A DNA stretch of 64,000 nucleotides from Pseudomonadota bacterium. Its GTDB lineage: Bacteria > Pseudomonadota > Alphaproteobacteria > Rhodospirillales > Casp-alpha2. The notes under the pieces were generated by a model. That model was given only the letters and a program-made list of their open reading frames with translations. It was not told the DNA's origin and did no database searches. Location of the stretch: the NCBI GenBank assembly GCA_022564115.1, contig JADFMB010000001.1, positions 2,195 through 66,194 of the forward strand, read 5' to 3'. The translations under genes and the position numbers were made by a program. Below, piece after piece: positions 1-64,000 of the stretch (the first letter of the stretch is position 1; the number at the start of each line of letters is the position of its first letter).

Positions 1-8887: not shown

Positions 8888-9445
8888 GTGATGAGTGAAC
8901 GGACCTCAAAGGCTGAACAGATCCTGGATGCGGCCGAAAAAATGGCGCGGATCGGTGGCTACCACGGCTTTAGTTTTCGTGAGATCGCTAAGGACGTTGG
9001 CATCAAGGCAGCCAGCGTGCACTACCACTTCCCTGGCAAGCAGGACCTTGGGGCCGCTATCGCCAAGCGGTACACGGAGCGGTTTTTGGAGAGCTTGGGT
9101 GCACCAGACGACCCAGGTGCAGCGCCGACTGAACTGTTGCAACGATATATCGCGGCCTACCGGCGCTCCCTCGTCGAGGACAAGCTGATGTGTCTCTGCG
9201 GTATGTTCGGCGCGGAGATCACCCACCTGCCGGACAAGGTAGCCAGGGAAACGCAGATCTTCTTTGAGCGAAACCGGGATTGGCTCATGACTGTGATCAT
9301 GCGGGCCGGAAAGAAAAAAAAGGCGGACGCAGAAAAAGCCGCTTTTTCGATACTGGCGACCCTTGAGGGTGCCATGATCCTCGCCCGTACATTGGATGAC
9401 CCGGCGGCCTTTGACGCGGTGGCACAGACGCTGGCCTTGGAATAG
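8888..9445 (+). CDS. TetR/AcrR family transcriptional regulator
   Basis: N-terminal HTH: GYHGFSFREIAKDVGIKAASVHYHFPGKQDL. Transcribed divergently from the SDR gene. Confidence 0.85.
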   Translation: MMSERTSKAEQILDAAEKMARIGGYHGFSFREIAKDVGIKAASVHYHFPGKQDLGAAIAKRYTERFLESLGAPDDPGAAPTELLQRYIAAYRRSLVEDKLMCLCGMFGAEITHLPDKVARETQIFFERNRDWLMTVIMRAGKKKKADAEKAAFSILATLEGAMILARTLDDPAAFDAVAQTLALE

Positions 9446-9480
9446 ACGAGGCTAGCATCTATCTCAAATTTTGGGCCACG

Positions 9481-9555
9481 ATGTCCGCTTTGGGTCAAAA
9501 GCAGACATAAATGCCAGTGCTTAAAAAGGTCCGCTTTCGGATGGAAAGCAGACAT
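9481..9555. repeat. Two tandem REP-like palindromes of the ATGTCCGCTTT...AAAGCAGACAT family
   Basis: ATGTCCGCTTTGGGTCAAAAGCAGACAT at 9481-9508 and GTCCGCTTTCGGATGGAAAGCAGACAT at 9529-9555, between convergent genes. Confidence 0.8.
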
Positions 9556-9571
9556 TCAACAAACTGAACCA

Positions 9572-9967
9572 CTACCCGATGGCGGCTTGGCCGCGGCCGC
9601 CGTCATCGGCGCCGAACGGGGAAGCGGCCTTGGCTTCGGCGAAGATGCCATGCAGGGCGCCGATGATCCGGGCCGCCTCGTCGCCGTCCAGGGAATAGAA
9701 AATGGCCTGCGCCTGGCGGCGGGTCTTGACCAGGTTTTGCCGGCGCAGCCGGGCCAGATGCTGGGACAGGGCCGATTGCGACAGGCCGGTGATTTTCTCC
9801 AATTCGCCGACGCTTTTTTCGCCTTCCGCAAGCTGGCAAAGAACGAGCAGGCGGTGGGGGTTGCTCATCGCCTTGAGGATGGAACTCGCCTGCTTGACAT
9901 TCCGGTTGACCGGTTCCAGGTCAAACCCAGGCCCTTTACTTGTCCTTGCGGAATATTCGCTGTTCAT
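9572..9967 (-). CDS. ArsR/SmtB family transcriptional regulator
   Basis: Winged-HTH core: LKAMSNPHRLLVLCQLAEGEKSVGELEKITGLSQSALSQHLARLRRQNLV. Confidence 0.85.
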   Translation of the reverse strand: MNSEYSARTSKGPGFDLEPVNRNVKQASSILKAMSNPHRLLVLCQLAEGEKSVGELEKITGLSQSALSQHLARLRRQNLVKTRRQAQAIFYSLDGDEAARIIGALHGIFAEAKAASPFGADDGGRGQAAIG

Positions 9968-10178
9968 GGTTCAAGAACGGTATTGCTCGATTCAAATAAA
10001 GCCCCGGATATTTTTTCTTTTCCCCGGTTTTTTCGAGAACCCCTGAATTTCATGTCATTAATTTATCCGACCTGGGTTTGACGGGCCATGCACGTTTTTG
10101 TGAAGTGGCCGTGTTTCTAGGCTTTTTGGATATTCAAAGGGTGTCGGTTTTGGTTTGATCATTAAACCGCCGGGGCGG

Positions 10179-13100
10179 TCATTCGGCCGGCCTGAAATCC
10201 CGGCCCGCGGGCTTTTTCGCCGGCCGCTTGGCTTTCGTCTCCGCCTTGGCCGCCATCCGCCGGCCGCTTTTTTCCAGGGCGCCGGCAAAAAGCGTCAACA
10301 TCGGCGGCACGATGGCGAGCGTCAGGACCGCCGACAGCGACAAGCCGCCGAGCACCACCGAGCCCAGTCCCCGGTAAAGTTCCGAACCGGCGCCGGGGAA
10401 GAACACCAGGGGCGCCATGCCGAAGACGCTGGTCAGGGTCGACATGAAAATGGGGCGGATGCGGTTGCGGGTCGCCTCCATGATCGAGTCCTCGATGGCC
10501 ATGCCTTCCTCGTGGATGTGGACGAGCGTCTGATGGACCAGGAGAATGGCGTTGTTGACGACGATGCCGATCAGGATGACGAAGCCCAACAGGGTCAGCA
10601 TGTCGAGCGGCTGGAAGGTGAACAGGTTGACCAGCGCCAGCCCCAGCACCCCGCCGCCGGTGGCCAGCGGCACCGACAGCATGATGATGAAGGGATAAAT
10701 GAAGCTTTCGAACAGCACCGCCATCACCAGATAGACGATGACGATGGCGATCAACAGGTTGATCACCATGGCGTCCCAGGTCTGCGACAGTTTGTCGGCG
10801 GTGCCGGTGAGCCGCAACCTGACGCCGTCGGGCAGGCCGGCGTCCCTGAGCGGCTCCATGACCTCGGAACGGATCTTGTCGAGCGCCGTCTCCAGGGGCA
10901 TGGTTTCGGGGGGGTGGATCTCCAGCGTCACCGTGCGCAGGCGTTCGAAATGGCGGATCTGCACGGGTCCCGACGTCACTTCCACGTCGGCCAATGAGCT
11001 CACCGGCACGATGGTCCCCGATGACGTCACCACCGGCAGTTGGCCGATACCCTGGGTCTCGGTGATCTCGTCCCTGAGTCCCCGCAGCATCAGGTCCATG
11101 CGCTTGGCGCCGACGGTGATTTCGGCGACCCGGCGGCCGTCGTTGAAGGCGTCGATGGTGTCGCCCAATTCGCGGGCGGTGACGCCGTTGTCGGCGAGCT
11201 TGATCCGGTTCGGGAACACGCGCACCTCCGGCGCCCCCAGCTCAAGACCCGGCTTGGGGCGGATCTGGGTGCCTTCGGCCCGGGGCAGCACCTGCTCGAT
11301 CCGCTGCACGGCGTCGACCGCGACGTCGAGGACGTCGTCGAGCTGCTGTCCGGAGACGTTCATTTCGATGGACCGCGAGCCGCCGATGCCGCGCCCGAAT
11401 AGCGAGCGTTGGGTGATCGCGCCGAAGGTCCCGGGTTCCGAATAAACGGCTTTCTTCAGGAACGGGATCAACTCCCTGACCCGGGACGGGTCCTCGGCCG
11501 CGGCGCCCAGGAACGTCCGCCCGCGAGAGGCGACGAAAAAGAAACGCTGAACCTTCGGCGGCTCGCCGGGCTTCGATTCGGGCCCCGAAACCTCCGCCAG
11601 GAGGGGCAGGATCTTGCTTTCGAACTGGCCGGCGATCTCGGTCGTGGTTTTCAGGTTGTAGCCGGGGGGCGGCAGGATATGGCCGAAAATCAGGTTGCGG
11701 TTGCCGCTCGGCAGGTATTCCAGTTTCGGCATCAGGGCCCAGGTGATGACCGCGCTGGTGGCGCAAATACCGCCGATGACGGCGATCGCCAGGGACCGGT
11801 TGCGGGTGATGCGGCGGGTGAATTCGAGCACCGAGGCGACGAACCAGCGGGCCAACGGGTCGATCACCGGCAGCCTTAGGGTGGCCCCGGCCTTGGCCCG
11901 TTCGGATGGGGTCCGGGGATCGTTCAACAGCCGGTTGGCAAGCGCCGGGATGACCGTAATGGCGACAAGGAGCGACAGCATCACCGCGACCGACAGGGCG
12001 ACCGCGATGTCACGGAACAATTGCCCGGCTTCCAGCTCCATGACCAGGATCGGGATGAACACCATCACCGTCGTCAACGACGAGACGAACACCGCCGTCC
12101 ACACCTCGCGGGTGCCCCGGTAGGCGGCGACGGCCGGAGATTCGCCCTTCTCCCGGTGGCGGTAGATGTTTTCCAGGACCACGATGGCGGCATCGACCAC
12201 CATGCCGACGGCGAACGCGATGCCGGCCAGCGAGATCACGTTCAACGACCGCCCCATGGCGGCCATGGCGACGAAGGCGCCGATGATGGAGACCGGAATG
12301 GCCAGCGAAACAACCAGCGTCGCCCGTCCCGAACGCAGGAACAGCAAAAGCATCAACGCCGCCAGCGCGCCGCCGATGAAGATGTTCTTCTGCACCAGAT
12401 CGATGGCGGAATTGATATAGACGGTCTCGTCATAGACCTGGCGCAGCCGCAGCCCTTCGTCCCGGAGCGCGGTTTCGTTGAGCTCCGCCAGCGCCTTGCG
12501 GACGCCCCGCATGGCCTCGATCACGTTGGCGCCGGTCTCGCGGATGGCGTTGATGGCGATGGCCGGCTGGCCGTTGAAGCGGATGGTCGCCGTCGGTTCC
12601 TTGGAGGTGAACCGGACCTCGGCGATGTCGCCGACCGTGACCCGCGCCATGGCCCCCGTCGCCGGATCGCGTTCGGACCGCAGCACGACGGAGCGGACGT
12701 CGTCCAGGCGCTCGAACTCGCCCACCGTGCGGACCACGTAGCGCCGCTTGCCTTCATTCACGTCGCCGGCGGAAACCGAGGAATTGGCCTCGCGCAGCAC
12801 GCGCAAGACCTCCGTCACCGTCAGCCCATAACGGGCCATGCGCTCGGGGGCGACGCGGATCTCCATCTCGGTCAGCGCCGCGCCGTAGACATTGACCCGG
12901 GCGATGCCGGTCACCCGCTCCAGGCGGTCCTGGATGACGTCGACGGCGAAATCGCCGTAGGTATGAATGAGCCGGTCGTTGCCGGGTTTACGCAGCAGCA
13001 CGATCCAGGTGATCGGGTTGTCCTCGGAACTGGCGGTGCGGATGGACGGCTCGTCGGCCTCGTCGGGGTAGCCGTCGACCCGGTCGAGCCGGTTGGAAAC

Positions 13101-13421
13101 CAGCAGCAGGGCCTCGGACATGTTGGTGCCGATGGCGAATTCCAGGGTGATCCGGGAACGCCCAACCTGGGAATCGCTGATGATCTGCTCCAGCCCCCTG
13201 AGACCCTTCAGCACCTCTTCCTGGCGGTTGGTGATTTCGCGCTCGATCTCGGCCGGGGCGGCGCCTGGCCAGACGGTTTGCAGGCTGATGACCGGCTTGC
13301 GGACGTCGGGGATGAGTTGGATCGGAATCTTGGTCAGCGCCAAAATGCCGAACATGACGATGGCCAACACCGCCGCCATCACGGCGACGGGGCGTTTGAT
13401 GGAAAGCTCGATAAGGTTCAT
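10179..13421 (-). CDS. RND family efflux transporter, inner-membrane permease (AcrB/HAE-type)
   Basis: 1080 aa. The N-terminus reads MNLIELSIKRPV. The protein shows 12-TM RND architecture with two large periplasmic loops and follows an adaptor gene. Confidence 0.9.
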   Translation of the reverse strand: MNLIELSIKRPVAVMAAVLAIVMFGILALTKIPIQLIPDVRKPVISLQTVWPGAAPAEIEREITNRQEEVLKGLRGLEQIISDSQVGRSRITLEFAIGTNMSEALLLVSNRLDRVDGYPDEADEPSIRTASSEDNPITWIVLLRKPGNDRLIHTYGDFAVDVIQDRLERVTGIARVNVYGAALTEMEIRVAPERMARYGLTVTEVLRVLREANSSVSAGDVNEGKRRYVVRTVGEFERLDDVRSVVLRSERDPATGAMARVTVGDIAEVRFTSKEPTATIRFNGQPAIAINAIRETGANVIEAMRGVRKALAELNETALRDEGLRLRQVYDETVYINSAIDLVQKNIFIGGALAALMLLLFLRSGRATLVVSLAIPVSIIGAFVAMAAMGRSLNVISLAGIAFAVGMVVDAAIVVLENIYRHREKGESPAVAAYRGTREVWTAVFVSSLTTVMVFIPILVMELEAGQLFRDIAVALSVAVMLSLLVAITVIPALANRLLNDPRTPSERAKAGATLRLPVIDPLARWFVASVLEFTRRITRNRSLAIAVIGGICATSAVITWALMPKLEYLPSGNRNLIFGHILPPPGYNLKTTTEIAGQFESKILPLLAEVSGPESKPGEPPKVQRFFFVASRGRTFLGAAAEDPSRVRELIPFLKKAVYSEPGTFGAITQRSLFGRGIGGSRSIEMNVSGQQLDDVLDVAVDAVQRIEQVLPRAEGTQIRPKPGLELGAPEVRVFPNRIKLADNGVTARELGDTIDAFNDGRRVAEITVGAKRMDLMLRGLRDEITETQGIGQLPVVTSSGTIVPVSSLADVEVTSGPVQIRHFERLRTVTLEIHPPETMPLETALDKIRSEVMEPLRDAGLPDGVRLRLTGTADKLSQTWDAMVINLLIAIVIVYLVMAVLFESFIYPFIIMLSVPLATGGGVLGLALVNLFTFQPLDMLTLLGFVILIGIVVNNAILLVHQTLVHIHEEGMAIEDSIMEATRNRIRPIFMSTLTSVFGMAPLVFFPGAGSELYRGLGSVVLGGLSLSAVLTLAIVPPMLTLFAGALEKSGRRMAAKAETKAKRPAKKPAGRDFRPAE

Positions 13422-13455
13422 GGCGGGTTCATGGCGGGTTCATGGCCCTGGGCGC

Positions 13456-14658
13456 CTAGCCACCGGCCTTGGCCGGCTTTGAGGGTTCCCTGACGCGGAT
13501 GTTCTGTCCCGGCAACAGCCGTTCGTTGCCGCGCACCACCACCATGTCGCCGGGGGCCAGGCCGGAATTGACGATGAACCGGGTGCCGACGGCTTCGCCC
13601 AGTTGCACCGTCCGCATGACCGCCTTGGCGTCCTCGACCAGAAACACCAGGGTCTTTCCCTTGCGCGACAGGATCGCGTCCTTGTGGACGGTGACGACGG
13701 TGCCGTCGTTGCCGGCGGGCAACCGGAGGGTGACGCTTTGGTTGCTGGCCAGGCCGGAAATCCCGGCAGGCAGTTCGGGGACGAAACGCACGGTGCGGGT
13801 CCGGGTCTGCGGGTTTTCCTCGGGCACCACGGCGCGGACCCGGGCGGCGATTTCGCGCTTGCCGTCGATGAAGGCCTTGATCCGGGTGCCGGCCAGCAAG
13901 GACGGGGTGCGGTTAGCGGGAACGTCGGCCTCGATCTCAAGATGGGCGTCATCGACCAGGCTCACCAGGGGGTCGCCCACGTTAACATAGGCGCCGACCT
14001 CGATGTGGCGCTTGGAAACGACGCCGGAATAAGGGGCGCGAATGGTGGCGTTATAGAGATTGATCCCGGTCATCTCGCGGTCGGCGCGGGCACTGGCGAG
14101 CTTGCCTTTGGCCTCGGCCAACTCGCTTTCGGCGATGGCGGCCTCTTGGCGCTTGTCGTCGAGGCGGGCCTGGGAAAAGGCGGATGACTCGATCAGCCTT
14201 TCGATGCGCTTCAGTTCCTGGCGGCGAAGCTTTAAACGCGCCTTGCCGGTCCGGACGGCGGCCGAGTACTGCTTCTCCTCGGCCTTTTGCAGTTCGTGTT
14301 GCCACTTCAACATGTCGTTGACCAGCACCGCGATGACGTCGCCGGTTTTGACCCGGTCGCCGACCTCGACCCGGAAATCACCGATGGGGCCATTGATGAG
14401 GGCGGCGACGACGCCGGCCTGGCGGGCGACGAAGCGGCCGATGACGGAAACGGTCTGCCTCAGGGGTTCGGTAATGACGGCGTCGACGCCGACCTGGACC
14501 GGCGGCCGGGAGGAACCCTTGGCCTTTTTCTCCTGCGCCGGCGCCGAAAAGGAAAACGCCGCCAAGGCGACCGCCGCGGCAACGGCGGTGACGAGGATGA
14601 ACCGCCAAGCCGGAACCCGGCCGAAGCCGGTTTTTGGTGATATTGCCAAGCCCCGCAT
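13456..14658 (-). CDS. RND efflux periplasmic adaptor (membrane fusion protein, HlyD family)
   Basis: It has a signal or anchor segment, a coiled-coil hairpin region (QHELQKAEEKQYSAA...RQELKRIERL) and beta-barrel motifs (IRAPYSGVV). It lies upstream of the RND permease. Confidence 0.85.
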   Translation of the reverse strand: MRGLAISPKTGFGRVPAWRFILVTAVAAAVALAAFSFSAPAQEKKAKGSSRPPVQVGVDAVITEPLRQTVSVIGRFVARQAGVVAALINGPIGDFRVEVGDRVKTGDVIAVLVNDMLKWQHELQKAEEKQYSAAVRTGKARLKLRRQELKRIERLIESSAFSQARLDDKRQEAAIAESELAEAKGKLASARADREMTGINLYNATIRAPYSGVVSKRHIEVGAYVNVGDPLVSLVDDAHLEIEADVPANRTPSLLAGTRIKAFIDGKREIAARVRAVVPEENPQTRTRTVRFVPELPAGISGLASNQSVTLRLPAGNDGTVVTVHKDAILSRKGKTLVFLVEDAKAVMRTVQLGEAVGTRFIVNSGLAPGDMVVVRGNERLLPGQNIRVREPSKPAKAGG

Positions 14659-14739
14659 TTAAATGGTCTCCGTCCCCAGGATGGGACTCTATATAAGGCG
14701 TCTTTTTTTTCGTTCAAAATGGCCGCGAAGACAAAACTA

Positions 14740-14756
14740 GACTAGACCGTCTAGTC
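14740..14756. promoter_or_regulatory. 17-bp perfect palindrome, candidate TetR operator for the efflux operon
   Basis: GACTAGACCGTCTAGTC lies in the divergent intergenic region between the adaptor gene and the TetR gene. Confidence 0.5.
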
Positions 14757-14791
14757 CAATTTATAATAGTGTTTCCCGAGACGCAACTATT

Positions 14792-15448
14792 TTGATCGAT
14801 TTATTTGCCATGGTGAAAGCCGAAGCCGCACTAAAAGACACCGACGCCGAAACTCCTTCCGGCAAGCGCCCGTTGATTGTCGGGGCGGCGACCCGGGTGT
14901 TTCTGGACTTGGGCTACGGCGCCGCCTCCATGGACGCCATCGCCGCCGAGGCCGGAGTCTCCAAACAGACCGTCTACAGCCATTTCGGGGCCAAGGAGGC
15001 GTTGTTCGAGGCGATTATCGAAGACAAGTGCGACGAATTGCTGACGCCGGTCTTCGAGGCTTTCCGGCCGGGCCATGACCATGCCAAGGCCCTGGACGAA
15101 GTCGCCCGGCGGTTCCTGAGCGCGATCCTGGCGCCGCCGAACACGGCCCTGTTCCGGGTCATCATCGCCGAAAGCGTCCGTTTTCCCGAACTGGCCAACG
15201 CCTTTTACCGCGCCGGTCCCCAGACCGCCGTCGACAGCCTCGCCGGATACCTGAAGGAACTGGACAGGGACGGGGTGATCGCCACCAGCGACCCCGTGGC
15301 CTCGGCGCGGCAGTTTTTCGCCCTCCTCAGGGGCGATCTTTACATGCGCCGATTGCTCGATCTGGCCCCGGAACCGAGCGCCGCCGAGGTCGCCGCCGTC
15401 GCCGACGAGGCGGTGTCGGCGTTTCTCGTCATCCACGCGCCGGATTGA
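14792..15448 (+). CDS. TetR/AcrR family transcriptional regulator (likely local repressor of the RND pump)
   Basis: HTH: GYGAASMDAIAAEAGVSKQTVYSHFGAKEALF. Transcribed divergently from the pump operon. A later ATG at 14810 is also a possible start. Confidence 0.85.
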   Translation: MIDLFAMVKAEAALKDTDAETPSGKRPLIVGAATRVFLDLGYGAASMDAIAAEAGVSKQTVYSHFGAKEALFEAIIEDKCDELLTPVFEAFRPGHDHAKALDEVARRFLSAILAPPNTALFRVIIAESVRFPELANAFYRAGPQTAVDSLAGYLKELDRDGVIATSDPVASARQFFALLRGDLYMRRLLDLAPEPSAAEVAAVADEAVSAFLVIHAPD

Positions 15449-16113
15449 CCTTAGCTCAAGGCAAAAAACAGCGTTGGCAAGACCCGCCCCGGCGGCCAAT
15501 ATACCTTCCAACAGGGACCATCGGACGAGGGAGGCGTCGTGAACATGCCAAGGTTAATACAGGAAAGCGGGATTGATGGCCCATACGACGGCGCTGCGAG
15601 GTTTCCGGCTAGGAGCGCGTCGCGCCGGGGTGCCAACCCACCACAAGCGGCGCGCGACGACGTCCGGAAGCCTCTCAACGCCGCCCTCCGGGTCGCTTTT
15701 CCCGTCCCCTCGGGGCGTCGGAAACGCTTGCCGCCGGGGTTTCCGGGGGACACCCCCGTACCCCCAGGGTGCCCGCATCGCCGGCGCGCTCCCTCCTGCC
15801 GAGGAAACGGGAAAAGCGATCGTAGGGGTGCAATTTAGGTGATACAGGCCACTAGGCATGACCGGCAAGGCCGGCGCTACCATCATCCGTCGAGCAAGTA
15901 TTCGACGCTTCCGGGCGTCTTCCTTGCCCAACCCGGGACCGGGATTTCGGTGATGGTCAATCCCCGACAAACCAACATCTTTCCCGCCTCCTGACCTCCC
16001 GACCCGGCAAATTTTGCATGGCGCTACGGGCCAAGGGCCCGATACCGGCATTTCCTGCCCAGGCGTTCTTGAAATAAATTATAATAATCAACAGATTAAC
16101 CCCTTTCCGGTAT

Positions 16114-16129
16114 TGGCATCCTTCTTGCT
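16114..16129 (+). promoter_or_regulatory. Sigma-54 (-24/-12) type promoter upstream of the hook-like gene
   Basis: TGGCATCCTTCTTGCT has GG and GC elements exactly 12 nt apart, as in the TGGCAC-N5-TTGC consensus. It ends 62 nt upstream of ATG 16191. Confidence 0.6.
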
Positions 16130-16190
16130 CCTTCATGCATGGAATTGATTCTGGCCCCCTGCCGGACCCCCCACGCCGGAGCGACACACC

Positions 16191-17795
16191 ATGGGTTTAT
16201 CATTATTTCAGACCAGCACCCTCGGGATGATGTCGCAGGCGCATGCGCTCGATACCCTAGGCACCAATATCGCCAACGTCAGCACCGGCGGTTTCAAAAG
16301 GACGGATACCCGTTTCTCAACGGTGCTGGGCGGCAATATCCGCACCGGCGCCGGCAGCAACTCCACCATATCGTACGCCAGCCCGAATGGAGCCACCGGC
16401 GGCATTAGACCCAAGGATTTCCAGACCCTCGACCAACAGGGTCTTTTAAAGGCCACAACGCGAGACCTGGACCTGGCGATCGCCGGCGATGGGTTCTTCC
16501 TTGTCAGCCCGACGCTTCAGGTTTCCAACCGGATCCTCTACACCCGCGACGGCAGTTTCGATATCAATGTCGCCGGGACGCCGGTGACCGCCATCGGAGA
16601 CGACGGCAACACCATCAGCGTCCGACAGGGTTTCTTGACCGACAAGAACGGTTTTTTCCTCCTCGGCATGGCACCCCGAACCGACGGCACCTTCTCCGAG
16701 ACCGACACCTTGCAGGCGCTGAGGGTTGATCAATTCGCCTTTACCAATTCGTTTAACGCAACGACGTCAGCCAACCTGTCGCTCAACCTTCCCGCGCAGA
16801 AGAAATTCGGCGAAGCGAATGAAAACCTGAGCCTGACCGTGATCGATTCCAACGGCAAGGTTCGCGCCATAACGGCTACATTCATCAAAACCCCGACCGC
16901 CAACCAGTGGAAAATGCTGCTGTCGGGCGACAACTTGACCAATTCGACCCTTGGTCCCGGCGGCGCATTCTCTCTGGCAACCGGGGTTGGAACCGGCAAG
17001 CTCCTGGAACTCGACCCCGCAACCCGCGAGATACGGGTTAAGGCGGAACAGGTTCCGTCCGCCGGTTTTCCGGGGGCCTTTATCGGCCTCAAGGCCGGGG
17101 ATTCGATCACCATCGCTGGGTCCACGGCTGGCAACAACGACACCTTTACCATCGCCGCCGTTTCATCGAATTTCGCCACCATTACCCTTGTCGACGCACC
17201 GCCGTTTCTGAGCGCGTCGGAAAACCTTTCCACGGCGGCGACCTTGAGCTCGACCCGGGTGGTTGGCGACACCCTGGTCTTCAGCAATCAGGGAACGTTG
17301 TCGTCACCGACCAGCTTCACGACCAACCTGACGTGGAGCGACGGCGCGACCAACACCTTTACGCTCGACATCAGCAGGCTGACCCAATTCAACGGCGCTT
17401 TCCAGCTTGCCGATTTCCAGCAAAACGGCCTTTCCTCCTCCGATCTCAGGAACGTTACCTTTGACAAGGCGGGCAACGTCATCGGCGAATTCGAGGACGG
17501 GTCTTCCCGGAAAATTTACAAGATTCCGCTGGCGGCGTTCGCCAATCCCAATGGCCTCCAGGAAGTCAACGGCAATAATTACGAGGAAACTCCGCTTTCA
17601 GGTGCCCGCCGGACGGTCTTCGCCGACACCAGCGGCATCGCCCTTCTGTCACCGAACACTCTTGAGCTTTCCAATGTCGAACTGTCGATCCAATTCACCC
17701 AAATGATCAGGGTTCAGCAGGCCTATAATTCGTCGGCGACCGTATTCAAAACCGTCGACGAAATGCTCATGGCGGCCCGTGACTTGAAGGCTTGA
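16191..17795 (+). CDS. Flagellar hook protein FlgE-like paralog (FlgE/F/G family)
   Basis: The N-terminal rod/hook motif reads LDTLGTNIANVSTGGFKR. The C-terminal motif reads LELSNVELSIQFTQMIRVQQAYNSSATVFKTVDEML. At 534 aa it is too long for FlgF/G. Confidence 0.75.
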   Translation: MGLSLFQTSTLGMMSQAHALDTLGTNIANVSTGGFKRTDTRFSTVLGGNIRTGAGSNSTISYASPNGATGGIRPKDFQTLDQQGLLKATTRDLDLAIAGDGFFLVSPTLQVSNRILYTRDGSFDINVAGTPVTAIGDDGNTISVRQGFLTDKNGFFLLGMAPRTDGTFSETDTLQALRVDQFAFTNSFNATTSANLSLNLPAQKKFGEANENLSLTVIDSNGKVRAITATFIKTPTANQWKMLLSGDNLTNSTLGPGGAFSLATGVGTGKLLELDPATREIRVKAEQVPSAGFPGAFIGLKAGDSITIAGSTAGNNDTFTIAAVSSNFATITLVDAPPFLSASENLSTAATLSSTRVVGDTLVFSNQGTLSSPTSFTTNLTWSDGATNTFTLDISRLTQFNGAFQLADFQQNGLSSSDLRNVTFDKAGNVIGEFEDGSSRKIYKIPLAAFANPNGLQEVNGNNYEETPLSGARRTVFADTSGIALLSPNTLELSNVELSIQFTQMIRVQQAYNSSATVFKTVDEMLMAARDLKA

Positions 17796-17998
17796 ACCCT
17801 GCCTCCAGGGTCAGCCTAAATTCTCCATTCCCGGCAAAAAAAATGCGCCGCCAAGACACGCGGTTTTTCGCCGCCGCCGGCCGCGACCCGGCAAAATTTA
17901 CCCATTGGCGACACGCCTTTAACCCCCCGGGCCCCGGAGAAACCCCTCAACCTCACATGAAATCGTTATTTTTCAATAAGTTAACCACTCAACGGCCT

Positions 17999-18014
17999 TG
18001 GCACGGAATTCGCA
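17999..18014 (+). promoter_or_regulatory. Sigma-54 type promoter upstream of flgI
   Basis: TGGCACGGAATTCGCA has correct GG/GC spacing and lies about 64 nt upstream of ATG 18078. Confidence 0.55.
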
Positions 18015-18059
18015 ACAAAAAACCCGGCGGAAGACGGCTCCACCCCAATAACCAATGCA

Positions 18060-19253
18060 TTGGAACGGATCGATAAAATGAACATGACGGGAATCACCAT
18101 CATCCGGACGGGATGCCAGGCGCCTTGGAAGGAAGCATTTCGCAAGGCCGCGATCATCACCCTGGCGGCGGCCTTGGTTTTCATCATTTCGGCCACCGCC
18201 GCCACCGCCTCCTCGCGGATCAAGGACATCGTCTACGTCGAAGGCGTCCGCGACAACATGCTTGTCGGCTATGGGCTGGTGGTCGGCCTCAACGGCACCG
18301 GCGACACGCTTAAGGACGGACACTTCACCAAGCTGAGCCTGCAGGCGATGCTGAACCGCCTGGGTGTCAAGCCCACGGATTCGGGCCTCGATTCCGATAA
18401 CGTCGCCGCCGTCATGGTGACCGCGTCCCTTCCCGCCTTCGCCCGCCAAGGCAGCCGCATCGACGTCACCGTCAGCGCCCTTGGCGACGCCGATAGCCTG
18501 TTGGGCGGCACCCTGTTGGTGACCCCGTTGTTGGGCGCCGACGGCGAGGTCTATGCGGTGGCGCAGGGTCAGTTGGCGGTCGGCGGTTTTCAGGCCGGCG
18601 GCCAAGCGGAAACGGTTACCAAGGGCGTTCCCACCAGCGGCCGCATCGCCAGCGGGGCCATCATCGAGCGGGAAATTGGGTTCGAATTCGGTAAAAAAGA
18701 AAGCATCAAGCTAACCCTGCGCAATCCGGATTTCACCACCGCCAGGCGAATTGCCCAGGCCATCAACGCCTTTCTCGGCACCACGGCGGCGGCCCCCAGC
18801 GATCCGAGCACCATTCATTTGCGGATTCCCGCAAGCTACAAGGATAACGTCGTCAATCTTTTGACCGATTTGGAACAGTTGCGGGTCGAGCCCGATCAAT
18901 TGGCCCGGGTGGTCATCGACGAACAATCGGGCATCATCGTGATGGGCGACAACGTTCGCATCAGCACCATCGCCATTGCCCAGGGCAGCCTGACGATCCG
19001 CATTACCGAGGCCGAGCAGGTGTCGCAGCCCGGCCCCTTTGCCGAGGTCGGTACCACCACGACCGTTCAGCGCACTTCCATCGAGGTCGATGAGGGCGAG
19101 GAAAATCGGCTTACGGTCCTGCAATCGGGCGTCTCGCTTCAGGAAATGGTTAACGGCCTTAATGCCTTGGGCATCGGCCCCCGGGACATGATCACCATCC
19201 TCCAGGCGATCAAGACGGCGGGCGCCCTGCAGGCCGAAATCGAGGTTATGTAA
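18060..19253 (+). CDS. flgI: Flagellar P-ring protein FlgI
   Basis: A signal peptide is followed by RIKDIVYVEGVRDNMLVGYGLVVGLNGTGD, and the C-terminus reads DMITILQAIKTAGALQAEIEVM. ATG 18078 is the more likely start than the TTG at 18060. Confidence 0.9.
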   Translation: MERIDKMNMTGITIIRTGCQAPWKEAFRKAAIITLAAALVFIISATAATASSRIKDIVYVEGVRDNMLVGYGLVVGLNGTGDTLKDGHFTKLSLQAMLNRLGVKPTDSGLDSDNVAAVMVTASLPAFARQGSRIDVTVSALGDADSLLGGTLLVTPLLGADGEVYAVAQGQLAVGGFQAGGQAETVTKGVPTSGRIASGAIIEREIGFEFGKKESIKLTLRNPDFTTARRIAQAINAFLGTTAAAPSDPSTIHLRIPASYKDNVVNLLTDLEQLRVEPDQLARVVIDEQSGIIVMGDNVRISTIAIAQGSLTIRITEAEQVSQPGPFAEVGTTTTVQRTSIEVDEGEENRLTVLQSGVSLQEMVNGLNALGIGPRDMITILQAIKTAGALQAEIEVM

Positions 19254-19582
19254 TGGCCGAATTGGCGAACGATCTACTGTTCAGCCTGCAGGCCAGCAAC
19301 GCGCTGGCCCAAGGCCGGGCGCTGCCCAACGTGCGCGGCGCCACAAACCTTCGCGAGGCCCGTAAGGTGTCGGAGGAATTCGAAGCGGTTTTCCTCGGCC
19401 AGATGCTGCAGCCGATGTTCCAGAACATCGAAGCGGCGGAGCCGTTCGGGGGCAGCCCTTCTGAAAAAATTTGGCGGACGATGCAAGTGGAAGAATACGG
19501 AAAGGCGCTATCCAAGGCCGGCGGCATTGGCATCGCGGACGCCGTTTTCCGTGAAATCATAAAAGCGCAGGAGCTCAGATAG
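19253..19582 (+). CDS. Rod-binding protein (FlgJ N-terminal domain-like / CheL-like)
   Basis: 109 aa with the rod-binding motif EEFEAVFLGQMLQPMF. It overlaps the flgI stop and has no muramidase domain. Confidence 0.7.
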   Translation: MAELANDLLFSLQASNALAQGRALPNVRGATNLREARKVSEEFEAVFLGQMLQPMFQNIEAAEPFGGSPSEKIWRTMQVEEYGKALSKAGGIGIADAVFREIIKAQELR

Positions 19583-19584
19583 CC

Positions 19585-20028
19585 ATGGACCCCACAAAAC
19601 GCGTTAACGATCTTATCGTCATCACCGGCCGCCTTGCGGATTTGCTGGAGCGCGAAAACGTCGCGCTTCGCGAAAAGCAGAACAAGGAACTCAATGAAAT
19701 TCTCGACGAAAAGGTGACCCTTGGGCGGGTCTACGAATCCCGGATCATGGGCCTGACCGAAGACCCGGAAGCCCTGGACAACGTCGACAAGGAACTGCTC
19801 GAACGCTTGCGCGGCATCGGCGAGAAGGTCAACGGATTGATCGAGGACAACGCCAAGATGTTGAAGATCGCCATCGAAGCCAACCGGCGGGTCGTCAACC
19901 TGATCGCCGAAGCCGTCAAGGCGAGCGTTCCCAGCGCCGGAACCTATTCGCCGACGGGCGCCACCGGCGCCCATGACCAACGGGCGGCACCGAAAAACGT
20001 CGCCATTTCCGTCGATCACACCCTTTAG
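19585..20028 (+). CDS. FlgN-like flagellar export chaperone (putative)
   Basis: 147 aa and helical (LLERENVALREKQNKELNEILDEK). The position directly upstream of flgK-flgL is typical of FlgN. Confidence 0.5.
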   Translation: MDPTKRVNDLIVITGRLADLLERENVALREKQNKELNEILDEKVTLGRVYESRIMGLTEDPEALDNVDKELLERLRGIGEKVNGLIEDNAKMLKIAIEANRRVVNLIAEAVKASVPSAGTYSPTGATGAHDQRAAPKNVAISVDHTL

Positions 20029-20050
20029 GGCCTGAGCGGGAGTTTTTCAC

Positions 20051-22249
20051 ATGGGTGGCCTTACCCAAGCCCTTCGTAGCGCCCAGAGCGGGCTGTTGGT
20101 CAACCAGCAGACGCTGAACGTCGTTGCCAACAACATCGCCAACGTCAACTCGGAAGGGTATTCGCGCAAGATCGTGAATACCGAATCCCAGGTTATTGCC
20201 GGCGTCGGCGCGGGGATCAGGATTTCCGAAATCACCCGCAGGGTCGATGAAGGCCTGTTGAAGAGCATCCGTATCGAACTGGCCGAGTTGAACAAGCTCA
20301 CCGTCCAGGACAATTTTTTCGCCCGCACGCAAGATCTTTTCGGCGCCCCGGGGGAAAATTCGTCCCTGGCGCACCTGGTCGAGAATTTCACCTCGGCGCT
20401 GGAACTTCTCGCCGTATCGCCGGACAAATCGCTGGAGCAGGCCGAAGTCGTGCGCCGGGCCCAGGACGTCATCTTCAAGCTTCAGGATATGAGCGAGACG
20501 ATCCAGGAGCTTAGGCTGCAAGCCGACGTCGCCATCGCCAACATCGTCACCGAGATGAACAAAATCGTCGCCAAGATCGACCAGTTGAACGACGACATTA
20601 TCTCCAACGGCTCGGTCGGGCGCGACGTTACGGACTTGAAGGATCAGCGCGACCAACAGATCGACAGGCTGTCGGAGTTGGTCGACATCCGTTTCTTCTT
20701 CCGTAGCGACGGCGACGTCGTCGTCTTTACCTCGGGCGGGCGGACGCTGGTCGATACCATTCCGCCGAAAATCACCCATACGGCCGCAGCGTCCGTTTCG
20801 GCGACCATCACCCATGACGAAGGCGACTTCGCGGGCATTTTTGTCGGCACCATAGAAGACCGAAACGACATTACCAACGAACTTCGGGGCGGCCAGTTGA
20901 AGGGTTTGGTCGACCTTCGCGACGACATCCTGGCCAATATGCAAAGCCAGCTCGATGAGTTCGCCGCCGAGATGCGCGATGCCTTCAACCAGATTCATAA
21001 CCGGGGCGTTTCCTTCCCCGGCGCCCAATCCTACACCGGCACCAGGATCTTCGTCCGCCCCACCGAACAGACCATCAAGCTCGACCCCACGGGAAGTTCC
21101 GACGACGTGACGATCGCCCTCTTCGACGGCAACGGCAACCAGACGGCGTCGACGACGCTCAACACCATCATGACCGGGGCCGGGCTTTCGTCCCGCGGCT
21201 CGAGCAACGATTGGACCATCAGCGCCACCGCCACACAGCTTCAAACCTGGCTCCGGGCCAATGGCGCCGCCAACGCAACCGTCGCCGTCAGCACCACGGG
21301 CAAGCTGGACATCAACCTCAACACCCAGGCGGTCAACCTGTCGTTCCGCGACGAAACCGCGACCGCGAACGGCAGCACGCTCCAAGACGCCGTCATCGCC
21401 TTTGACGCCAACGGCGACGGGGTGACGGACGAAACCGTCAACGGGTTCTCGAACTTCTTTGGATTTAACGACTTCTTCGTCGATAACCTGGCCGAAAATA
21501 TCCACGAATCGAACGTCCTTGTCAGCACCTTCACCGCCAGCGCCTCGACGCTGACGTTCCGCGATTCCACCGGCACCCTCACCGGCAGCCCCCTCGCGGT
21601 TGCCGCCGGCACCAGCCTCAAGGACCTGGCCACCCTGATCACCAATTCGGTCACCGACGTCACCGCCACCGTGGTCTCCGACGGTTCGGGCGTGCGTCTC
21701 AGGATCGCCCACGACAAGGGGTCCTCGATGACCGTCACCCAGGCCGGCGCGGACACGTTCCTGACCGACATCAACCTGCATGTCGCCGATGTCCGCGTCG
21801 CCGAGACCCTAACCGTGCGCGCCGACATCGCCTCCACCCCGGGCAAGCTGTCGACCGGGGTCGTGCTATTCGACGCGGATCGGGGTGCGGCGGGCGAATA
21901 TTTCATGAGCGTCGGTGAAAATTCCGTCATCGATGCCTTGGCCGAGGCGTTTTCGGCTTCCAACCAGTTCGACACCGCGGGCGGATTGGCGACCGTCAAA
22001 ACCACGTTCGCCGAATTCGCCGGCAACATCGTTTCCGAAAACGCCCGGTTGGCGGAAACCAACGAAAGCGACATCGACCGTCAACGGTCCTTGACCGAGT
22101 CTCTGCAATTCAAATCCGACTCGACCCGGGGGGTGAACCTGGACGAGGAATTGTCAGACCTGATCGTTTTCGAACAGGCGTTCGTGGCCGCCGCCAGGGT
22201 CATTTCGGTGATCCAGCGGATGTTCGATGCGCTCGAGCGGGTGATCTAG
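20051..22249 (+). CDS. flgK: Flagellar hook-associated protein 1, FlgK
   Basis: N-terminus LNVVANNIANVNSEGYSRK and C-terminus LDEELSDLIVFEQAFVAAARVISVIQRMFDAL; 732 aa. Confidence 0.9.
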   Translation: MGGLTQALRSAQSGLLVNQQTLNVVANNIANVNSEGYSRKIVNTESQVIAGVGAGIRISEITRRVDEGLLKSIRIELAELNKLTVQDNFFARTQDLFGAPGENSSLAHLVENFTSALELLAVSPDKSLEQAEVVRRAQDVIFKLQDMSETIQELRLQADVAIANIVTEMNKIVAKIDQLNDDIISNGSVGRDVTDLKDQRDQQIDRLSELVDIRFFFRSDGDVVVFTSGGRTLVDTIPPKITHTAAASVSATITHDEGDFAGIFVGTIEDRNDITNELRGGQLKGLVDLRDDILANMQSQLDEFAAEMRDAFNQIHNRGVSFPGAQSYTGTRIFVRPTEQTIKLDPTGSSDDVTIALFDGNGNQTASTTLNTIMTGAGLSSRGSSNDWTISATATQLQTWLRANGAANATVAVSTTGKLDINLNTQAVNLSFRDETATANGSTLQDAVIAFDANGDGVTDETVNGFSNFFGFNDFFVDNLAENIHESNVLVSTFTASASTLTFRDSTGTLTGSPLAVAAGTSLKDLATLITNSVTDVTATVVSDGSGVRLRIAHDKGSSMTVTQAGADTFLTDINLHVADVRVAETLTVRADIASTPGKLSTGVVLFDADRGAAGEYFMSVGENSVIDALAEAFSASNQFDTAGGLATVKTTFAEFAGNIVSENARLAETNESDIDRQRSLTESLQFKSDSTRGVNLDEELSDLIVFEQAFVAAARVISVIQRMFDALERVI

Positions 22250-22262
22250 AAGGATTTGACCG

Positions 22263-24851
22263 ATGACCCGGATTTCAAGTCTTGCCGCCAATACGTCGCT
22301 GGTTAACCAGATATTGAGAACGCAAAGCCGCCTGTTCAACACCGAAATCCAGATCGCCAGCGGCAAGATTTCCCAGAATTACGAAGGTATCGCCATCGAT
22401 TCCCGGCGCCTGATCAACCTGGAAAACACCCGCGATTCCCTGCGGCAGTTCATCAAAAACAACGATCGGATAGACATCCGTCTCAACATCGCCAACATCG
22501 CCATCGACGGCATCCAGGAGTTGATCAGAAATTTCAGCCACAACCTCAACAATTTCGCGATCGGCGGAACCAAGGACAAGATCAAGGTTCAGACCATTCA
22601 GGAAGACGCCTTCCGGACGTTGAAATCCATCGAGGACCTGCTGAACACGAAAATCGACGGCCGCTTTATCTTCGCCGGCGGCCGGGTCGACACCGAGCCG
22701 GCCAATTTCGGCCTGACGACCCTGGCCAATTTCCAGGCCATCTTCGACGGCGCCCAGATCAAAATCTCGCAGACCCGGGACGCCAACCTCGCCGACTTCA
22801 CCATCAATCAGTCCAATAGCTTCAGCACCAAGACCTTCAAATCCGGCACGCTCTCAATGACCTTCGACGCCACCGCCGACACCATCACCGCCGCCGCCGG
22901 CACCTTCCGCTATCCCGATGGCACCAACCTGGCGGCGGGCGCCGAGATCGTCATTACCGGCACCACGGCCGGGACCAACGACGGCACCTACACCATTTCG
23001 TCCGTTTCCGCCGACGGTTCGACGGCGACGGTGAAGACGGCCAACACCGGCGCCCTGTCGATGACCTTCAACAACGCCGCCGACACGGTCACCGCCGCCG
23101 CCGGCACCTTCCGCAATACGGACGGCAGTGCTTTGTTGCCGGGCCAAAAGATCACCTTCTCGGGCGCCGTCAACGGCGCCAACAACGCCACCTTCACCAT
23201 CGCCTCGGTCTCCGCCGACGGCTCCGTGGTGACTCTTTCCGGCGCCCCGGTGCTCGTCGATGAAGTCGCACCCGCGGCCACGGCGATCACAGGCATCCAG
23301 GCGAATCAGACGTCCAACGCGGCGGCGGCGGCGGGAACCCCCTTGACCTTCGCCGACAACAACCCGGCCGCCGACACCATCACCGGGCCCGCGGGCTTCT
23401 TCAAGGACACCGCCGGAAACCTGCTCGGCGTCGGCTCGAAAATCACCATCACCAACACCGTGTCGAACAACGGCGTCTTCACCATCGCCTCGGTCTCCGC
23501 CGACGGCTCGACGGCGACGCTGGTCGCCGCCGACACCTTGACCAACGAGACCGACGCCAACGCCACGGCGAGCATCCCGGTGGCGACCAATCATCTTACC
23601 TTCCAGCGGGACAACGGCGCCACGCCGCCCCAGAGCATCATCACCGGCCAGGGCACGCCCTTCGCCAACACCAAGGCCGGGACCTTTATCACGATCACCG
23701 GCACCAGCAACAACAACGGCACCTATGAGGTGCTCTCCGTTCCCAACCCCGGCCAGATCATCGTGCGCACGAAGTTGTTCACCAACCAGACGGTCACCGC
23801 CAGCACCACCCCATCGATGATCACCGCCGTCGACGGCACCCAGGTGGCGACAGTGGACACGGGCGACCTGACGTTCGTCCGCGACAACGGCGCGACACCC
23901 CCGCAGAGCCGGGTGACGGCCGCGGTCGTGGGTTCGCTGGCGACCCTCAAGGTCGGCCAGAAGATCACCATCGCCGGCACCACCACCAACGACGGAATCT
24001 TCACGGTGGCCGCCAACGACGGCACCAACCTCGTCATCGTCACCCAGATGCTCACCGACGAGGGAACGGCGGCGACGCCGCAACTCAGCTTCACCAGCGC
24101 CGGCGCCGAGGTCACCTTTACCGACAACGCCCCCAACAAGGACACCATCGTCGCCGCGGCGGGACGGTTCAGCAACCTCGTTGCCGGGATGAAGGTAACC
24201 ATCAGCGGCGCCACCGACGCCGGCAACAACGCCACCTTCACGGTGTCCTCGATTTCGACCGACGGGTCGACCATTACCGTTGACGAAAACATCACCGCCC
24301 GCGCCGGTGACGCCAACACGGTCACGTTCCTGACCCAGGAGGCCAAGGGCACCATCGCCGCGACGTCCTATTACAAAGGTGACGCGACAAAACAGACCCA
24401 CCGGCTCGATAAAGACCGCAGCTTCGAATTCGATATCAACGCCATCGATCCAGCCTTCGAAAAGGCGATCCGGGGCATGCGCTTGATCATGCAAGGGATT
24501 TTCCAGACCGAAGGCGGCCTGGACCAGAACGCCGATCGCATCGGCCAGGCGAAGTTCCTTATCGGAAGCTCCCTCAAACAGGCTGTTTCCGGCACCCCGC
24601 CCTTCGGCACCGAAAAGGGCAACAACATCGAACAGATACAGATCGATTTGTCATTCGATCTGATCCTGATCAATCGCACCAATGACCTGCACTTCGATTT
24701 CATCGGCTTCTTGGAAACCAGCATCGCCAATGTTGAAAACGCCGATCCCCTGGAGACGATCACCAAGCTGCTGGCCGATCAGCGGGCGCTGGAGGCTTCG
24801 TTCCAGACGCTGGCGAAAATTCGGCAATTGAGTCTGGTTAACTTCTTATAA
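22263..24851 (+). CDS. flgL: Flagellar hook-associated protein 3, FlgL, with a greatly expanded repeat-containing central region
   Basis: The termini are flagellin/FlgL-type: N-terminus MTRISSLAANTSLVNQILRTQSRL, C-terminus LLADQRALEASFQTLAKIRQLSLVNFL. The gene follows flgK. At 862 aa it is far longer than usual for FlgL. Confidence 0.85.
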   Translation: MTRISSLAANTSLVNQILRTQSRLFNTEIQIASGKISQNYEGIAIDSRRLINLENTRDSLRQFIKNNDRIDIRLNIANIAIDGIQELIRNFSHNLNNFAIGGTKDKIKVQTIQEDAFRTLKSIEDLLNTKIDGRFIFAGGRVDTEPANFGLTTLANFQAIFDGAQIKISQTRDANLADFTINQSNSFSTKTFKSGTLSMTFDATADTITAAAGTFRYPDGTNLAAGAEIVITGTTAGTNDGTYTISSVSADGSTATVKTANTGALSMTFNNAADTVTAAAGTFRNTDGSALLPGQKITFSGAVNGANNATFTIASVSADGSVVTLSGAPVLVDEVAPAATAITGIQANQTSNAAAAAGTPLTFADNNPAADTITGPAGFFKDTAGNLLGVGSKITITNTVSNNGVFTIASVSADGSTATLVAADTLTNETDANATASIPVATNHLTFQRDNGATPPQSIITGQGTPFANTKAGTFITITGTSNNNGTYEVLSVPNPGQIIVRTKLFTNQTVTASTTPSMITAVDGTQVATVDTGDLTFVRDNGATPPQSRVTAAVVGSLATLKVGQKITIAGTTTNDGIFTVAANDGTNLVIVTQMLTDEGTAATPQLSFTSAGAEVTFTDNAPNKDTIVAAAGRFSNLVAGMKVTISGATDAGNNATFTVSSISTDGSTITVDENITARAGDANTVTFLTQEAKGTIAATSYYKGDATKQTHRLDKDRSFEFDINAIDPAFEKAIRGMRLIMQGIFQTEGGLDQNADRIGQAKFLIGSSLKQAVSGTPPFGTEKGNNIEQIQIDLSFDLILINRTNDLHFDFIGFLETSIANVENADPLETITKLLADQRALEASFQTLAKIRQLSLVNFL
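22845..24296 (+). repeat. Six tandem ~70-aa coding repeats inside flgL
   Basis: The repeated module is ...TF...A.DT[IV]TAAAGTF.....G..L..G.KITI.GT...NNG.FTIASVSADGST.T. An exact 32-nt DNA repeat, TTCACCATCGCCTCGGTCTCCGCCGACGGCTC, occurs at 23193-23224 and 23478-23509. Confidence 0.85.
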
Positions 24852-25004
24852 GGAAAGAAACGAAACCATCTTAACCAAACGCAAATGTGACTGCGGTCAC
24901 TGCCAAAAACCCAGGAAAATGGTGGAATTCAATGAAATCAAACCCTATTTTCCGCCAAACCAAGGGGCCGCGGTTGTCTTTGACAGAGTAAATAGGATAG
25001 AACC

Positions 25005-25484
25005 ATGGATGGAAATAGATTGATGTCTTCACAACAAGACCAAGTCAGCAAATACCATCGGGTACCGGAAGCAGGGCAGCCGGCGCAGACCGAGGCCTGG
25101 GCGCTGCTGGAGGCCGCGAAGCGGCTGGCGACGGCCATCGTTCATGGTAACGACGACGACAAGAATACCAAGGAAGTCCGGAAAGACGCCCTGAGGCTGA
25201 ATTGGCGTCTTTGGACCATCTTTCAAGCCGAACTGACCCAGGACCGTCCGGACCTGGACCCGGAGATACACCACAACATGCTGACTCTCTGCCAGTTCGT
25301 CGACAAGCACACCGTCGGCGCGTTGTTTAAGCCGACGGCGGAAGCCTTGAGCGTCTTGATCGACCTCAACCGCAATATCGCCTCTGGTCTGCTGAGCATG
25401 CCCGAAGACGAATCCGCGGAAGCCGGCGAGTCGGCCGAAGAGGAACAGGCGCCGCCTCCGACCAGCATCGAAACCGAAGCCTGA
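25005..25484 (+). CDS. FlaF-family flagellar regulator paralog with acidic C-terminal extension
   Basis: FlaF core: TEAWALLEAAKRL...LRLNWRLWTIFQAEL...LTLCQFVDKHT. The tail reads PEDESAEAGESAEEEQ. Confidence 0.7.
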   Translation: MDGNRLMSSQQDQVSKYHRVPEAGQPAQTEAWALLEAAKRLATAIVHGNDDDKNTKEVRKDALRLNWRLWTIFQAELTQDRPDLDPEIHHNMLTLCQFVDKHTVGALFKPTAEALSVLIDLNRNIASGLLSMPEDESAEAGESAEEEQAPPPTSIETEA

Positions 25485-25676
25485 CGGGGCCTATTCTTCC
25501 GCCTGGAAACCCGCGGAGGAATTTCGGCGTCAATCGGGATGCCTTAGGGTGCCGTTGGCGTCCTTCGGCCGGGGAGATTATGCCATTATGGGGATTGCCG
25601 CCGGGGAAAAGGCGGTTATTCTTAGAACGGCACGGGAAAAAAACCGGGTCTAATAATACCTAAAGCCTTGTAAAGT

Positions 25677-27749
25677 TTGCCCATGACCAGCCCATCAAGC
25701 CAACAAGAATATTTCCAGCAAATTCATCGATGTTTCGCCCTTCTGATGACGGAGGAACAGGAGGAAGCGCTGGAAATAGCGGAAGGATTGCTGAAAAGCA
25801 ATCCGGAAGAGTCGGCAACTTTCTACATCTTGGGCCTTTACGCCTACCAGACGGGCGATTTCGGACGCGCCATAGAACTCCTCAACTCCGCCCATAAAGC
25901 CGATCCCGATTGCCGTGATTTCGCCGACGTGCTGGCGGTCCTCTATACCCTGGCCGGCAAGATCGCCGATGGCCTTTATTTCGCCAAACTGGCGACGGCG
26001 TTGGAGCCAAAGCCCGAAATTTCAAAGATCATTCCGGTCAACCTATCGAATTATTTCGAGGCCCTAAAACGCATCCGGTTGTCGACCAAATACGTCGAAG
26101 CCCTGGTGGATTTCAACCTGAGAAAATTCAACGAGGCCATAAAGCATTGCAAAATGGAACTCCGGTTAAATCAGGACCATGACTCGTGCCTGGGCCTGAT
26201 GGGCAAATGCCATATCCATATTGGGGAATACGACAAAGCCGTTGACGCCCTTCAGAGGGCTATCCATTGGGACCCGGAAATTGCCGAATACCACCTGGAT
26301 CTCGGCTTGGCCCTTTATCATTTGGGGCGTCATGACGAAGCCGTGTCTTGTCATCAGAAGGCCCTTGAACTCGATGACGAATCCCTGGAATTGGCGACTA
26401 AGGCCGTCGGTGCGGCGGAGTACCTCGAAGATGGCAGTACCCAGCGGAAGGCCTTTCAAAAGGATTTGACGAAGCGCGCCCGGGCCCTGCCGAAAACCAA
26501 GCTGCGGAAACCCTCTAAAGCCCGACCGAAAGACAAAATCCGGCTCGGGTACATCTCGAACAGTCTTTTCAGTTCCGATGCCGGGACATTGATTTCAGCC
26601 CTTTTCGATCATCACGACCGCAACCGGTTCGAAATCTATTGCTATCAGCAATCAATCCTCAAAGACGCCATCACCACCAAATTGAAGGTGCAGACCGATT
26701 CATGGCGCAGCATCTTTGACCTCAAGGACGAGGTCATGGAAATGATCATCCGCGGCGATGAAATCGACATCCTTGTCGACCTTTGCGGCTATACGGAAGG
26801 CAGTCGCCCCAGCCTGTTGGCGAAGCGTCCCGCCCCTATTCAGATCGGTTTATTTACCCCCCCGCACGGCATTACCGTGGAAGGCATCGATATCGTCCTT
26901 GGCGATGCCGTGACCGCCGAAACGGACAAGACATTGTTGGGCAAGGGCCAGGAATTGATCGTCGTCGATATGGGCCTGGTGGCAATGGAACAAATGCTGT
27001 TCATGCCGGACCCCAATGACCTGCCGGCGCTTTCCAATGGATTTGTCACCTTCGGGGGACGTTGCGATTTCGCCGCCTTAGGCCCCAGCGCCGCGGCCGT
27101 ATGGTCCGATATTCTGAACCGGGTCCCCAATTCCCGTTTGATGTTGGGCAACGTCAGGACCATTCCCGAAGCCGTCCGCAACCACGCCGTCGAGGTGTTT
27201 TCCCAACACGGCGTCGCCGACCGCCTGCAGTTCTGGGATACGGAAAACGACGAACAAAAGATTATCGAGTTCTTCCATCATATAGACGTGTTTTTGGATT
27301 CCCCTCCCGTTTCCGGCTTCATGAATCTTTGTCAAGGCCTGTGGATGGGCGTGCCCGTGTTGACGTTGAAAGGCGACCGCCGGTCCGGACAGATGGGCGC
27401 CAGCCTGTTGATGTCCGCCAGCCAGCAGCAATGGATCAGCGAAACCGGTGATGAAATGGCCGAAAAGGCGGTTTCCCTGGCAAACGATCTGGATGAGCTG
27501 GCCAAAACCCGCGCCTCGTTGCGCGAGGCGTTGAAAGGAACGGCTTTGTTCCATCCCGAATTCGTTACCCGGGCCATCGAAGACGCTTACGTGAAGGCGA
27601 TGGAATTAAAGAAAAAGGGAAAGGCCAAGTCACCCACCGCCAAAACCTCGAAGAAACCGGCGGCGCCCAAGAAGACAGCGCGAAAGCCCGCCCCGAGAAA
27701 GGCTGCGGCGAAAAAAGCCCCGGCGAAAAAAGGCAAGGGCGCCAAGTAG
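25677..27749 (+). CDS. TPR-repeat protein with SPINDLY/O-GlcNAc-transferase-type (GT41) C-terminal domain; FlmG-like candidate flagellin glycosyltransferase
   Basis: - N-terminal TPRs.
- The GT41-type region reads RLGYISNSLFSSDAGTLISALFDHHDRNRFEIYCY ... DVFLDSPPVSGFMNLCQGLWMGVPVLTLKG.
- A Lys/Ala/Pro-rich tail closes the protein.
- ATG 25683 is an alternative start. Confidence 0.7.
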   Translation: MPMTSPSSQQEYFQQIHRCFALLMTEEQEEALEIAEGLLKSNPEESATFYILGLYAYQTGDFGRAIELLNSAHKADPDCRDFADVLAVLYTLAGKIADGLYFAKLATALEPKPEISKIIPVNLSNYFEALKRIRLSTKYVEALVDFNLRKFNEAIKHCKMELRLNQDHDSCLGLMGKCHIHIGEYDKAVDALQRAIHWDPEIAEYHLDLGLALYHLGRHDEAVSCHQKALELDDESLELATKAVGAAEYLEDGSTQRKAFQKDLTKRARALPKTKLRKPSKARPKDKIRLGYISNSLFSSDAGTLISALFDHHDRNRFEIYCYQQSILKDAITTKLKVQTDSWRSIFDLKDEVMEMIIRGDEIDILVDLCGYTEGSRPSLLAKRPAPIQIGLFTPPHGITVEGIDIVLGDAVTAETDKTLLGKGQELIVVDMGLVAMEQMLFMPDPNDLPALSNGFVTFGGRCDFAALGPSAAAVWSDILNRVPNSRLMLGNVRTIPEAVRNHAVEVFSQHGVADRLQFWDTENDEQKIIEFFHHIDVFLDSPPVSGFMNLCQGLWMGVPVLTLKGDRRSGQMGASLLMSASQQQWISETGDEMAEKAVSLANDLDELAKTRASLREALKGTALFHPEFVTRAIEDAYVKAMELKKKGKAKSPTAKTSKKPAAPKKTARKPAPRKAAAKKAPAKKGKGAK

Positions 27750-27801
27750 GCTGTTTCGGGGCGAACGAGCCCGGCGCGGGGACGGCCGGGACAAGGAAAT
27801 A

Positions 27802-28635
27802 TCAGATAAACAGGTTAAGGACGGACCCGGGCTCGGGCCTGAACGGGCTCAGGAACTTGTTCAATGTGAAAGCGAAACTGGAGTTCGTTTCGAAGCTCAG
27901 CGAGATGGCGATCAAGAGGTTGGCGAATTGGCCCTTGATGTTTTCAATTTCCGTCGCCTTGCGGATCGCTTCGACGGTCGTCAAATCGGTGAAATCGGCA
28001 AGGATTTCGGCCTGTTTGGCTTGAATGTTCTGTTCCAGGTCGAGGGCCAAGCTGACGGTGTTCTGGGTCGTCGTCAGGGCCGTCAATAAATGATTTTGCA
28101 GCGTCGATACCGCAGCCGTGGCGTCGATGTTTTCCTGGTCCGTCGACTTGCTGCCGACGACGGGACTGAGGGCGTTCAGGTTGTCGATTTCCAACTTCAG
28201 GGTCTGGATGGTATTGCCGTCGACGATATCGGGAAGAACGAAGAAGTAAAGATTGTTGAGTCTTTCAACGATTTCGTCCCGTTTCGCGTTGAAGGCGTCG
28301 ACTTCGGCCTGGCTGACCGCGTCGTCCTCCCCCAGGGCGCTGGACAACGTGTCGGCATCCTCGAGGAGCTGTTGGATTTGGCCCAGGTTGTTGGAATTGC
28401 CGTTCCGGTAGGCTTCGATCAGCGGCAACGAGTCCGCCAGTTTCAAACCGTCACGCTGAAGCTTGGCAATCGTTTGCCGATCGCTGGCGCCGCTTTCGTT
28501 GATGCGTTTGATTTCCTTGTTGACACGCCTGATGATCGTGTTCTGCAACTGGGAAAATTGGAGCTCGAAATCCGGCTGAGAAGCAAACAGCCCTATATTG
28601 GCAAACGTTGCGGCGAGGGGGAAAATTTCGGCCAT
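27802..28635 (-). CDS. Hypothetical coiled-coil protein (277 aa), no family recognised
   Basis: This is a clean ORF, AT-richer than the surroundings and rich in helical heptads. The C-terminal residues GSVLNLFI recall flagellin-family C-termini (compare ILSLFR in the neighbouring flagellin). Confidence 0.6.
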   Translation of the reverse strand: MAEIFPLAATFANIGLFASQPDFELQFSQLQNTIIRRVNKEIKRINESGASDRQTIAKLQRDGLKLADSLPLIEAYRNGNSNNLGQIQQLLEDADTLSSALGEDDAVSQAEVDAFNAKRDEIVERLNNLYFFVLPDIVDGNTIQTLKLEIDNLNALSPVVGSKSTDQENIDATAAVSTLQNHLLTALTTTQNTVSLALDLEQNIQAKQAEILADFTDLTTVEAIRKATEIENIKGQFANLLIAISLSFETNSSFAFTLNKFLSPFRPEPGSVLNLFI

Positions 28636-28883
28636 TCTTTAGCTCCTGGAAGGGGGTTTCTACCCAGCAAGGAGACTACCACAAATCTCGGAAAAAATCA
28701 ATTTATTCTTTTTACACAATAAGTTAGTGTGGTTGCGCCAATTCCGGACAAGGTCTTTTTCAAGGGGTTGCAAACCTCCCTTATGGGTCTTGAATTGGCG
28801 TTTCAAAGGCATCCCTGGCGCCGAAAAAGGCGGCCGAGACGGGACCATATACCGATTGTTAACGTGTCCGGCCTAAACATTAA

Positions 28884-31118
28884 ATGTTACGGGTGCCTTC
28901 ACCCGGAAAACCGAAATTTCAATGGGTTTACCGTCAAATGCAGAACGCCTTAAAAGCGAAAAAAGCCAAATCCGCCAATAGACCTTCCGCCACCACCAAA
29001 AAAACGCCCCCCGGGAAGAAGCCGAAAAAGAGGAAATCCGTTAAAACGGCCAAAACCGGCAAGCCGAAAAAAACCAAGCCGAAAAAAAAGCTCGACCTTT
29101 CGAACCCCAAGGTCCGCGCCAAGCTGAAAAAGAAAAACCTGGCGCGCTTTAAAATCAAGGCCCCTGAGCTTTACCGGTTGGTCGAAAACTATGAGCCTTT
29201 AACGAAATTGGTTTTTGGCGATGACGGGCGGCCCGACGTCATTTTCGAGGGTGAATACTTCTACAACCAACGCTATGACGAATACGTTTCCCGGCAGCTC
29301 AAGGGTTTCTGGCGGGACCCGAAACGCCTGCGTATCGCCCCGATGCAGCCCGAGACCTTCGATGGAACCGCAGGCCTCTTTATCCACAAGATTCTAGAGC
29401 GCGGCACCAACAAGGGAATCGATTTCCATGTCGGTCACACTTCGGAAGAAAGCTATTTCCTATACATTTTTGGGCTCGGATTCGGCGAACATATCGATGA
29501 GCTCGTCAAAAAGACCAATTGCCGGGCCTTGGCGATCGCCGATCCCAATCCGGAATTCCTTTTTCATTCCCTGGAACTCTATGACTGGGGGAATCTTTTC
29601 GACACCATGGACAAAAGGGAAGCCGTCGTTCACGTTATTATCGAAAGCGATCCCGTTGTCCTTAGCTATAAAATCCGCACCTGGCTTCGCGGCAGCAACC
29701 CCATGGCCGTCGACGGGGCGACCCATTACATCCATTACAACAACCCGATTTTCGCCGCCGCCATCCAGCGGCTGGACGAAGACAAGGAACTGATTCTTTC
29801 GGGCCTCGGGTTTTTCTACGACGAAACCCTGATGATCAAGAACACCCACCACAATCTCTATCCCGGTACCGAGAGGGTTTACATGCGCCCCGAGGATCCG
29901 AGAATCGATGCCCCGGTGTTTGTCATCGGAAACGGCCCGTCGCTGGACAATGATCTCGATTTCCTGCGCGAAAACCAGGACAAGGCCATTATCGTCTCCA
30001 GCGGTTCGGCGCTGCGGCCCCTGATCCTCAGCGGCGTGGTCCCCGATTTCCAAATAGAAACGGAAAACATCGATGTTTTTCCCCTGATCGATCAGGTAGC
30101 AAAAGATCATGATATTTCAAAGGTTTGCCTGGTAACATCGACAACGGTCGATATTGAGGTGCCGCCTCTTTTCGATGACCTGCTCTATTACTTCCGGGGG
30201 TCCCTGAGCCCTTATCCCCTGTTCTGCAACTCCGACAAGCGGTGCCTGGGCAACCCCAACCCCACCGTCGTCAATGCCAGCCTTTCCTTTGCCCAGGAAC
30301 TGGGATTCAGGACTTTTTATTTTTTCGGTACCGACCTGGGAACCACCATGGGGGCCGAAAAACACCATTCCAAGCACGCCTACCAATATACCAAGGGGGC
30401 CATCGTCAGGCCGCAAACCTACAACATCCCCGTTCAAGCCAATTTCGGCGGCATCTGCATGGCCTCTGACGGCATGTTTTGGACCCGCGACGCCATCGAA
30501 AAGGCGATCCGCGAAATAGAATCGGGCCGAATGTATTTCAACTGCAGCGACGGCGCCCTGATCGAGGGCACGGTTTCCATGCCGTCGAATTTGGTTGAAT
30601 TGGACGATCTTTCCGAAGGCAAACGGCCGATCATCGATAAAATCAAGGAAGCCTTTCCTGTTTACGACCGCAAGGAATTCGATGACCACTGGGAAGACGA
30701 CAAGCTGCAAGAATACTTCAACGAATGGCTTGATGAATTCATTGCCCTGTCCATGGATGTGCCCAACTACGATGACCGGACCTACCTGACAAGGATCATG
30801 GCCCATTTTCATCCGGTGAGGCGGTTGCATCCGGGATCGTGGGGGCCGGCCCTGTTGTTCCGGGGGACGCTTTTCCAGATCATGATGAGCTTTGAATTCT
30901 ACCTCCGGCGGGTCGTCAAAAAGGACGTTCGCAAATTCGAAAAGATCGTCCGGAAAGAAATAATCCACGCCGTCGATTACCTTCGCGAAACAGCGGAAAA
31001 GGAATTCGGAACCCTGTCCAAGGACGCGGCGAAACGGGTCAAGAAGGCTATTTCCAAAAAGAAGAAGGCCTCCTCTAAAACTAAAAAAACCGCTAAAAAG
31101 AAATCCTCTAAAAAATAG
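28884..31118 (+). CDS. Motility accessory factor (Maf, DUF115/MptE-like) family protein 1, with Lys-rich N- and C-terminal tails
   Basis: The Maf core reads PVFVIGNGPSLDNDLDFLRENQDKAIIVSSGSALRPL...PDFQIETEN. It aligns along its length with the two other Maf paralogs in the window. ATG 28938 is the more likely start. Confidence 0.75.
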   Translation: MLRVPSPGKPKFQWVYRQMQNALKAKKAKSANRPSATTKKTPPGKKPKKRKSVKTAKTGKPKKTKPKKKLDLSNPKVRAKLKKKNLARFKIKAPELYRLVENYEPLTKLVFGDDGRPDVIFEGEYFYNQRYDEYVSRQLKGFWRDPKRLRIAPMQPETFDGTAGLFIHKILERGTNKGIDFHVGHTSEESYFLYIFGLGFGEHIDELVKKTNCRALAIADPNPEFLFHSLELYDWGNLFDTMDKREAVVHVIIESDPVVLSYKIRTWLRGSNPMAVDGATHYIHYNNPIFAAAIQRLDEDKELILSGLGFFYDETLMIKNTHHNLYPGTERVYMRPEDPRIDAPVFVIGNGPSLDNDLDFLRENQDKAIIVSSGSALRPLILSGVVPDFQIETENIDVFPLIDQVAKDHDISKVCLVTSTTVDIEVPPLFDDLLYYFRGSLSPYPLFCNSDKRCLGNPNPTVVNASLSFAQELGFRTFYFFGTDLGTTMGAEKHHSKHAYQYTKGAIVRPQTYNIPVQANFGGICMASDGMFWTRDAIEKAIREIESGRMYFNCSDGALIEGTVSMPSNLVELDDLSEGKRPIIDKIKEAFPVYDRKEFDDHWEDDKLQEYFNEWLDEFIALSMDVPNYDDRTYLTRIMAHFHPVRRLHPGSWGPALLFRGTLFQIMMSFEFYLRRVVKKDVRKFEKIVRKEIIHAVDYLRETAEKEFGTLSKDAAKRVKKAISKKKKASSKTKKTAKKKSSKK

Positions 31119-31181
31119 GACGCTCCCCGGGGTTTCCGAAATTACCGGCAAGGGAAGATCATCGGGCGGGCGGAGCTGACA

Positions 31182-32723
31182 ATGGCTGACGCCATTACTC
31201 TTGAAACAGTCAGAAAACTGATTGGTGACGGCAGACTCAAGGAGGCCTCCGAGGCCTGCCGGAAGCTGATCGAAGGCGGAGGCGACCCCGAAGCCCTCTA
31301 CCTTCTCGCCGTCACCACGGGTGAAGACGGTTTATACAGCGAATCGCTCACTCTATTCGAAAAGGCGGTGAACGAGTTTCCGGACCGCGCCGACGTCTTC
31401 TACAACTTCGGCACCGTCCTCATGAAAATGGGCAAGACCGATGAAGCGATTGCCTGCTGGTCGTGGGCGGTGGAACTCAGCCCCGGCTATGCCGAAGCTC
31501 ATTTCAACCTCGGCCGCGCCTATTCCGACGGCCGAATGTGGCCGCAAGCCCTGGACCATTACCAGCGGGTGTGCGCGCTTCGACCCAACAACCCCGACGC
31601 CTTTTACAACGCCGGCAACGTCCTTTTCCGGACGGGAAAATTAGACGAAGCCAAATACTGTTTCGAACAGGCCGTCTCGATCGATCCCGGCTATATCCAG
31701 GGCTGGATCAACCTGGGCCTGGCCGAGCTTCGTCAAGGCCATCCAGGGGCCTCTATCCGGGCGCTAGAAAAGGCCCTGGAAAAGGATTCCGACAACGTCC
31801 TGGCTCATTTCAATCTGGGTCAGGCCCTGCTCCTAAGCGGCCGCCTGAAAGAAGGGTTCGCCGAGGCGGAATGGCGCCGGCGGGTCGAGGAACTCCCCTT
31901 CCCCGTATCGGGCCGATCACCCTGGGAAGGAGGCGACATCGCGGACAAAAAAATCCTCCTTTACGGCGAACAGGGCCAGGGCGACGTTATCCACTTCCTC
32001 CGCTACGCCAAGATCCTGGCCGACCGGGGCGCGTGGGTCGGCGTTTATTGTCACGAAGGCCTGGCCGGTCTCGCCGCTAACGCCGAAGGCGTTGAAAAGG
32101 CGGCCTCTTTTTCCGACGAGCCCCCTCCTTTCGATACCTTTGCCCCGTTGATGAGCCTGCCCCATCTGCTTGAACTCACCGAAACAGACGGCATTCCCGC
32201 GGCCCCCTACATAACGCCGCCCCCGCCTCTGTCATTGGCGGGCGGCGAGGACGGAATCCGGGTGGGGCTTGTCTGGGCCGGCAACCCCGAGCACGACAAC
32301 GACATCAACCGTTCGGCGAAACTGGATGATTTTCGCCCGCTCCTGGAAATCGAAGGGATCGGCTTTTTCAGCCTTCAGGTCGGCGACGCGGCCCAGGAAA
32401 TCAAGACCGCCGGCCTTCAATCCCTGATTGCCGATCTTGGAAGCGGTTTTGACGATTTCACCGACACCGCCGCCGCCATTCAGGCGCTCGACCTGGTGAT
32501 TTCCGTCGATACCGCGGTTCCCCACCTGGCAGGCGCCCTGGGCAAAACGATCTGGCTTCTGTTGCCACGGGTTCCTGACTGGCGTTGGTCCCTTGAGGGC
32601 GAGAAGACCCCCTGGTATCCCTCCATGCGTCTTTTCCGCCAACAAGGAGTGCGGGACTGGCGGCCCGTGATCGAGCGCATCAGGGACGAATTAACGGACT
32701 TTGCCCGCCATCGGGGCGCCTGA
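31182..32723 (+). CDS. TPR-repeat protein with glycosyltransferase family 9 (heptosyltransferase-like) C-terminal domain
   Basis: N-terminal TPRs are followed by ILLYGEQGQGDVIHFLRYAKIL ... DFTDTAAAIQALDLVISVDTAVPHLAGALGKTIWLLL...PWYPSMRLFRQ. Confidence 0.7.
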   Translation: MADAITLETVRKLIGDGRLKEASEACRKLIEGGGDPEALYLLAVTTGEDGLYSESLTLFEKAVNEFPDRADVFYNFGTVLMKMGKTDEAIACWSWAVELSPGYAEAHFNLGRAYSDGRMWPQALDHYQRVCALRPNNPDAFYNAGNVLFRTGKLDEAKYCFEQAVSIDPGYIQGWINLGLAELRQGHPGASIRALEKALEKDSDNVLAHFNLGQALLLSGRLKEGFAEAEWRRRVEELPFPVSGRSPWEGGDIADKKILLYGEQGQGDVIHFLRYAKILADRGAWVGVYCHEGLAGLAANAEGVEKAASFSDEPPPFDTFAPLMSLPHLLELTETDGIPAAPYITPPPPLSLAGGEDGIRVGLVWAGNPEHDNDINRSAKLDDFRPLLEIEGIGFFSLQVGDAAQEIKTAGLQSLIADLGSGFDDFTDTAAAIQALDLVISVDTAVPHLAGALGKTIWLLLPRVPDWRWSLEGEKTPWYPSMRLFRQQGVRDWRPVIERIRDELTDFARHRGA

Positions 32724-32783
32724 TAAGGCTCCCAAACCACCCCGGGAAACCTGTGGATGATCCGGTTGCCGCGGAAAGGCGAA

Positions 32784-32813
32784 CCCGCCCCCTCCTTTTG
32801 GGGAGAGGGCGGG
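32784..32813. terminator. GC-rich hairpin between convergent genes (bidirectional terminator candidate)
   Basis: CCCGCCCCCTCC-TTTTG-GGGAGAGGGCGGG with one mismatch, lying between the stops at 32723 (+) and 32898 (-). Confidence 0.55.
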
Positions 32814-32897
32814 CCCTAATGCGCCTTTGGTAGGGGGGGGGAGGATCTCAAGAGCTCCGAAAGCGCGATTCTGGCGCTTTCAAGACCCTTTAAAACT

Positions 32898-34409
32898 TTA
32901 CCTGAACAGCGACAGGATACCCTGTTCGGCCTGACCGGCGAAGGCCAGGGCGCTGATACCCAACTGTTGTCTGGTTTGCAGCGCCAACAGGTTGGCGCCT
33001 TCTTCGTTGATGTCGGCAAGCGTCAGCTTCGCGGCGCCTGTCTCGAGGGTATTGACGTAGGTCTCCGTGAAGTCGAGACGGGTCTGCAGCAAGGCCACGT
33101 TCGAACCCAGGGTCTGGGCGTTGGAACGCAGCGTCGTCAAGGCGCTGTCGAGCTCGGCAATGACCGCATTGACCTGGGCCGCGTTGCCGATAACCACGTA
33201 GTTGGTGACATTCGCCGCGACGTCGGCGATGGCGATGCCGGTGGCCGCCGCCGCCGTGGCGTCGACAACGGTGATCGTGGCGCTGTTCAGGCCGTTGGCT
33301 GCAATCACACCAAAGAACCCGGTGTTGCCGATCGCCGCGATGTTGCTGTGCGCGGCCGAACCGACGCCCGACGAAAGCGTCAACGTGAACACGTCGCCGG
33401 CCGAAACCGCCTGGCCGGCCACGGTGTTGCCGGCGATAGAGATGCTCACGGTGCCGAAGGTGAACGACAGGGTGGTGCCCGAATCGATGGTCCGGGACGA
33501 TCCCTGGAAGGTGACGGTGATCGTTTCGCCGATGCTCAGCGCATTGTTCGACGTATTGGCGGCAAACTCGATCGTCGGGCCGAGGACGCCGTTTTTCGCG
33601 ATCTCGCCGTAAAATTCACCGGTGCCGACCCCGGTCCCGCGGATACCCGCCTCATCGGCGTCGGATGAAATATTCAGCGTGATGACATCGCCGGCCGAAA
33701 GGGAGATCGTGCCTTGGGTGCTGGCCTTAACGGCGATGGAAACGGTGCCGTAGGTGAAGGTCAGAGTGGACGCCGTATCGATGGTCCGGGCCGTGCCCTG
33801 ATAGGTGACGGTGATCGTTTCGCCGCCGCTCAACGTATTGTTCGACGTGTCGGCGGCGAAGTTGAAGACCGAGGCAACGATACCCGAGGCATGAATGGCC
33901 GCATCGATGCCCAAGCCGCTCTCGCGGACGTTGACGGCGTTGACCGAAAGCAGGCTCGAGGTCTTCTCCGAGAAACTCACCGACAGCGTATCCGTGGTGT
34001 TGTTGACCAGGTTCACGCCCTGGAACGACGCGTCGTCGGCCAGAGAACCGATCTGCGTCCGCAGGCTGTTGAACTGGGTCACCAGGTCGGTGAACTGGGC
34101 GCCGGTCGCCGACTTCAGGTTGGTGGCGACACCCTTGAGCTGGCGGACCACGTTCTCGATCGACTCGATGCCTTCGAGCGCGGCGCTAACCGTCGACACG
34201 CCCTGGTCGATCCCGTCCTTCTTCTCGTTGAAGTCGAAGGCGCGGTCGTTCAGCGTCTTCGCCTGGAAGAAGGCCACCGGGTCGTCGATGGAACTGGCCA
34301 CCCTGAGACCCGTCGACAGCCGGCCTTGGGTGCGGTCGATCAACCGAGTCGTGTTCTGAAGGGAAAGCAGGCTGCTGCGGACAGCCGATGAAAGAGTAAC
34401 GTCAGCCAT
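32898..34409 (-). CDS. Flagellin
   Basis: - N-terminus: LSSAVRSSLLSLQNTTRLIDRTQGRLSTGLRVASSIDDP.
- C-terminus: LRSNAQTLGSNVALLQTRLDFT...LLALQTRQQLGISALAFAGQAEQGILSLFR.
- AAGGAG RBS 8 nt upstream of the start.
- Ser/Thr-rich central domain with an internal duplication. Confidence 0.92.
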   Translation of the reverse strand: MADVTLSSAVRSSLLSLQNTTRLIDRTQGRLSTGLRVASSIDDPVAFFQAKTLNDRAFDFNEKKDGIDQGVSTVSAALEGIESIENVVRQLKGVATNLKSATGAQFTDLVTQFNSLRTQIGSLADDASFQGVNLVNNTTDTLSVSFSEKTSSLLSVNAVNVRESGLGIDAAIHASGIVASVFNFAADTSNNTLSGGETITVTYQGTARTIDTASTLTFTYGTVSIAVKASTQGTISLSAGDVITLNISSDADEAGIRGTGVGTGEFYGEIAKNGVLGPTIEFAANTSNNALSIGETITVTFQGSSRTIDSGTTLSFTFGTVSISIAGNTVAGQAVSAGDVFTLTLSSGVGSAAHSNIAAIGNTGFFGVIAANGLNSATITVVDATAAAATGIAIADVAANVTNYVVIGNAAQVNAVIAELDSALTTLRSNAQTLGSNVALLQTRLDFTETYVNTLETGAAKLTLADINEEGANLLALQTRQQLGISALAFAGQAEQGILSLFR

Positions 34410-34581
34410 GGATCAAACTCCTTTCTAGAGTTCTGTTCAGGGATATTTTATCCCCTCGACCGCAGCACCCCCTGTATCGAAATCCGGGAGATAATACAGT
34501 CATCGTGGGGTCCTTATTAAGTTAGATCGATAAATTTGTAAAGAGGCAATTTTTACCTACCTGGAGATCCGATCCAAAAAA

Positions 34582-34932
34582 TTATCTTTTCGACCCCTCC
34601 AAAAGGCCTTCGGAAATTTGCAGGTTGATATTGATAAGGGCGTCCAGCGTCGTTTCCGCCACCTCACCGTCGGCAAAGGTCCGATCGGCGACAAACTGGG
34701 CCAATTTGGTTAAATTATTTTTGACTTCGCCGGCCAGCACGCAATCTTCGCGCATGACGATGGTCCGCAGCGCCACCCAAATTTCCACGTTGACGTTCAA
34801 GGCATCGACAAGCGCCGAAGGGTTGTCGCCCTTCTCCCGACGGGCCTGATCGATGCGGATGGCGGCCTGGGAAAGTTGGAAGGCCTGTTCTTCCGCAAGG
34901 CTCCATTCATCCTGGGGCGCGACGTCAGCCAT
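34582..34932 (-). CDS. flaF: Flagellar biosynthesis regulator FlaF
   Basis: 116 aa with NVNVEIWVALRTIVMRED...VKNNLTKLAQFVADRT. It lies adjacent to flagellin and is divergent from flbT. Confidence 0.8.
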   Translation of the reverse strand: MADVAPQDEWSLAEEQAFQLSQAAIRIDQARREKGDNPSALVDALNVNVEIWVALRTIVMREDCVLAGEVKNNLTKLAQFVADRTFADGEVAETTLDALININLQISEGLLEGSKR

Positions 34933-35140
34933 TTTGTTTTTCTCCGCATGAAATTGGAAAGACCGAAAATAAGGCCTGCCTCTTTAAGGACAAGTTAACG
35001 CCCGGAAATTAATATCAACGGAGAGGGAAAAACGGAAAACTCCGAAGGACAACTGGCAAACCCTCGACGTTGAACTATGTTAACGAAGTAGAGTAGGTTA
35101 AAACTCTCTGGCTAAAATCCATTGGCAAGGAAAGCGTGCG

Positions 35141-35629
35141 GTGCCTTTAAAAATCGATTTCAAGTCCGGCGACAAACTGGTCATCAACGGCGCGGTGTTG
35201 GAGAATATCGGCCACAACGCCAAAATTCTCATCCATAACGAATCGGCGATCCTGCGGGAAAAGGAAATCCTTTCCGTCGCCGATACCTCGACCCCGGCGT
35301 CCCGGGTCTATTTCGCCCTACAGTGCGCCTACATATTCCCTCACAAAAAGGACGAGCACATCGGCTTGTACGCTGAATTCCTCAAGGAATTCGTGACCGC
35401 CTGCCCGAGCACCAAACCGATTGCCGATGAAATCGAAAAACTCGTCGCCGAGGACAAAATCTACAAGGCGCTGAAGCAAACCCAGAAGCTGATCGCCCAT
35501 CAAGCCAAAGTGCTGAAGAGCCTGGAAACAGGAATCGAAGAGGCTGCCGAAGAAGCTATCGACACCGAAGCCGTGGGCGGAGAGGACGCGGCGGAAGAAC
35601 AGGAAGAAGACCGCGCCGAGGCCGAATAG
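35141..35629 (+). CDS. flbT: Flagellar biosynthesis repressor FlbT (with acidic C-terminal tail)
   Basis: N-terminus: MPLKIDFKSGDKLVINGAVLENIGHNAKILIHNESAILREKEIL, matching the FlbT family signature. A GTG start is annotated by the ORF track. Confidence 0.85.
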   Translation: MPLKIDFKSGDKLVINGAVLENIGHNAKILIHNESAILREKEILSVADTSTPASRVYFALQCAYIFPHKKDEHIGLYAEFLKEFVTACPSTKPIADEIEKLVAEDKIYKALKQTQKLIAHQAKVLKSLETGIEEAAEEAIDTEAVGGEDAAEEQEEDRAEAE

Positions 35630-35694
35630 GCCTTTCCGGCTGATTGTCCTCCTATGTTGGCGTCACCCACTCAGACACGCTGGATGCCGGGAAA

Positions 35695-36711
35695 ATGAAC
35701 CTTTTCGGCAAGGATCTCGACCGCGACATCCCGATTATCGCTGAAATCGGCGTCAACCACGAAGGCGATCTCGAGACCGCCATCACCTTGATGCGCCTGG
35801 CCCGCGACGCCGGGGCCGATGCCGCCAAATTCCAAACCTTCACGCCGGAACGCTATGCCTCGGCGTCCGATCCCGACCGGCTGCAACGGGTGCGGGGTTT
35901 CGATTTGGGCGAGGACGGCTTTCGCCGCATCGCCGAGGAAGCGGAAAAAGACGGGTTCCCGGTTTTTTCGACTGCGGTTTCCGAAGACGTGGTGCCGTTC
36001 CTGGCTGGACTGTTCCCGGTCCTCAAGATCGCCAGTGGCGACATCGATTTCGAGCCGGTGATCCGGGCAGCGGCGGAAACCGGCAAACCGGTGATCCTAT
36101 CGACCGGCCTGGCGACGGAGGAAGAAGTCGATGCCGCCGTCGGCTGGTTTCGGGATGGGGCGGGGACCGAGGACATCCGCGACCGTTTGGTGCTGATGCA
36201 CTGCGTTTCCGCCTATCCGACCCCGATCAAGGAAGCCAACGTGATGAGCATCCCCTATCTGTCCGAACGGACGGGCCTGAGAATCGGCTATTCCAACCAC
36301 ATCATCGGACCCGAGGCCTGCCTGGCCGCCGTGGCGTTGGGGGCTTGCGCGATCGAAATCCACTTCACCGACCGCAAGGAAGGTCGGGAATTCCGCGATC
36401 ATGCGCTATCGTGTGACGCCGACGACCTGGCCCGCCTGGTCGAGACGGTGCCCCGAATCCGCGCCAGCCTGGGCCGGCGGGAAAAGCAGCGCCAACCCAG
36501 CGAGATGGAGAACCTGATCGCCGTCCGCAAGGGCGTGGTGGCGGCCCGCGACCTCGAAGCCGGGGCGGTATTATCAAGAGACGACCTGATGTTCGCCCGC
36601 CCGGCAAGCGAATATCCGGCCTCTGAAATCGACAGCCTTCCCGGCGCCCGCCTGAAAGCGGCGGTCGGCAAAGGGGAACTCATTCGCCGCGACAACGTGG
36701 ATTTTGGGTAA
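35695..36711 (+). CDS. N-acetylneuraminate synthase family enzyme (NeuB/PseI/LegI-type nonulosonic acid synthase)
   Basis: - N-terminal motifs PIIAEIGVNHEGD and AKFQTF.
- Core motifs KIASGD and MHCVSAYP.
- C-terminal SAF-like domain (AVRKGVVAARDLEAGAVLSRDDL).
- ATG 35695 chosen over the TTG at 35644. Confidence 0.85.
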   Translation: MNLFGKDLDRDIPIIAEIGVNHEGDLETAITLMRLARDAGADAAKFQTFTPERYASASDPDRLQRVRGFDLGEDGFRRIAEEAEKDGFPVFSTAVSEDVVPFLAGLFPVLKIASGDIDFEPVIRAAAETGKPVILSTGLATEEEVDAAVGWFRDGAGTEDIRDRLVLMHCVSAYPTPIKEANVMSIPYLSERTGLRIGYSNHIIGPEACLAAVALGACAIEIHFTDRKEGREFRDHALSCDADDLARLVETVPRIRASLGRREKQRQPSEMENLIAVRKGVVAARDLEAGAVLSRDDLMFARPASEYPASEIDSLPGARLKAAVGKGELIRRDNVDFG

Positions 36712-36716
36712 ACCCT

Positions 36717-38579
36717 ATGTGCGGAATCGCGGGCGTCATCGGCCCCGAGCCCCCTTCTCCCCATCACATCAAGGCCGCGTTGCAGGCTCTGGGACGCCGG
36801 GGTCCCGACGCCGATGGCACCGGCGAATACGCCGTCGGCGGCGCCAACGTCACCCTGATCCACACCCGGCTTTCGATCATCGACCTCGACCCCCGGGCCA
36901 ATCAGCCCTTCGAGCAGGACGGGTTGGTGCTCTGCTACAACGGCGAGCTTTACAATTACCTGGAACTTCGCCGGGAGCTGGAAGCCCTGGGCCATGCCTT
37001 CGCTACCCAGTCCGATACCGAGGTGCTGCTTCACGCCTACCGGGAATGGGGCTCCGGCTGCCTGGACAGGTTCGAGGGCATGTGGGCCTTCGCGTTGCTG
37101 GATTCGGCCAATGGCACCCTGGTCCTGAGCCGCGACCGGTTCGGCGAAAAGCCGTTGTATACCTGGAAACGGGGCCAATTCCTTTATTTCGCCTCGGAGG
37201 TCAAGGCATTGGCGGCGCTCTCCGGCGGCAAGCCCGCCGTCAATACGGACCAAGTTCTCCGCTACTTGGTCAACGGCTACAAATGCCTGCACAAGCAGCC
37301 CCGGACGTTCTTCGAGGAGATCCGGGAATTCCCCGCCGCTTCGGTGGCCGAACTGCCGCTCGTCGGCGCTGAAGCGCCGGAGCCGAAGCCCGAGCCCTAT
37401 TGGACCCTGGGCCGGGACGCCTTGGACATGACGGCCGAAGACGCCCTGCAAGGCGCCCGCGAGCGGCTGTTCAAATCCGTTGAATTGCGGCTTCGCGCCG
37501 ACGTACCGCTGGCCTTCTGCCTTTCCGGCGGCGTCGATTCGGCGACCCTGGCGGCCATCGCGGCCAGACATTTCGGCCATGAAATCCATTGTTTCTCCAT
37601 CATCGACGCCGACGAACGCTACGACGAACGCGAAAACATCGGCGTCATGGTCGATTGGCTCGGTTGCGAACACCATGCCGTGCACACCACGAGCGAGGGT
37701 TTTTTCCCCCGCCTGCGGGAACTGGTCGCCTACCACGACGCCCCGGTGGCCACCATCAGCTACTACGTCCATTCGTTCCTGTCCGAAGCTATCGGCGAAA
37801 AGGGCTACAAGGTGGCGGTTTCCGGGACCGGGGCGGATGAATTGTTCACCGGTTACTACGACCACTATTCCATGTGGCTGGCGGCGATGTCGCGCCTTGC
37901 CGAAGACGACCCCGGCATCGATTTCGAAGCCCTGATGGCCGACTGGCGGCGGGGATTCGGCAAATACGTGCGGAACCCGCTGCTTCAGGACCCGTTGACG
38001 TTCGCCAGCGACCCCGCTCAGCGCGGCCACATCCTGCTCGATCAGGAATTCTTCGAAGGCTTCCTCCTGCACCCTTTCCATGAGGATTTCGCCGAAGAGG
38101 ACTACGCCGGCGAACTGCTCCGCAATCGGATGCTGAACGAGCTTTTCCACGAGGTCGTGCCGGTGATCCTCGAAGAGGACGACCGCAATTCCATGTTCCA
38201 TTCGGTCGAGAACCGGTCCCCTTACCTGGACCGGCACCTGGCGGAGTTCCTGAACCAGGTGCCGAGCCGGCACCTGATCGGCGGCGGCTTCGCCAAGTGG
38301 CTGTTGCGCCAGGCCGGCGACGGGCTGGTCCCCGATTCCGTCAGGCTTGACAAACGCAAGCGCGGTTTCAATGCTTCGGTGGATTCCCTGATCGACCGCC
38401 AAGACCCGGAAACCCGGGACATTCTCTTGGCCGACAGCCCCATTTTCGATCTCGTCAGCCGCCAGCGGATGGCGGCGTTTTTGGACGAGGACATGACTTC
38501 CAACAGCTTTTCCAAGTTCCTGTTCAGCTTCGTATCCGCCAAGACGTTCCTGGAGCATCACCGGGACTGGCGGCCATGA
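36717..38579 (+). CDS. Asparagine synthase (glutamine-hydrolysing) family amidotransferase
   Basis: An Ntn nucleophile (MCGIAG) is followed by the PP-loop SGGVDS in the synthetase domain; 620 aa. Confidence 0.85.
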   Translation: MCGIAGVIGPEPPSPHHIKAALQALGRRGPDADGTGEYAVGGANVTLIHTRLSIIDLDPRANQPFEQDGLVLCYNGELYNYLELRRELEALGHAFATQSDTEVLLHAYREWGSGCLDRFEGMWAFALLDSANGTLVLSRDRFGEKPLYTWKRGQFLYFASEVKALAALSGGKPAVNTDQVLRYLVNGYKCLHKQPRTFFEEIREFPAASVAELPLVGAEAPEPKPEPYWTLGRDALDMTAEDALQGARERLFKSVELRLRADVPLAFCLSGGVDSATLAAIAARHFGHEIHCFSIIDADERYDERENIGVMVDWLGCEHHAVHTTSEGFFPRLRELVAYHDAPVATISYYVHSFLSEAIGEKGYKVAVSGTGADELFTGYYDHYSMWLAAMSRLAEDDPGIDFEALMADWRRGFGKYVRNPLLQDPLTFASDPAQRGHILLDQEFFEGFLLHPFHEDFAEEDYAGELLRNRMLNELFHEVVPVILEEDDRNSMFHSVENRSPYLDRHLAEFLNQVPSRHLIGGGFAKWLLRQAGDGLVPDSVRLDKRKRGFNASVDSLIDRQDPETRDILLADSPIFDLVSRQRMAAFLDEDMTSNSFSKFLFSFVSAKTFLEHHRDWRP

Positions 38580-39313
38580 GCAAATCGGATTCCCAAACCG
38601 CCGCCATTATTCAGGCCCGCCATTCCTCGACCCGGCTGCCGGGCAAGGTGATGATGCCGCTGGCCGGGGTGCCGGTGCTGACCCATATCGTCGAGCGGGC
38701 GAAGCGGATCGAAGGCATCGACGCCGTTTGCGTCGCCGTCCCCGACGGCCCCGGACAGGAGCCATTGGTGGCGCTGGCCGAAGACCTGGTCCGGGAATCC
38801 GACACCGTGCATCTTTCTTTCGGCCCCGAGGAAGACCTGGTCAGGCGCTATGCCATCGCCGTCCAACAACTGGCCGCCGACACCGTGATGCAGCTTTGGG
38901 GCGACTGCCCGCTGATCGACCCCGCCGTGGCCGGCGCGCTTCTGGCCGCCTACCGCCGGGCCGGCGTCTCTTTTGCCACCATCCCCGACGACAGCGGCTA
39001 CCCCGAAGGGGTCGAGGCCCATGTCATGTCGGCCGAGGCGATCCTGACCGCCGATCGTGAAGCCACCGACCCGGAGGAACGCGAGGCCTTCCACCTTTTT
39101 TTCAGCCGCCGTCCGGAGCGCTTTCCGTCCATTCACCTCAACCGGAAACCGAACCGGCACGCGCTCAAGGTCCTTCTCGATACCGAAGACGATTACCAGC
39201 GTTTGAGCCAAATCTTCGATGCCCTTTACCCCCGGAATCCCGTCTTCGGAATCGGCGAGATCGAAGCCCTGGCCGAGGAAAGGCCCGAGCTTTTCAAAGG
39301 CAACGCCCCATGA
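38576..39313 (+). CDS. SpsF-like cytidylyltransferase family protein (copy 1 of 3)
   Basis: AIIQARHSSTRLPGKVMMPLAGVPVL. It aligns with the paralogs at 47303 and 49307, and its start overlaps the previous stop (ATGA). Confidence 0.7.
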   Translation: MSKSDSQTAAIIQARHSSTRLPGKVMMPLAGVPVLTHIVERAKRIEGIDAVCVAVPDGPGQEPLVALAEDLVRESDTVHLSFGPEEDLVRRYAIAVQQLAADTVMQLWGDCPLIDPAVAGALLAAYRRAGVSFATIPDDSGYPEGVEAHVMSAEAILTADREATDPEEREAFHLFFSRRPERFPSIHLNRKPNRHALKVLLDTEDDYQRLSQIFDALYPRNPVFGIGEIEALAEERPELFKGNAP

Positions 39314-39384
39314 GGCCGAGATGTCCGAAACCCGCTTAAGGGCTTTCCTTTCCAGCCCCGTTTCCGCCAAGATGGTCGGCGACC

Positions 39385-40404
39385 ATGACGGATAAGGAAA
39401 ACAAACTGGGGGTCGGGGTCATCGGCCTCGGGGTCGGCGAGCAGCACGCTCTTGCCTACGCCGGGCATGACGGCTGTGACCTGCGTTGGCTTTTCGATAT
39501 TTCCGAGGACCAGGCCCGGGCCGTCCAGGGCCGCGTCGGCATGGGCGGCATCGCCGAAAGCTTCGAGCAAATCCTCGGCGACGAGGAAACCGGGCTGGTT
39601 TCGATCGCTTCCTTCGACCACCTGCACTTCGAGGAAGTCAAGGCCGCCTTCGGGGCCGGCAAGAACGTCTTCGTCGAAAAGCCGCTGTGCCGGACCAACG
39701 AAGAGCTCTCCACCCTAAAGCAAGCCTGGGAAAGCGCCGGAAAGCCCTATCTGCAGTCGAACCTGGTGCTCCGCCAGGCGCCCGTCTACCGGTGGCTGAA
39801 ACAAGCCCTGACCGACGGCCGGTTGGGAACGGTCTACGCCTTCGATGGCGATTACCTTTACGGCCGCCTGGAGAAAATCACCGAAGGCTGGCGCAAGGAC
39901 GTGCCAGATTATTCGGTGATGGAAGGCGGCGGCGTGCACCTGATCGACCTGATGCTGTGGTTTCTCGGCCAACGGCCCACACGGGTCACCACCCACGGAA
40001 ACCGCCTCTGCACCAAGGGTACGGATTTCCGCTATAACGACTTCATGGCCTCGACCTTCGAGTTTCCGTCCGGCGCCATCGGACGGATTACCGCCAATTT
40101 CGGCTGCATGCACCGTCACCACCATGTGATCCGGGTGTTCGGGACTGGGGCGACGTTCATCCATGACGACCAGGGCCCGCGCCTCCATGAAACCCGGAAT
40201 GAGGACTCGGCGGCGGAAATGCTGGACCTCGAAACCCTGCCGGCCCACAAGGGGGTCTTGATCCCGGATTTCGTCGATAACATCCTCAACGGCGGCGATG
40301 CGGAAACCCCGGCGAAGCGCGAGTTCGACCTCATTTCCGTTATCGCCGCCGCCGACGAAGCCCTGGGCGCCGCCGGCCCGGTCGAGATCGGATACGTGAC
40401 ATGA
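39385..40404 (+). CDS. Gfo/Idh/MocA family NAD(P)-dependent oxidoreductase (copy 1)
   Basis: N-terminal Rossmann motif (GVGVIGLGVGEQH) and EKPL motif (VFVEKPLC). Confidence 0.8.
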   Translation: MTDKENKLGVGVIGLGVGEQHALAYAGHDGCDLRWLFDISEDQARAVQGRVGMGGIAESFEQILGDEETGLVSIASFDHLHFEEVKAAFGAGKNVFVEKPLCRTNEELSTLKQAWESAGKPYLQSNLVLRQAPVYRWLKQALTDGRLGTVYAFDGDYLYGRLEKITEGWRKDVPDYSVMEGGGVHLIDLMLWFLGQRPTRVTTHGNRLCTKGTDFRYNDFMASTFEFPSGAIGRITANFGCMHRHHHVIRVFGTGATFIHDDQGPRLHETRNEDSAAEMLDLETLPAHKGVLIPDFVDNILNGGDAETPAKREFDLISVIAAADEALGAAGPVEIGYVT

Positions 40405-41603
40405 AGAAACTGGATATTCCTTTCGGGCGGCCCTGGATCGCCAACGAAGACCGCAAGGCGGTGATGGACGTGCTGAAAGGACACATCCTGACCCACGGCC
40501 CCAACTGCACGGCCTTCGAGGACGAGTTCGTGGCCATGATGGGCGGCGGCTCCGCCGCCTCGACCTCGTCGTGCATGGCGGCGCTGCACCTGTCATACCT
40601 GCATTTCGAACTCGGCCCCGGCGACGAGGTGATCGTCCCGGCGATGACCCACGTTGCCACCGTGCACGCGGTCGCCTTGACCGGGGCGACGCCGGTGTTC
40701 GTGGACTGCGAACTGCAATCGGGCAACATGGACTTGAACCGCATCGAAGACGCCGTCACGCCGCGCACCCGGGCCCTGTCGGTGGTCCATTTCTGCGGCA
40801 TTCCGTGCGCCATGCCGGATGTGATGCGCATCGCCGACCGTTATGGCCTTCGGGTGATCGAGGACTGCGCCCTTGCCGTCGGCGCGCGGTACGACGACCG
40901 CCACGTCGGGCTGTTTGGCCATACGGGCTGTTATTCGTTCTATCCGGTCAAGCACATCACCACCGGCGAAGGCGGCATGCTGGTTTCCCAATACGAAGAC
41001 GTTGTCGGGGCGATCTCGCGTTTTCGCGCCTTCAACGTCGACCGCTCGCACACGGAACGCACCATCCCCGGCATCTACGACGTCACCGGGGTCGGCATGA
41101 ACTACCGGATGAGTGAGATGCAGGCCGCCCTCGGCCGCACCCAGATCAAGAAAATCCCGGAAATCGCCAAGCGCCGGTCGAAGAATTTCAGGGCCCTGAA
41201 GGAAGGAATGTTGGCCATCGAAGGCGTTTCGGTCCTCGACGCCGCCGACGACCGGGCGCTTAACAGCCATTACTGCCTGATTGCCGTCCTGTCCGGCGAT
41301 TTGGCCCGGCGCCGTGATGATATGGTGCGTGCCTTGAACGAACGCGGCGTCGGTACCAGCATCTATTATCCCCATCCGGTGCCCCGGTTGAGCCATTACC
41401 GGACCAAATACGGGTACGACTCCGCCCTTTATCCAAGCGCCGAGACCATCAGCGACCGTTCCATCGCGCTGCCGGTGGGGCCGCATCTGACGACAAGGGA
41501 CATGGCCGATATGGCCAAGGCGTTTTCCGCCGCCGTCAGCGGCAAGACCAGGAAACCAGCCCAAAAAGCGCCTGGAAAAAAGCCCAGGGCGAGGAAAAAA
41601 TAA
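40401..41603 (+). CDS. DegT/DnrJ/EryC1/StrS family PLP-dependent sugar aminotransferase (copy 1) with Lys-rich C-terminal tail
   Basis: FEDEFVAMMG ... SFYPVKHITTGEGGMLV contains the PLP lysine context. The tail reads GKTRKPAQKAPGKKPRARKK. Confidence 0.85.
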   Translation: MKKLDIPFGRPWIANEDRKAVMDVLKGHILTHGPNCTAFEDEFVAMMGGGSAASTSSCMAALHLSYLHFELGPGDEVIVPAMTHVATVHAVALTGATPVFVDCELQSGNMDLNRIEDAVTPRTRALSVVHFCGIPCAMPDVMRIADRYGLRVIEDCALAVGARYDDRHVGLFGHTGCYSFYPVKHITTGEGGMLVSQYEDVVGAISRFRAFNVDRSHTERTIPGIYDVTGVGMNYRMSEMQAALGRTQIKKIPEIAKRRSKNFRALKEGMLAIEGVSVLDAADDRALNSHYCLIAVLSGDLARRRDDMVRALNERGVGTSIYYPHPVPRLSHYRTKYGYDSALYPSAETISDRSIALPVGPHLTTRDMADMAKAFSAAVSGKTRKPAQKAPGKKPRARKK

Positions 41604-41852
41604 GGGTTTCGGGCGCCAATCCCTCTTTCGTTAACCAAAACCGCCCGATTAGGCCACCAACCGGGATCGAGAATCCCAATCCCTAAACCGTTTTCGAAAC
41701 ATCCTGTTAACGAATCGCCGCTTTAATAGGGTTAATGAATCGACCCCCAGAGGATCCAGAGGATATAGTGATCGAGGTTCAGCCTGGAAAACCGGACATC
41801 AAGGTCACCGTCCAGAACGTGACGGCTCGATTCACAGAATGAGGAGTGCGTC

Positions 41853-42935
41853 ATGCCAAGACCTTTAACCCCCGACAAGATCAAGAAAATCCTGTCCGGC
41901 GAACGCGTGGCGCTGGTCGGCGGCGCCGGGTTTATCGGCCACAACCTTGCCATCGGATTACGCAAGTTCGGCGTCGAGGTCCTGGTCGCCGACAACCTGA
42001 TGCAGAACAACATGGTCGATAACCTTTCGCAGAAGGAAATCGATCCTTTCCGCCGTGAGCTGAACTATGGATTCCTGACCCAGCGTTTCGAGTTGATGCG
42101 CGACGCCGGCGTTCTCCTGCGCAACGCCGATGCGCGCTCCATGACCGACCTGCCGGAGGTCCTGCACGAGTTCGAACCGACCAAGATCGTCCACCTTTCC
42201 GCCATCTCCAGCGCCGTCGAAGCCAAGAAGGTGCCCGGGCTCTGTTTCGACCTGCAATTGATTACCCTGCGCAATGTCCTGGAATACACGCGGCTGTTCC
42301 CGGAACGGATCGATCAGGTGGTGTTTCTGAGTTCGTCGACCGTTTACGGCGATTTCAATGGACCGACGGTCGACGAAAGCGTGCGTCCCCGGCCCTATGG
42401 CATTTACGCCAACGCCAAGTTCATGGGCGAACGGCTGGTCCGCACCTACAGCGACCAATACGGCCTCGGCGTCACCGTCATCCGGCCGAGCGCCCTTTAC
42501 GGCGAACGTTGCGTATCGCGGCGCGTCAGCCAGGCGTTCATCGAAAACGCCCTGATGGGAAAGCCGCTGTTGTTGGAAGGCGGCGGCGACGGGCGGTTGG
42601 ACTTCACCTACATCGACGACCTGGTGGACGGCATCATCCGTTCCATGGCCGCCCACGAGGGACCGGGGACCACCGAAACGTTCAATATCACCTACGGCAA
42701 CGCGCGCACCATCGCCGAATTGGCCGCTATCGTGAAATCCGTCGTCCCCGACGCCATCCTCGAGGAACGCCAGAGGGACAAAATCAAGCCCATTCGCGGC
42801 ACCCTTTCGACCAAGCGGGCCGAGGAAATCCTGGACTTCAAGCCCCAATGGCCGCTGGAAACCGGTTACAAGCGTTATTGCGAATGGTACGTGGATCAGT
42901 GGGAGCGGACGCAACGCCGTTTGGAAGCCAACTGA
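41853..42935 (+). CDS. NAD-dependent epimerase/dehydratase (extended SDR)
   Basis: Cofactor motif VGGAGFIGHNL and catalytic YANAK; 360 aa. Confidence 0.8.
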   Translation: MPRPLTPDKIKKILSGERVALVGGAGFIGHNLAIGLRKFGVEVLVADNLMQNNMVDNLSQKEIDPFRRELNYGFLTQRFELMRDAGVLLRNADARSMTDLPEVLHEFEPTKIVHLSAISSAVEAKKVPGLCFDLQLITLRNVLEYTRLFPERIDQVVFLSSSTVYGDFNGPTVDESVRPRPYGIYANAKFMGERLVRTYSDQYGLGVTVIRPSALYGERCVSRRVSQAFIENALMGKPLLLEGGGDGRLDFTYIDDLVDGIIRSMAAHEGPGTTETFNITYGNARTIAELAAIVKSVVPDAILEERQRDKIKPIRGTLSTKRAEEILDFKPQWPLETGYKRYCEWYVDQWERTQRRLEAN

Positions 42936-42970
42936 TATCCCTCCGTCACTTGTCCTAACGGTAATCACCG

Positions 42971-43585
42971 ATGATCGGCATTATTGATTACGGATTGGGC
43001 AACCTGACCTCGGTGGCCGGCGCCGTCGAAAAGGTCGGGTTCGAGCCTAAAATCTCCGGCGAAGCGGCCGTCCTCGGCGATTGCGGCAAGCTGATCCTGC
43101 CCGGGGTCGGCGCCTTCGGCGACGGCATGCGCAACCTCCGCCAACGAAACCTGGTGGAACCCCTGACCGAATTGGTGATGAAGGCCGGCAAACCGATCCT
43201 GGGCATCTGCCTGGGCTTTCAGTTGTTGGCCAAAAAAAGCGAGGAATTCGGCGATCACGAAGGGTTGGGATGGATCGACGCCAAGGTCACCGGGCTCAAG
43301 CCAGACGACAAGACACTGCGCATTCCCCATGTCGGCTGGAACGAGCTTTACCAGTCCGCCGACAGCATCCTGTTCGACGACGTCCCCGACGAAAGCCTGT
43401 TCTATTACGTCCATACCTACAAAATGGAACCGGCGGACCCTTCCATCCGCATCGGCGAATGCGATTACGGGGGGCGTTTCACCGCCGCCGTTCAAAGCGG
43501 CTCCGTTTTCGGCACCCAGTTCCACCCCGAAAAAAGCCAGCGTTACGGCCTGACCCTGCTTCGCAATTTCCTGGAAAAAAGCTGA
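42971..43585 (+). CDS. HisH-like glutamine amidotransferase subunit (WbuY-type)
   Basis: MIGIIDYGLGNL, GICLGFQLL (catalytic Cys) and HVGWN...FHPEKS. Confidence 0.85.
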   Translation: MIGIIDYGLGNLTSVAGAVEKVGFEPKISGEAAVLGDCGKLILPGVGAFGDGMRNLRQRNLVEPLTELVMKAGKPILGICLGFQLLAKKSEEFGDHEGLGWIDAKVTGLKPDDKTLRIPHVGWNELYQSADSILFDDVPDESLFYYVHTYKMEPADPSIRIGECDYGGRFTAAVQSGSVFGTQFHPEKSQRYGLTLLRNFLEKS

Positions 43586-43593
43586 GCCCGCCG

Positions 43594-44337
43594 ATGCTGA
43601 GACACCGCCTGATCACGGTCCTGACCTTCAACGACGGCACCCTTTTCCGGACCAAGCTGTTCGAGCCCGATTACCGTTATACCCACAATTTCGTCGACTC
43701 CTGGCTGGTCGACGAGATCGTGATGCTCGACGTGACCCGGAAAGAAGGCGACAACCGGGCGTTCCTCGACGTGGTGACGCAGTTCGCCCATGACTGTTTC
43801 GTGCCGCTCGCCGTCGGCGGCGGCATCCGAACCCTTGACGACGTCAGGAAATTCATGACCGTCGGCGGCGACAAGGTGGTGGTCAATTCCGGCGCCGTCG
43901 AACGCCCGCGACTGATTTCCGAAATCGCCGAAGCCTACGGTACTCAATGCGTGGTGTTGTCCATCGATGCCAGGCAAACCGACGGCGGCGGCTATGAGGT
44001 GTATTCGGCCTGCGGGCGCAACGCCACCGGCATGGACCCGGCCGACTGGGCGAAACAGGGCGAAGACCGGGGTGCCGGGGAAATCATGATCACCTCCATC
44101 GAACGGGACGGCTCTCTCCAGGGTTATGACCTGGACCTTTGCCGCCGGGTTGCCGACGCGGTATCGGTGCCGGTGCTGGTCTTGGGCGGCGCCGGGTCCT
44201 GGAAGCACTTCGTCGAAGGCGTCGAAGAAGGCGGCGCGTCCGCCGTCTGCACCCAAAACATCTATCACTTCACCGAGAACAGCATCCTAAGCGCCAAGAA
44301 ATTCCTTGCTGAGCGCGGTGTCCCGGTGAGGTTATAA
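43594..44337 (+). CDS. HisF-like cyclase subunit (WbuZ-type)
   Basis: MLRHRLITVLTFNDG..., PLAVGGGIRTLDD and ITSIERDGSLQGYDL. The start is placed at ATG 43594 within a longer ORF-track frame. Confidence 0.85.
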   Translation: MLRHRLITVLTFNDGTLFRTKLFEPDYRYTHNFVDSWLVDEIVMLDVTRKEGDNRAFLDVVTQFAHDCFVPLAVGGGIRTLDDVRKFMTVGGDKVVVNSGAVERPRLISEIAEAYGTQCVVLSIDARQTDGGGYEVYSACGRNATGMDPADWAKQGEDRGAGEIMITSIERDGSLQGYDLDLCRRVADAVSVPVLVLGGAGSWKHFVEGVEEGGASAVCTQNIYHFTENSILSAKKFLAERGVPVRL

Positions 44338-44362
44338 TCTAGGTCATGAACGGAAAGCCCGA

Positions 44363-45478
44363 TTGACCATGGTCAGATACTGCAAGACGTGCCTGATGCC
44401 GGACACCCGGCCCCGCATCGAATTCGACGACGGGGGCATCTGCAATGCGTGCCACACGGCGGAGCGGAAAAAGGAAATCGACTGGGACTCCCGGCGCCGG
44501 GAGTTCCTGGACCTGGTCGAGAAACACCGCGCCGCCGAAGGCCCCTATGATTGCGTCGTGCCGTGGTCCGGCGGCAAGGATTCGAGCACCATCGCCCACC
44601 GGCTGAAGTTCGAATTCGGGCTTAATCCGCTGTTGGTGACGTTTTCGCCGCTGATGCCCGACGAGGTCGCGGGGCATAACCGCGAGGCGCTGATCAGTGA
44701 AGGATTCGATCACCTGATGGTGCGCGCCAATCAAAAGGTCAGCCGCCGGCTGTCAAAGCGGTTCTTCATCGAACGCGGCGATCCCAAGATTCATTGGAAC
44801 GCCGGCATCAATTCGGTGCCGGTCCGGGCCGCGGTCAATTACAACATCCCGCTGATCTTCTACGCCGAACACGGCGAAAGCGAATACGGCGGGCGCACCC
44901 TTTCCGAGGACCACATGAAAATGCGGGACTTCGCCGAAGTCCTGGAGCACCAGATCGGCGACGACCCGGTGAACTGGATGGACGGCGAGATCGAGGAAAA
45001 GGACCTGGCGCCCTACGTCTACCCCAACCAGGACGAGATCGAGGCGGTCGGCGTCAAGGCGCTGTATTTCGGCTATTTCTTTCGCTGGTCGATGCTGGAC
45101 AACTGGAACTACATCAAGGACAAGATCGATTTCAGGACCGAGCCCAACGGGCGCACCGACGGCACGTTTACTGATTTCGATAGCTTGGACGACAAGATCG
45201 ACAACCTCTATTATCACATGCAATTCATCAAGTTCGGGTTCGGGCGCTGCATACGCGACACCTGCCGGATGATCCAGAACGGACAGATGACCCGGGTTGA
45301 AGGGCTGGAGCTGGTGCGCAAATACGACGACGAGTTCCCCAAGAGCCACCACCAAGAACACCTGGAATACCTCGACCTCGGCGAGGCCGAGTTTTCCGAA
45401 ACCATCGACAAGCACCGCGATCCCCAGATTTGGGAGCGCCAAGGCAACCAGTGGGTGTTGAGGCACCCGCCGGAATGA
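44363..45478 (+). CDS. N-acetyl sugar amidotransferase (PP-loop, WbuX/WbpG-type)
   Basis: N-terminal zinc ribbon (CKTCLMPDTRP...CNAC) and PP-loop VPWSGGKDS. It follows the hisH/hisF-like pair. Confidence 0.8.
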   Translation: MTMVRYCKTCLMPDTRPRIEFDDGGICNACHTAERKKEIDWDSRRREFLDLVEKHRAAEGPYDCVVPWSGGKDSSTIAHRLKFEFGLNPLLVTFSPLMPDEVAGHNREALISEGFDHLMVRANQKVSRRLSKRFFIERGDPKIHWNAGINSVPVRAAVNYNIPLIFYAEHGESEYGGRTLSEDHMKMRDFAEVLEHQIGDDPVNWMDGEIEEKDLAPYVYPNQDEIEAVGVKALYFGYFFRWSMLDNWNYIKDKIDFRTEPNGRTDGTFTDFDSLDDKIDNLYYHMQFIKFGFGRCIRDTCRMIQNGQMTRVEGLELVRKYDDEFPKSHHQEHLEYLDLGEAEFSETIDKHRDPQIWERQGNQWVLRHPPE

Positions 45479-45497
45479 CCGGGGGCATCCGCCAGCC

Positions 45498-46394
45498 ATG
45501 AACCGAGAAGGAACGACCCTTTATCCGTGCGATCTCTGCGCCTCGGAAGATCTGGCCGAGGTGCCGTCGTCGAAGCATTACAGCGGCGGCTGGCCGCTGC
45601 ACGTGTGCCGGCAATGCGGCTTCGCCCAGGTGGCGCTCCGCCGCCCGCCGGAAGCGATCCAAAAGGATTGGGCCGACGAACTGTACCGGGCCGACGACGG
45701 CCAAAGGCTCTCCAACGCCACTTACACCGCCCGAATGCCCGCCGTCCACGCACGTCAGGTGTTCGCCGCCGATTTCCTCAACGAAGCCGTGGACCTCAAG
45801 GGCAAGAGCGTCGTCGACATCGGCGCCGGCGAGGGGCATTTCCTGGCCATGCTGCAAGGGCCGGAATTCGGCGCCGCCGGGTTCGCCATCGAGCCGTCGG
45901 CGGCCAATGGCGAACTCCTGAAAAACCTGGGGATCGAGGCCTTTCAGGGCACCATGGAGGATTACGCCGCGGCCCCTGAAGCCTCCGGGCGCCGCTTCGA
46001 CGTGGCGACCCTGATCTGGACCCTGGAAAACTGCCAATCGGCCCTGGGCGTGCTCAAGGCGGCGGCCGGAATCCTGAACGACGGCGGCCATATCCTGGTC
46101 GCCACCGGATCCCGTATCCTGGTGCCATTCAAGAAGCCGTTGCAGTACTATTTCGGCGACAACATGGACATCCATCCTTTCCATTTTTCGGCCAATTCCC
46201 TGAAGGGACTCCTGGCCGTCGCCGGTTTCGAAACCAGCCATGAAAACCGCCATATCGACAGCGACTATTTGGTGCTCGTCGGCCGCAAGGCGGCGGGAAC
46301 GGACGTCCCGTGGCAAGGCGACGAGGCCGAGAAGGTCCTCGATTTCTTCGAACGCTGGCACCAGGACACCCAGGCCAATTTCAAGGAAGCTTAA
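45498..46394 (+). CDS. Class I SAM-dependent methyltransferase with N-terminal Cys4 ribbon
   Basis: CDLC...CRQCGF, then the SAM motif VVDIGAGEGHF. Confidence 0.75.
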   Translation: MNREGTTLYPCDLCASEDLAEVPSSKHYSGGWPLHVCRQCGFAQVALRRPPEAIQKDWADELYRADDGQRLSNATYTARMPAVHARQVFAADFLNEAVDLKGKSVVDIGAGEGHFLAMLQGPEFGAAGFAIEPSAANGELLKNLGIEAFQGTMEDYAAAPEASGRRFDVATLIWTLENCQSALGVLKAAAGILNDGGHILVATGSRILVPFKKPLQYYFGDNMDIHPFHFSANSLKGLLAVAGFETSHENRHIDSDYLVLVGRKAAGTDVPWQGDEAEKVLDFFERWHQDTQANFKEA

Positions 46395-46397
46395 GCC

Positions 46398-47306
46398 GTG
46401 CAGGACATCGTGATCTATCTCAACGGCGAACGGGGCTTGGCGACGCTGGAACGCATCGTCGCCGAAGGCCATGCCTTCGCCCGCGCCATCGTGCCGGCGA
46501 ATCTGGAAGGATCGGACATCGCCGAACGGGCCGCGGCCGCGGGCGCGCCCGTCGAAGCCGTCGCCGACGTCAACGACCCCGAATTCGTTGGCGCCCTGAG
46601 CGCGCTTAAACCCCAATTGGGGCTGATCGCCGGCTATTCGACGATCTTCAAGGCGCCGCTGATCGAAACCCCGGCCAGGGGGACCATCAACCTGCACGCC
46701 GGGCGGCTGCCCCAATACCGGGGCGGATCGCCCTTGAACTGGCAGATCATCAACGGCGAAAAGACCGCCGGCATCAGCGTCACCCGCATCGACGAAGGCA
46801 TCGACACCGGCCCGGTGCTGGCCAGGGCCGAATTCCCCATCGAGGCCACGGACACCATCGCCGACCTGCACGGCAAGGCCAACCGACTGTTCCCCGAACT
46901 GGTGCTCGGCGTTCTTCGCTCCATGGACGGCGGCACCTTGACCGAAACCCCCCAGGACGAGGCCGAGGCCCATTATTGGCGCCAGCGCAAACCCGCCGAC
47001 GGGCGCATCGACTGGCGGCGGATGACGGCGCGCCAGGTGTATGACCTGGTGCGCGCCGTGACCCGCCCCTACCCCGGCGCCTTCACCGAATGGGACGGCA
47101 AGCAGGTGCGGGTATTCGGCACCGAGCTGACGGAAAACGGGTTTGCCGGTCAACCGGGCCGCGTTTCCCGGTCGGACGGCGGGCCCGCCGTCGCGTGTAG
47201 CGAAGGCGCGGTGTTGTTCACCGATTTCGACATCGACGGCGACGCCGGGGCGGAGCTTCCCCCCGGAGTCCAATTGGACGCCCGATTGGGCGAGGATGGA
47301 CCATGA
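46398..47306 (+). CDS. Formyltransferase (Fmt/ArnA N-domain-like; probable sugar N-formyltransferase)
   Basis: INLHAGRLPQYRGGSPLNWQIINGE...GISVTRIDEGIDTG contains the formyl-transferase HxSLLPxxRG-like motif, with an Fmt-like C-terminal domain. Confidence 0.8.
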   Translation: MQDIVIYLNGERGLATLERIVAEGHAFARAIVPANLEGSDIAERAAAAGAPVEAVADVNDPEFVGALSALKPQLGLIAGYSTIFKAPLIETPARGTINLHAGRLPQYRGGSPLNWQIINGEKTAGISVTRIDEGIDTGPVLARAEFPIEATDTIADLHGKANRLFPELVLGVLRSMDGGTLTETPQDEAEAHYWRQRKPADGRIDWRRMTARQVYDLVRAVTRPYPGAFTEWDGKQVRVFGTELTENGFAGQPGRVSRSDGGPAVACSEGAVLFTDFDIDGDAGAELPPGVQLDARLGEDGP

Positions 47307-48025
47307 CCGTCGGGCTGGTGATATTTTCCAGGATGGATTCCCAAAGGCTGCCGGGCAAGGCATTGAAAACCTTTGCCGGCCGGGCCATGCTTGGCCATGT
47401 CATCGACCGCGCGGTTGCCACCCTCAACGCCGACACGGTCATCGTCGCCACCTCCGATCGCGACACCGATGACGATATCGCCGCCTTTGCCGAAACCCAG
47501 GGAGCCAAGGTTTTCCGTGGTTCCGCCGATGACGTTCTCGGCCGGGCGGTCGCCTGCGCCGAAACCTTTGGTTTGACCGTGTTGGGCCGCATCTGCGGCG
47601 ACAGCCCCTTCATCAGCCCGCAAATGCTGGGCCGGTTGCTGCTTGTGCATAGAACCGAAGGCCCCGAGGTGACGACCAACCTTTTCCCCCGCAGCTATCC
47701 GGCCGGGATGAGTTTCGAGGTCATGACCATCGACGCCCTGAGGCGCCTCGATGGTTTGGTGGACGATGCCGATCGCCGCGAGCACATGACCCGCTTTATT
47801 TACGAGAACCCCGATCAATTCCGTATCCATAACGTCGCCTCGGGGTTTGACGGCTGGGACGGCATCCCGCTGACGGTGGACAGCGCCGATGACTTGGTGC
47901 AAGCCAATTGGCTGTTCGGCAGATTAAAGGAAACGGGCGAGGAAATGACCATTGCCTCTGTCCTGACCCTGGCCAGGGAATGGCGGCGAACGAACCCGGT
48001 CGAACAAAGGGACAAGGTCTTATGA
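47303..48025 (+). CDS. SpsF-like cytidylyltransferase family protein (copy 2 of 3)
   Basis: VIFSRMDSQRLPGKALKTFAGRAML. Paralogous to 38576 and 49307. Confidence 0.7.
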   Translation: MTVGLVIFSRMDSQRLPGKALKTFAGRAMLGHVIDRAVATLNADTVIVATSDRDTDDDIAAFAETQGAKVFRGSADDVLGRAVACAETFGLTVLGRICGDSPFISPQMLGRLLLVHRTEGPEVTTNLFPRSYPAGMSFEVMTIDALRRLDGLVDDADRREHMTRFIYENPDQFRIHNVASGFDGWDGIPLTVDSADDLVQANWLFGRLKETGEEMTIASVLTLAREWRRTNPVEQRDKVL

Positions 48026-49302
48026 GCGAACTGGCGCTGCTCGGCGGCCAACCGGTGATATCCGGTCCGCTGCCGCCCTACCGGTCCCTGGGCGAGGCCG
48101 AGGAGGAAGCGGTCCGCGACGTGGTGCGGTCGGGCTGCCTGTCGGGTTTCTTCGGCAGCCCGGGGCCGGAGTTCCTGGGCGGGCCGAAAGTCCAGGAATT
48201 CGAGGCCGCGTGGGCCAAGCGTTACGGCGTCAAACACGCCGTCAGCGTCAATTCCGCCACCTCGGGCCTGATCGCCGCCATGGGCGCCATCGGCCTCGGC
48301 CCCGGGGACGAGGTCATCCTGCCGCCGTGGACGATGTCGGCGACGGCCATGGCGCCCCTGATCTATGGCGGCATTCCGGTGTTCGCCGACATCGAGGACG
48401 AAACCTTCTGCATCGACCCCGGCGCCGTCGCCGCCGCCATCGGCCCCAAGACCAAAGCCATTCTGGCGGTCAACCTGTTCGGGCATCCGGCGCCGCTGGC
48501 CAAACTGCGGGCGATCGCCGACGACAAGGGACTGGCCCTGGTCGAAGACAGCGCCCAGGCGCCGCTGGCCAACGAGGACGGACGCCTGGCCGGCACCGTC
48601 GGCGACATCGGCGTCTACAGCCTCAATTTCCACAAGCACATCCACGCCGGCGAGGGCGGCGTCTGCGTCACCGACGACGACGGCCTGGCGACACGCCTGC
48701 GGATGATTCGCAACCACGGCGAAAACGTCACCGAAGAGTTGGCCGGCGGCGACATCGCCAACATGGTCGGATTCAACTTCCGGATGACCGAATTGAGCGC
48801 CGCCATCGCCCTGGTCCAGCTTGCCGATATCGAAAACCACGTCGGTCGCCGCGAAGCCGTGGCCCGGGCCCTGAGCGACGGCACCCGGGATCTGGAGGGA
48901 TGGACCGCGCCAACTGAGCGCGACGGCTGCCGCCATAACTATTACGAATGGGTGGCGCGCTTCGACGCCCAGGCCGTGGGCGTCAGCCGCGAGCTTTTCT
49001 CGAAGGCGCTGACGGCCGAGGGCTTCCCCCATTTTACCGGCTACGTGGCGCCGCTGTATCAACTGCCCCTTTTCCGGCAACGAAAAGCCATCGGCAAGGA
49101 CGGCTATCCGTTTACCCTCACCGAGCGCCAATACGAGCCCGGAATGTGCCCGGTGACCGAGCGGCTGCACGAAAACGAAGCGGTCCTGTTCGAGCCCTGC
49201 GCCTTCGCCGTCGACGACGCCCTGGCCCAAAAATTGGTCGAAGCCGTGCGCAAGGTCCATGACAACCGGGACCTTTTGAACGCCGCCGGCGGAAAGGATT
49301 AA
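48022..49302 (+). CDS. DegT/DnrJ/EryC1/StrS family PLP-dependent sugar aminotransferase (copy 2)
   Basis: EFEAAWAKRYGVKHAVSVNSATSGL ... SLNFHKHIHAGEGG. The start ATG 48022 overlaps the previous stop. Confidence 0.85.
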   Translation: MSELALLGGQPVISGPLPPYRSLGEAEEEAVRDVVRSGCLSGFFGSPGPEFLGGPKVQEFEAAWAKRYGVKHAVSVNSATSGLIAAMGAIGLGPGDEVILPPWTMSATAMAPLIYGGIPVFADIEDETFCIDPGAVAAAIGPKTKAILAVNLFGHPAPLAKLRAIADDKGLALVEDSAQAPLANEDGRLAGTVGDIGVYSLNFHKHIHAGEGGVCVTDDDGLATRLRMIRNHGENVTEELAGGDIANMVGFNFRMTELSAAIALVQLADIENHVGRREAVARALSDGTRDLEGWTAPTERDGCRHNYYEWVARFDAQAVGVSRELFSKALTAEGFPHFTGYVAPLYQLPLFRQRKAIGKDGYPFTLTERQYEPGMCPVTERLHENEAVLFEPCAFAVDDALAQKLVEAVRKVHDNRDLLNAAGGKD

Positions 49303-49306
49303 GCCG

Positions 49307-50047
49307 GTGCCGAAATTCATCGCCAGCATCGAGGCCCGGATGGGATCGACCCGCCTGCCGGGCAAGATCCTGGAAGACGTCGGCGGGGTGCCAGTGTTGA
49401 CGCGGCTGTTGCGCCGCCTGCGGCGGGCCAAGCGGCTTGACGGCATCGTGTTGGCCACCACCGTCAATCCGGCCGACGACGCCATCGAGGAATGGGCCGA
49501 GGGCGAGGGCCTGGACTGGTTCCGCGGCAGCGAGGACGACGTGCTGGCCCGGGTCGTCGATGCCCAGCAAATGATGCGTTCGGACATCGTCGTCGAGGTT
49601 TGCGGCGATACGCCGCTGCTCGACCCGGAGGTCATCGACATGGCCATCGAGGCCTTCGCCGCCAACACCTGCCACGTGGTCACGACGACGCGCAAGAAGT
49701 CGTTCCCCGACGGCATCGACGCCGAGGTGTTCCGGCTTTCCGATCTCGAACGCGTCGCCGCCACCGTCACCGACCGGGCGGTGCGCGAACACGTGTCGCT
49801 GTATTTCTACCAACACCCGGAACGCTACCGCATCCATCATCTGCCGGCGCCCCCCGCATGGCGCCGCCCCGACCTGCGGCTGGTCCTCGACGAAGCCGAT
49901 GATCTGGCGCTTATCCGCGAAATCTACACCCGGCTGGAGCCCGAACACGGGGACGAATTCGGCACGGTCGAGATCATCCGGCTCTTCGACAGCGAGCCGG
50001 AACTGATGAACATCAACCGGCCGGCAAGCGAAAAGGTGGCGCCATGA
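49307..50047 (+). CDS. SpsF-like cytidylyltransferase family protein (copy 3 of 3)
   Basis: ASIEARMGSTRLPGKILEDVGGVPVL, with a GTG start. Confidence 0.7.
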   Translation: MPKFIASIEARMGSTRLPGKILEDVGGVPVLTRLLRRLRRAKRLDGIVLATTVNPADDAIEEWAEGEGLDWFRGSEDDVLARVVDAQQMMRSDIVVEVCGDTPLLDPEVIDMAIEAFAANTCHVVTTTRKKSFPDGIDAEVFRLSDLERVAATVTDRAVREHVSLYFYQHPERYRIHHLPAPPAWRRPDLRLVLDEADDLALIREIYTRLEPEHGDEFGTVEIIRLFDSEPELMNINRPASEKVAP

Positions 50048-51066
50048 CCGGCAACGGCCTGCGCACCATCGTCATCGGCTTCGGCCAGATCGCCCAGGGT
50101 TTGGGCGAGGACGGCCGGATGGCGAAATTTTTCACCTACGCCACCCATGCCCAGGTGTTGAGGGATCATCCGGGGTTTCAATGGCTGGGCGTCGTCGACC
50201 CTTCGAAGGAAGCGCAAAAGGCGGCCCGGGACGTTTGGAACGTCGCCCACGTTTCGGAGGACCTTTCGAAGGTCGCCCGCGAGGTCGAACCGGAAGTGGC
50301 CATTATCGCCGCGCCCCCCGGCGCCCGGGCCGAGATCGTGCAGCAACTCCCCAGCCTCAAGGCGGTGCTGGTGGAAAAGCCGCTGGGCTACGGCGGCGAG
50401 GAAGGCCGGGCGTTCGTCGATTTCTGCCGGCAAAAGAACGTCCATGTGCAGGTGAATTACTGGCGCCGCGGCGACGAGCTCTACCAACAGCTTGCCCAGG
50501 GTGGCCTCGCCGAGCGGATCGGCCGCCCGCAGGCGGTGTTCGCCACCTACGGCAACGGGCTGTTCAACAACGGTGGTCATCTGGTGGATTTCATCCGCAT
50601 GCTTTTGGGCGAGGTCGACACGGTGCAGGCCCTGGACCATCCCCGCCCGGCTGAGGACGCGCCGCTGGAAGGCGATGTCCAGGCGGCCTTTGCCCTGACC
50701 CTTGCCGGCGGCGCCATCGTCACCGTGCTGCCGCTGGACTTCGGCCACTACCGCGAGGTCGGCCTCGACATCTGGGGCGAGGAAGGACGGTTGGCGCTCT
50801 ATCAGGAAAGCCTCGGCGTCTTCCACTATCCCCTCGCCGGCAACCGGGGCCTGGTAAACGAAATGGAGATCAGCTCCGACAAGCCCCAGGTCCTGGAACC
50901 GACGGTGGGAGGCGCGCTCTATCGGCTTTACGACAACCTGGCCGAAACCGTTGACGGCACCGCCGAGCCCTGGAGCCCCGGCGATCAAGCCGTGCATACG
51001 GAGTTGATTTTGGAATCGGTGCTGAATTCGGCGGAGAGCGGGTGCGAACGGCTGCATTTCCAATGA
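50044..51066 (+). CDS. Gfo/Idh/MocA family oxidoreductase (copy 2)
   Basis: Rossmann-like N-terminus (RTIVIGFGQIAQG) and VLVEKPLG motif. Confidence 0.7.
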   Translation: MTGNGLRTIVIGFGQIAQGLGEDGRMAKFFTYATHAQVLRDHPGFQWLGVVDPSKEAQKAARDVWNVAHVSEDLSKVAREVEPEVAIIAAPPGARAEIVQQLPSLKAVLVEKPLGYGGEEGRAFVDFCRQKNVHVQVNYWRRGDELYQQLAQGGLAERIGRPQAVFATYGNGLFNNGGHLVDFIRMLLGEVDTVQALDHPRPAEDAPLEGDVQAAFALTLAGGAIVTVLPLDFGHYREVGLDIWGEEGRLALYQESLGVFHYPLAGNRGLVNEMEISSDKPQVLEPTVGGALYRLYDNLAETVDGTAEPWSPGDQAVHTELILESVLNSAESGCERLHFQ

Positions 51067-51070
51067 TGGG

Positions 51071-52234
51071 ATGGGCGCCATGAGCGGCGGCGGAAAGGAC
51101 CGGGCGGACGTGTTGATCTTCGTCGAGGATCCGGGTGCCGTGAACGCCGTCGTCGACCTGCCGCAAGCCCTGGCCGCCACGGGACTGAAGACCCGGACGT
51201 TGGCCACCGGGCACGCGGTGGAATACCTGGCCTCGTTCGGCGCCGATTTCACCGAACCTGACGCGGCCGCCGACGCCGCCGCTCTGATCGACGCCCTCAA
51301 CCCGCGAATGGTCGTCTCCGGCACTTCTGAAAACCCGGATACGCTCGGCCTCAAGTTGATCGCCGAAGCCCGGAAACGGGGGCTTGCCAATGTCGGCTTC
51401 CTGGACGGCCCGGCGAGCGCCGACCACCGGTTCCGGGGCTCCGGCGACGTCCCTCTGGCCTTCGCCCCGGAATGGATCCTGGTCCCCGACGCCATGACCC
51501 GAAAGCGTTACCAGGCCCTGGGGCATCCGGTTGAACGCATCGTCGATTGCGGGCATCCCTATTTCGACCGGGTGCGGGTGACCGCCGCCGAACTGGCGAA
51601 ACGGGGCAAGGCGGCGGTCCTGGCCGAGGTTTTGCCCGACGCGCCGCCGGACCGGCCGGTGGTCGTGTTCCTGGCCGAGATTTCGACCAGCCTGGCCCCG
51701 GAAAAGCTTCGCCGGAGCCCCGAATACACCCTCCACGGGCGCGGCGGCAGCGACCTGCGCACCCAAATCGTGCTTGAGGAGGTTCTGGACGCGGTGACGC
51801 TGATCGAGCCCCGGCCTTATTTCGTGCTGCGGCTGCATCCTAAGAATTCGGCCGATGAATTCGACGCCTACGGCCCCGAAATCGACTCCCTCAGCCAATC
51901 CGGGCTGGCCGCCGATCTTGTTTACGCCGCCGACCTGGTGATCGGGATGACGACCATCCTGCTGTTCGAGGCCGCCCTGATGGACTGCCCGACCCTCAGC
52001 GTCACCCCCAAGCCGTCTGAAACCGAGTGGCTGACCAGCATCGGCCTCGGCATCACCCCTTCGGTGCACACGCGGGAAGATCTCAGGGAAATCCTGCCCG
52101 CGGCGCTCGCCGATCCGGGCCGGGTGATGGGCACGCCGCCGGGGGAGGTTTTAAACTTCGGCGCCCTGGAACGGATGGCGGATTTTATTTCCGGTCTGCT
52201 GGCGGATGACACAAGCGCCCGGGAAACGAACTGA
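51071..52234 (+). CDS. Hypothetical protein, possibly two-Rossmann (GT-B-like) fold; candidate for the missing hydrolase/epimerase or transferase step
   Basis: This is a clean 387-aa ORF in the operon with alternating beta-alpha-like segments (VLIFVEDPG..., VVVFLAEIS..., LVIGMTTILLFEAALMDCPTL). No diagnostic motif recognised. Confidence 0.5.
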   Translation: MGAMSGGGKDRADVLIFVEDPGAVNAVVDLPQALAATGLKTRTLATGHAVEYLASFGADFTEPDAAADAAALIDALNPRMVVSGTSENPDTLGLKLIAEARKRGLANVGFLDGPASADHRFRGSGDVPLAFAPEWILVPDAMTRKRYQALGHPVERIVDCGHPYFDRVRVTAAELAKRGKAAVLAEVLPDAPPDRPVVVFLAEISTSLAPEKLRRSPEYTLHGRGGSDLRTQIVLEEVLDAVTLIEPRPYFVLRLHPKNSADEFDAYGPEIDSLSQSGLAADLVYAADLVIGMTTILLFEAALMDCPTLSVTPKPSETEWLTSIGLGITPSVHTREDLREILPAALADPGRVMGTPPGEVLNFGALERMADFISGLLADDTSARETN

Positions 52235-52250
52235 TCGAGGGAACCCGACG

Positions 52251-52784
52251 ATGGCCGAAGCCCCGACATTGGAAACCCCGCGCCTGACGCTGGCGCCGTT
52301 TTCGGACGAACACCTGACGGAGCGCTACGTCGGCTGGCTCCAGGACCCGGACGTGGTCCGTTATTCCGAACAGCGCCACCGCACGCATACCCTGGAGAGT
52401 TGCCGCCAATTCGCCGCCTCGTTCGCCGACGGGCCCAGCCACCTGTGGGCGATCATCGAGAATAAACAAGGCCTCGGCCATATCGGCAACATCAACTCCG
52501 ACGTCGACGCCGCCAACCGGACCGCCGACGTCGCCGTCATGATCGGCGAGAAACAGGCCTGGGGACAGGGATTGGGCTTTGAGGCCTGGAACGCCGTTCT
52601 CGATTATCTTCTCGGCCCCGGCGCCATGCGCAAGGTGACCGCCGGCACCATGGCCGAAAACAAGGGCATGCTGGCGATTTTCGAGAAATCCGGGATGACC
52701 GAGGAAGGGCGCAGGAAAAAGCAGTTCCAGTTGCTGGACCGCGAAGTGGACGCCATCCTGGTCGCCCGTTTCGCCGAAACCTAG
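52251..52784 (+). CDS. GNAT family N-acetyltransferase (RimJ/RimL-like)
   Basis: RLTLAPFSDEHLTERYVGWLQDPDV ... WGQGLGFEA. The start is placed at ATG 52251. Confidence 0.8.
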   Translation: MAEAPTLETPRLTLAPFSDEHLTERYVGWLQDPDVVRYSEQRHRTHTLESCRQFAASFADGPSHLWAIIENKQGLGHIGNINSDVDAANRTADVAVMIGEKQAWGQGLGFEAWNAVLDYLLGPGAMRKVTAGTMAENKGMLAIFEKSGMTEEGRRKKQFQLLDREVDAILVARFAET

Positions 52785-52808
52785 AGCTTTTCAGGCGCCA
52801 CTTGGGCT

Positions 52809-54722
52809 CTAAGTCTTTGGTATAAGCCCCCCGAGGTCGTTTTCGCACTTCCGGTTTAGGCGTTCCATGGCCTCGGCGAAGGTTTCCCGGACCGCATCCC
52901 GGTAAAGGGTTGCCTGGCCGCGGTCGGCCAGGCGGTTGGAAAAATACCGGATGGCGATCAGCATATTGAAGATCGTTCCCCGGATGACCATCCGCGCCGG
53001 GGCGCGCTTGGGGTCTTCCTCGTTGGCGTACAGGCCATAGAGGCGCTTCAGGTAGCCGTTGCCGGCAAAATCCGTGGTTTCGGCGATGAGGTTGGCGGTT
53101 TGGCCGGTCAATTTCCCGATTTGGGAGACGAGGTCGCTTTCGGCCAGCCTTTCCTCGAACCGGCGGCGGTCGTAGGGTTCGGCGTCGGCGATCAGTTGCC
53201 GGACGACTTCGGATTTATCCGCCGCCGGGGGATCGAGGGTCAATTCCCCCGGCCGCACGGGCTCGACGCCCTCGATCAGGCAGCCGTCGGAACAATTGAA
53301 AAACCGCCGCCCCTGGGCGAATGCCTGGACCGCTTCGCGGACCGCCACCAGGGTCTTGAAGAAGATCGTCGTCGTATAGGCGACGCCGCCGAAATTGGCC
53401 GGCATCTCGATATCGAATTCCTCGTAGACGATCCCATAGGAACCGTCCGCGTGGTGACGTTCGGGATTGCGGGCGCCCAGGTCCATCCCGAAAAGATAGA
53501 AAGCGCGGAACCCGGACCACAGCGCGAAGCTCATGCCGGCGTTGCCCACCGAAGGCGAGCCGCCGACCAGGATCGCGCTTTCAGGCGGCCGGAACAGGTG
53601 GTTGGGCGTCTGTCCGGCGCGGAAATAAAGCGTCGATGACCCGTAGCTGTTGACGAATTCCCCGGGGCAGGTGACGGCGGCGATCAGGTGGATGTCATCG
53701 GTTTCCGGCCTCGATTTCAGGAAATCCCGAATGGCGTTGAAATCGGGGTAGTAATTCTCGCTTTCGACCTGGAAATCGGGGGTGATTCCGTTGTTCAACA
53801 GCGGCTGCAGGGCGGTGCCGACGGAAACGATGACGGCGTTGTCTTGGTTTTCCTTGATCACCTCGATGGCGTCGTCCAGGGACGGGCCGCTGCCGACCAG
53901 AAACACCGGAAGCGGCAGTTCACGCTCCCCCGGCGTCTTGTAAATGCGGGCCTCGGCCGAGCCCAAATTGGCGTGGGAATTCAGGACCATCAGCCGTTCA
54001 TCGACATAACAGCCCAGGTCGTCGGAAACCCCCATCAACTCGTTGCCCATGCGCGAAAGGATTTCGTTGATCGCCGGCATGTCGCCGAACTTGAAGTAAT
54101 AGGCGCCGTCGAGCGCGCACACGTTGGATTCCCGAAGCGACCACTTGATGCCCATGCAGGCCTTGGTGACGTCGGAATCGAAGACCATCTGGAGTGTGCG
54201 GCTATTGGCGTCGAAGGAGCGGAACAGGGCGTCCCATTCGTAGGTGGACATCGAATGGTAGACGTATTCAAACGAAGGCTCGACCAGCACCAGGGTCTGG
54301 CAGCCGCTCCGTTCGACCAGGGGGTCGATGTGGGCCCCCAGGCCGACGCCGAAAATCAACAGGAAATAGCCGCCGGCCGGGGTCAGGCTGTCGCCGAGGG
54401 CGATGTTCCCCTGTTCGCAGCGCCGGAGCAGATCGCCGACGAATTGGCCGGCGTCCCCGTCTCCCTGCTCGGGGTTGGGCGGGGTCAGGGCGATGCGCGA
54501 GGGTTGGCGCCAGTAATTTTCCAGCATTTCGCCGACAAGGGCGTCATAACGGCCACCGAAAACCAGGCTTTCGCCCACCGACAGGTCGACACAGCCCTCC
54601 TCCGTGGTGATGAGGGCGGCTTCGGGTTGGTAGGATTTCGCCAGATCGTAGAGGGTCGGCGCCCGTTGGCGGAACAGCTCCAGGTTCTGCTCGAACAATT
54701 CCTTCGACTGTTGCGTTGCCAT
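52809..54722 (-). CDS. Motility accessory factor (Maf, DUF115) family protein 2
   Basis: PVFLVGSGPSLDDAIEVIKENQDNAVIVSVGTALQPLLNNGITPDFQVESEN. Collinear with Maf 1 and Maf 3. Confidence 0.75.
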   Translation of the reverse strand: MATQQSKELFEQNLELFRQRAPTLYDLAKSYQPEAALITTEEGCVDLSVGESLVFGGRYDALVGEMLENYWRQPSRIALTPPNPEQGDGDAGQFVGDLLRRCEQGNIALGDSLTPAGGYFLLIFGVGLGAHIDPLVERSGCQTLVLVEPSFEYVYHSMSTYEWDALFRSFDANSRTLQMVFDSDVTKACMGIKWSLRESNVCALDGAYYFKFGDMPAINEILSRMGNELMGVSDDLGCYVDERLMVLNSHANLGSAEARIYKTPGERELPLPVFLVGSGPSLDDAIEVIKENQDNAVIVSVGTALQPLLNNGITPDFQVESENYYPDFNAIRDFLKSRPETDDIHLIAAVTCPGEFVNSYGSSTLYFRAGQTPNHLFRPPESAILVGGSPSVGNAGMSFALWSGFRAFYLFGMDLGARNPERHHADGSYGIVYEEFDIEMPANFGGVAYTTTIFFKTLVAVREAVQAFAQGRRFFNCSDGCLIEGVEPVRPGELTLDPPAADKSEVVRQLIADAEPYDRRRFEERLAESDLVSQIGKLTGQTANLIAETTDFAGNGYLKRLYGLYANEEDPKRAPARMVIRGTIFNMLIAIRYFSNRLADRGQATLYRDAVRETFAEAMERLNRKCENDLGGLIPKT

Positions 54723-55017
54723 CCTTGGGCGTTTCCCGCGTTCCGGTCTTGCCGCCCTTCCCTTGTACGTCCGAAGTCTCGGGTCTTACAACGGCTTTTC
54801 ACCGCCACTGCCGGGGGGGCGCAACCGGAAAGGACACCGTGGCCCCCCTGGGAGGGTGGGGGGGCGCGGCGGGGGGGCGCGGCGGGGGGCCCCATCGGTC
54901 GATCTGGTTCCATACCATCCAACCTCTCCCGACGACCTTTAACCGGACTCAAAAAAAATTTGAAATTTTAAAGGACCGCTCTCATTCCATTACCGGACAT
55001 CAAAGGTGCTGAGACGA

Positions 55018-55197
55018 ATGTCTGCTTTCAGGGGGATTCTGTTGCAAAACTATTTAGCGGGCGTCGAAACGTAATTATCGAATCGAAATCACGGAGGAAA
55101 CGACTCATTCTTACCGAGAAGGGTGCGGCGACGAATCAATATTGCGTCGTTTTTCCGTAAACAGAGTTTTGCAACAGAATAAGGGGTAAAGCAGACG
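55018..55197. mobile_element. MITE-like element copy 1 (~180 bp, long terminal inverted repeats)
   Basis: Left end AATGTCTGCTTTCAGGGGGATTCTGTTGCAAAACTATTT; right end GTTTTGCAACAGAATAAGGGGTAAAGCAGACGT, its reverse complement. No ORF inside. Confidence 0.7.
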
Positions 55198-55215
55198 TAA
55201 TTCAGGGTGTGGCTG

Positions 55216-55395
55216 AATGTCCGCTACTAGCTGAGGCTGTTGAAGAACTATTTTCGGGGGTCCTTAGCGCAACGATGATTCAAGGAATGCCCGTTTTCCG
55301 TAATGAAGCTTGGTGTTTTCGCGCTTGTTGATTCTTTTATTTCGCCATCGATGCTCTCAACAGAGTTGTTCAACACCCTCAGCCAGAAGCGGAAG
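55216..55395. mobile_element. MITE-like element copy 2 (more degenerate right end)
   Basis: Left end AATGTCCGCTACTAGCTGAGGCTGTTGAAGAACTATTTTCGG; right end AGTTGTTCAACACCCTCAGCCAGAAGCGGAAG. Confidence 0.6.
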
Positions 55396-55535
55396 AAATA
55401 AAGCATTGGAAAACTGGAAAGAAAAATGGCTCCTCCGAAGGTAAAGTTTAGATATCATATTCACGAGTTGGGGTTATCTGGAGAATCAATGCTGAATAGC
55501 CTTGATAACGCTGCCTACAATGGGTTCTGTTCCTA

Positions 55536-56504
55536 ATGGCGAATATGCTGCGGACATTGGTCGAGGCAATGGGCCTAGAAGGAGCCGAGATATGTCTTCA
55601 CGGCGATCCAAACGTTAATCCGAACGAAAACCCGCTTTTCTTCTATCACGTGCACAAAACGGGCGGCATTTCCGTAATTAGTTGTCTGCTCATGGGATTT
55701 TGGGCAAACGAGGCGTTACGAAATCCCGACCGCACAATTGATGAATTGTATCGGGATGCGACGAGCCATATCGGCCGTTGGGATACCCGCAGCGTGAACG
55801 ATGCGCCCCATCCACCCGATGACAGGCCCGATGGTTATTCTTTTGTTTCGTCGCACCATAAATTTGGCCACCACGAGTTGTTTAAACAGAATTTCCGCTT
55901 GTTCACGATGCTCCGCGATCCGGTGGAGCGGGTGATTTCAGATTACCATTACCGGGTCTGGCGAAAACACGAAGGATATGAATCCCTTAGCGAGGAAGGG
56001 TTCGTCTCATACATTCGCGATCCGGACAACGTCTGCATGCATAGTCAACATCTGTCACGATTGAACCTTCGGAAGGACGGGATCGAAAGGATGGGTGAGG
56101 ATGCCATGAGCAATCTTCAGGCGCTGGACGGCTACGGCACTACCGATCAATGGGAAGATTTCGTTCAAAGTGTTTGGAACAACTGGGACTTTCCAAATTA
56201 CATAGGTTCGAGATGGTTGAAGACGCCCCGTCGGGAATGTCTAAACACGGATCCATTCACCGAGGAGTTGATTGAACTCAACAAATATGACATCGCGTTG
56301 TACGAATATGCCAAACAAAACCCTAGGCCGCTAGCAGCCGTTTCCAATGGAACCAATTTCCGTCACCACTCGATTATCGTCTACGATAAGGATGAAGATG
56401 CAGGGACCTTCGACGACGCTCAGATCATCAAGACGACGGATTTTCTGAACAGGGTCAAGCAGGGCGAGAAAAAGCTCTCGGACTTCGCGGCTCCGGCAGC
56501 ATAG
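55536..56504 (+). CDS. Sulfotransferase family protein (PAPS-dependent, Sulfotransfer_2-like motifs)
   Basis: 5'-PSB-like motif FFYHVHKTGGIS and 3'-PB-like motif TMLRDPVERVISDY. The gene is AT-richer than its neighbours: three 60-nt lines I counted gave 40-52 percent G+C, versus 58-75 percent in two lines from neighbouring genes. Confidence 0.7.
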   Translation: MANMLRTLVEAMGLEGAEICLHGDPNVNPNENPLFFYHVHKTGGISVISCLLMGFWANEALRNPDRTIDELYRDATSHIGRWDTRSVNDAPHPPDDRPDGYSFVSSHHKFGHHELFKQNFRLFTMLRDPVERVISDYHYRVWRKHEGYESLSEEGFVSYIRDPDNVCMHSQHLSRLNLRKDGIERMGEDAMSNLQALDGYGTTDQWEDFVQSVWNNWDFPNYIGSRWLKTPRRECLNTDPFTEELIELNKYDIALYEYAKQNPRPLAAVSNGTNFRHHSIIVYDKDEDAGTFDDAQIIKTTDFLNRVKQGEKKLSDFAAPAA

Positions 56505-56588
56505 TCTGGTATTACCTTTTCCTGTAGGTGTGCGGTTGCGTCAAACGCTGGTTTTTTTAAACCCGCTGTCGAATTCCAATATTCGCCG

Positions 56589-56770
56589 AATGTCCGCTTT
56601 GGGTCGAGGCTGTTGAAAAACTATTTTCGGGCCATTTGCACGCAAGATCGAAACAAGATCGGACGGTTTTAAGCAAGAATGAGTCATAAAGGCCGCACCC
56701 ACGATTCTTTTGTTGCGCCAAGCCGATCACCAGCGGAGTTTTTCAACAGCCTCAGCCATAAGCGGACATT
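56589..56770. mobile_element. MITE-like element copy 3
   Basis: Left end AATGTCCGCTTTGGGTCGAGGCTGTTGAAAAACTATTTTCGG; right end AGTTTTTCAACAGCCTCAGCCATAAGCGGACATT, a near-perfect inverted repeat. Confidence 0.75.
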
Positions 56771-57042
56771 GAAGCAAGGGTTAGAAATCCGAAATTATCT
56801 AAAAAACCGGGCGAGGGAAGTTCTTTTCCGTACCCCCGCTAATCCCCCCGTCCCAATCAGATTAATAAATAAGCTCGCCCTCCTCATCGCCGCTGGAGAT
56901 GACGATCTCGCCGGCGGCGGCCAGGTCCTTGGCGGTGGTGACGACGCCGGGAGAGGCGCAACGGAATGTTCGGAACTCCCCCTTTGACCCAACATGGTAT
57001 CCTGACGGACCGGCGAAGCCCGGGTTCGGGAAAGACAGGACC

Positions 57043-59142
57043 ATGGACGCGAAGAAAAGACAAAAGCTGCGGACGCGGAACCTACAGGCGATCGGCAATA
57101 TCCTGCCGCCCCTGGCCGACGCCCTGAAACGCCACAACCCCTTATCGAAGCTGGTTTTCGACGATGATGCCGAGGACGGCGGGGGCGACGTGACCGTCAA
57201 CGGCGTCCCGGTCTATGGCGGCCGGGCGCGGGATTTCGCCGCCGAAAAAGTGGAAAAGTTCCACCGCGGGGGGCTCCGAATCGTGATGCCGAAGCCGGAG
57301 CCGGGCATGTTCGACGAGCACACCAACGGCTTCCTGCAGGCCCTTGACCAGCGCACGGCCGAGGAAGGAATCCGGTTCAGGGACACCCCCGAAGGCCCGG
57401 ACGCCTATTACCTGATCGTGTTTGGTATCGGCTTGGGTTACCACCTGGAGGCGCTGGCCCGGGAAGGCGCCCCCGAATTCATCGTCCTGGTTGACCAGAG
57501 CCTGGATTTCCTGTGCCATTCCCTCGAAGTCTTTGACTGGGGGCAATTCATCGATTCCATGCTTTCGCGAAACCGCCGGATCGCCTTCGCCATCGACCCC
57601 AATCCACAGACGCTTTCGATAATGATCGCCAACATCGTCGAAAACTGGAACCCGCCATCGGTGGACGGAACCCGGGTATTCATGCTCGATGACTGGCCGG
57701 TTGAATCCCAGGTAATGCAGGCGCTGGACGTTGAAATGGGCAAGGTGCTGTCGTTCATGGGCTTTTTCAACGACGAAATCATCATGCTTCGCAATACCTA
57801 TAACGCGCTCGGTTCGGGCCAGGCGAAGGTCTATCGGCGGCCCAACAACCCAAAGGTCGACGTGCCGGTGTTCCTGGTCGCCTCGGGCCCGTCGCTCGAC
57901 GAAAACATCCCCTTTATCCGGGAAAACCAGGACAAGGCGGTGATTATCTCCAACGGGACGGCGTTGCGGTCCTTGTTGATCAACGGCATCACGCCCGATA
58001 TCCAGATCGAGACCGAAAACGTCCTCGTCTATCCCCTGGTCGCCCTGGTCGGGGAAAAGTTCGACTTGTCGTCCATCTGCCTGATCGCCTCGACGACGGT
58101 GGATTCTCATATCCTGGACTTCTTCGGCGACGTCATTTTCTTCTTCCGCTCGGCGCTCAGCCCCTATCCGCTGTTCTGCGAATCGGAAAGGAACTGCCTT
58201 CTCAACCCCGACCCGACGGTGGTCAACGCCGGGTTGTCGTTCGCCCAGGAAACGGGTTTCCAGGACATATATTTCTTCGGCGTCGACTTGGGGACCCGCG
58301 GCCAAGGCCGGCACCATTCCAAGGACAGCTACCATTACACCGAAAACCCCATCGTCGTGCCCGAGGACCTGATATTCAACATTCCGGTGCCGGGAAATTT
58401 CGGCGGCCCGTTCTTTTCGTCCATGGGCTTCGCCTTCACCCTGACCAATCTGGTCGCCGCCATCGGCGCCTCGGGCCCGGGGATCAGGCATTTCAATTGC
58501 TCGGACGGGGCGCTGATCGAGGGGGCGCAACCCGAAAAAGTCTCTTCGCTTTCGTTCGCCGACATCCCCGGCGGCAAGAAACAGGCCGTCGAGAAGATCA
58601 TCGGGGGGTTTCCGACATATCCGAAAGCGAGGTTCGAAAAGGCCTGGAACGAAGACAGGCTTTTCGCCGCCGTCAACGGGTTCGCCGACCGGCTGATCGG
58701 CGCCTTCGAAGGCCTGGAGTCCTTCGAGGACAAGTCGGCGCTGGTTCGCGCCACTGACTTCTTCAGGCCCCTGGTCGACAAAACGTCGCTTTTGCAAAAG
58801 CGTTTCGACCATACGGCCTTGCAAATTTTCCGCGGCACCTGTCTGTTGATGATGGGAACGGTGGAATATTTCGCCAACCGCCTGTCCGCTCCCGAACACC
58901 ACCGGGCTTTTGCCAAAATCGTCGGCGAGGAAATCATCGTTGTCGCCGAAAATCTGAGAAAAAAGGCGGTCGAGATTTTGAGCGACCCGACGGTGGTCCC
59001 GGCGATCACCAACGAAGGCGCCATCGAGCCCGAGGGCGTGATTCCCGAGGTTTCCGCCAGTTGGGGAAGCGTCCCGCGCAACGCCCCGTGTCCTTGCGGG
59101 TCGGGAAAAAGGTACAAGCAATGCCACGGAAGCATGACGTAA
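57043..59142 (+). CDS. Motility accessory factor (Maf, DUF115) family protein 3 with C-terminal SEC-C motif
   Basis: [52 protein letters not shown]. The C-terminus reads [15 protein letters not shown]. Start at ATG 57043 within a longer ORF-track frame. Confidence 0.75.
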
Positions 59143-59146
59143 GAGC

Positions 59147-60730
59147 ATGACGGACAAGGAAGAAACGGGTCAAAACGGCGTTCCCGCCGATAACGTCTAC
59201 CAGGCGGCCCTTTTGCAGGCCGAAGGCAAGACCGAGGAGGCCGAGGCCGCCTTGCGAGAAATCCTGGACGGCCATCCCGATCAGCCCGATGCGCTGCATT
59301 TGCTGGCCATCCTGGAATTCAGGAAAGAACGTTCAAGGGTAGCCGCCGACCTGGTTTCGCGGGCCATCGCAATCAATGCGGACAATCCCGATTACCACGC
59401 CACCCTGGGCTCCATCCTCAAGGCCCAGAGCCAAATTACCGAGGCCGGGAACCATTTCGCCCGCGCCGCGGCATTGTCGCCCGAAAACGCCGACTATCAT
59501 TTCCATTGCGCCGAGATGCGGCGGCTGGACAGCAAAAACGCGCAAGCCGAGGAAAGTTACCGCAAGGCGCTGTCGCTTCGGCCCGATTTTCCGCTGGCCG
59601 GCAACGGCCTCGGCATCGTCCTCGACGAACAGGGAAAAAACGAGGAAGCCGAGGCATGCTTCCGCGAAGCCCTGAAAACCATGGGCGAAAACCCTGATCT
59701 CCTCTACAACCTGGGCAACGTTCTCAAGGACCAGCACCGGCCCGACGAGGCCTTGACCGCCTACCGCCGGGCCCTCGAAATCCGGCCTGATTTCCCCGAA
59801 GCCCATGTGCAGATTGCCTTTGCGCTGCTGCTGAAGGGCGATTTCACCGCCGCCTGGGAGGAATACGAATGGCGGTGGCGGATGCCGACATTCACCAGCA
59901 ATGTTCGGAACTTCGATCAGCCGGTTTGGGACGGCGCCGCCCTCGACGGCCGGACCATCCTGCTCCACGCCGAACAGGGGTTCGGCGATACCCTGCAATT
60001 CGCCCGCTACGCCAAGGCCGCGGCGGATAGGGGCGGGCGGGTGATTTTCGAGTGCCCGCCGCCCTTGGCGCGGCTGATGAAAACCGCCGCCGGCGTCGAT
60101 GAGGTCATCGCCAGCGGCCAGCCCTTGCCACCGTTCGATTGCCATGCGGCTCTTCTCAGCCTGCCCGGGATCGTGGGAACGACGCTCGAAACCGTGCCGG
60201 CGGACGTCCCTTACCTGTCGGCGGAACCGGACCTTGTTTCGGCCTGGGCGGAGCGCCTCAAGGACGCGCCGGGGCTGAAGATCGGCATCGCCTGGTGCGG
60301 AACGGCAGAAAAAAGGGGCAATCCGTCCCGCGCCTGCCCGCTGAGCGCCTTCGAACCGCTTTCGCGGCAACCGGACATAAGCCTTTTCAGCCTGCAAAAG
60401 GACCCGCCGGAAGAAGACCTTCCCCTGCCCGACGGTCTCACCGACCTTTCCGGCGATTTGAATGATTTCGCCGATACCGCCGCCGTCATCCAAGCCCTCG
60501 ACCTGATCGTCAGCATCGACACCGCCGTCGCCCATCTGGCCGGCGCCCTGGCCTGCCCGGCGTGGGTGATGCTGTCGACGGCGGGGGATTGGCGATGGTT
60601 GATGGAGCGCGGCGACAGCCCCTGGTATCCGACCCTGAGGCTTTTCCGCCAGACCCGGGCCCGCCAATGGGACGACATTCTCGAGGCCGTCTCGGCCGAA
60701 GCCGCCGCTCTTATAGCGTCTCAGGGTTGA
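59147..60730 (+). CDS. TPR-repeat protein with glycosyltransferase family 9-like C-terminal domain (paralog of 31182-32723)
   Basis: TPRs are followed by ILLHAEQGFGDTLQFARYAKAA ... DFADTAAVIQALDLIVSIDTAVAHLAGALACPAWVML...PWYPTLRLFRQ. Confidence 0.7.
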   Translation: MTDKEETGQNGVPADNVYQAALLQAEGKTEEAEAALREILDGHPDQPDALHLLAILEFRKERSRVAADLVSRAIAINADNPDYHATLGSILKAQSQITEAGNHFARAAALSPENADYHFHCAEMRRLDSKNAQAEESYRKALSLRPDFPLAGNGLGIVLDEQGKNEEAEACFREALKTMGENPDLLYNLGNVLKDQHRPDEALTAYRRALEIRPDFPEAHVQIAFALLLKGDFTAAWEEYEWRWRMPTFTSNVRNFDQPVWDGAALDGRTILLHAEQGFGDTLQFARYAKAAADRGGRVIFECPPPLARLMKTAAGVDEVIASGQPLPPFDCHAALLSLPGIVGTTLETVPADVPYLSAEPDLVSAWAERLKDAPGLKIGIAWCGTAEKRGNPSRACPLSAFEPLSRQPDISLFSLQKDPPEEDLPLPDGLTDLSGDLNDFADTAAVIQALDLIVSIDTAVAHLAGALACPAWVMLSTAGDWRWLMERGDSPWYPTLRLFRQTRARQWDDILEAVSAEAAALIASQG

Positions 60731-60790
60731 TCGCGATCACACGATCAACCCTGCGTCCAGGCGCCCGTTCATGCGCCACGGGGTCTGACG

Positions 60791-60824
60791 CCCGCCGCGC
60801 GGCGGGTTGCGGCATGCGCCGCAA
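60791..60824 (+). terminator. Two consecutive GC-rich hairpins downstream of the TPR-GT9 gene (terminator candidate)
   Basis: CCCGCC-GCGC-GGCGGG at 60791-60806 and TTGCGGC-ATGC-GCCGCAA at 60807-60824. No clear U-tract follows. Confidence 0.35.
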
Positions 60825-61018
60825 CCAGAGCGCACCAAGTTCGAACGATTGGCATCAAACTTGACGCGCCCTAGATCCTGAAAAGCCCGAAGTCAGCAAA
60901 AAATTCCCCCCTAGGATGGTCAAAAATTGCCGAGTGGCACCCCTTTTTGCCCCCGGAAGCCCGTCTTTTTGAAATCTTTTTCCTGAAAATTCAATGACTT
61001 GTAAATTTTGACCAAAGT

Positions 61019-61034
61019 TGGCCCGGCCCTTGCT
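61019..61034 (+). promoter_or_regulatory. Sigma-54 type promoter upstream of fliK-flgD-flgE
   Basis: TGGCCCGGCCCTTGCT has canonical GG/GC spacing and ends 60 nt upstream of ATG 61094. Confidence 0.5.
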
Positions 61035-61093
61035 GGTAAAAGGCGGACCCAAGTGCATATGGAGAAACCATTGCTTTCGGAGAATTTGCCGCC

Positions 61094-62983
61094 ATGGATG
61101 ACCTGCTAATCAAAACCAATACAGTTAAAGACGGCGCCACCTCGGGCCCCAAAGGCCAGAACGGCGCCACCGCGCTGGCCAGTTTGGCCGGCTCTTTCCA
61201 GAACCTGCTGCACCGGGCCGGCGTCCGTATCGAAGACGGTTTCTCGGTCCTTGCCGCCCGCACCGGTCTCGGCGCCTTCGCCGAACGGGCCGATCGGGTT
61301 CAACCCGCCGACGACTACGGCCGTCAGCAGTCCGACGACGCCCGCGACCGTTTCGACGACCGCGGCGGCAGCGACAATCGCGCCGACAATTCGTCCGACA
61401 CCCATCGCACCGAGAGGGACAACGATTACGGCCGCGAGCGCGGCAGCGAGCACAGAGACGACCGTAGCGACGTCCGCGACGCCGACCATGACGAAAGCCG
61501 CGCCAACGACCATGCCGGCGACCAGGGCGACGATAGCGCCGCCCAGGACGATGCGCCCACGAACGACGACCAGGGCGGCGACCAGCAGGCGTCCTCGGAC
61601 GACGGGGACAGCGGCAAGACTTCCGAGTCGGACGGCGAAACCAAGACCGCCGGCGACGAAACCGAAACCCAGGACGGCGGCGTTCAATCCGCCGGCACCG
61701 ACGGAGCCGTCGCCCAGGTCGGCGTTGTTTCCACCGAAACCACGGACAAGGTGCTGAACGGCCTTTTGGCCGGCGGCGAAGCGTTGAGCGAAGAAGGCGC
61801 CGCCTCCGAGCAGGGTAAGGTCAGCAGCGCCGGTGGCCAGGCGACGGCGTTGGAAGCCATTGCCGCCGCGTCCGGAAACGTTTCCGAGGCTAAGTCCGAA
61901 AACCAGTCCCAGACGGCGGTTGAAAACACGTCCAAGGTGACGCCCGTTTCCACCGGCAAGTCGGACGGCCCCCAGGACAACCATCAATCCCAAGGCGCCG
62001 CCAATGCCAGCGACCAGGCCAAGACCGCCGCCAACGAACAGTCCGCGATCTTTGGCGATGCTGAGTCCGGCGCCGCCCAGACCACGGTCGAAACACAGGC
62101 TTCGGGCCTTGCCAAGGCCATCGGCGGCGACAACCGGACCCAGGTCACCGTGACCGTGACCAACGAAGCCCAGAACCTGACGTCGAGGCCGAGCGCCACG
62201 TTAACCACCAACGCCGTGATCAGCGGCGAAGGCTCCAGCCAGTCGTCCAACAGCCAGAGCGCCGGCACCCACACCCAGAGCGGCGGCAGCCAGAACCAGG
62301 CCCAACAGGCCCAGGCCGCCGCCACCCAGACCCAGGCAGCCCAGAACCAAAGCGCCCAGGCGGCGGCGGGCACCGGCGCCAAGGGCCTGGTGCAGGCGCA
62401 AGCGATGTCCGGCAACGCCGGCGGCACGGCCCATTCGGGCGGCGGCGAGGGTGCCGCGCTGACGGGCACCGGGAGCGTTTCCGGCAGCCAGCAGACCCAG
62501 GGCCAGAACGCCGTCAACCAATCATCCGCCAACACCCAGAACACGGCCCGCACCGGACGTTCCATGGTCGAGCAGGTTACGGTCAAGATCACCAAGGCGA
62601 TCCAGGCCGGCAACGACAAGATCACCATTCAGCTTCGTCCGGCGAACATGGGCCGCGTCGAGGTGACGATGAATATCTCCCAGGACAACCGGCTGAACGT
62701 CCTGGTCATCGTCGACCGGCCGGAAACCCTGGATCAGCTTCAGAAAGATTCCCGCGAGCTTCAGCGCGCCCTTCAGGAAGCCGGTCTGCATGTGGATACC
62801 GGAGACCTCAACTTCAACCTGCGGGGCGAGGAAAACCATGCCAAGGAAGGCGACAATTCTTCCGGCCGCGCGGCCAGCGTCGAAGACGACGTGGTCCTTT
62901 TGGACGAAGAGATCATCGAACAGGCCGTGATCTCGTCCGACGGGCGGGTCCTTTCCAAGGGCCGCATCGACGTAAGGGCTTAA
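61094..62983 (+). CDS. fliK: Flagellar hook-length control protein FliK
   Basis: The C-terminal Flg_hook domain reads ITIQLRPANMGRVEVTMNISQDNRLNVLVIVDRPETLDQLQKDSRELQRALQEAGL. A long low-complexity acidic and Gln/Ala/Ser-rich region precedes it. The gene lies upstream of flgD. Confidence 0.85.
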   Translation: MDDLLIKTNTVKDGATSGPKGQNGATALASLAGSFQNLLHRAGVRIEDGFSVLAARTGLGAFAERADRVQPADDYGRQQSDDARDRFDDRGGSDNRADNSSDTHRTERDNDYGRERGSEHRDDRSDVRDADHDESRANDHAGDQGDDSAAQDDAPTNDDQGGDQQASSDDGDSGKTSESDGETKTAGDETETQDGGVQSAGTDGAVAQVGVVSTETTDKVLNGLLAGGEALSEEGAASEQGKVSSAGGQATALEAIAAASGNVSEAKSENQSQTAVENTSKVTPVSTGKSDGPQDNHQSQGAANASDQAKTAANEQSAIFGDAESGAAQTTVETQASGLAKAIGGDNRTQVTVTVTNEAQNLTSRPSATLTTNAVISGEGSSQSSNSQSAGTHTQSGGSQNQAQQAQAAATQTQAAQNQSAQAAAGTGAKGLVQAQAMSGNAGGTAHSGGGEGAALTGTGSVSGSQQTQGQNAVNQSSANTQNTARTGRSMVEQVTVKITKAIQAGNDKITIQLRPANMGRVEVTMNISQDNRLNVLVIVDRPETLDQLQKDSRELQRALQEAGLHVDTGDLNFNLRGEENHAKEGDNSSGRAASVEDDVVLLDEEIIEQAVISSDGRVLSKGRIDVRA

Positions 62984-63018
62984 TCGCGCTCGACAGGGAG
63001 CGACCAGGAGTAGAATAG

Positions 63019-63708
63019 ATGCTTATCGGCAATTCATTATCTTCCAGCAACCTCATCGAAGGTACAAAATCCTCGGAGTCCAGCGCCAAGCTCGAAGAGG
63101 AGCTCAACCGGTTCCTGAACCTGCTGGTGACCCAGTTGAAGAACCAGGACCCGCTCGATCCTCTGGACGCCAACGAATTCACCTCCCAGCTCGTGGCCTT
63201 CGCCGGTGTCGAACAGCAGATTTTCGCCAACGCCAACCTGGAAAAGCTGCTGAAACTGGAGCAAACCAACCAGATTTCGGCCCTGGTCGATTTCATCGGC
63301 ACGACGATCGAGGCCTCGGGCCGCACCGTGCCGCTACAGGGCAGTCAGGCGGAAATCGGCTACATCATGCCCTTCGGCGCCAATACCGCCACCATCACCA
63401 TTACCAACAGCGCCGGCCTGACGGTGTTCCAGGGCGACGCCGATACGTCTTCCGGCAAGCACCTCTTTGCCTGGGACGGCAAGAACAATTCCGGCGTCCT
63501 GCAGCCCGACGGCGCCTACAACGTGCTGGTCAGCGGCATCGAATTCTCGGGCAACCTGCTGGAGATCACCCATACGGTCTTCGGCCGGGTGACCGGCGCC
63601 GGTGTCGAGGACGGCCTAGCAAACCTGTTCCTGGGCGACGACATCACCATCGCCCAGGACAAGGTGATTGCCGTTAAGGAGACCAAGACCGCTTCGGCGG
63701 GACCATAA
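63019..63708 (+). CDS. flgD: Flagellar hook capping/assembly protein FlgD
   Basis: FLNLLVTQLKNQDPLDPLDANEFTSQLVAFAGVEQQ, with a C-terminal FlgD Ig-like region. Confidence 0.9.
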   Translation: MLIGNSLSSSNLIEGTKSSESSAKLEEELNRFLNLLVTQLKNQDPLDPLDANEFTSQLVAFAGVEQQIFANANLEKLLKLEQTNQISALVDFIGTTIEASGRTVPLQGSQAEIGYIMPFGANTATITITNSAGLTVFQGDADTSSGKHLFAWDGKNNSGVLQPDGAYNVLVSGIEFSGNLLEITHTVFGRVTGAGVEDGLANLFLGDDITIAQDKVIAVKETKTASAGP

Positions 63709-63808
63709 AAGTCAGGGAATTTTGAGCGGGCGGCGGTTCGCCGTCCTGGATCGAGATAACAAGCATTCAAGGCCGGACCGCCGGCCAGGAGAGCGAAGGA
63801 GAAAAAAA

Positions 63809-64000
63809 ATGACATTGTTTGGTGCATTGAGTTCGGGCGTTTCCGGCCTGACCGCGCAGTCGAGCGCCATCGGGGCGATCTCCGACAACATCACGAACGT
63901 GTCAACGGTCGGCTACAAGAACACCCAGGTCGATTTCCAGACCCTGGTGACCAAGCAGACCTCGGCCACGTTCTTCTCGGCCGGCGGCGTGCAGTCCAGG
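63809..64000 (+). CDS. flgE: Flagellar hook protein FlgE (5' part, runs off the right edge)
   Basis: MTLFGALSSGVSGLTAQSSAIGAISDNITNVSTVGYKNTQV. An AAGGAG RBS lies upstream, and the gene follows flgD. Confidence 0.85.
   Translation, partial: MTLFGALSSGVSGLTAQSSAIGAISDNITNVSTVGYKNTQVDFQTLVTKQTSATFFSAGGVQSR

Follow-up and report, generated by a model that had tools for sequence, protein, structure and literature searches.

A flagellin glycosylation island with a conserved Maf and TPR-linked glycosyltransferase-like module in a Rhodospirillales-type alphaproteobacterium

Why should three families of candidate glycosyltransferases be gathered around the flagellin gene of a single locus, and which of them are likely to act on the flagellin? 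The question is raised by positions 25677-60730 (~35 kb) of the window, the whole 64,000-nucleotide stretch of DNA that was analysed. A preliminary description read this segment as a flagellin glycosylation island, and the reading is supported: the segment carries several Maf paralogues, a large operon for nonulosonic acids and two more families that are glycosyltransferase-like and linked to TPRs. All six genes that it named are present, in position and domain content as it described them (Table 1), and the flanks likewise agree, with FlgK (TIGR02492), an FlgL-like protein and a second FlaF on the 5' side and FliK and FlgD on the 3' side. The explanation that we favour, with moderate confidence, is an island for the cytoplasmic O-glycosylation of flagellin in a Rhodospirillales-type alphaproteobacterium, with a conserved module at its core. 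It comprises three Mafs, two transferases linked to TPRs and a further TPR protein whose OGT-like domain, to judge by its residues, is probably inactive.

Table 1 Features of the island and its margin
Feature	Position	Strand	Description	Basis
Second FlaF paralogue (FlaF')	25005..25484	+		NCBIfam FlaF NF009435, 70 bits
TPR + GT41-like protein	25677..27749	+	690 aa; Lys/Ala/Pro-rich C-terminal tail	Pfam Glyco_transf_41
orf277	27802..28635	-	C-terminal motif PGSVLNLF	Conserved, unannotated
Maf1	28884..31118	+	744 aa; core paralogue; Lys-rich N- and C-terminal extensions	Pfam Maf_flag10_N + MptE-like; 5MU5
TPRa	31182..32723	+	513 aa; N-terminal TPR (~1-225) and ~288-aa C-terminal GT-B domain, remotely GT9-like	
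Flagellin	32898..34409	-	503 aa; 22.7% Ser+Thr	Pfam Flagellin_N, Flagellin_C
flaF	34582..34932	-		Pfam FlaF
flbT	35141..35629	+	First of 22 tightly packed co-oriented genes	Pfam FlbT, 119 bits
Nonulosonic-acid biosynthesis and tailoring operon	35644..52784	+	21 genes	Pfam, NCBIfam, gene calls on identical contigs
Maf2	52809..54722	-	637 aa; most divergent paralogue	Pfam Maf_flag10_N + MptE-like; 5MU5
Sulfotransferase-like gene	55536..56504	+	Low GC (0.506)	Pfam Sulfotransfer_2, 30 bits (cut-off 22)
Maf3	57043..59142	+	699 aa; C-terminal SEC-C zinc motif	Pfam, 5MU5; start per identical contigs
TPRb	59147..60730	+	527 aa; TPR + GT-B (GT9-like)	

In the profile check of the proposed DUF115/Maf proteins, all three match Maf_flag10_N (112-152 bits) and MptE-like (92-104 bits) in Pfam, and each aligns over its full length with 5MU5, the structure of the M. 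magneticum AMB-1 Maf (E 3e-95 for Maf1, with residues 74-697 aligned, 2e-71 for Maf2 and 1e-87 for Maf3). The paralogues are 31-38% identical to one another, the motifs PVFxxxxGPSLD and PD[FI]Q[IV]E[TS]EN are legible in all of them as claimed, and together with six orthologues they share 71 invariant alignment columns, including GPSxD, PD..E.EN, FGxDxG and HH. Like the AMB-1 protein and other Maf-type transferases, they combine the same two domains, align end to end and lie beside flagellin and nonulosonate genes; they differ from AMB-1 Maf in being three paralogues of ~33-40% identity to it, with the SEC-C motif in Maf3 and the Lys-rich tails in Maf1. Orthologues of Maf1 are 54-62% identical. 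Maf2, which has no adjacent TPR gene, has its closest relatives elsewhere at just 31-35%, and the nearest relative of Maf3 (60%) lies in locus L040, where no other module gene occurs within 10 kb of it. By homology to characterised Mafs, the three proteins would transfer nonulosonic acids onto Ser/Thr residues of the duplicated, Ser/Thr-rich flagellin surface domain before export, each most likely serving a different donor variant or acceptor site.

The variable region of the flagellin contains an internal tandem duplication of ~95 aa (residues ~183-277 and 282-375; 53% identity, E 7e-28); orthologous flagellins measure 383-405 aa. The preliminary description spoke of a single flagellin; the gene is indeed the sole one in the window, next to flaF and flbT, but its true copy number is uncertain. 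In a second assembly from this population, the site is occupied by two tandem flagellin genes of 100% identity, so that the one copy may be a collapsed assembly repeat.

The donor would be supplied by the operon that runs from flbT to a GNAT gene, 22 genes of which 21 are sugar genes, spaced by -4 to 249 bp as far as 52784. It encodes a NeuB/LegI-like synthase, an AsnB-like amidotransferase, three CTP_transf_3 cytidylyltransferases, two GFO/Idh/MocA oxidoreductases, two DegT aminotransferases, a LegB-like dehydratase, a HisH/WbuZ/WbuX acetamidino trio, a methyltransferase, a formyltransferase, orf384 and the GNAT protein. From these family assignments, the operon is predicted to make at least one CMP-activated 5,7-diamino-nonulosonic acid by a pathway that looks Leg/Neu-type rather than classical Pse, with candidate tailoring by acetamidino, formyl, methyl and possibly sulfate groups. 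The three cytidylyltransferase genes are mutually divergent, and their number matches that of the Mafs. A multi-sugar or multi-site flagellin glycan, as had been proposed, is plausible.

The GT41-like protein scores 102.5 bits against Glyco_transf_41 (Pfam, cut-off 25), as expected for the SPINDLY/GT41-type protein that had been claimed, and among proteins of solved structure it matches SPINDLY (2e-57) and the Thermobaculum OGT 5DJS (5e-56) best. With human OGT, plant SPINDLY and bacterial OGT homologues it shares the TPR region and a full-length GT41 fold. It differs from these enzymes at the donor-binding and catalytic sites, where D554, H558, K842, K898 and H901 of human OGT are replaced by S296, S300, A467, D525 and I529, and where the His-Thr-Thr of the GHTT motif is replaced by F548-M549-N550, leaving no equivalents of T921/T922. 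Among 30 orthologues, the positions compared (D554, H558, K842 and GHTT) are variable, whereas structural elements, among them the motifs LWMGVPV, RPAPVQ and LVDLCG, are retained. In human OGT, K842M, K898A and H901A abolish glycosylation, and D554A and H558A reduce it (PMC4840301). Thus, of the three stacked transferase classes, the families themselves are present, but GT41 as a third active class is doubtful, since five residues whose mutation impairs OGT activity are substituted and the orthologues vary. The substitutions suggest that the protein probably serves as a TPR partner of a non-canonical or non-catalytic kind. The replacement motif TFGGxCDL is locally conserved in the closer orthologues, which could point to a changed donor rather than to loss of activity. 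The proposed likeness to FlmG is not supported: the GT41 catalytic region spans ~380 residues against 288 in the FlmG C-terminal domain, making the protein an unlikely FlmG counterpart.

These substitutions also weigh on the reading in which Maf, GT41 and TPR-GT9 proteins are all active and jointly build a multi-sugar flagellin glycan, the GT41 protein adding, for example, a HexNAc or deoxyhexose, Maf the nonulosonic acid and the GT9-like enzymes extending it. The tight and repeated linkage of the three families to flagellin, the many tailoring genes in the operon and the conserved GT41 fold with many of its structural motifs speak for such an arrangement, as does the frequency of GT41 genes in the flagellin glycosylation islands predicted for Enterobacteriaceae (PMC4875605), an island setting that the GT41-like gene shares. 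However, besides the altered OGT residues and their poor conservation, Pfam and NCBIfam reveal no clear pathway to a nucleotide-activated hexose, HexNAc or deoxyhexose in the island beyond the nonulosonate route, and full joint activity is rather unlikely.

It is TPRa and TPRb, 35% identical to each other, that fit an FlmG-type architecture in size, layout and flagellin neighbour, a likeness drawn from the published description of FlmG. The TPRa gene is convergent with the flagellin gene, and the TPRb gene begins 4 bp after Maf3, upstream of fliK. In the earlier term "TPR-GT9" the TPR part is correct; the GT9 part is a sub-threshold Pfam match in both proteins (17.1 and 20.3 bits; cut-off 22), and no solved structure is detectable for them by sequence. 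Nevertheless, each of the 16 family members that were scanned gives a GT9 match (best E 3.7e-7), and the AlphaFold prediction, made from an alignment (pLDDT 93.9), displays two lobes of Rossmann-like form with a C-terminal helix that closes the fold, so that "GT9-like" is a fair, but remote, label. The C-terminal domain, of 282-311 residues across the TPR/GT9-like proteins, contains 40 invariant columns, including EQGxGD and DTxxxHLxGA, and TPRa and TPRb keep every one of these residues. FlmG itself has 596 residues, with TPRs at 1-313 that bind flagellin and a last 288 aa described only as "GT-B superfamily" (PMC7591256), and in Phenylobacterium its gene adjoins flbT-flaF-flagellin (PMC2529317). 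TPRa and TPRb share with FlmG of Caulobacter crescentus and Brevundimonas subvibrioides the N-terminal TPRs and the ~288-aa GT-B domain, and with Phenylobacterium flmG the position beside flagellin, flaF and flbT; their TPR region is shorter (~225-240 aa against 313). A further difference is their occurrence alongside Maf: Caulobacter lacks Maf, and FlmG has been described as restricted to Caulobacterales (preprint 10.1101/2023.12.03.569772). By this comparison, TPRa and TPRb most likely bind flagellin through their TPRs and would then attach another sugar or place nonulosonic acid on additional sites.

FlaF', the GT41-like TPR protein, orf277, Maf, the TPR/GT-B protein and flagellin form an old conserved module. 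The block from GT41-like protein to flagellin recurs in related genomes, the module being present in loci L005, L007-L010 and L011; its first gene, the second FlaF downstream of flgK-flgL, holds the equivalent position in L005, L007, L008 and L010. The search that had been suggested for islands co-encoding Maf, GT41-like and GT9-like proteins was run on 24 non-redundant metagenomic Maf loci, each of at least 12 kb: 16 contain a GT41-like and 17 a GT9-like domain, 14 contain both, and 13 add a flagellin. The combination had been described as lacking a characterised counterpart; the literature searched yielded no paper characterising Maf with GT41-like and TPR/GT9-like proteins, but the 14 loci with both classes mean that it is not peculiar to the window. 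The locus of a Maf 65% identical to the crystallised AMB-1 protein encodes, in this order, flagellin, Maf, GT41-like, GT9-like and orf277-like proteins, and in the same literature the GT41-like, GT9-like and orf277 neighbours of AMB-1-like Maf are undescribed. The module is a conserved, unstudied feature of many related bacteria. One of its members, orf277, matches nothing in Pfam, NCBIfam or PDB; its orthologues at the equivalent position are 43-63% identical, all 40 homologues are "hypothetical" or unnamed, and it adjoins Maf in 12 of 12 loci. The GT41-like and Maf genes abut or lie ~1 kb apart in 19 of 23 loci, a spacing consistent with orf277 alone between them.

Position in the island could reflect co-regulation only, with one or both kinds of protein, TPR/GT-B and GT41-like, acting on other substrates, such as further flagellar export substrates (for example, the long FlgL-like protein), orf277, non-flagellar proteins or glycolipids. 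The TPR/GT9-like family is very large, its thousands of members being spread over many phyla, and is found outside flagellar loci too: each Azospirillum chromid has 8-9 copies, which in the one region inspected lie apart from Maf and flagellin. In addition, orf277 ends in a flagellin-like motif. This reading is nonetheless improbable: in 11 of 18 loci a GT9-like gene directly adjoins flagellin, an adjacency that occurs under two gene orders, and the Maf, orf277 and GT41-like genes remain together across rearrangements. Equally little probability is given to the view that the core Maf1 system alone modifies flagellin and that Maf2, Maf3 and TPRb, once acquired horizontally, are redundant or being lost. 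The segment with Maf2, the sulfotransferase-like gene and Maf3 does look like a lineage-specific insertion, all three being absent at this position from a relative contig (L066) that keeps the order GNAT-TPRb-fliK; GC falls at 54-58 kb of the window. The isolated Maf3 relative in L040 also fits a view of redundancy or loss. Yet the three Mafs are full-length with every invariant residue kept, the island is identical across several independent assemblies, no frameshift is seen and the sole coding homopolymer is an A8 run in Lys codons, and the cytidylyltransferase genes, divergent among themselves, are as many as the Mafs.

For the favoured glycosylation island, other Maf systems offer a model of how the TPR proteins might take part. 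In Shewanella, flagellin binding needs the Maf-1 TPR domain or GlfM (preprint 10.1101/2023.12.03.569772), and the fused Maf-1 and the tripartite Maf-2/GlfM system of Shewanella oneidensis have in common with the window the idea of a flagellin-binding helper, fused or neighbouring, for the window Mafs have no TPR domain of their own and the TPR proteins are encoded separately within the module. By analogy, the GT41-like protein together with orf277 most likely helps to present flagellin to Maf. The differences are that these TPR partners bear glycosyltransferase-like domains and that orf277, at 277 aa, has no detectable similarity to anything known, GlfM being an 89-aa four-helix bundle. The Campylobacter jejuni locus resembles the island in that several Maf paralogues neighbour the genes of at least two nonulosonate derivatives, with acetamidino tailoring included. 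In contrast to it, the window Maf genes have no poly-G phase-variation tracts, TPR/GT families are added, and the flagellar regulators, FlaF and FlbT, are alphaproteobacterial.

Gene mapping from the ORF list covered 20 to 64 kb, and the products were then scanned against Pfam and NCBIfam (table). Each item listed in the preliminary description is found in the window by the ORF map and the domain scans: a flagellin gene with flaF and flbT, three Maf paralogues (Maf1, Maf2 and Maf3), a 690-residue protein of TPRs and a GT41 domain (the GT41-like protein), and two proteins joining TPRs to a C-terminal, GT9-like GT-B domain (TPRa and TPRb). A conserved unannotated gene, orf277, lies between the GT41-like gene and Maf1. 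At the flgK end of the island, the FlgL-like hook-associated protein has 862 residues, ~250 more than the 609-612-residue proteins that related loci encode there. The two FlaF paralogues are 29% identical, and the one following flgL (FlaF') also heads the glycosylation module in related loci.

Genes and smaller features of the flagellin glycosylation island
Feature	Position	Strand	Remark
flgK	20051-22249		
FlgL-like gene	22263-24851		
Second FlaF paralogue (FlaF')	25005-25484		
TPR + GT41 protein (GT41-like)	25677-27749		
Lys/Ala/Pro-rich tail of GT41-like protein	27624-27746		~40 residues
orf277	27802-28635	minus	unannotated
Maf1	28884-31118		
Lys-rich N-terminal extension of Maf1	28884-29110		
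Lys-rich C-terminal extension of Maf1	about 31030-31115		
TPRa	31182-32723		
G9 tract	32833-32841		noncoding
Flagellin	32898-34409	minus	
Tandem duplication in flagellin	33285-33863		residues about 183-277 and 282-375
flaF	34582-34932	minus	
flbT	35141-35629		
Sugar operon	ends 52784		tightly packed, co-oriented
Maf2	52809-54722	minus	
Insertion, Maf2 to Maf3	52809-59142		lineage-specific
Sulfotransferase-like gene	55536-56504		
Maf3	57043-59142		start backed by gene calls on identical contigs of other assemblies
SEC-C motif of Maf3	59077-59130		
TPRb	59147-60730		
fliK, flgD	after TPRb		

The three Maf proteins look intact. Profile search assigns DUF115 to all of them above curated thresholds, as the preliminary description had anticipated, with 92-104 bits for MptE-like (DUF115; cut-off 34.6) and 112-152 bits for Maf_flag10_N (cut-off 23.5) in Pfam. 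Each alignment covers residues ~4-633 of the 666 in 5MU5, the crystallised Maf of Magnetospirillum magneticum AMB-1, and so spans the full three-domain architecture (E of 3e-95 for Maf1, 2e-71 for Maf2 and 1e-87 for Maf3). The paralogues share 31-38% pairwise identity, and the sequence motifs quoted in the preliminary description are legible in all three. Maf1-3 retain every invariant Asp in the alignment of the family (GPSxD, PD, FGxD), one of which may correspond to the conserved acidic residue reportedly required for activity in Shewanella Mafs (D247/D261). No phase-variable homopolymers were found in the Maf genes, and the sole G9 tract is intergenic, inside the 174-bp spacer of the convergent TPRa and flagellin genes. 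Maf1 carries Lys-rich extensions at both termini and the GT41-like protein ends in a Lys/Ala/Pro-rich tail; such histone-H1-like basic tails are uncommon for cytoplasmic glycosylation proteins.

In the flagellin, Ser and Thr account for 22.7% of residues. Within the variable domain, ~95 residues are duplicated in tandem (53% identity, E 7e-28), and the protein thereby exceeds its orthologues (383-405 residues) by ~100 residues. The preliminary description counted one flagellin gene, which is what the window holds, but another assembly of the same population (locus L099:5001-8092, ENA ERZ23498856 scaffold_238) contains two in tandem with 100% identical proteins. The single copy may reflect assembly collapse of the repeat.

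The genes from flbT to a GNAT gene, flbT and 21 more, are spaced -4 to 249 bp apart. The 21 genes of this operon after flbT encode a NeuB-family synthase (250 bits for the NeuB model, 197 for PseI), an AsnB-like amidotransferase, three CTP_transf_3 cytidylyltransferases that diverge from one another (26-32% identity), two GFO/Idh/MocA oxidoreductases, two DegT aminotransferases and an Epimerase-family dehydratase that is LegB-like, not of PseB type. The HisH/WbuZ/WbuX trio (acetamidino groups), a methyltransferase, a formyltransferase, a 384-residue protein without family assignment and the GNAT complete the set. These families predict a heavily tailored nonulosonic-acid pathway, although sequence does not tell which sugar exactly it makes.

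The arrangement around the flagellin recurs in relatives. In the contexts of TPRa homologues, five independent genomes or contigs (TPRa identity 43-58%) show the same block: FlaF', GT41-like, an orf27x gene (minus), Maf, TPR/GT-B, flagellin (minus), flaF and flbT, then usually NeuB. The exact window island is also present in several other assemblies. A metagenome scan with the Maf alignment gave 79 loci, screened by local profiles, of which 65 are non-redundant and 24 of these are at least 12 kb long. Among the 24, a GT41-like gene occurs in 16, a GT9-like domain in 17, both in 14, both together with flagellin in 13, and at least two GT9-like genes in 10. The stack of transferase classes is widespread, not singular to the window. 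Its linkage is also close: Maf adjoins orf277 in 12/12 loci, flagellin has a GT9-like gene directly beside it in 11/18, and the GT41-like gene abuts Maf or lies ~1 kb off, a distance consistent with orf277 alone between them, in 19/23. In the locus of a Maf with 65% identity to the crystallised AMB-1 protein, the order is flagellin, Maf, GT41-like, GT9-like, orf277-like; the best-studied alphaproteobacterial Maf is therefore very probably flanked by the module too. A literature search found no paper describing a module of GT41-like, orf277, Maf and TPR/GT-B genes. The orf277 family is small, with 40 homologues, all without annotation, from Rhodospirillales and Proteobacteria MAGs. orf277 carries a conserved C-terminal PGSVLNLF motif, always adjoins Maf in the loci compared, and has no Pfam, NCBIfam or PDB similarity.

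The GT41 domain of the GT41-like protein, inferred earlier from the sequence, is assigned by profile search (Pfam PF13844, 102.5 bits). Its catalytic region alone matches SPINDLY (E 3e-43) and the Thermobaculum OGT 5DJS (E 2.5e-46), and the domain homology is solid. The G-H920-T921-T922 motif of human OGT, whose two threonines are among the donor-binding and catalytic residues, is replaced in the alignments by G-F548-M549-N550. Mutation of D554, H558, K842, K898 or H901 abolishes or reduces glycosylation by human OGT (PMC4840301). All five are substituted in the GT41-like protein, by S296, S300, A467, D525 and I529, respectively. SPINDLY, aligned alongside, retains the counterparts of D554, H558, K842 and both threonines. 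Across 30 GT41-like proteins of related flagellar loci, the D554, H558, K842 and GHTT positions are variable, and structural motifs (LWMGVPV, RPAPVQ and LVDLCG among them) are conserved. A changed donor is possible, because a replacement motif, TFGGxCDL, is common to the closer orthologues. The protein is unlikely to transfer UDP- or GDP-sugars in the canonical manner. Of the three transferase classes counted in the preliminary description, three families are indeed encoded, but the GT41-like member is probably no canonical transferase. If this is true, it would be a natural pseudo-glycosyltransferase, a GT41 fold lacking the canonical active site. Flagellin islands predicted in enterobacteria have also been noted to contain GT41 genes (PMC4875605).

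TPRa and TPRb are 35% identical across their full length. As judged from profile matches, their proposed link to GT9 holds at family level: all 16 scanned C-terminal domains of the family match GT9 (best E 3.7e-7), and a precomputed PF01075 match is found on many database homologues. In the two window proteins, however, Pfam Glyco_transf_9 scores 17.1 and 20.3 bits, under the gathering cut-off of 22, with the match confined to profile positions ~173-204, the nucleotide-sugar motif. The C-terminal domain measures 288 residues in TPRa and 291 in TPRb (282-311 across 48 homologues). It has 40 invariant columns, including EQGxGD and DTxxxHLxGA, and both proteins retain them all; within the GT9-type motif D(T/S)xxxHLAxA, D218, T219, H223, L224, G226 and A227 are invariant in the family. 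In a single-sequence AlphaFold prediction of TPRa this domain remains below pLDDT 50, and the alignment-based model (pLDDT 93.9) was used instead. It displays a TPR superhelix and then two beta/alpha lobes closed off by a C-terminal helix, modelled as a GT-B fold whose N-lobe is small. In a fold search with the full model, TPR matches (SPY, OGT, designed TPRs) dominate and the C-terminal domain is not isolated; sequence and profile searches of the PDB gave no meaningful solved structure for it. Many related loci carry a further GT9-like gene of ~365 residues without TPRs, often adjoining NeuB or orf277 (L028:7874-8989, L025:19101-20249, and loci L037, L039 and L043), and the window has none. 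Azospirillum chromids in the plasmid collection hold 8-9 TPR/GT9-like copies each. One such region (L098, A. brasilense Sp7 plasmid p1, NZ_CP012915.1:129816-159327) also contains a GT41-like gene, with no Maf, flagellin or annotation, so that both families are expanded outside flagellar loci too.

Two transferase classes have been described for flagellin nonulosonic-acid glycosylation, Maf and FlmG, the latter considered restricted to Caulobacterales (preprint 10.1101/2023.12.03.569772). The published FlmG comprises 596 residues, with a flagellin-binding TPR domain (1-313) and a glycosyltransferase domain in the last 288 residues, described solely as GT-B superfamily (PMC7591256). TPRa and TPRb share this layout and size, an N-terminal TPR region followed by a GT-B domain of ~288 residues, whereas the catalytic region of the GT41-like protein extends over ~380 residues. 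The position is also alike: TPRa abuts the flagellin gene, and in Phenylobacterium flmG adjoins flbT-flaF-fljM, fljM being the flagellin (PMC2529317). In the related locus L011, the order is TPR-GT, flbT, flaF. The FlmG C-terminus, ...ALRDFAAS, as read from published primers (eLife Supplementary file 3), resembles the ...ELTDFARHRGA of TPRa, a weak hint. Searches with the primer-derived sequences gave four chance matches, none from Caulobacter, for a 19-mer in the genome collection, no match for a 23-mer in metagenome contigs, and no candidate for a 41-residue peptide query. By architecture, size and gene position, the FlmG label likely belongs to TPRa and TPRb; the preliminary description seems to have placed it on the wrong protein, the GT41-like one.

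From the observed domain content, intact Mafs, conserved linkage and loss of OGT-type residues, a division of labour can be proposed. The sugar operon would supply CMP-nonulosonate variants, which the Mafs would place on Ser/Thr of the flagellin surface domain, the paralogues differing by donor or site. TPRa and TPRb would act as FlmG-style enzymes whose TPRs bind flagellin, and the GT41-like protein and orf277 may be non-catalytic or non-canonical partners of Maf. Analogues of the latter role would be the TPR domain fused to Shewanella Maf-1 and GlfM for Maf-2; Maf reconstitution has often been unsuccessful for want of unknown partners (preprint 10.1101/2023.12.03.569772). A rival explanation keeps all three classes active and lets them make a multi-sugar glycan together. 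The three families are encoded side by side, but the substituted OGT residues speak against canonical activity of the GT41-like member. The TPR proteins could otherwise act on other substrates; relatives of them occur in an Azospirillum region devoid of flagellin, and TPRa itself sits against the flagellin gene. Finally, the extra paralogues could be redundant; the Mafs all look intact.

The preliminary interpretation as a glycosylation island stands, but its FlmG label seems misplaced, its GT41 protein is probably not a canonical transferase, and the stack is widespread. A more specific proposal, offered tentatively and with the balance of judgement against it, is that the Mafs of this alphaproteobacterial clade, including the crystallised Magnetospirillum Maf lineage, would form a multi-component machine and not stand alone. 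The degenerate GT41-like protein and orf277 would be required specificity or adaptor subunits, the TPR/GT-B proteins true FlmG relatives outside Caulobacterales, and both classes would serve one flagellin. Maf and FlmG have so far been treated as alternatives, and the module repeatedly couples Maf to a TPR/GT-B protein of FlmG architecture. Its main value lies in these possible FlmG relatives and in naming candidates for the missing Maf partners, namely the TPR/GT-B protein, the degenerate, OGT-like protein with TPRs and the 27x-residue protein lacking annotation. The module extends even to the lineage of the Maf that serves as structural model. Engineering of site-specific protein sialylation would be a use.

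At the far end of the island, Maf2, the sulfotransferase-like gene and Maf3 are a lineage-specific insertion, because a relative lacks genes at this place: its 98-kb contig carries the same two brackets, one of flgK ... GT41-like, orf277, Maf, TPRa and flagellin and the opposite one of GNAT, TPRb, fliK and flgD, with an empty GNAT-TPRb interval. The lower GC of the segment is consistent with insertion (0.506 for the sulfotransferase-like gene, against 0.59-0.68 for the sugar operon); the GT41-like gene, orf277 and Maf1, at 0.52-0.55, likewise fall clearly below the operon. The idea that Maf3-TPRb duplicates the Maf1-TPRa pair was rejected, since the relative has GNAT-TPRb-fliK without Maf3, and since the closest relative of Maf3 (60% identical) sits in a locus without other module genes within 10 kb. 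Missing from Maf1 and Maf2, a SEC-C zinc-binding motif ends Maf3 (Pfam 35 bits), matching SecA C-terminal peptides in the PDB.

Follow-up and report, generated by a model that had tools for sequence, protein, structure and literature searches.

Legionaminic acid (Leg) synthesis is insulated by a pathway-specific nucleotidyltransferase, PtmE/LegX (bioRxiv 10.1101/2022.03.25.485807). In Bacillus subtilis, genetics has placed SpsF at the CMP-Leg activating step (PMC7439481). The nonulosonate (NulO) cluster of Kuenenia contains two legF-like genes, and CMP-linked species that resemble HexNAc but lack a keto acid have been detected in Magnetospirillum gryphiswaldense (bioRxiv 10.64898/2026.04.20.719630). 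Two members of the Gfo/Idh/MocA family, RgNanOx and YjhC, oxidize sialic acid at C4 (PMC7535918, PMC7315737). The locus described here lies in a window of 64,000 nucleotides (the whole stretch of DNA analysed) and combines a single NeuB-family synthase with three SpsF-type cytidylyltransferases (CT1-3).

Operon organization and flagellar setting

The operon comprises 17 ORFs on the + strand, between positions 35695 and 52784, none with an internal stop (Table 1). The same gene set was found in independent gene calls from other assemblies of this cluster. An earlier sequence-only reading had described a co-directional 17-gene operon with these family assignments and five ATGA start/stop overlaps (38576, 40401, 47303, 48022 and 50044), all of which were confirmed by ORF, Pfam and NCBIfam analyses. 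The profile search of each ORF that it had proposed as a check assigned 16 of the 17 proteins, the 387-aa product of g16 having no match in either database. Motif inspection identified catalytic signatures in every enzyme of the operon. The 17 genes may form two transcription units, because a 249-bp gap with a promoter-like site (41604-41852) separates g5 from g6. The likeliest start of g8 is the ATG at 43594 rather than 43582 (247 aa in an independent gene call), and g9 and g16 start at about 44369 and 51080, respectively, giving 384 aa for g16. The GNAT gene, g17, starts at 52251 (177 aa), so the 29-nt overlap with g16 is absent.

The assignment to a nonulosonate pathway also held, and the setting is that of flagellin glycosylation, with genes for flagellin, FlaF, FlbT and three Maf proteins close by; the flagellar island additionally encodes one FlmG-like TPR/GT41 protein. 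We conclude that the operon is real and serves flagellin glycosylation, its product being a nine-carbon sugar acid heavily decorated with nitrogen.

Table 1. Genes of the operon (g1-g17) and of its flagellar surroundings, with positions in the window.
Feature	Position	Strand	Evidence or remark
Maf flagellin glycosyltransferase 1	28884-31118	+	Maf_flag10_N + MptE-like
Flagellin, presumed acceptor	32898-34409	-	Flagellin_N + Flagellin_C
FlaF	34582-34932	-	adjoins flagellin
FlbT	35141-35629	+	adjoins flagellin region
g1, NeuB-family nonulosonate synthase (NeuB + SAF)	35695-36711	+	Pfam NeuB 194 bits, SAF
g2, AsnB-type glutamine amidotransferase (GATase_7 + Asn_synthase)	36717-38579	+	asn_synth_AEB 401 bits, cut-off 267
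g3, CT1, SpsF-type cytidylyltransferase	38576-39313	+	CTP_transf_3
g4, GFO1, Gfo/Idh/MocA dehydrogenase	39385-40404	+	Pfam; EKP motif
g5, DegT1 aminotransferase	40401-41603	+	DegT_DnrJ_EryC1 342 bits
g6, extended SDR, epimerase type	41853-42935	+	Pfam Epimerase
g7, HisH-like glutaminase, WbuY role	42971-43585	+	IMP_synth_hisH 233 bits; GICLG
g8, HisF-like cyclase subunit, WbuZ type	43594-44337	+	WbuZ 242 bits, cut-off 300
g9, WbuX-family PP-loop N-acetyl-sugar amidotransferase	44363-45478	+	TIGR03573 325 bits, cut-off 203
g10, SAM-dependent methyltransferase	45498-46394	+	Methyltransf_23 65 bits
g11, Fmt/ArnA-type N-formyltransferase	46398-47306	+	Formyl_trans_N + C
g12, CT2, SpsF-type cytidylyltransferase	47303-48025	+	CTP_transf_3
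g13, DegT2 aminotransferase (cassette)	48022-49302	+	DegT 272 bits
g14, CT3, SpsF-type cytidylyltransferase (cassette)	49307-50047	+	CTP_transf_3 89 bits
g15, GFO2, Gfo/Idh/MocA dehydrogenase (cassette)	50044-51066	+	Pfam; EKP motif
g16, GT-B protein, unnamed family (cassette)	51071-52234	+	predicted fold; no Pfam/NCBIfam match
g17, GNAT N-acetyltransferase, PseH-like fold class (cassette)	52251-52784	+	Acetyltransf_3, PF13302 76 bits
Maf flagellin glycosyltransferase 2	52809-54722	-	Maf_flag10_N + MptE-like
Maf flagellin glycosyltransferase 3	56899-59142	+	Maf_flag10_N + MptE-like + SEC-C

Three cytidylyltransferase clades, each with its own module

The R-x-x-S-x-R-L-P-G-K and GDxP motifs are intact in CT1-3, which keep the conserved KdsB residues and resemble KdsB and 6OEW (6OEW scores 105 bits for CT2, 115 bits for CT3 and 65 bits for CT1, of which it is the best solved relative, followed by KdsB proteins). 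They are not recent duplicates: their pairwise identities are 26-32%, and they fall into three separate conserved clades, each linked to its own gene module. The imbalance between three cytidylyltransferases and one synthase pointed out in the sequence-only reading is real as a count, but is not an oddity of this genome, since the clades and modules are conserved in many other bacteria.

The first module is NeuB-AsnB-CT1, and AsnB precedes CT1 in all four members of its clade. The second consists of GFO1-DegT1-SDR and CT2, separated by the genes for amidino, methyl and formyl tailoring. Of the 27 proteins in the CT2 clade, 25 are encoded directly upstream of DegT2, and the two are fused in locus L017. 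The third, DegT2-CT3-GFO2-g16-GNAT, is a widespread cassette. The CT3 clade has 78 members, with DegT2 upstream in 61/75 and GFO2 downstream in 63/75. CT3, which is identical to MCH7935503.1 and has a mean identity of 55% to its own clade, is the constant partner across loci; the second cytidylyltransferase differs from clade to clade (CT2, NeuA-HAD, or a fusion, either CT-Aminotran_3 or GT2-CT). Of the 35 loci that contain NeuB and extend for 9 kb or more on each side, 25 have at least two cytidylyltransferases, which makes more than one per NeuB the commoner case. A second activated sugar and an unusual nucleotide-linked intermediate, the explanations first offered for the excess, are both live readings.

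A conserved five-gene cassette

The gene order DegT2-CT3-GFO2-g16-GNAT is kept in about 80 loci from genomes of many diderm phyla, the hosts including Alphaproteobacteria, Planctomycetota, Desulfobacterota, Nitrospirota, Acidobacteriota, Melainabacteria, cyanobacteria and Legionella. It constitutes a conserved, so far uncharacterized five-gene cassette. DegT2 retains the PLP lysine, has cross-phylum relatives with 55-73% identity, and gave 8GYH, scyllo-inosose aminotransferases, ArnB and KdnA as its top PDB matches. A GNAT gene follows g16 in 34 loci. Two compact clusters, NeuB-CT2like-DegT2-CT3-GFO2-g16 (L084) and the translationally coupled cassette-GNAT-NeuA-HAD (L076), read naturally as one early and one late cytidylyltransferase.

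The AlphaFold2 model of g16 (pLDDT 94.6) confidently predicts a GT-B fold, with WecB, WbpI and NeuC as the best Foldseek matches (E = 3e-12, TM ~0.65). The g16 family has 964 representatives (E ≤ 1e-30), and Epimerase_2 was matched weakly by 25 of 41 relatives of g16. The sequence match to WecB was weak (hhalign, E = 0.042), and counterparts of E131 and H213 were not evident in this comparison. These data point to a remote relationship with the UDP-GlcNAc 2-epimerases WecB, WbpI and NeuC. Natural g16-GNAT and GFO-g16 (P0252) fusions resemble the PseG-PseH-like fusions of loci L002 and L050. The earlier suggestion that this gene fills the NeuC/PseG slot agrees with the predicted fold and the fusions. 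Because its modelled fold is nearest to those of the UDP-GlcNAc 2-epimerases, g16 is the strongest candidate for the NeuC/LegG-type step that is missing.

No canonical dehydratase in the window

The same reading had seen no canonical PseB/LegB-type dehydratase or PseG/NeuC, an absence borne out within the window: no STDK/TDE-type dehydratase was found in these 64 kb or in loci of the same type. A PseB-like dehydratase lies within 10 kb of the cassette in 16 other loci, and core Pse or Leg genes could be located outside the window. The proposal that g6 supplies this function was not upheld. This SDR, with relatives of 60-76% identity, is of the epimerase type and not a 4,6-dehydratase: it has GxxGxxG and YANAK (YxxxK) motifs, but SSSTVYG replaces the TDE/TDK acid-base pair, and its nearest solved structures are mostly GalE-type epimerases. 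The order GFO1-DegT1-SDR is conserved; DegT1 keeps the PLP lysine and matches PseC below the cut-off (271 bits), and WbpB is among the PDB matches of GFO1.

Possible routes to the product

We tentatively favour a reading, possible rather than probable, in which the operon yields a CMP-activated, multiply N-substituted nonulosonate, with CT3 acting early, on a hexosamine, and CT2 and CT1 late. Amino groups would be introduced by Gfo/Idh/MocA and DegT pairs, without the usual 4,6-dehydratase. CT3 would attach a pathway-private cytidine nucleotide to a HexNAc, which is what PtmE/LegX does with GDP on the route to legionaminic acid; GFO2 would oxidize a ring hydroxyl of this cytidine-linked sugar, DegT2 would aminate the ketone and g17 would acetylate the new amine. 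g16 would then strip the nucleotide and epimerize C2, releasing a free aldose for condensation with PEP by NeuB. The CMP-nonulosonate would be made by CT2, or by CT1 for an AsnB-modified variant. GFO1, DegT1, the SDR and the formyltransferase might either introduce another amine and formylate it or change the configuration of a centre; WbuX/Y/Z would convert acetamido to acetamidino, with subsequent N-methylation by the methyltransferase, and the three Maf proteins would move the products onto flagellin.

Consistent with this route are the flagellar and Maf setting, the absence of a dehydratase from the window, the 2-epimerase-like fold of g16 and its fusions, the conserved order of the cassette, the two or more cytidylyltransferases in 25 of 35 NeuB loci, the constancy of CT3 beside a varying second cytidylyltransferase, and the compact clusters L084 and L076. 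From published work, PtmE/LegX, the CMP-linked HexNAc-like species of M. gryphiswaldense and the two legF-like genes of Kuenenia point the same way.

To our knowledge, the PF02348 enzymes characterized so far all activate 2-keto-3-deoxy sugar acids, and the three cytidylyltransferases are KdsB-like, so a hexosamine substrate for CT3 would be unprecedented. The known nucleotide-sugar Gfo/Idh/MocA dehydrogenases (WbpB, GnnA) oxidize C3, and a pyranose nonulosonate is not obtainable from a 3-amino hexose; GFO2 would therefore need a new C4 regiochemistry. The weak g16-WecB match, with no evident E131/H213 equivalents, also counts against this early-CT3 route, as do two kinds of loci: those in which CT3 is the sole cytidylyltransferase within 10 kb of NeuB (such as L023), and the 17-19 loci in which the cassette accompanies a seemingly complete Pse set and only one NeuB.

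The loci of the first kind would fit an explanation that we consider unlikely, in which CT1-3 all act late, as CMP-nonulosonate synthetases like B. subtilis SpsF, itself a precedent as a CMP-Leg activator (PMC7439481). GFO2, DegT2, GNAT, g16, NeuB and CT3 would form a complete pathway from UDP-GlcNAc, and the GFO1/DegT1/SDR/Fmt and AsnB modules would turn the free nonulosonate into variants. A matching synthetase (CT2, CT1), and perhaps a separate Maf, would be required for each of these. The PF02348 family chemistry, the KdsB-like catalytic residues, the presence of one cytidylyltransferase per module and the three Maf paralogues of the window, equal in number to the cytidylyltransferases, are consistent with this explanation. 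However, it does not readily account for compact clusters in which two cytidylyltransferases accompany one NeuB but no second tailoring module (L084, the Kuenenia cluster), and it would leave the cassette without its own synthase in the 17-19 full-Pse loci, given their single NeuB. CT3 is also better conserved than its partner cytidylyltransferases, which is more in keeping with an unchanging early substrate than with a variable final product.

It is improbable that the cassette bypasses NeuB and produces a second activated sugar, with GFO2, DegT2, GNAT and g16 acting as WbpB, WbpE, WbpD and WbpI, respectively. They would make a 2,3-diacetamido-2,3-dideoxy-hexose linked to a nucleotide from CT3. 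WbuX would amidinate it, as WbpG does, and it would go directly to a Maf or another transferase. At the family level, each enzyme of the set has one counterpart in the Wbp pathway, a WbpI-type UDP-2,3-diacetamido-2,3-dideoxy-glucuronate 2-epimerase is the top sequence-level PDB match of the g16 family, and the C3 specificity of the known nucleotide-sugar GFO enzymes would be respected. In 12/47 loci, including those of Spirulina (L052) and Polyangiaceae (L062), there is no NeuB within 10 kb of the cassette; WbuX is strongly associated with it (26/47 loci), and its occurrence beside full Pse sets with a single NeuB and the CMP-linked HexNAc-like species reported from a Magnetospirillum point the same way. 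By contrast, NeuB lies directly 5' of the cassette in 14 loci, the g16-GNAT fusions look like the PseG-PseH fusions of nonulosonate pathways, and the cassette travels without a dedicated glycosyltransferase. In the window, moreover, NeuB would be left without a visible precursor route, since no candidate nucleotide-sugar hydrolase or epimerase besides g16 is present.

Amination after condensation, with NeuC-like g16, NeuB and one cytidylyltransferase first making a CMP-sialic-acid-like sugar that two GFO/DegT pairs would oxidize and transaminate (at C7 and C4 or C8, for example) to a di- or tri-amino nonulosonate without a dehydratase, is very doubtful: the missing dehydratase, the higher NeuB_NnaB than PseI score of g1 (251 and 198 bits, both under their cut-offs), the sialic-acid C4 oxidizers YjhC and RgNanOx among the matches of GFO1, KdnA, which aminates free Kdo, among those of DegT2, and the existence of cytidylyltransferase-aminotransferase fusions are compatible with it, but the GFO-g16 and g16-GNAT fusions link GFO2 and GNAT to a hexosamine-level enzyme, one cytidylyltransferase would suffice, and a literature search found no tri-amino nonulosonate.

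Tailoring genes

The NeuB-AsnB pair is also present in loci L023, L069 and L076, with 43-57% identity between g1 and their NeuB proteins; AsnB g2 has an SGGVDS motif and an N-terminal Cys. The tailoring genes for amidino (WbuX/Y/Z), methyl, formyl and acetyl groups listed in the sequence-only reading were all found and, judging from their sequences, appear functional; the corresponding decorations of the final glycan are predicted. WbuX g9 has an SGGKDS motif and HisF-like g8 matches AglZ/HisF2 (193 bits). Motif I of methyltransferase g10 is VVDIGAGEG, and a methyltransferase of this type comes after WbuX in many related loci. Formyltransferase g11 matches the ArnA N-terminal domain (168 bits) and carries the HxxxLPxxRG signature as HAGRLPQYRG; its position is occupied by a 254-257 aa GNAT in loci L001 and L083.

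Gene content and organisation of the operon

The 17 genes of the operon are co-directional + strand ORFs without internal stops, as the sequence-only reading had described, and the five ATGA overlaps that it listed (38576, 40401, 47303, 48022 and 50044) are all present. Its family assignments were each confirmed by Pfam and NCBIfam profile searches. These searches identified an AsnB-type amidotransferase, one extended SDR (g6), two Gfo/Idh/MocA dehydrogenases (GFO1 and GFO2), two DegT aminotransferases (DegT1 and DegT2), a Methyltransf_23 protein, an Fmt/ArnA-like formyltransferase and an Acetyltransf_3 GNAT, alongside three SpsF-type cytidylyltransferases (CT1, CT2 and CT3). Motif inspection revealed intact catalytic signatures in all enzymes of the operon. 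Independent gene calls in at least three other assemblies of the same cluster agree with this gene set, with shifted starts for HisF, WbuX (2 codons), g16 (3 codons) and the GNAT. Apart from the 249-bp intergenic region between DegT1 and the SDR, the cluster has no sizeable gap. This region contains a sigma-70-like, promoter-like site, with scan scores not above shuffled expectation; promoter and terminator scans returned nothing above that level. Given this gap and the site within it, the 17 genes may form two transcription units.

The NeuB homologue (g1) combines a TIM-barrel domain (PF03102, 194 bits) with a C-terminal SAF domain (PF08666, 40 bits), and scores below the cut-offs of the specific synthase models (NeuB_NnaB, 251 versus 400 bits; PseI, 198 versus 340 bits). 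DegT1 and DegT2, both DegT-family proteins with the PLP lysine, obtained 199 and 160 bits, respectively, with the LegC model (cut-off 420). DegT2 also matches scyllo-inosose aminotransferases, and the GFO proteins match inositol dehydrogenases; an aminocyclitol (scyllo-inosamine) route for the GFO/DegT pairs was rejected because these pairs are constantly linked with g16, the GNAT and NeuB.

Positions in the window of the features discussed in the text
Feature	Position	Strand	Description
ORF 3' of flgK	22263-24851	+	862 aa
TPR + GT41-like protein	25677-27749	+	690 aa; architecture like FlmG-type flagellin glycosyltransferases
ORF	27802-28635	-	277 aa
Maf	28884-31118	+	Maf_flag10_N + MptE-like
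Operon	35695-52784	+	17 genes
AsnB-CT1	36717-39313	+	AsnB directly precedes CT1
CT1	38576	+	CTP_transf_3
DegT1/SDR gap	41604-41852		249 bp
Promoter-like site	41740-41769		sigma-70-like
SDR (g6)	41853-42935	+	predicted epimerase or reductase type
HisF, shifted start	43594	+	HisF-like (WbuZ)
Fmt	46398-47306	+	Fmt/ArnA-like formyltransferase
CT2	47303	+	CTP_transf_3
CT3	49307	+	CTP_transf_3
g16	51071-52234	+	387 aa; predicted GT-B fold
GNAT, shifted start	52251	+	Acetyltransf_3
Maf	52809-54722	-	Maf_flag10_N + MptE-like
Sulfotransferase-like gene	55536-56504	+	Sulfotransfer_2, E = 6e-7
Maf	56899-59142	+	Maf_flag10_N + MptE-like

A five-gene cassette conserved across genomes

A scan of GTDB species genomes anchored on the family of the 387-aa protein g16 yielded 80 loci, hosted by Alphaproteobacteria, Planctomycetota, Desulfobacterota, Nitrospirota, Acidobacteriota, Melainabacteria, cyanobacteria, Myxococcota, Verrucomicrobiota and Legionella. 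The 143 cytidylyltransferase domains of these loci were annotated locally and clustered. Members of the CT3 clade (n = 78) have DegT2 upstream in 61 of 75 cases and GFO2 downstream in 63 of 75; further along, the order GFO2-g16 is seen in 60 loci and g16-GNAT in 34. These neighbour counts therefore define a five-gene cassette, DegT2-CT3-GFO2-g16-GNAT. Of the 27 members of the CT2 clade, 25 directly precede DegT2, and CT1 (n = 4) is directly preceded by AsnB in all four: in the window and in loci L042, L064 and L070, from other Rhodospirillales MAGs. One idea is that AsnB might amidate a carboxylate of the sugar acid, with CT1 as the dedicated synthetase for the amidated form. Complete genomes that carry the cassette include those of Legionella lansingensis, Tagaea sp. 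(OZ257249), a member of the Syntrophales (OY764159) and an alphaproteobacterium (OZ245842), and cultured carriers include Elstera litoralis and Asaia bogorensis. The cassette is also partnered by a 675-aa fusion of a cytidylyltransferase with a class-III aminotransferase (19 loci), by a NeuA-HAD type translationally coupled to the cassette GNAT (L069 and L076), and by a GT2-cytidylyltransferase fusion.

The operon can be divided into three modules. NeuB-AsnB-CT1 constitutes the first, with NeuB-AsnB also found in L023, L069 and L076. The second, GFO1-DegT1-SDR followed by CT2, is contiguous and directly upstream of the cassette in five loci (L006, L038, L044, L055 and L066); in the window, WbuX/Y/Z, the methyltransferase and Fmt are inserted between the SDR and CT2. 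The third is the cassette. Of the 47 loci flanked on each side by 9 kb or more, 35 contain NeuB, and at least two cytidylyltransferases are encoded in 25 of these 35; L042, L064 and L070 encode CT1, CT2, CT3 and a fourth. Surplus cytidylyltransferases are therefore a property of the pathway family rather than of this genome, and the main interest of the operon lies in the cassette and its unnamed GT-B family (g16), not in the count of three as such.

A 688-aa CT2-DegT2 fusion ORF (L017:6156-8222), 56% identical to the window CT2 and 69% to DegT2, comes from a MAG and may be an assembly artefact. The GT2 glycosyltransferase-cytidylyltransferase fusion (586-599 aa; L064:17181-18941, also L042 and L070) adjoins a second NeuB homologue and lies downstream of genes for the flagellar hook, and the four cytidylyltransferases of each of these loci lie in about 20 kb.

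Divergence of the three cytidylyltransferases

CT1, CT2 and CT3 all pass the Pfam CTP_transf_3 model and have the R..S.R.P.K CTP-binding loop and GDxP; the KdsB residues R10, S13, R15, K19, P102 and R164 are kept in all three. Their pairwise identity is 26-32%, and this divergence, their three conserved clades and their intact motifs led us to reject recent paralogy or pseudo-enzyme status. The best solved relative of each is 6OEW, a functionally uncharacterised Leptospira cytidylyltransferase (115 bits for CT3, 105 for CT2 and 65 for CT1), followed by KdsB proteins, with no CMP-Neu5Ac synthetase among the solved relatives. The best KdsB-type scores were 54-74 bits against cut-offs of 155-281, and the PseF model matched CT2 alone (31 bits, cut-off 206), so that none reaches the KdsB or PseF equivalog level. 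MCH7935503.1, encoded in a "Pseudomonadota bacterium" MAG, has the same sequence as CT3. The named HMMs that CT3 matches best are of the KdsB type, and the phyla that host the cassette are all diderm; action of the cassette on Kdo was nonetheless discarded, because it is hard to reconcile with a 2-epimerase-like g16 fused to a GNAT or a GFO. Searches of the literature found nothing on 8GYH, 6OEW or tri-amino nonulosonates.

An unnamed GT-B family and the missing dehydratase

No Pfam or NCBIfam model matches g16; Epimerase_2, in particular, gave no match to it and weak matches to 25 of 41 relatives (best 9e-8). Its AlphaFold2 model (pLDDT 94.6) retrieved 2-epimerases (WecB, WbpI-type and NeuC) as all of the top 10 Foldseek matches (E = 3e-12 to 6e-11, TM 0.58-0.66), followed by TagF-like enzymes, with TagF and macrolide glycosyltransferases at a TM of about 0.5. 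The protein is thus predicted to adopt a two-Rossmann-domain GT-B fold of the epimerase type, which fits the suggestion of the sequence-only reading that it might take the NeuC/PseG slot. At the sequence level, the best PDB match of the family profile is a WbpI-type epimerase and the relation to Escherichia coli WecB is weak (hhalign E = 0.042); in that weak alignment the invariant D112 aligns with WecB E117 and D95 has an acidic residue close by, with equivalents of WecB E131 and H213 not evident.

The family is large, with 964 representative clusters (50% identity) at E ≤ 1e-30 and 3193 at E ≤ 1e-10, and none of the 89 closest relatives has a functional name, nor does any source name the family. 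An exact look-up of the g16 sequence found no record, and a search of a plasmid collection found no relative. The 150 top relatives include four g16-GNAT fusions (P0211, P0259, P0266 and P0313), which mirror the PseG-PseH-like fusions of Pse-type loci, and one GFO-g16 fusion (P0252), and we therefore place g16, the GNAT and GFO2 at one nucleotide-hexosamine stage. Glycosyltransferase families gave weak Pfam matches among the 41 relatives (Glycos_transf_N, 11; Glyphos_transf, 3; polyST, 2); sialyltransferase, TagF-like or Kdo transferase identities are less supported than the epimerase relation and the fusions with GNAT and GFO.

The absence of canonical PseB/LegB-type and PseG-type enzymes, already suspected, was borne out by profile and motif checks. 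No PseB/PglF-type (STDK) or RmlB/LegB-type (TDE/TSE) dehydratase was found anywhere in the 64 kb, and no window protein matches the PseB pattern (Polysacc_synt_2 with STDK); a PseB-like enzyme lies within 10 kb of the cassette in 16 other loci. Likewise, the operon encodes no Glyco_tran_28_C protein (the GT28-type UDP-sugar hydrolase PseG), PseG-PseH-like fusions being found at other cassette loci, and no PtmE/LegX-type nucleotidyltransferase, its nucleotidyltransferases being of the PF02348 and PF12804 types only. The SDR g6, which had been named as a candidate for one of the missing steps, did not hold up as the dehydratase: it has SSSTVYG...YANAK in place of the TDE/TDK acid/base pair needed for dehydration, lacks any TD[EK] and the catalytic Glu, scores 60 bits with the LegB model (cut-off 475), and its nearest solved structures are mostly GalE-like epimerases. 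It is predicted to be of the epimerase or reductase type. With Pse/Leg equivalog scores below cut-off and no PseB, LegB, PseG or PtmE-type enzyme, the operon does not qualify as a canonical Pse (PseB/C/H/G/I/F) or Leg (LegB/C/H/G/I/F plus PtmE) pathway.

Comparison with known systems

The operon works like the Campylobacter jejuni Leg, Bacillus subtilis sps and WbpB/E/D/I/G pathways, its closest systems. The C. jejuni CMP-Leg pathway comprises LegB/C/H/G/I/F and PtmE/F/A, with PtmG/PtmH for the N-methylacetimidoyl group. It shares with the operon a general scheme of private nucleotidyltransferase (a candidate here), aminotransferase, N-acetyltransferase, hydrolysing 2-epimerase (putative here), NeuB-type synthase and finally CMP activation, as well as an amidino or N-methylamidino group (Am/AmNMe) added by a WbuX-type amidotransferase and a methyltransferase, and Maf transfer of the product to flagellin. 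An oxidoreductase adjoins the nucleotidyltransferase in both, this being PtmF in C. jejuni (PMC4481668). However, PtmE is a GlcN-1-P guanylyltransferase (bioRxiv 10.1101/2022.03.25.485807), whereas the candidate nucleotidyltransferase here is of the PF02348 SpsF type; the LegB 4,6-dehydratase is absent, the 2-epimerase slot would be filled by the highly divergent GT-B family and that of the N-acetyltransferase by the GNAT, and two GFO/DegT pairs, AsnB and Fmt are added. The B. subtilis Leg pathway (SpsM/C/D/G/E/F; PMC7439481) likewise combines a NeuB homologue and a cytidylyltransferase of the SpsF type with a DegT aminotransferase, the acetyltransferase SpsD and hydrolysis of a sugar nucleotide by SpsG. 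It has one cytidylyltransferase and the PglF-like dehydratase SpsM, in contrast to three cytidylyltransferases, no dehydratase and Gfo/Idh/MocA dehydrogenases instead.

Proposed role of the cassette

The gene content gives solid grounds for a flagellin nonulosonate pathway without canonical dehydratase logic, in which dehydrogenase and aminotransferase pairs supply amino groups and further genes provide for amidino, N-methyl, formyl and acetyl decoration. For the cassette itself, our preferred but tentative reading is that CT3 would act early, as a pathway-private nucleotidyltransferase functionally analogous to PtmE/LegX, that GFO2, DegT2, the GNAT and g16 would build and release the aldose for NeuB, and that CT2 and CT1 would be late CMP-nonulosonate (CMP-NulO) synthetases. 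An early CT3 is suggested by the two legF-like genes of the Kuenenia NulO cluster and by the CMP-linked HexNAc-like species without keto acid (residue masses 203 and 217) reported in Magnetospirillum gryphiswaldense (bioRxiv 10.64898/2026.04.20.719630), since a PF02348-type mechanism on an aldose would yield just such a CMP-sugar. It is further suggested by the constancy and good conservation of the embedded CT3, while the partner cytidylyltransferase differs by clade, and by the compact loci L084 (NeuB-CT-DegT2-CT3-GFO2-g16) and L076, which read as one early and one late cytidylyltransferase.

Against this preferred reading, all characterised PF02348 enzymes take, to our knowledge, a 2-keto-3-deoxy acid, a few loci have CT3 as the sole cytidylyltransferase beside NeuB, and many combine the cassette with a full Pse set and a single NeuB. 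It is rather unlikely that all three cytidylyltransferases are instead late-acting enzymes, with a variant NulO, and perhaps one of the three Mafs, corresponding to each. It is also unlikely that the cassette constitutes a third, cytidine-linked route to NulO precursors, beside the UDP (Pse) and GDP (Leg) routes. By such a route, a plain hexosamine would be converted to a CMP-sugar by CT3, a homologue of PF02348 "CMP-ulosonate synthetases", with a Gfo/Idh/MocA dehydrogenase in place of the 4,6-dehydratase and g16 in place of NeuC, LegG or PseG; the product could keep the C9 hydroxyl or bear a third amino group.

A further objection to the preferred early CT3 is that GFO enzymes known to act on nucleotide sugars oxidise C3, and a pyranose nonulosonate is not obtainable from a 3-amino hexose. 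In an alternative that we consider improbable, the cassette would be a Wbp-like pathway whose product is a second sugar, a diacetamido sugar other than a NulO. WbpA/B/E/D/I and WbpG, which lead to UDP-ManNAc3NAc(Am)A in Pseudomonas aeruginosa and Bordetella, have in common with the operon a Gfo/Idh/MocA dehydrogenase, a DegT protein, a WbuX-family amidotransferase, an N-acetyltransferase and, with g16 as the candidate, a 2-epimerase, but the operon has no UDP-GlcNAc 6-dehydrogenase, its cassette includes a cytidylyltransferase, the acetyltransferase fold differs, and the setting is that of flagellin, Maf and NeuB rather than O-antigen. Amination of the NulO itself, after condensation, is very improbable, although Kdo8N synthesis (KdnB/KdnA), RgNanOx and YjhC provide precedents for oxidation directly on a free ulosonic acid (C4 of sialic acid for RgNanOx/YjhC), with transamination too for Kdo8N, and KdnA is among the matches of DegT2 and YjhC and RgNanOx among those of GFO1; KdnB belongs not to the GFO enzymes but to the iron alcohol dehydrogenases, and RgNanOx and YjhC serve catabolism without forming an amine.

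Flagellar and LPS nonulosonic acids shape motility, phage susceptibility and immune recognition, and knowledge of their biosynthesis serves genome annotation and enzymatic CMP-sugar production. The cassette is spread across many diderm phyla and is also present in species of Legionella. Should it be a dehydratase-free and/or cytidine-linked route to precursors, current Pse/Leg/Neu prediction rules miss it, and it could explain the Magnetospirillum metabolites and make new diamino or triamino sugar acids accessible. If not, the cassette is still a well-defined set of five co-evolving genes.

Tailoring genes and flagellar setting

The three genes of the amidotransferase trio are contiguous. WbuX (g9, 325 bits) and HisH (g7, 233 bits) exceed their cut-offs (203 and 105), whereas the HisF-like WbuZ (g8, 242 bits) falls below its own (300). 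The trio otherwise resembles WbuX/WbuY/WbuZ (AglX/Y/Z), except that the presumed substrate is a NulO or its precursor, not FucNAc. The Fmt slot is occupied by a 254-257 aa GNAT in two otherwise collinear loci (L001:4580-5344 and L083:5444-6217), which suggests formyl/acetyl variation on one amine between strains; as the window has no deacetylase, this amine is most simply the product of DegT1. Elsewhere, an Fmt and polysaccharide deacetylase pair lies beside NeuB and the cassette (L028:3361-4976 and L084:3592-5249), and a deacetylase alone is present at the edge of L076 (40-648). An Fmt/deacetylase pair is also found in the NulO cluster of Ca. Kuenenia, the product of which bears a free amine as well as a formyl group (bioRxiv 10.64898/2026.04.20.719630).

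The operon lies within a flagellar island encoding flagellin, FlaF, FlbT, FlgK, FlgI, FlgE, FliK and FlgD, in which Maf genes adjoin flagellin and nonulosonate genes, as expected of a Maf-dependent flagellin glycosylation island. With flagellin, three Mafs and an FlmG-like protein in this island, which also encodes further TPR proteins, the obvious purpose of the operon is therefore the glycosylation of flagellin with NulO, and both known classes of flagellin glycosyltransferase (Maf and FlmG-like) may coexist here. The Mafs and the cytidylyltransferases are equal in number. The 862-aa ORF directly 3' of flgK, the expected site of a hook-associated or filament-junction protein, and the 277-aa ORF have no Pfam match. 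A sulfotransferase-like gene lies between two of the Maf genes, and a sulfotransferase adjoins the cassette in Spirulina (L052:4281-5510); the glycan or a glycan precursor is possibly sulfated.

Follow-up and report, generated by a model that had tools for sequence, protein, structure and literature searches.

The window, that is, the whole 64,000-nucleotide stretch of DNA analysed here, carries a foreign segment between two maf genes of a flagellin glycosylation island. This segment carries an intact gene for a predicted PAPS-type sulfotransferase, and the repeats on both sides of that gene are best read as REP hairpins and MITEs that colonised the segment secondarily. To this explanation as a whole, including the chemistry proposed for the enzyme, we assign a probability of roughly 0.7. 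The features on which it is built are collected in Table 1.

Table 1. Features of the maf1-maf2 region, listed by position in the window
Feature	Position	Strand	Basis or remark
maf1, Maf-type flagellin glycosyltransferase	52809..54722	-	Pfam Maf_flag10_N 2.1e-34, MptE-like 1.1e-29; left neighbour of insertion
Target duplication, left copy GCCGGGGGGGCGCAACCGGAA	54810..54830		single-copy segment of the relatives aligns to both junctions
Inserted segment, ~2.1 kb	about 54831..56945		missing from relatives L139 and L140
REP type 1, halves 55017-55034 and 55182-55197	55017..55197		split by MITE-1; earlier element 1
MITE-1, 147 bp, TIR GATTCTGTTGCAAAACT / TATTCTGTTGCAAAACT	55035..55181		flanking 4-mers GGGG/AGGG
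Linker REP1-REP2 AATTCAGGGTGTGGCTGA	55198..55215		recurring BIME-like pair
REP type 2, degenerate right arm	55216..55395		split by MITE-2; earlier element 2
MITE-2, 148 bp, TIR GAGGCTGTTGAAGAACT	55233..55380	+	flanking 4-mers AGCT/AGCC
15-codon upstream ORF	55490..55537	+	read from sequence; GGAGAA 4 nt before ATG
Predicted sulfotransferase, family 2 (HS2ST/HS6ST-like), 322 aa, intact	55536..56504	+	Pfam, profiles, AF2, Foldseek
REP type 3	56589..56770		split by MITE-3; earlier element 3
MITE-3, 148 bp, TIR GAGGCTGTTGAAAAACT	56606..56753	+	flanking 4-mers GGTC/AGCC, 2/4, decayed TSD
Target duplication, right copy GCCGGGAGAGGCGCAACGGAA	56946..56966		junction alignments with relatives
maf2, Maf glycosyltransferase, C-terminal SEC-C motif	57043..59142	+	Pfam and gene call in L001; right neighbour

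A foreign segment between maf1 and maf2

Both genes flanking the insertion were recognised as Maf by Pfam (Maf_flag10_N and MptE-like), and maf2 heads the gene run maf2-TPR-fliK-flgD-flgE. The island around them contains NeuB, PseA-like, HisH/F-like, CMP-transferase and aminotransferase genes, together with three Maf genes, flagellin, FlaF and FlbT. When the G+C content was followed in 300-nt windows, values of 44-52% were obtained across 54900-56850 versus 60-69% in the flanks; within the inserted segment, the centre has 39-51% and the edges 62-74%. The GC3 of the sulfotransferase ORF is 0.59 versus ~0.80 for neighbouring genes. By composition, the sulfotransferase gene is foreign to this genome.

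In two relatives with about 90-93% DNA identity, L139 and L140, maf1 adjoins maf2 directly, the start codons being separated by 208 bp and 184 bp, respectively, and no sulfotransferase, REP or MITE was found between them. L139 is collinear with positions 48317-54823 (92.5%) and 56942-58502 (90.4%) of the window, and the alignment of L140 runs to 54830 and resumes at 56942. At the protein level, the maf1 orthologues of L129, L139 and L140 are 89% identical and the maf2 orthologues of L139 and L140 88% identical, with maf2 beside maf1 in L139. Since both L139 and L140 keep maf1 and maf2 back to back, the window carries a 2.1-kb insertion; the segment is also missing from a distant outgroup (L130-L132). 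In a third relative, L129, the intergenic spot is occupied by another insertion, one that contains REP sequence and has its breakpoint nearby; this marks the site as an insertion hot spot. An earlier reading made from the letters of the sequence only had described an AT-richer gene inside the island, inserted between two maf genes and acquired as cargo. The first point is borne out by the G+C windows and GC3, the second by the Pfam matches on both flanks, and the third by the foreign composition and the empty site in two close relatives; the check on related genomes that it had proposed showed that the segment is not conserved.

At the edges of the insertion, the left and right target copies agree at 19 of 22 columns, and in the junction alignments a stretch of the query, 19 nt with L139 and 25 nt with L140, is used twice. 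The 21-nt direct repeat taken alone is not significant against shuffled sequences (score 27; shuffle maximum 28), and no terminal inverted repeat was found at the insertion edges (score 16, shuffle mean 15.8). The lineage of the window thus gained the ~2.1 kb segment within the ~200-bp divergent promoter region of maf1 and maf2, and about 20 nt of the target were duplicated. The segment could have entered by trans-acting site-specific integration, or by illegitimate or slippage-type recombination at the G-rich target. Conversely, the segment might be ancestral and have been deleted in the relatives between the 21-nt direct repeats, as flanking direct repeats could give a precise deletion. We regard this as very improbable, because two relatives and the distant outgroup all lack it, because the composition of the ORF is foreign, and because GCGCAAC is present in both repeat copies of the window and GCGCGCAT in both relatives, a pattern that fits a duplication within the lineage of the window.

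REP hairpins interrupted by MITEs

The sequence-only reading had also described three ~180-bp inverted-repeat elements with common termini. These repeats are present, but they are not single elements: each unit is nested, a host REP hairpin (AATGTCCGCTT...AAGCGGACATT) whose loop holds a MITE of 147-148 bp. The three units share AATGTCYGCT and CTGTTGMARAACTATTT, the shared 19-mer being found in 3 copies in the window versus 0.02 expected, and their folding z-scores are -5.8, -3.2 and -6.3. When MITE-1 and one copy of its TSD are removed, AATGTCTGCTTTCAGGGGGTAAAGCAGACGT is restored at the REP1 site; this hairpin folds at -17.3 kcal/mol, and uninterrupted copies of it exist at 6958-6982 in the window and at 8032-8056 in L135; REP2 was compared with 7002-7030 in the window and 6276-6299 in L135. 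The rebuilt REP3 site (-18.5 kcal/mol) contains GTCCGCTTTGGGTCATAAGCGGAC, which is identical to an intact REP at positions 69-92 of L129. The MITE-3 unit had also been considered as a chimera of two copies (left part of REP3, right part of REP2), an idea rejected because its rebuilt site is this intact REP3.

REP and BIME sequences are short intergenic palindromes of many copies, often paired via a conserved linker. The repeats described here are likewise short imperfect palindromes, intergenic, present in many copies and recurring as pairs. Strict REP matches numbered 3 in the window and 5 in another scaffold of the same metagenome, versus 0.5 expected from the shuffled window. In the segment, a REP1-linker-REP2 pair lies upstream of the gene and REP3 downstream; the module recurs, since 55183-55231 matches window positions 6969-7017 (92%) and L135 positions 6245-6288 (89%). 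Two other classes were tried and rejected. As integron attC sites, the repeats do not fit: by eye, their core (GTTGAAA/TTTCAAC) departs from RYYYAAC...GTTRRRY in both order and bases, and there is no integrase. As structured RNAs (Rfam 15), the best E value of the window region was 0.93, and none of 12 related loci reached gathering thresholds.

The ends of the MITEs were set by a family-wide 4-bp TSD, offset by 4 from the CTGTTG core. The TIRs are 17 nt long in all three window MITEs, and where the core varies, the two arms still complement each other in nearly every one of the 124 matches listed. Among the copies in the matches listed, the 4-bp TSD is perfect in 72 of 123 and has at most one mismatch in 96 of 123, whereas shuffled left-right pairs gave 5 on average and 14 at most, and other offsets gave ~0. 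Thus, the target-site duplications whose search had been suggested are found family-wide, and the flanks of the window copies agree at 3/4, 3/4 and 2/4 bases. The three window MITEs are 61-68% identical in pairwise comparisons, with MITE-2 and MITE-3 (68%) in the same orientation. Besides these copies, the family of small, non-coding elements occupies at least 120 loci elsewhere, which, going by record titles among the matches listed, belong to at least 10 phylum-level taxa, including Acidobacteriota, Bacteroidota, Verrucomicrobiota, several Proteobacteria classes and other phyla. A literature text search with the TIR core sequence found no description of the family. On a Rhizobium gallicum plasmid, one arm was observed by itself, again with this flank. 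The rhizobial element RIME1 was considered as a possible relative on account of its length of 183 bp.

As judged from their sequence, the window MITEs belong to an IS1182-derived family with IS1182-type ends (GAGGCTGTTG). A full IS at 2707-4250 of L014 has the TIR of the MITE family, a 4-bp TSD (AGGC) and a 464-aa transposase that matches the NCBIfam IS1182 model with 395.6 bits (cut-off 270), and Hymenobacter (L029) and Acidovorax (L108) likewise combine such a transposase gene with this TIR. Within the window itself, no IS1182 transposase came to light. IS110 was the commonest neighbour (7 of the 120 loci listed), but a link with it was dropped because the distances are irregular and no element is split by an IS110 transposase.

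Could MITE-2 and MITE-3, or elements 1 and 3, have carried the gene here as a composite transposon, as the sequence-only reading had suggested? The TIRs of MITE-2 and MITE-3 are nearly identical, the two elements flank the ORF as direct repeats, and their outer 4-mers (AGCT and AGCC) agree at 3/4 bases. However, the insertion edges lie beyond the repeats, ~185 bp before element 1 on the left and ~175 bp past element 3 on the right, and for that reason the idea fails. Moreover, every MITE occupies a separate REP loop, with the sites of MITE-1 and MITE-3 rebuilding complete hairpins, and the low identity of the MITEs to one another argues against it as well, so that such a vehicle is hardly credible. 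Each of the three host REP hairpins in the non-coding flanks of the segment has taken a MITE into its loop, which points to the repeats as secondary colonisers of permissive DNA and not as the vehicle of the gene.

A predicted PAPS-type sulfotransferase

The 322-aa ORF and its two PAPS-binding-like motifs (FFYHVHKTGGIS and MLRDPVERVISDY) are as first read from the sequence, and the profile check that had been proposed for the sulfotransferase assignment agrees with it. Pfam PF03567 (Sulfotransfer_2) matches with 30.3 bits (cut-off 22) over model positions 9-252 of 252, and no NCBIfam model matches the ORF. Profile matches were obtained with the heparan sulfate 6-O- and 2-O-sulfotransferases 5t03 (E 9.7e-18) and 4ndz (E 9e-8). 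The AlphaFold (AF2) model is confident along its full length (pLDDT 92.8, pTM 0.91); in Foldseek, the best matches were again 5t03 and 4ndz, with probability 1.0 and a modest TM of 0.41-0.50, and every hit from rank 1 to 49 is a sulfotransferase or closely related to that fold. The residues invariant among 49 homologues are all kept (H38, G44, G111, H113, R127, R132 and S135), and K41 and P129, also present, occur in at least 90% of them. The 5'-phosphosulfate loop (xKTGGT/S) reads H38-V-H-K41-T-G-G44-I-S and aligns to HIQKTGGT of HS6ST, and the 3'-phosphate motif RDPxxRxxS reads R127-D-P129-V-E-R132-V-I-S135 and aligns to LRDPVSRYLS of HS6ST. By profile, motifs and model, the ORF is thus predicted to encode a family-2, PAPS-type sulfotransferase.

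The enzyme would be a cytoplasmic carbohydrate sulfotransferase with the fold of heparan-sulfate 2-O/6-O-sulfotransferases. In using PAPS it would rely on Lys41 in the HKTGG loop and on Arg127 and Ser135 in the RDPxxRxxS motif, and His113 may serve as the base in the O-sulfation of a sugar hydroxyl. Of the ~40 larger ORFs scanned in the window, none was recognised as a gene for PAPS synthesis. The TAA of the short upstream ORF overlaps the ATG of the sulfotransferase gene (TAATG), which suggests possible translational coupling of the two, and scans of the intergenic region found no sigma-54-like or sigma-70-like promoter for the gene.

The nearest homologue is only 39% identical. The five closest homologues examined (39-30% identity) all lie in non-flagellar loci, with neighbours such as RadC/MFS/purine genes, a CLC channel, a type VI secretion locus or an unknown 898-aa protein beside nap genes. 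The homologue genes, too, have less G+C than the loci around them, which is what a mobile accessory gene would show. Outside this one organism, neither an exact match to the sulfotransferase nor a cluster nearly identical to it was found. The source organism is an uncultured MAG. A metagenome scan for further loci yielded only two, neither of them flagellar, and a search of plasmids with the protein found only Priestia/Bacillus genes that are 24-26% identical.

Acceptor and role of the enzyme

The sequence-only reading had taken the position of the gene as a hint of O-sulfation of the flagellin glycan or of flagellin itself, a role that is weakened by the homologue contexts and by the variable insertion site. 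From the position of the gene, the single most likely acceptor would be the nonulosonic-acid glycan put on flagellin by the flanking Maf enzymes, an assignment that we make tentatively and hold to be well below even odds. This glycan would be attached in the cytoplasm, where PAPS is available. In its complete form, namely that the flagellin glycan (a pseudaminic-/legionaminic-type nonulosonic acid) or its CMP-sugar precursor is O-sulfated by a horizontally acquired heparan-sulfate-type enzyme, the proposal is rather doubtful. Against a flagellin acceptor speak the non-flagellar loci of the closest homologues, the finding of the enzyme in one organism only, the hot-spot character of the site, the negative promoter scans and the lack of a PAPS-synthesis gene among the ORFs scanned. 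A non-flagellar acceptor, that is, a sugar of LPS, capsule or exopolysaccharide, or a small molecule, has a probability that falls only somewhat short of even; the gene would then lie between maf genes only since the REP-rich intergenic spot tolerates insertions. Such an acceptor would be in line with the non-flagellar context of every homologue examined, with the low G+C of the homologue genes relative to their loci, with a site that varies among close relatives (two empty, one with another insertion), and with a segment littered with REPs and MITEs. On the other hand, the gene lies in the middle of an island for glycan modification, 538 bp upstream of the maf2 operon and in the same orientation, and such islands typically gather glycan-tailoring genes.

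The sulfotransferase could also be a silent or decaying passenger without function here, intact only since the insertion is recent. The composition that is not ameliorated, the lack of a promoter-like site in the scans and the finding of the gene in one organism only would all suit a passenger. Nevertheless, we judge it improbable, given a full-length reading frame in which all residues invariant in the 49 homologues are kept, a model that is confident over the whole length, a sequence identical in two contigs from different assemblies, and the Shine-Dalgarno of the upstream ORF, which together with the TAATG overlap suggests working translation signals.

If the flagellin glycan is the acceptor, sulfate would be added to the tailoring chemistry of flagellin, for which acetamidino, methyl, formyl and glyceroyl groups are known in bacteria. 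A phrase search of the literature found no mention of a sulfated bacterial flagellin glycan, and this would be the first. The extra negative charge could alter the filament surface, phage recognition or immune recognition. Whatever the function of the enzyme, the locus is a clean natural case of layered genome plasticity, in which a foreign gene would have entered a divergent promoter, followed by host REP hairpins in its flanks and then by IS1182-type MITEs in the loops of these; the empty sites in two relatives fix the order of the first step. The MITE family, with one TIR core and a 4-bp duplication, could help to annotate intergenic repeats.

Comparison with known systems

The predicted enzyme resembles the heparan sulfate 6-O-/2-O-sulfotransferases (5t03, 4ndz and 3f5f), which are carbohydrate O-sulfotransferases, in its fold and in its PAPS-binding and catalytic motifs. 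It differs from them in that identity is only 14-18%, with TM-scores of 0.41-0.50, and in that they act on glycosaminoglycan chains in the animal Golgi, while the protein of the window is soluble and bacterial. The rhizobial enzymes NodH, LpsS and KpsS are alpha-proteobacterial, PAPS-dependent and sulfate secreted or surface carbohydrates; likened here by description only, they have Nod factor, LPS or capsule as their substrates, and none of the three is known from a flagellin glycosylation island. In Halobacterium salinarum, VNG1056C and VNG1057C sulfate the N-glycan of archaellins and other glycoproteins (PMC11980604). Should the flagellin reading be true, both systems would have in common the sulfation of a glycan on the subunits of a motility filament. 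Nonetheless, VNG1056C and VNG1057C are archaeal, act on a lipid-linked N-glycan and imply no homology to the ORF, their best structural matches being sulfatases and not the PAPS sulfotransferase fold (PMC11980604).

With regard to the repeats, the ends of the IS6/IS26 family have the terminal repeat consensus GGTTCTGTTGCAAA (PMC6807381, PMC10470526), and the family is defined by ends that start with GG and by 8-bp duplications (PMC6807381, PMC7986276). The MITEs are similar in having four variable bases followed by CTGTTG(C/A)AAA, as in GATTCTGTTGCAAA of MITE-1, but in the MITE family G is seldom found at position 2 and the duplication is 4 bp. Membership was therefore rejected on the terminal tetranucleotides (GTGG, TATT, GATT and GAGG) and on a TSD of 4 and not 8 bp, the likeness being a resemblance only. 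The TIRs are like those of the IS1182 element of L014, with 4 variable nt, CTGTTG or GTGTTG, and AAAAACT, and the TSD is also 4 bp; unlike full IS1182 elements, the window MITEs are 147-148 bp long and without transposase. Finally, IS1397 and ISKpn1 are insertion sequences that target REPs, and, as with them, a mobile element here has landed in the loop of a hairpin. In contrast to these IS3-family elements, the invader is an IS1182-type MITE, and the REP itself (ATGTCCGCTT...AAGCGGACAT), unlike other REP/BIME systems, is specific to this lineage.

Insertion of a sulfotransferase gene between two maf genes

The window holds an alpha-proteobacterial flagellar cluster and a nonulosonic-acid glycosylation island with genes for NeuB, a PseA-like amidotransferase, HisH/HisF-like proteins, two CMP-transferases, aminotransferases and GNAT, together with three Maf genes, a TPR-GT41 protein, flagellin, FlaF and FlbT. 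The sulfotransferase ORF that had been recognized from the sequence alone, including its PAPS-binding-like motifs, is present between maf1 and maf2, which are divergently transcribed and both encode Maf glycosyltransferases. Its AT-richness was also borne out, with a G+C content of 44-52% across 54900-56850 versus 60-69% on either side (300-nt windows), and a GC3 of 0.59 in the ORF versus about 0.80 in every adjoining gene. The TAATG overlap with a preceding 15-codon ORF suggests translational coupling.

To judge from close relatives, the gene does lie in an inserted segment, as the sequence-only reading had it. A cluster of homologues is 89% identical to Maf1, and two of its members are on contigs reaching the upstream side (L139 and L140). 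In both, maf1 and the maf2 orthologue (88% identity across 486 aa in L139) are divergent neighbours, and the two start codons are 208 bp (L139) and 184 bp (L140) apart. L139 is collinear with window positions 48317-54823 (92.5% DNA identity) and 56942-58502 (90.4%), while the L140 alignment runs up to 54830 and resumes from 56942. Therefore, about 2.1 kb (54831-56945) is extra in the window. At both junctions, 19 nt (L139) to 25 nt (L140) of the relative's sequence align, and the two target copies in the window, GCCGGGGGGGCGCAACCGGAA and GCCGGGAGAGGCGCAACGGAA, agree at the positions at which both depart from the relatives. The segment is likewise missing from a distant relative (Maf1 55% identical). 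No REP or MITE motifs were found in the relatives' maf1-maf2 intergenic regions, and tblastn gave no significant sulfotransferase match on their contigs (best E 0.16 over 25 aa). In L129, the third close relative, the match with the window stops already at 54773 and two intact REP hairpins follow before the contig ends, so a different insertion is present there. The maf1-maf2 intergenic site is thus an insertion hot spot.

Positions of the features described (in the window unless a locus is named)
Feature	Position	Strand	Remarks
Intact REP hairpins	6958-6982, 7002-7030, 9483-9506, 9529-9553
Groups of intact REPs	6955-7030, 9480-9556; L135 6226-6302, 7985-8056, 13342-13412
Sigma-54-like sites	16114-16129, 17999-18014, 61019-61034		Just upstream of flgE-like gene, flgI and fliK-like gene
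862-aa ORF	22263-24851		Between flgK and flaF
Low-GC3 block	25677-32723		TPR-GT41, 277-aa ORF without Pfam match, third maf (28884-31118), TPR gene
maf1	52809-54722	-
G-rich tract, left junction	54810-54883		Tandem 13-mers, GGGGGGGCGCGGC twice plus related copies
Element 1	55018-55197		REP with MITE-1 in loop
Element 2	55216-55395		REP with MITE-2 in loop
Upstream ORF	55490-55537		15 codons, MLNSLDNAAYNGFCS; Shine-Dalgarno GGAGAA; stop overlaps sulfotransferase start (TAATG)
Sulfotransferase ORF	55536-56504	+	322 aa
Element 3	56589-56770		REP with MITE-3 in loop
Right edge of insertion	56862-56946	-	G+C-rich; translates into a peptide stretch of 27 letters
maf2	57043-59142	+
Complete IS	L014 2707-4250		TIR GTGGGTGTTGAAAAAGTC; perfect duplication AGGC
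Internally deleted copy	L108 4564-5198		About 630 bp
Solo MITE right arm	L123 2490-2540		REP-like flank GGAGTTTTTCAACGGTATCTGCCATAAGCGGACGTT; just past gene
P0013 and 898-aa protein genes	L126 5305-8957		Overlap by 1 base
Start of L129 insertion	L129 1-184		Corresponds to window 54774 onward
Maf-SEC-C paralogue	L135 10001-12100		61% identical to maf2

The L129 insertion starts about 50 nt upstream of maf1; it opens with two intact REPs, and the contig ends inside it. Elsewhere in the island, GC3 is 0.67-0.75 in a block around the third maf versus about 0.80 in the remainder, so that these genes may have been acquired together at an earlier time. The 862-aa ORF, host-like in codon bias and unmatched in Pfam, may encode a divergent hook-associated or filament-related protein. 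Three sigma-54-like sites (TGGCAC-N5-TTGC, 1-2 mismatches) precede flagellar genes; over the whole window, the number of such sites showed no excess over chance. On L135, which is scaffold_316 from the same metagenome, a paralogue of maf2 lies within a cobalamin biosynthesis cluster bearing the same REP family as the window, an odd place for a flagellin glycosyltransferase homologue.

Nested repeats and the arrival of the segment

The hairpin repeats flanking the gene, three in number and each about 180 bp long, were found with their common termini. With up to 3 mismatches allowed, the 19-mer GGCTGTTGAAAAACTATTT is found at three places in the 64 kb versus 0.02 expected, and elements 1, 2 and 3 fold better than shuffled sequences (z = -5.8, -3.2 and -6.3). 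They are not single units but REP hairpins with a nested IS1182-type MITE. Their outer part, AATGTCCGCTT...AAGCGGACATT, is found alone as a 24-31-nt hairpin in the window (about 0.5 strict matches expected by chance), five times on a 22-kb piece of the L135 scaffold and twice in L129, and thus represents a REP family of this lineage. Intact REP hairpins with at least three loop types exist in the window organism, often paired via a conserved linker (BIME-like). The REP1-linker-REP2 arrangement at 55183-55231 recurs at 6969-7017 (92% match), and elements 1 and 2 together are such a pair with one MITE per loop. Excision of the MITE and one duplicate restores a clean REP hairpin at the MITE-1 (-17.3 kcal/mol) and MITE-3 (-18.5 kcal/mol) sites, the latter identical to an intact REP of L129.

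The inner-arm pattern CTGTTGNANAACT-N(100-130)-AGTTNTNCAACAG unexpectedly matches more than 120 loci in Acidobacteriota, Bacteroidota, Verrucomicrobiota, four Proteobacteria classes and other phyla (at least 10 phylum-level taxa by record titles), and in nearly all matches listed the two variable core positions of one arm are complementary to those of the other. The search for target-site duplications was successful family-wide: the 4-mers exactly 4 nt outside the core form a perfect direct repeat in 72 of the 123 copies listed, and one with at most one mismatch in 96, versus 5 on average and 14 at most in shuffled left-right pairs; all other offsets or repeat lengths gave 0-4 repeats. Therefore, the MITEs arose by transposition; their TIR is 17 nt long and their target duplication 4 bp. 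A complete IS with matching ends in L014 encodes a 464-aa transposase with DUF772 and DDE_Tnp_1_6 domains, scoring 395.6 bits on NCBIfam IS1182 (cut-off 270), and IS1182-like transposase genes bounded by the TIR variant of their own lineage are found in Hymenobacter (L029, about 490-1007) and Acidovorax (L108). This IS1182-derived family has ends of 4 variable nt plus CTGTTGNANAACT, a length of 137-162 bp and a 4-bp duplication. Although the core of the TIR is similar to the IS6/IS26 consensus GGTTCTGTTGCAAA (PMC6807381, PMC10470526), membership was rejected since the GG start and 8-bp duplication of that family were not found. MITE-1, -2 and -3 share just 61-68% pairwise identity, and either arrived separately and not very recently or descend from different masters.

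L108 carries an internally deleted copy, intermediate between IS and MITE. An alpha-proteobacterial 148-bp subgroup keeps its exact length and the internal inverted repeat GCGCAAnnATGATTC ... GATTCnnTnnTTGCGC despite 63-73% identity. The Rhizobium gallicum plasmid pRgalR602a (L123) has a solo MITE arm with the same REP-like flank; therefore the REP-plus-MITE combination, or its halves, also occurs in Rhizobiales.

Mobilization of the gene as a MITE-bounded composite had been proposed, but the insertion extends about 185 bp beyond element 1 on the left and about 175 bp beyond element 3 on the right, and the MITEs are not the gene's carrier here. The nested elements colonised the segment and did not move it. 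No terminal inverted repeat of the segment was found, and its only sizeable ORF is the sulfotransferase, so no recombinase is encoded there. Two routes fit the short target duplication together with the G-rich 13-mers in tandem: integration through a recombinase acting in trans, or illegitimate recombination of the slippage type. The G-rich tract itself could have arisen by slippage or belong to the integration site, and the right-edge peptide could be a 3' gene remnant from the donor locus.

Identity of the enzyme and its possible acceptor

Profile searches confirmed the sulfotransferase assignment. Pfam Sulfotransfer_2 matches the ORF beyond its curated cut-off over nearly the full model. 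Among 1.84 billion cluster representatives, searched exhaustively, there were 691 relatives, the nearest 39% and the following three 34-36% identical, while an exact-match protein search found the enzyme in one organism only (NCBI MCH7935508.1, a MAG labelled Proteobacteria bacterium); the two contigs carrying it that were compared with the window are 100% identical to it. Residues H38, G44, G111, H113, R127, R132 and S135 are invariant in an alignment of 49 homologues, and K41 and P129 are kept in at least 90%; besides a candidate catalytic histidine, they make up the phosphosulfate loop and the 3'-phosphate motif. The profile from this alignment matched heparan sulfate 6-O-sulfotransferase 5t03 (E 9.7e-18) and the 2-O-sulfotransferase structures 4ndz and 3f5f (E about 1e-7). 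The top PDB matches of a confident AlphaFold model (pLDDT 92.8, pTM 0.91) were heparan sulfate 6-O/2-O enzymes (probability 1.0, with modest TM-scores of 0.41-0.50), and the 40-odd matches ranked after them were sulfotransferases as well. By all tests run (Pfam, alignment, profile and model), the predicted product is a carbohydrate-type PAPS-dependent sulfotransferase, and its fold and motifs predict sugar O-sulfation with PAPS.

In three of the four closest homologue genes (L124, L126, L128), G+C is below that of their own locus (0.55 vs 0.60, 0.56 vs 0.61 and 0.46 vs 0.59), and in the fourth barely so (0.605 vs 0.62), which suggests that the subfamily is mobile or intrinsically AT-biased. 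In L126, the homologue P0013 (36% identical) overlaps the stop of an 898-aa protein without Pfam match; two contigs retain the pair, which may form an operon and point to the native partner of the subfamily.

The gene occupies the middle of the glycosylation island and is co-oriented with maf2, 538 bp upstream of it, and Maf-type glycosylation takes place in the cytoplasm, where PAPS is available. These points speak for the flagellin glycan as acceptor, to which we give a probability of about 0.35. However, the five closest homologues examined are all in non-flagellar contexts, and action on some other acceptor is a tentative reading not far short of even odds. Moreover, the maf1-maf2 site accepts other insertions, and promoter and sigma-54 scans of the intergenic region found no promoter signal. 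That the gene is a silent passenger seems unlikely. As for sulfation of the flagellin glycan, no report of a sulfated bacterial flagellin was found in the literature searched. The nearest analogue is Halobacterium, where the N-glycan of glycoproteins including archaellins is sulfated, although the enzymes responsible have sulfatases, not the PAPS sulfotransferase fold, as their best structural matches (PMC11980604).
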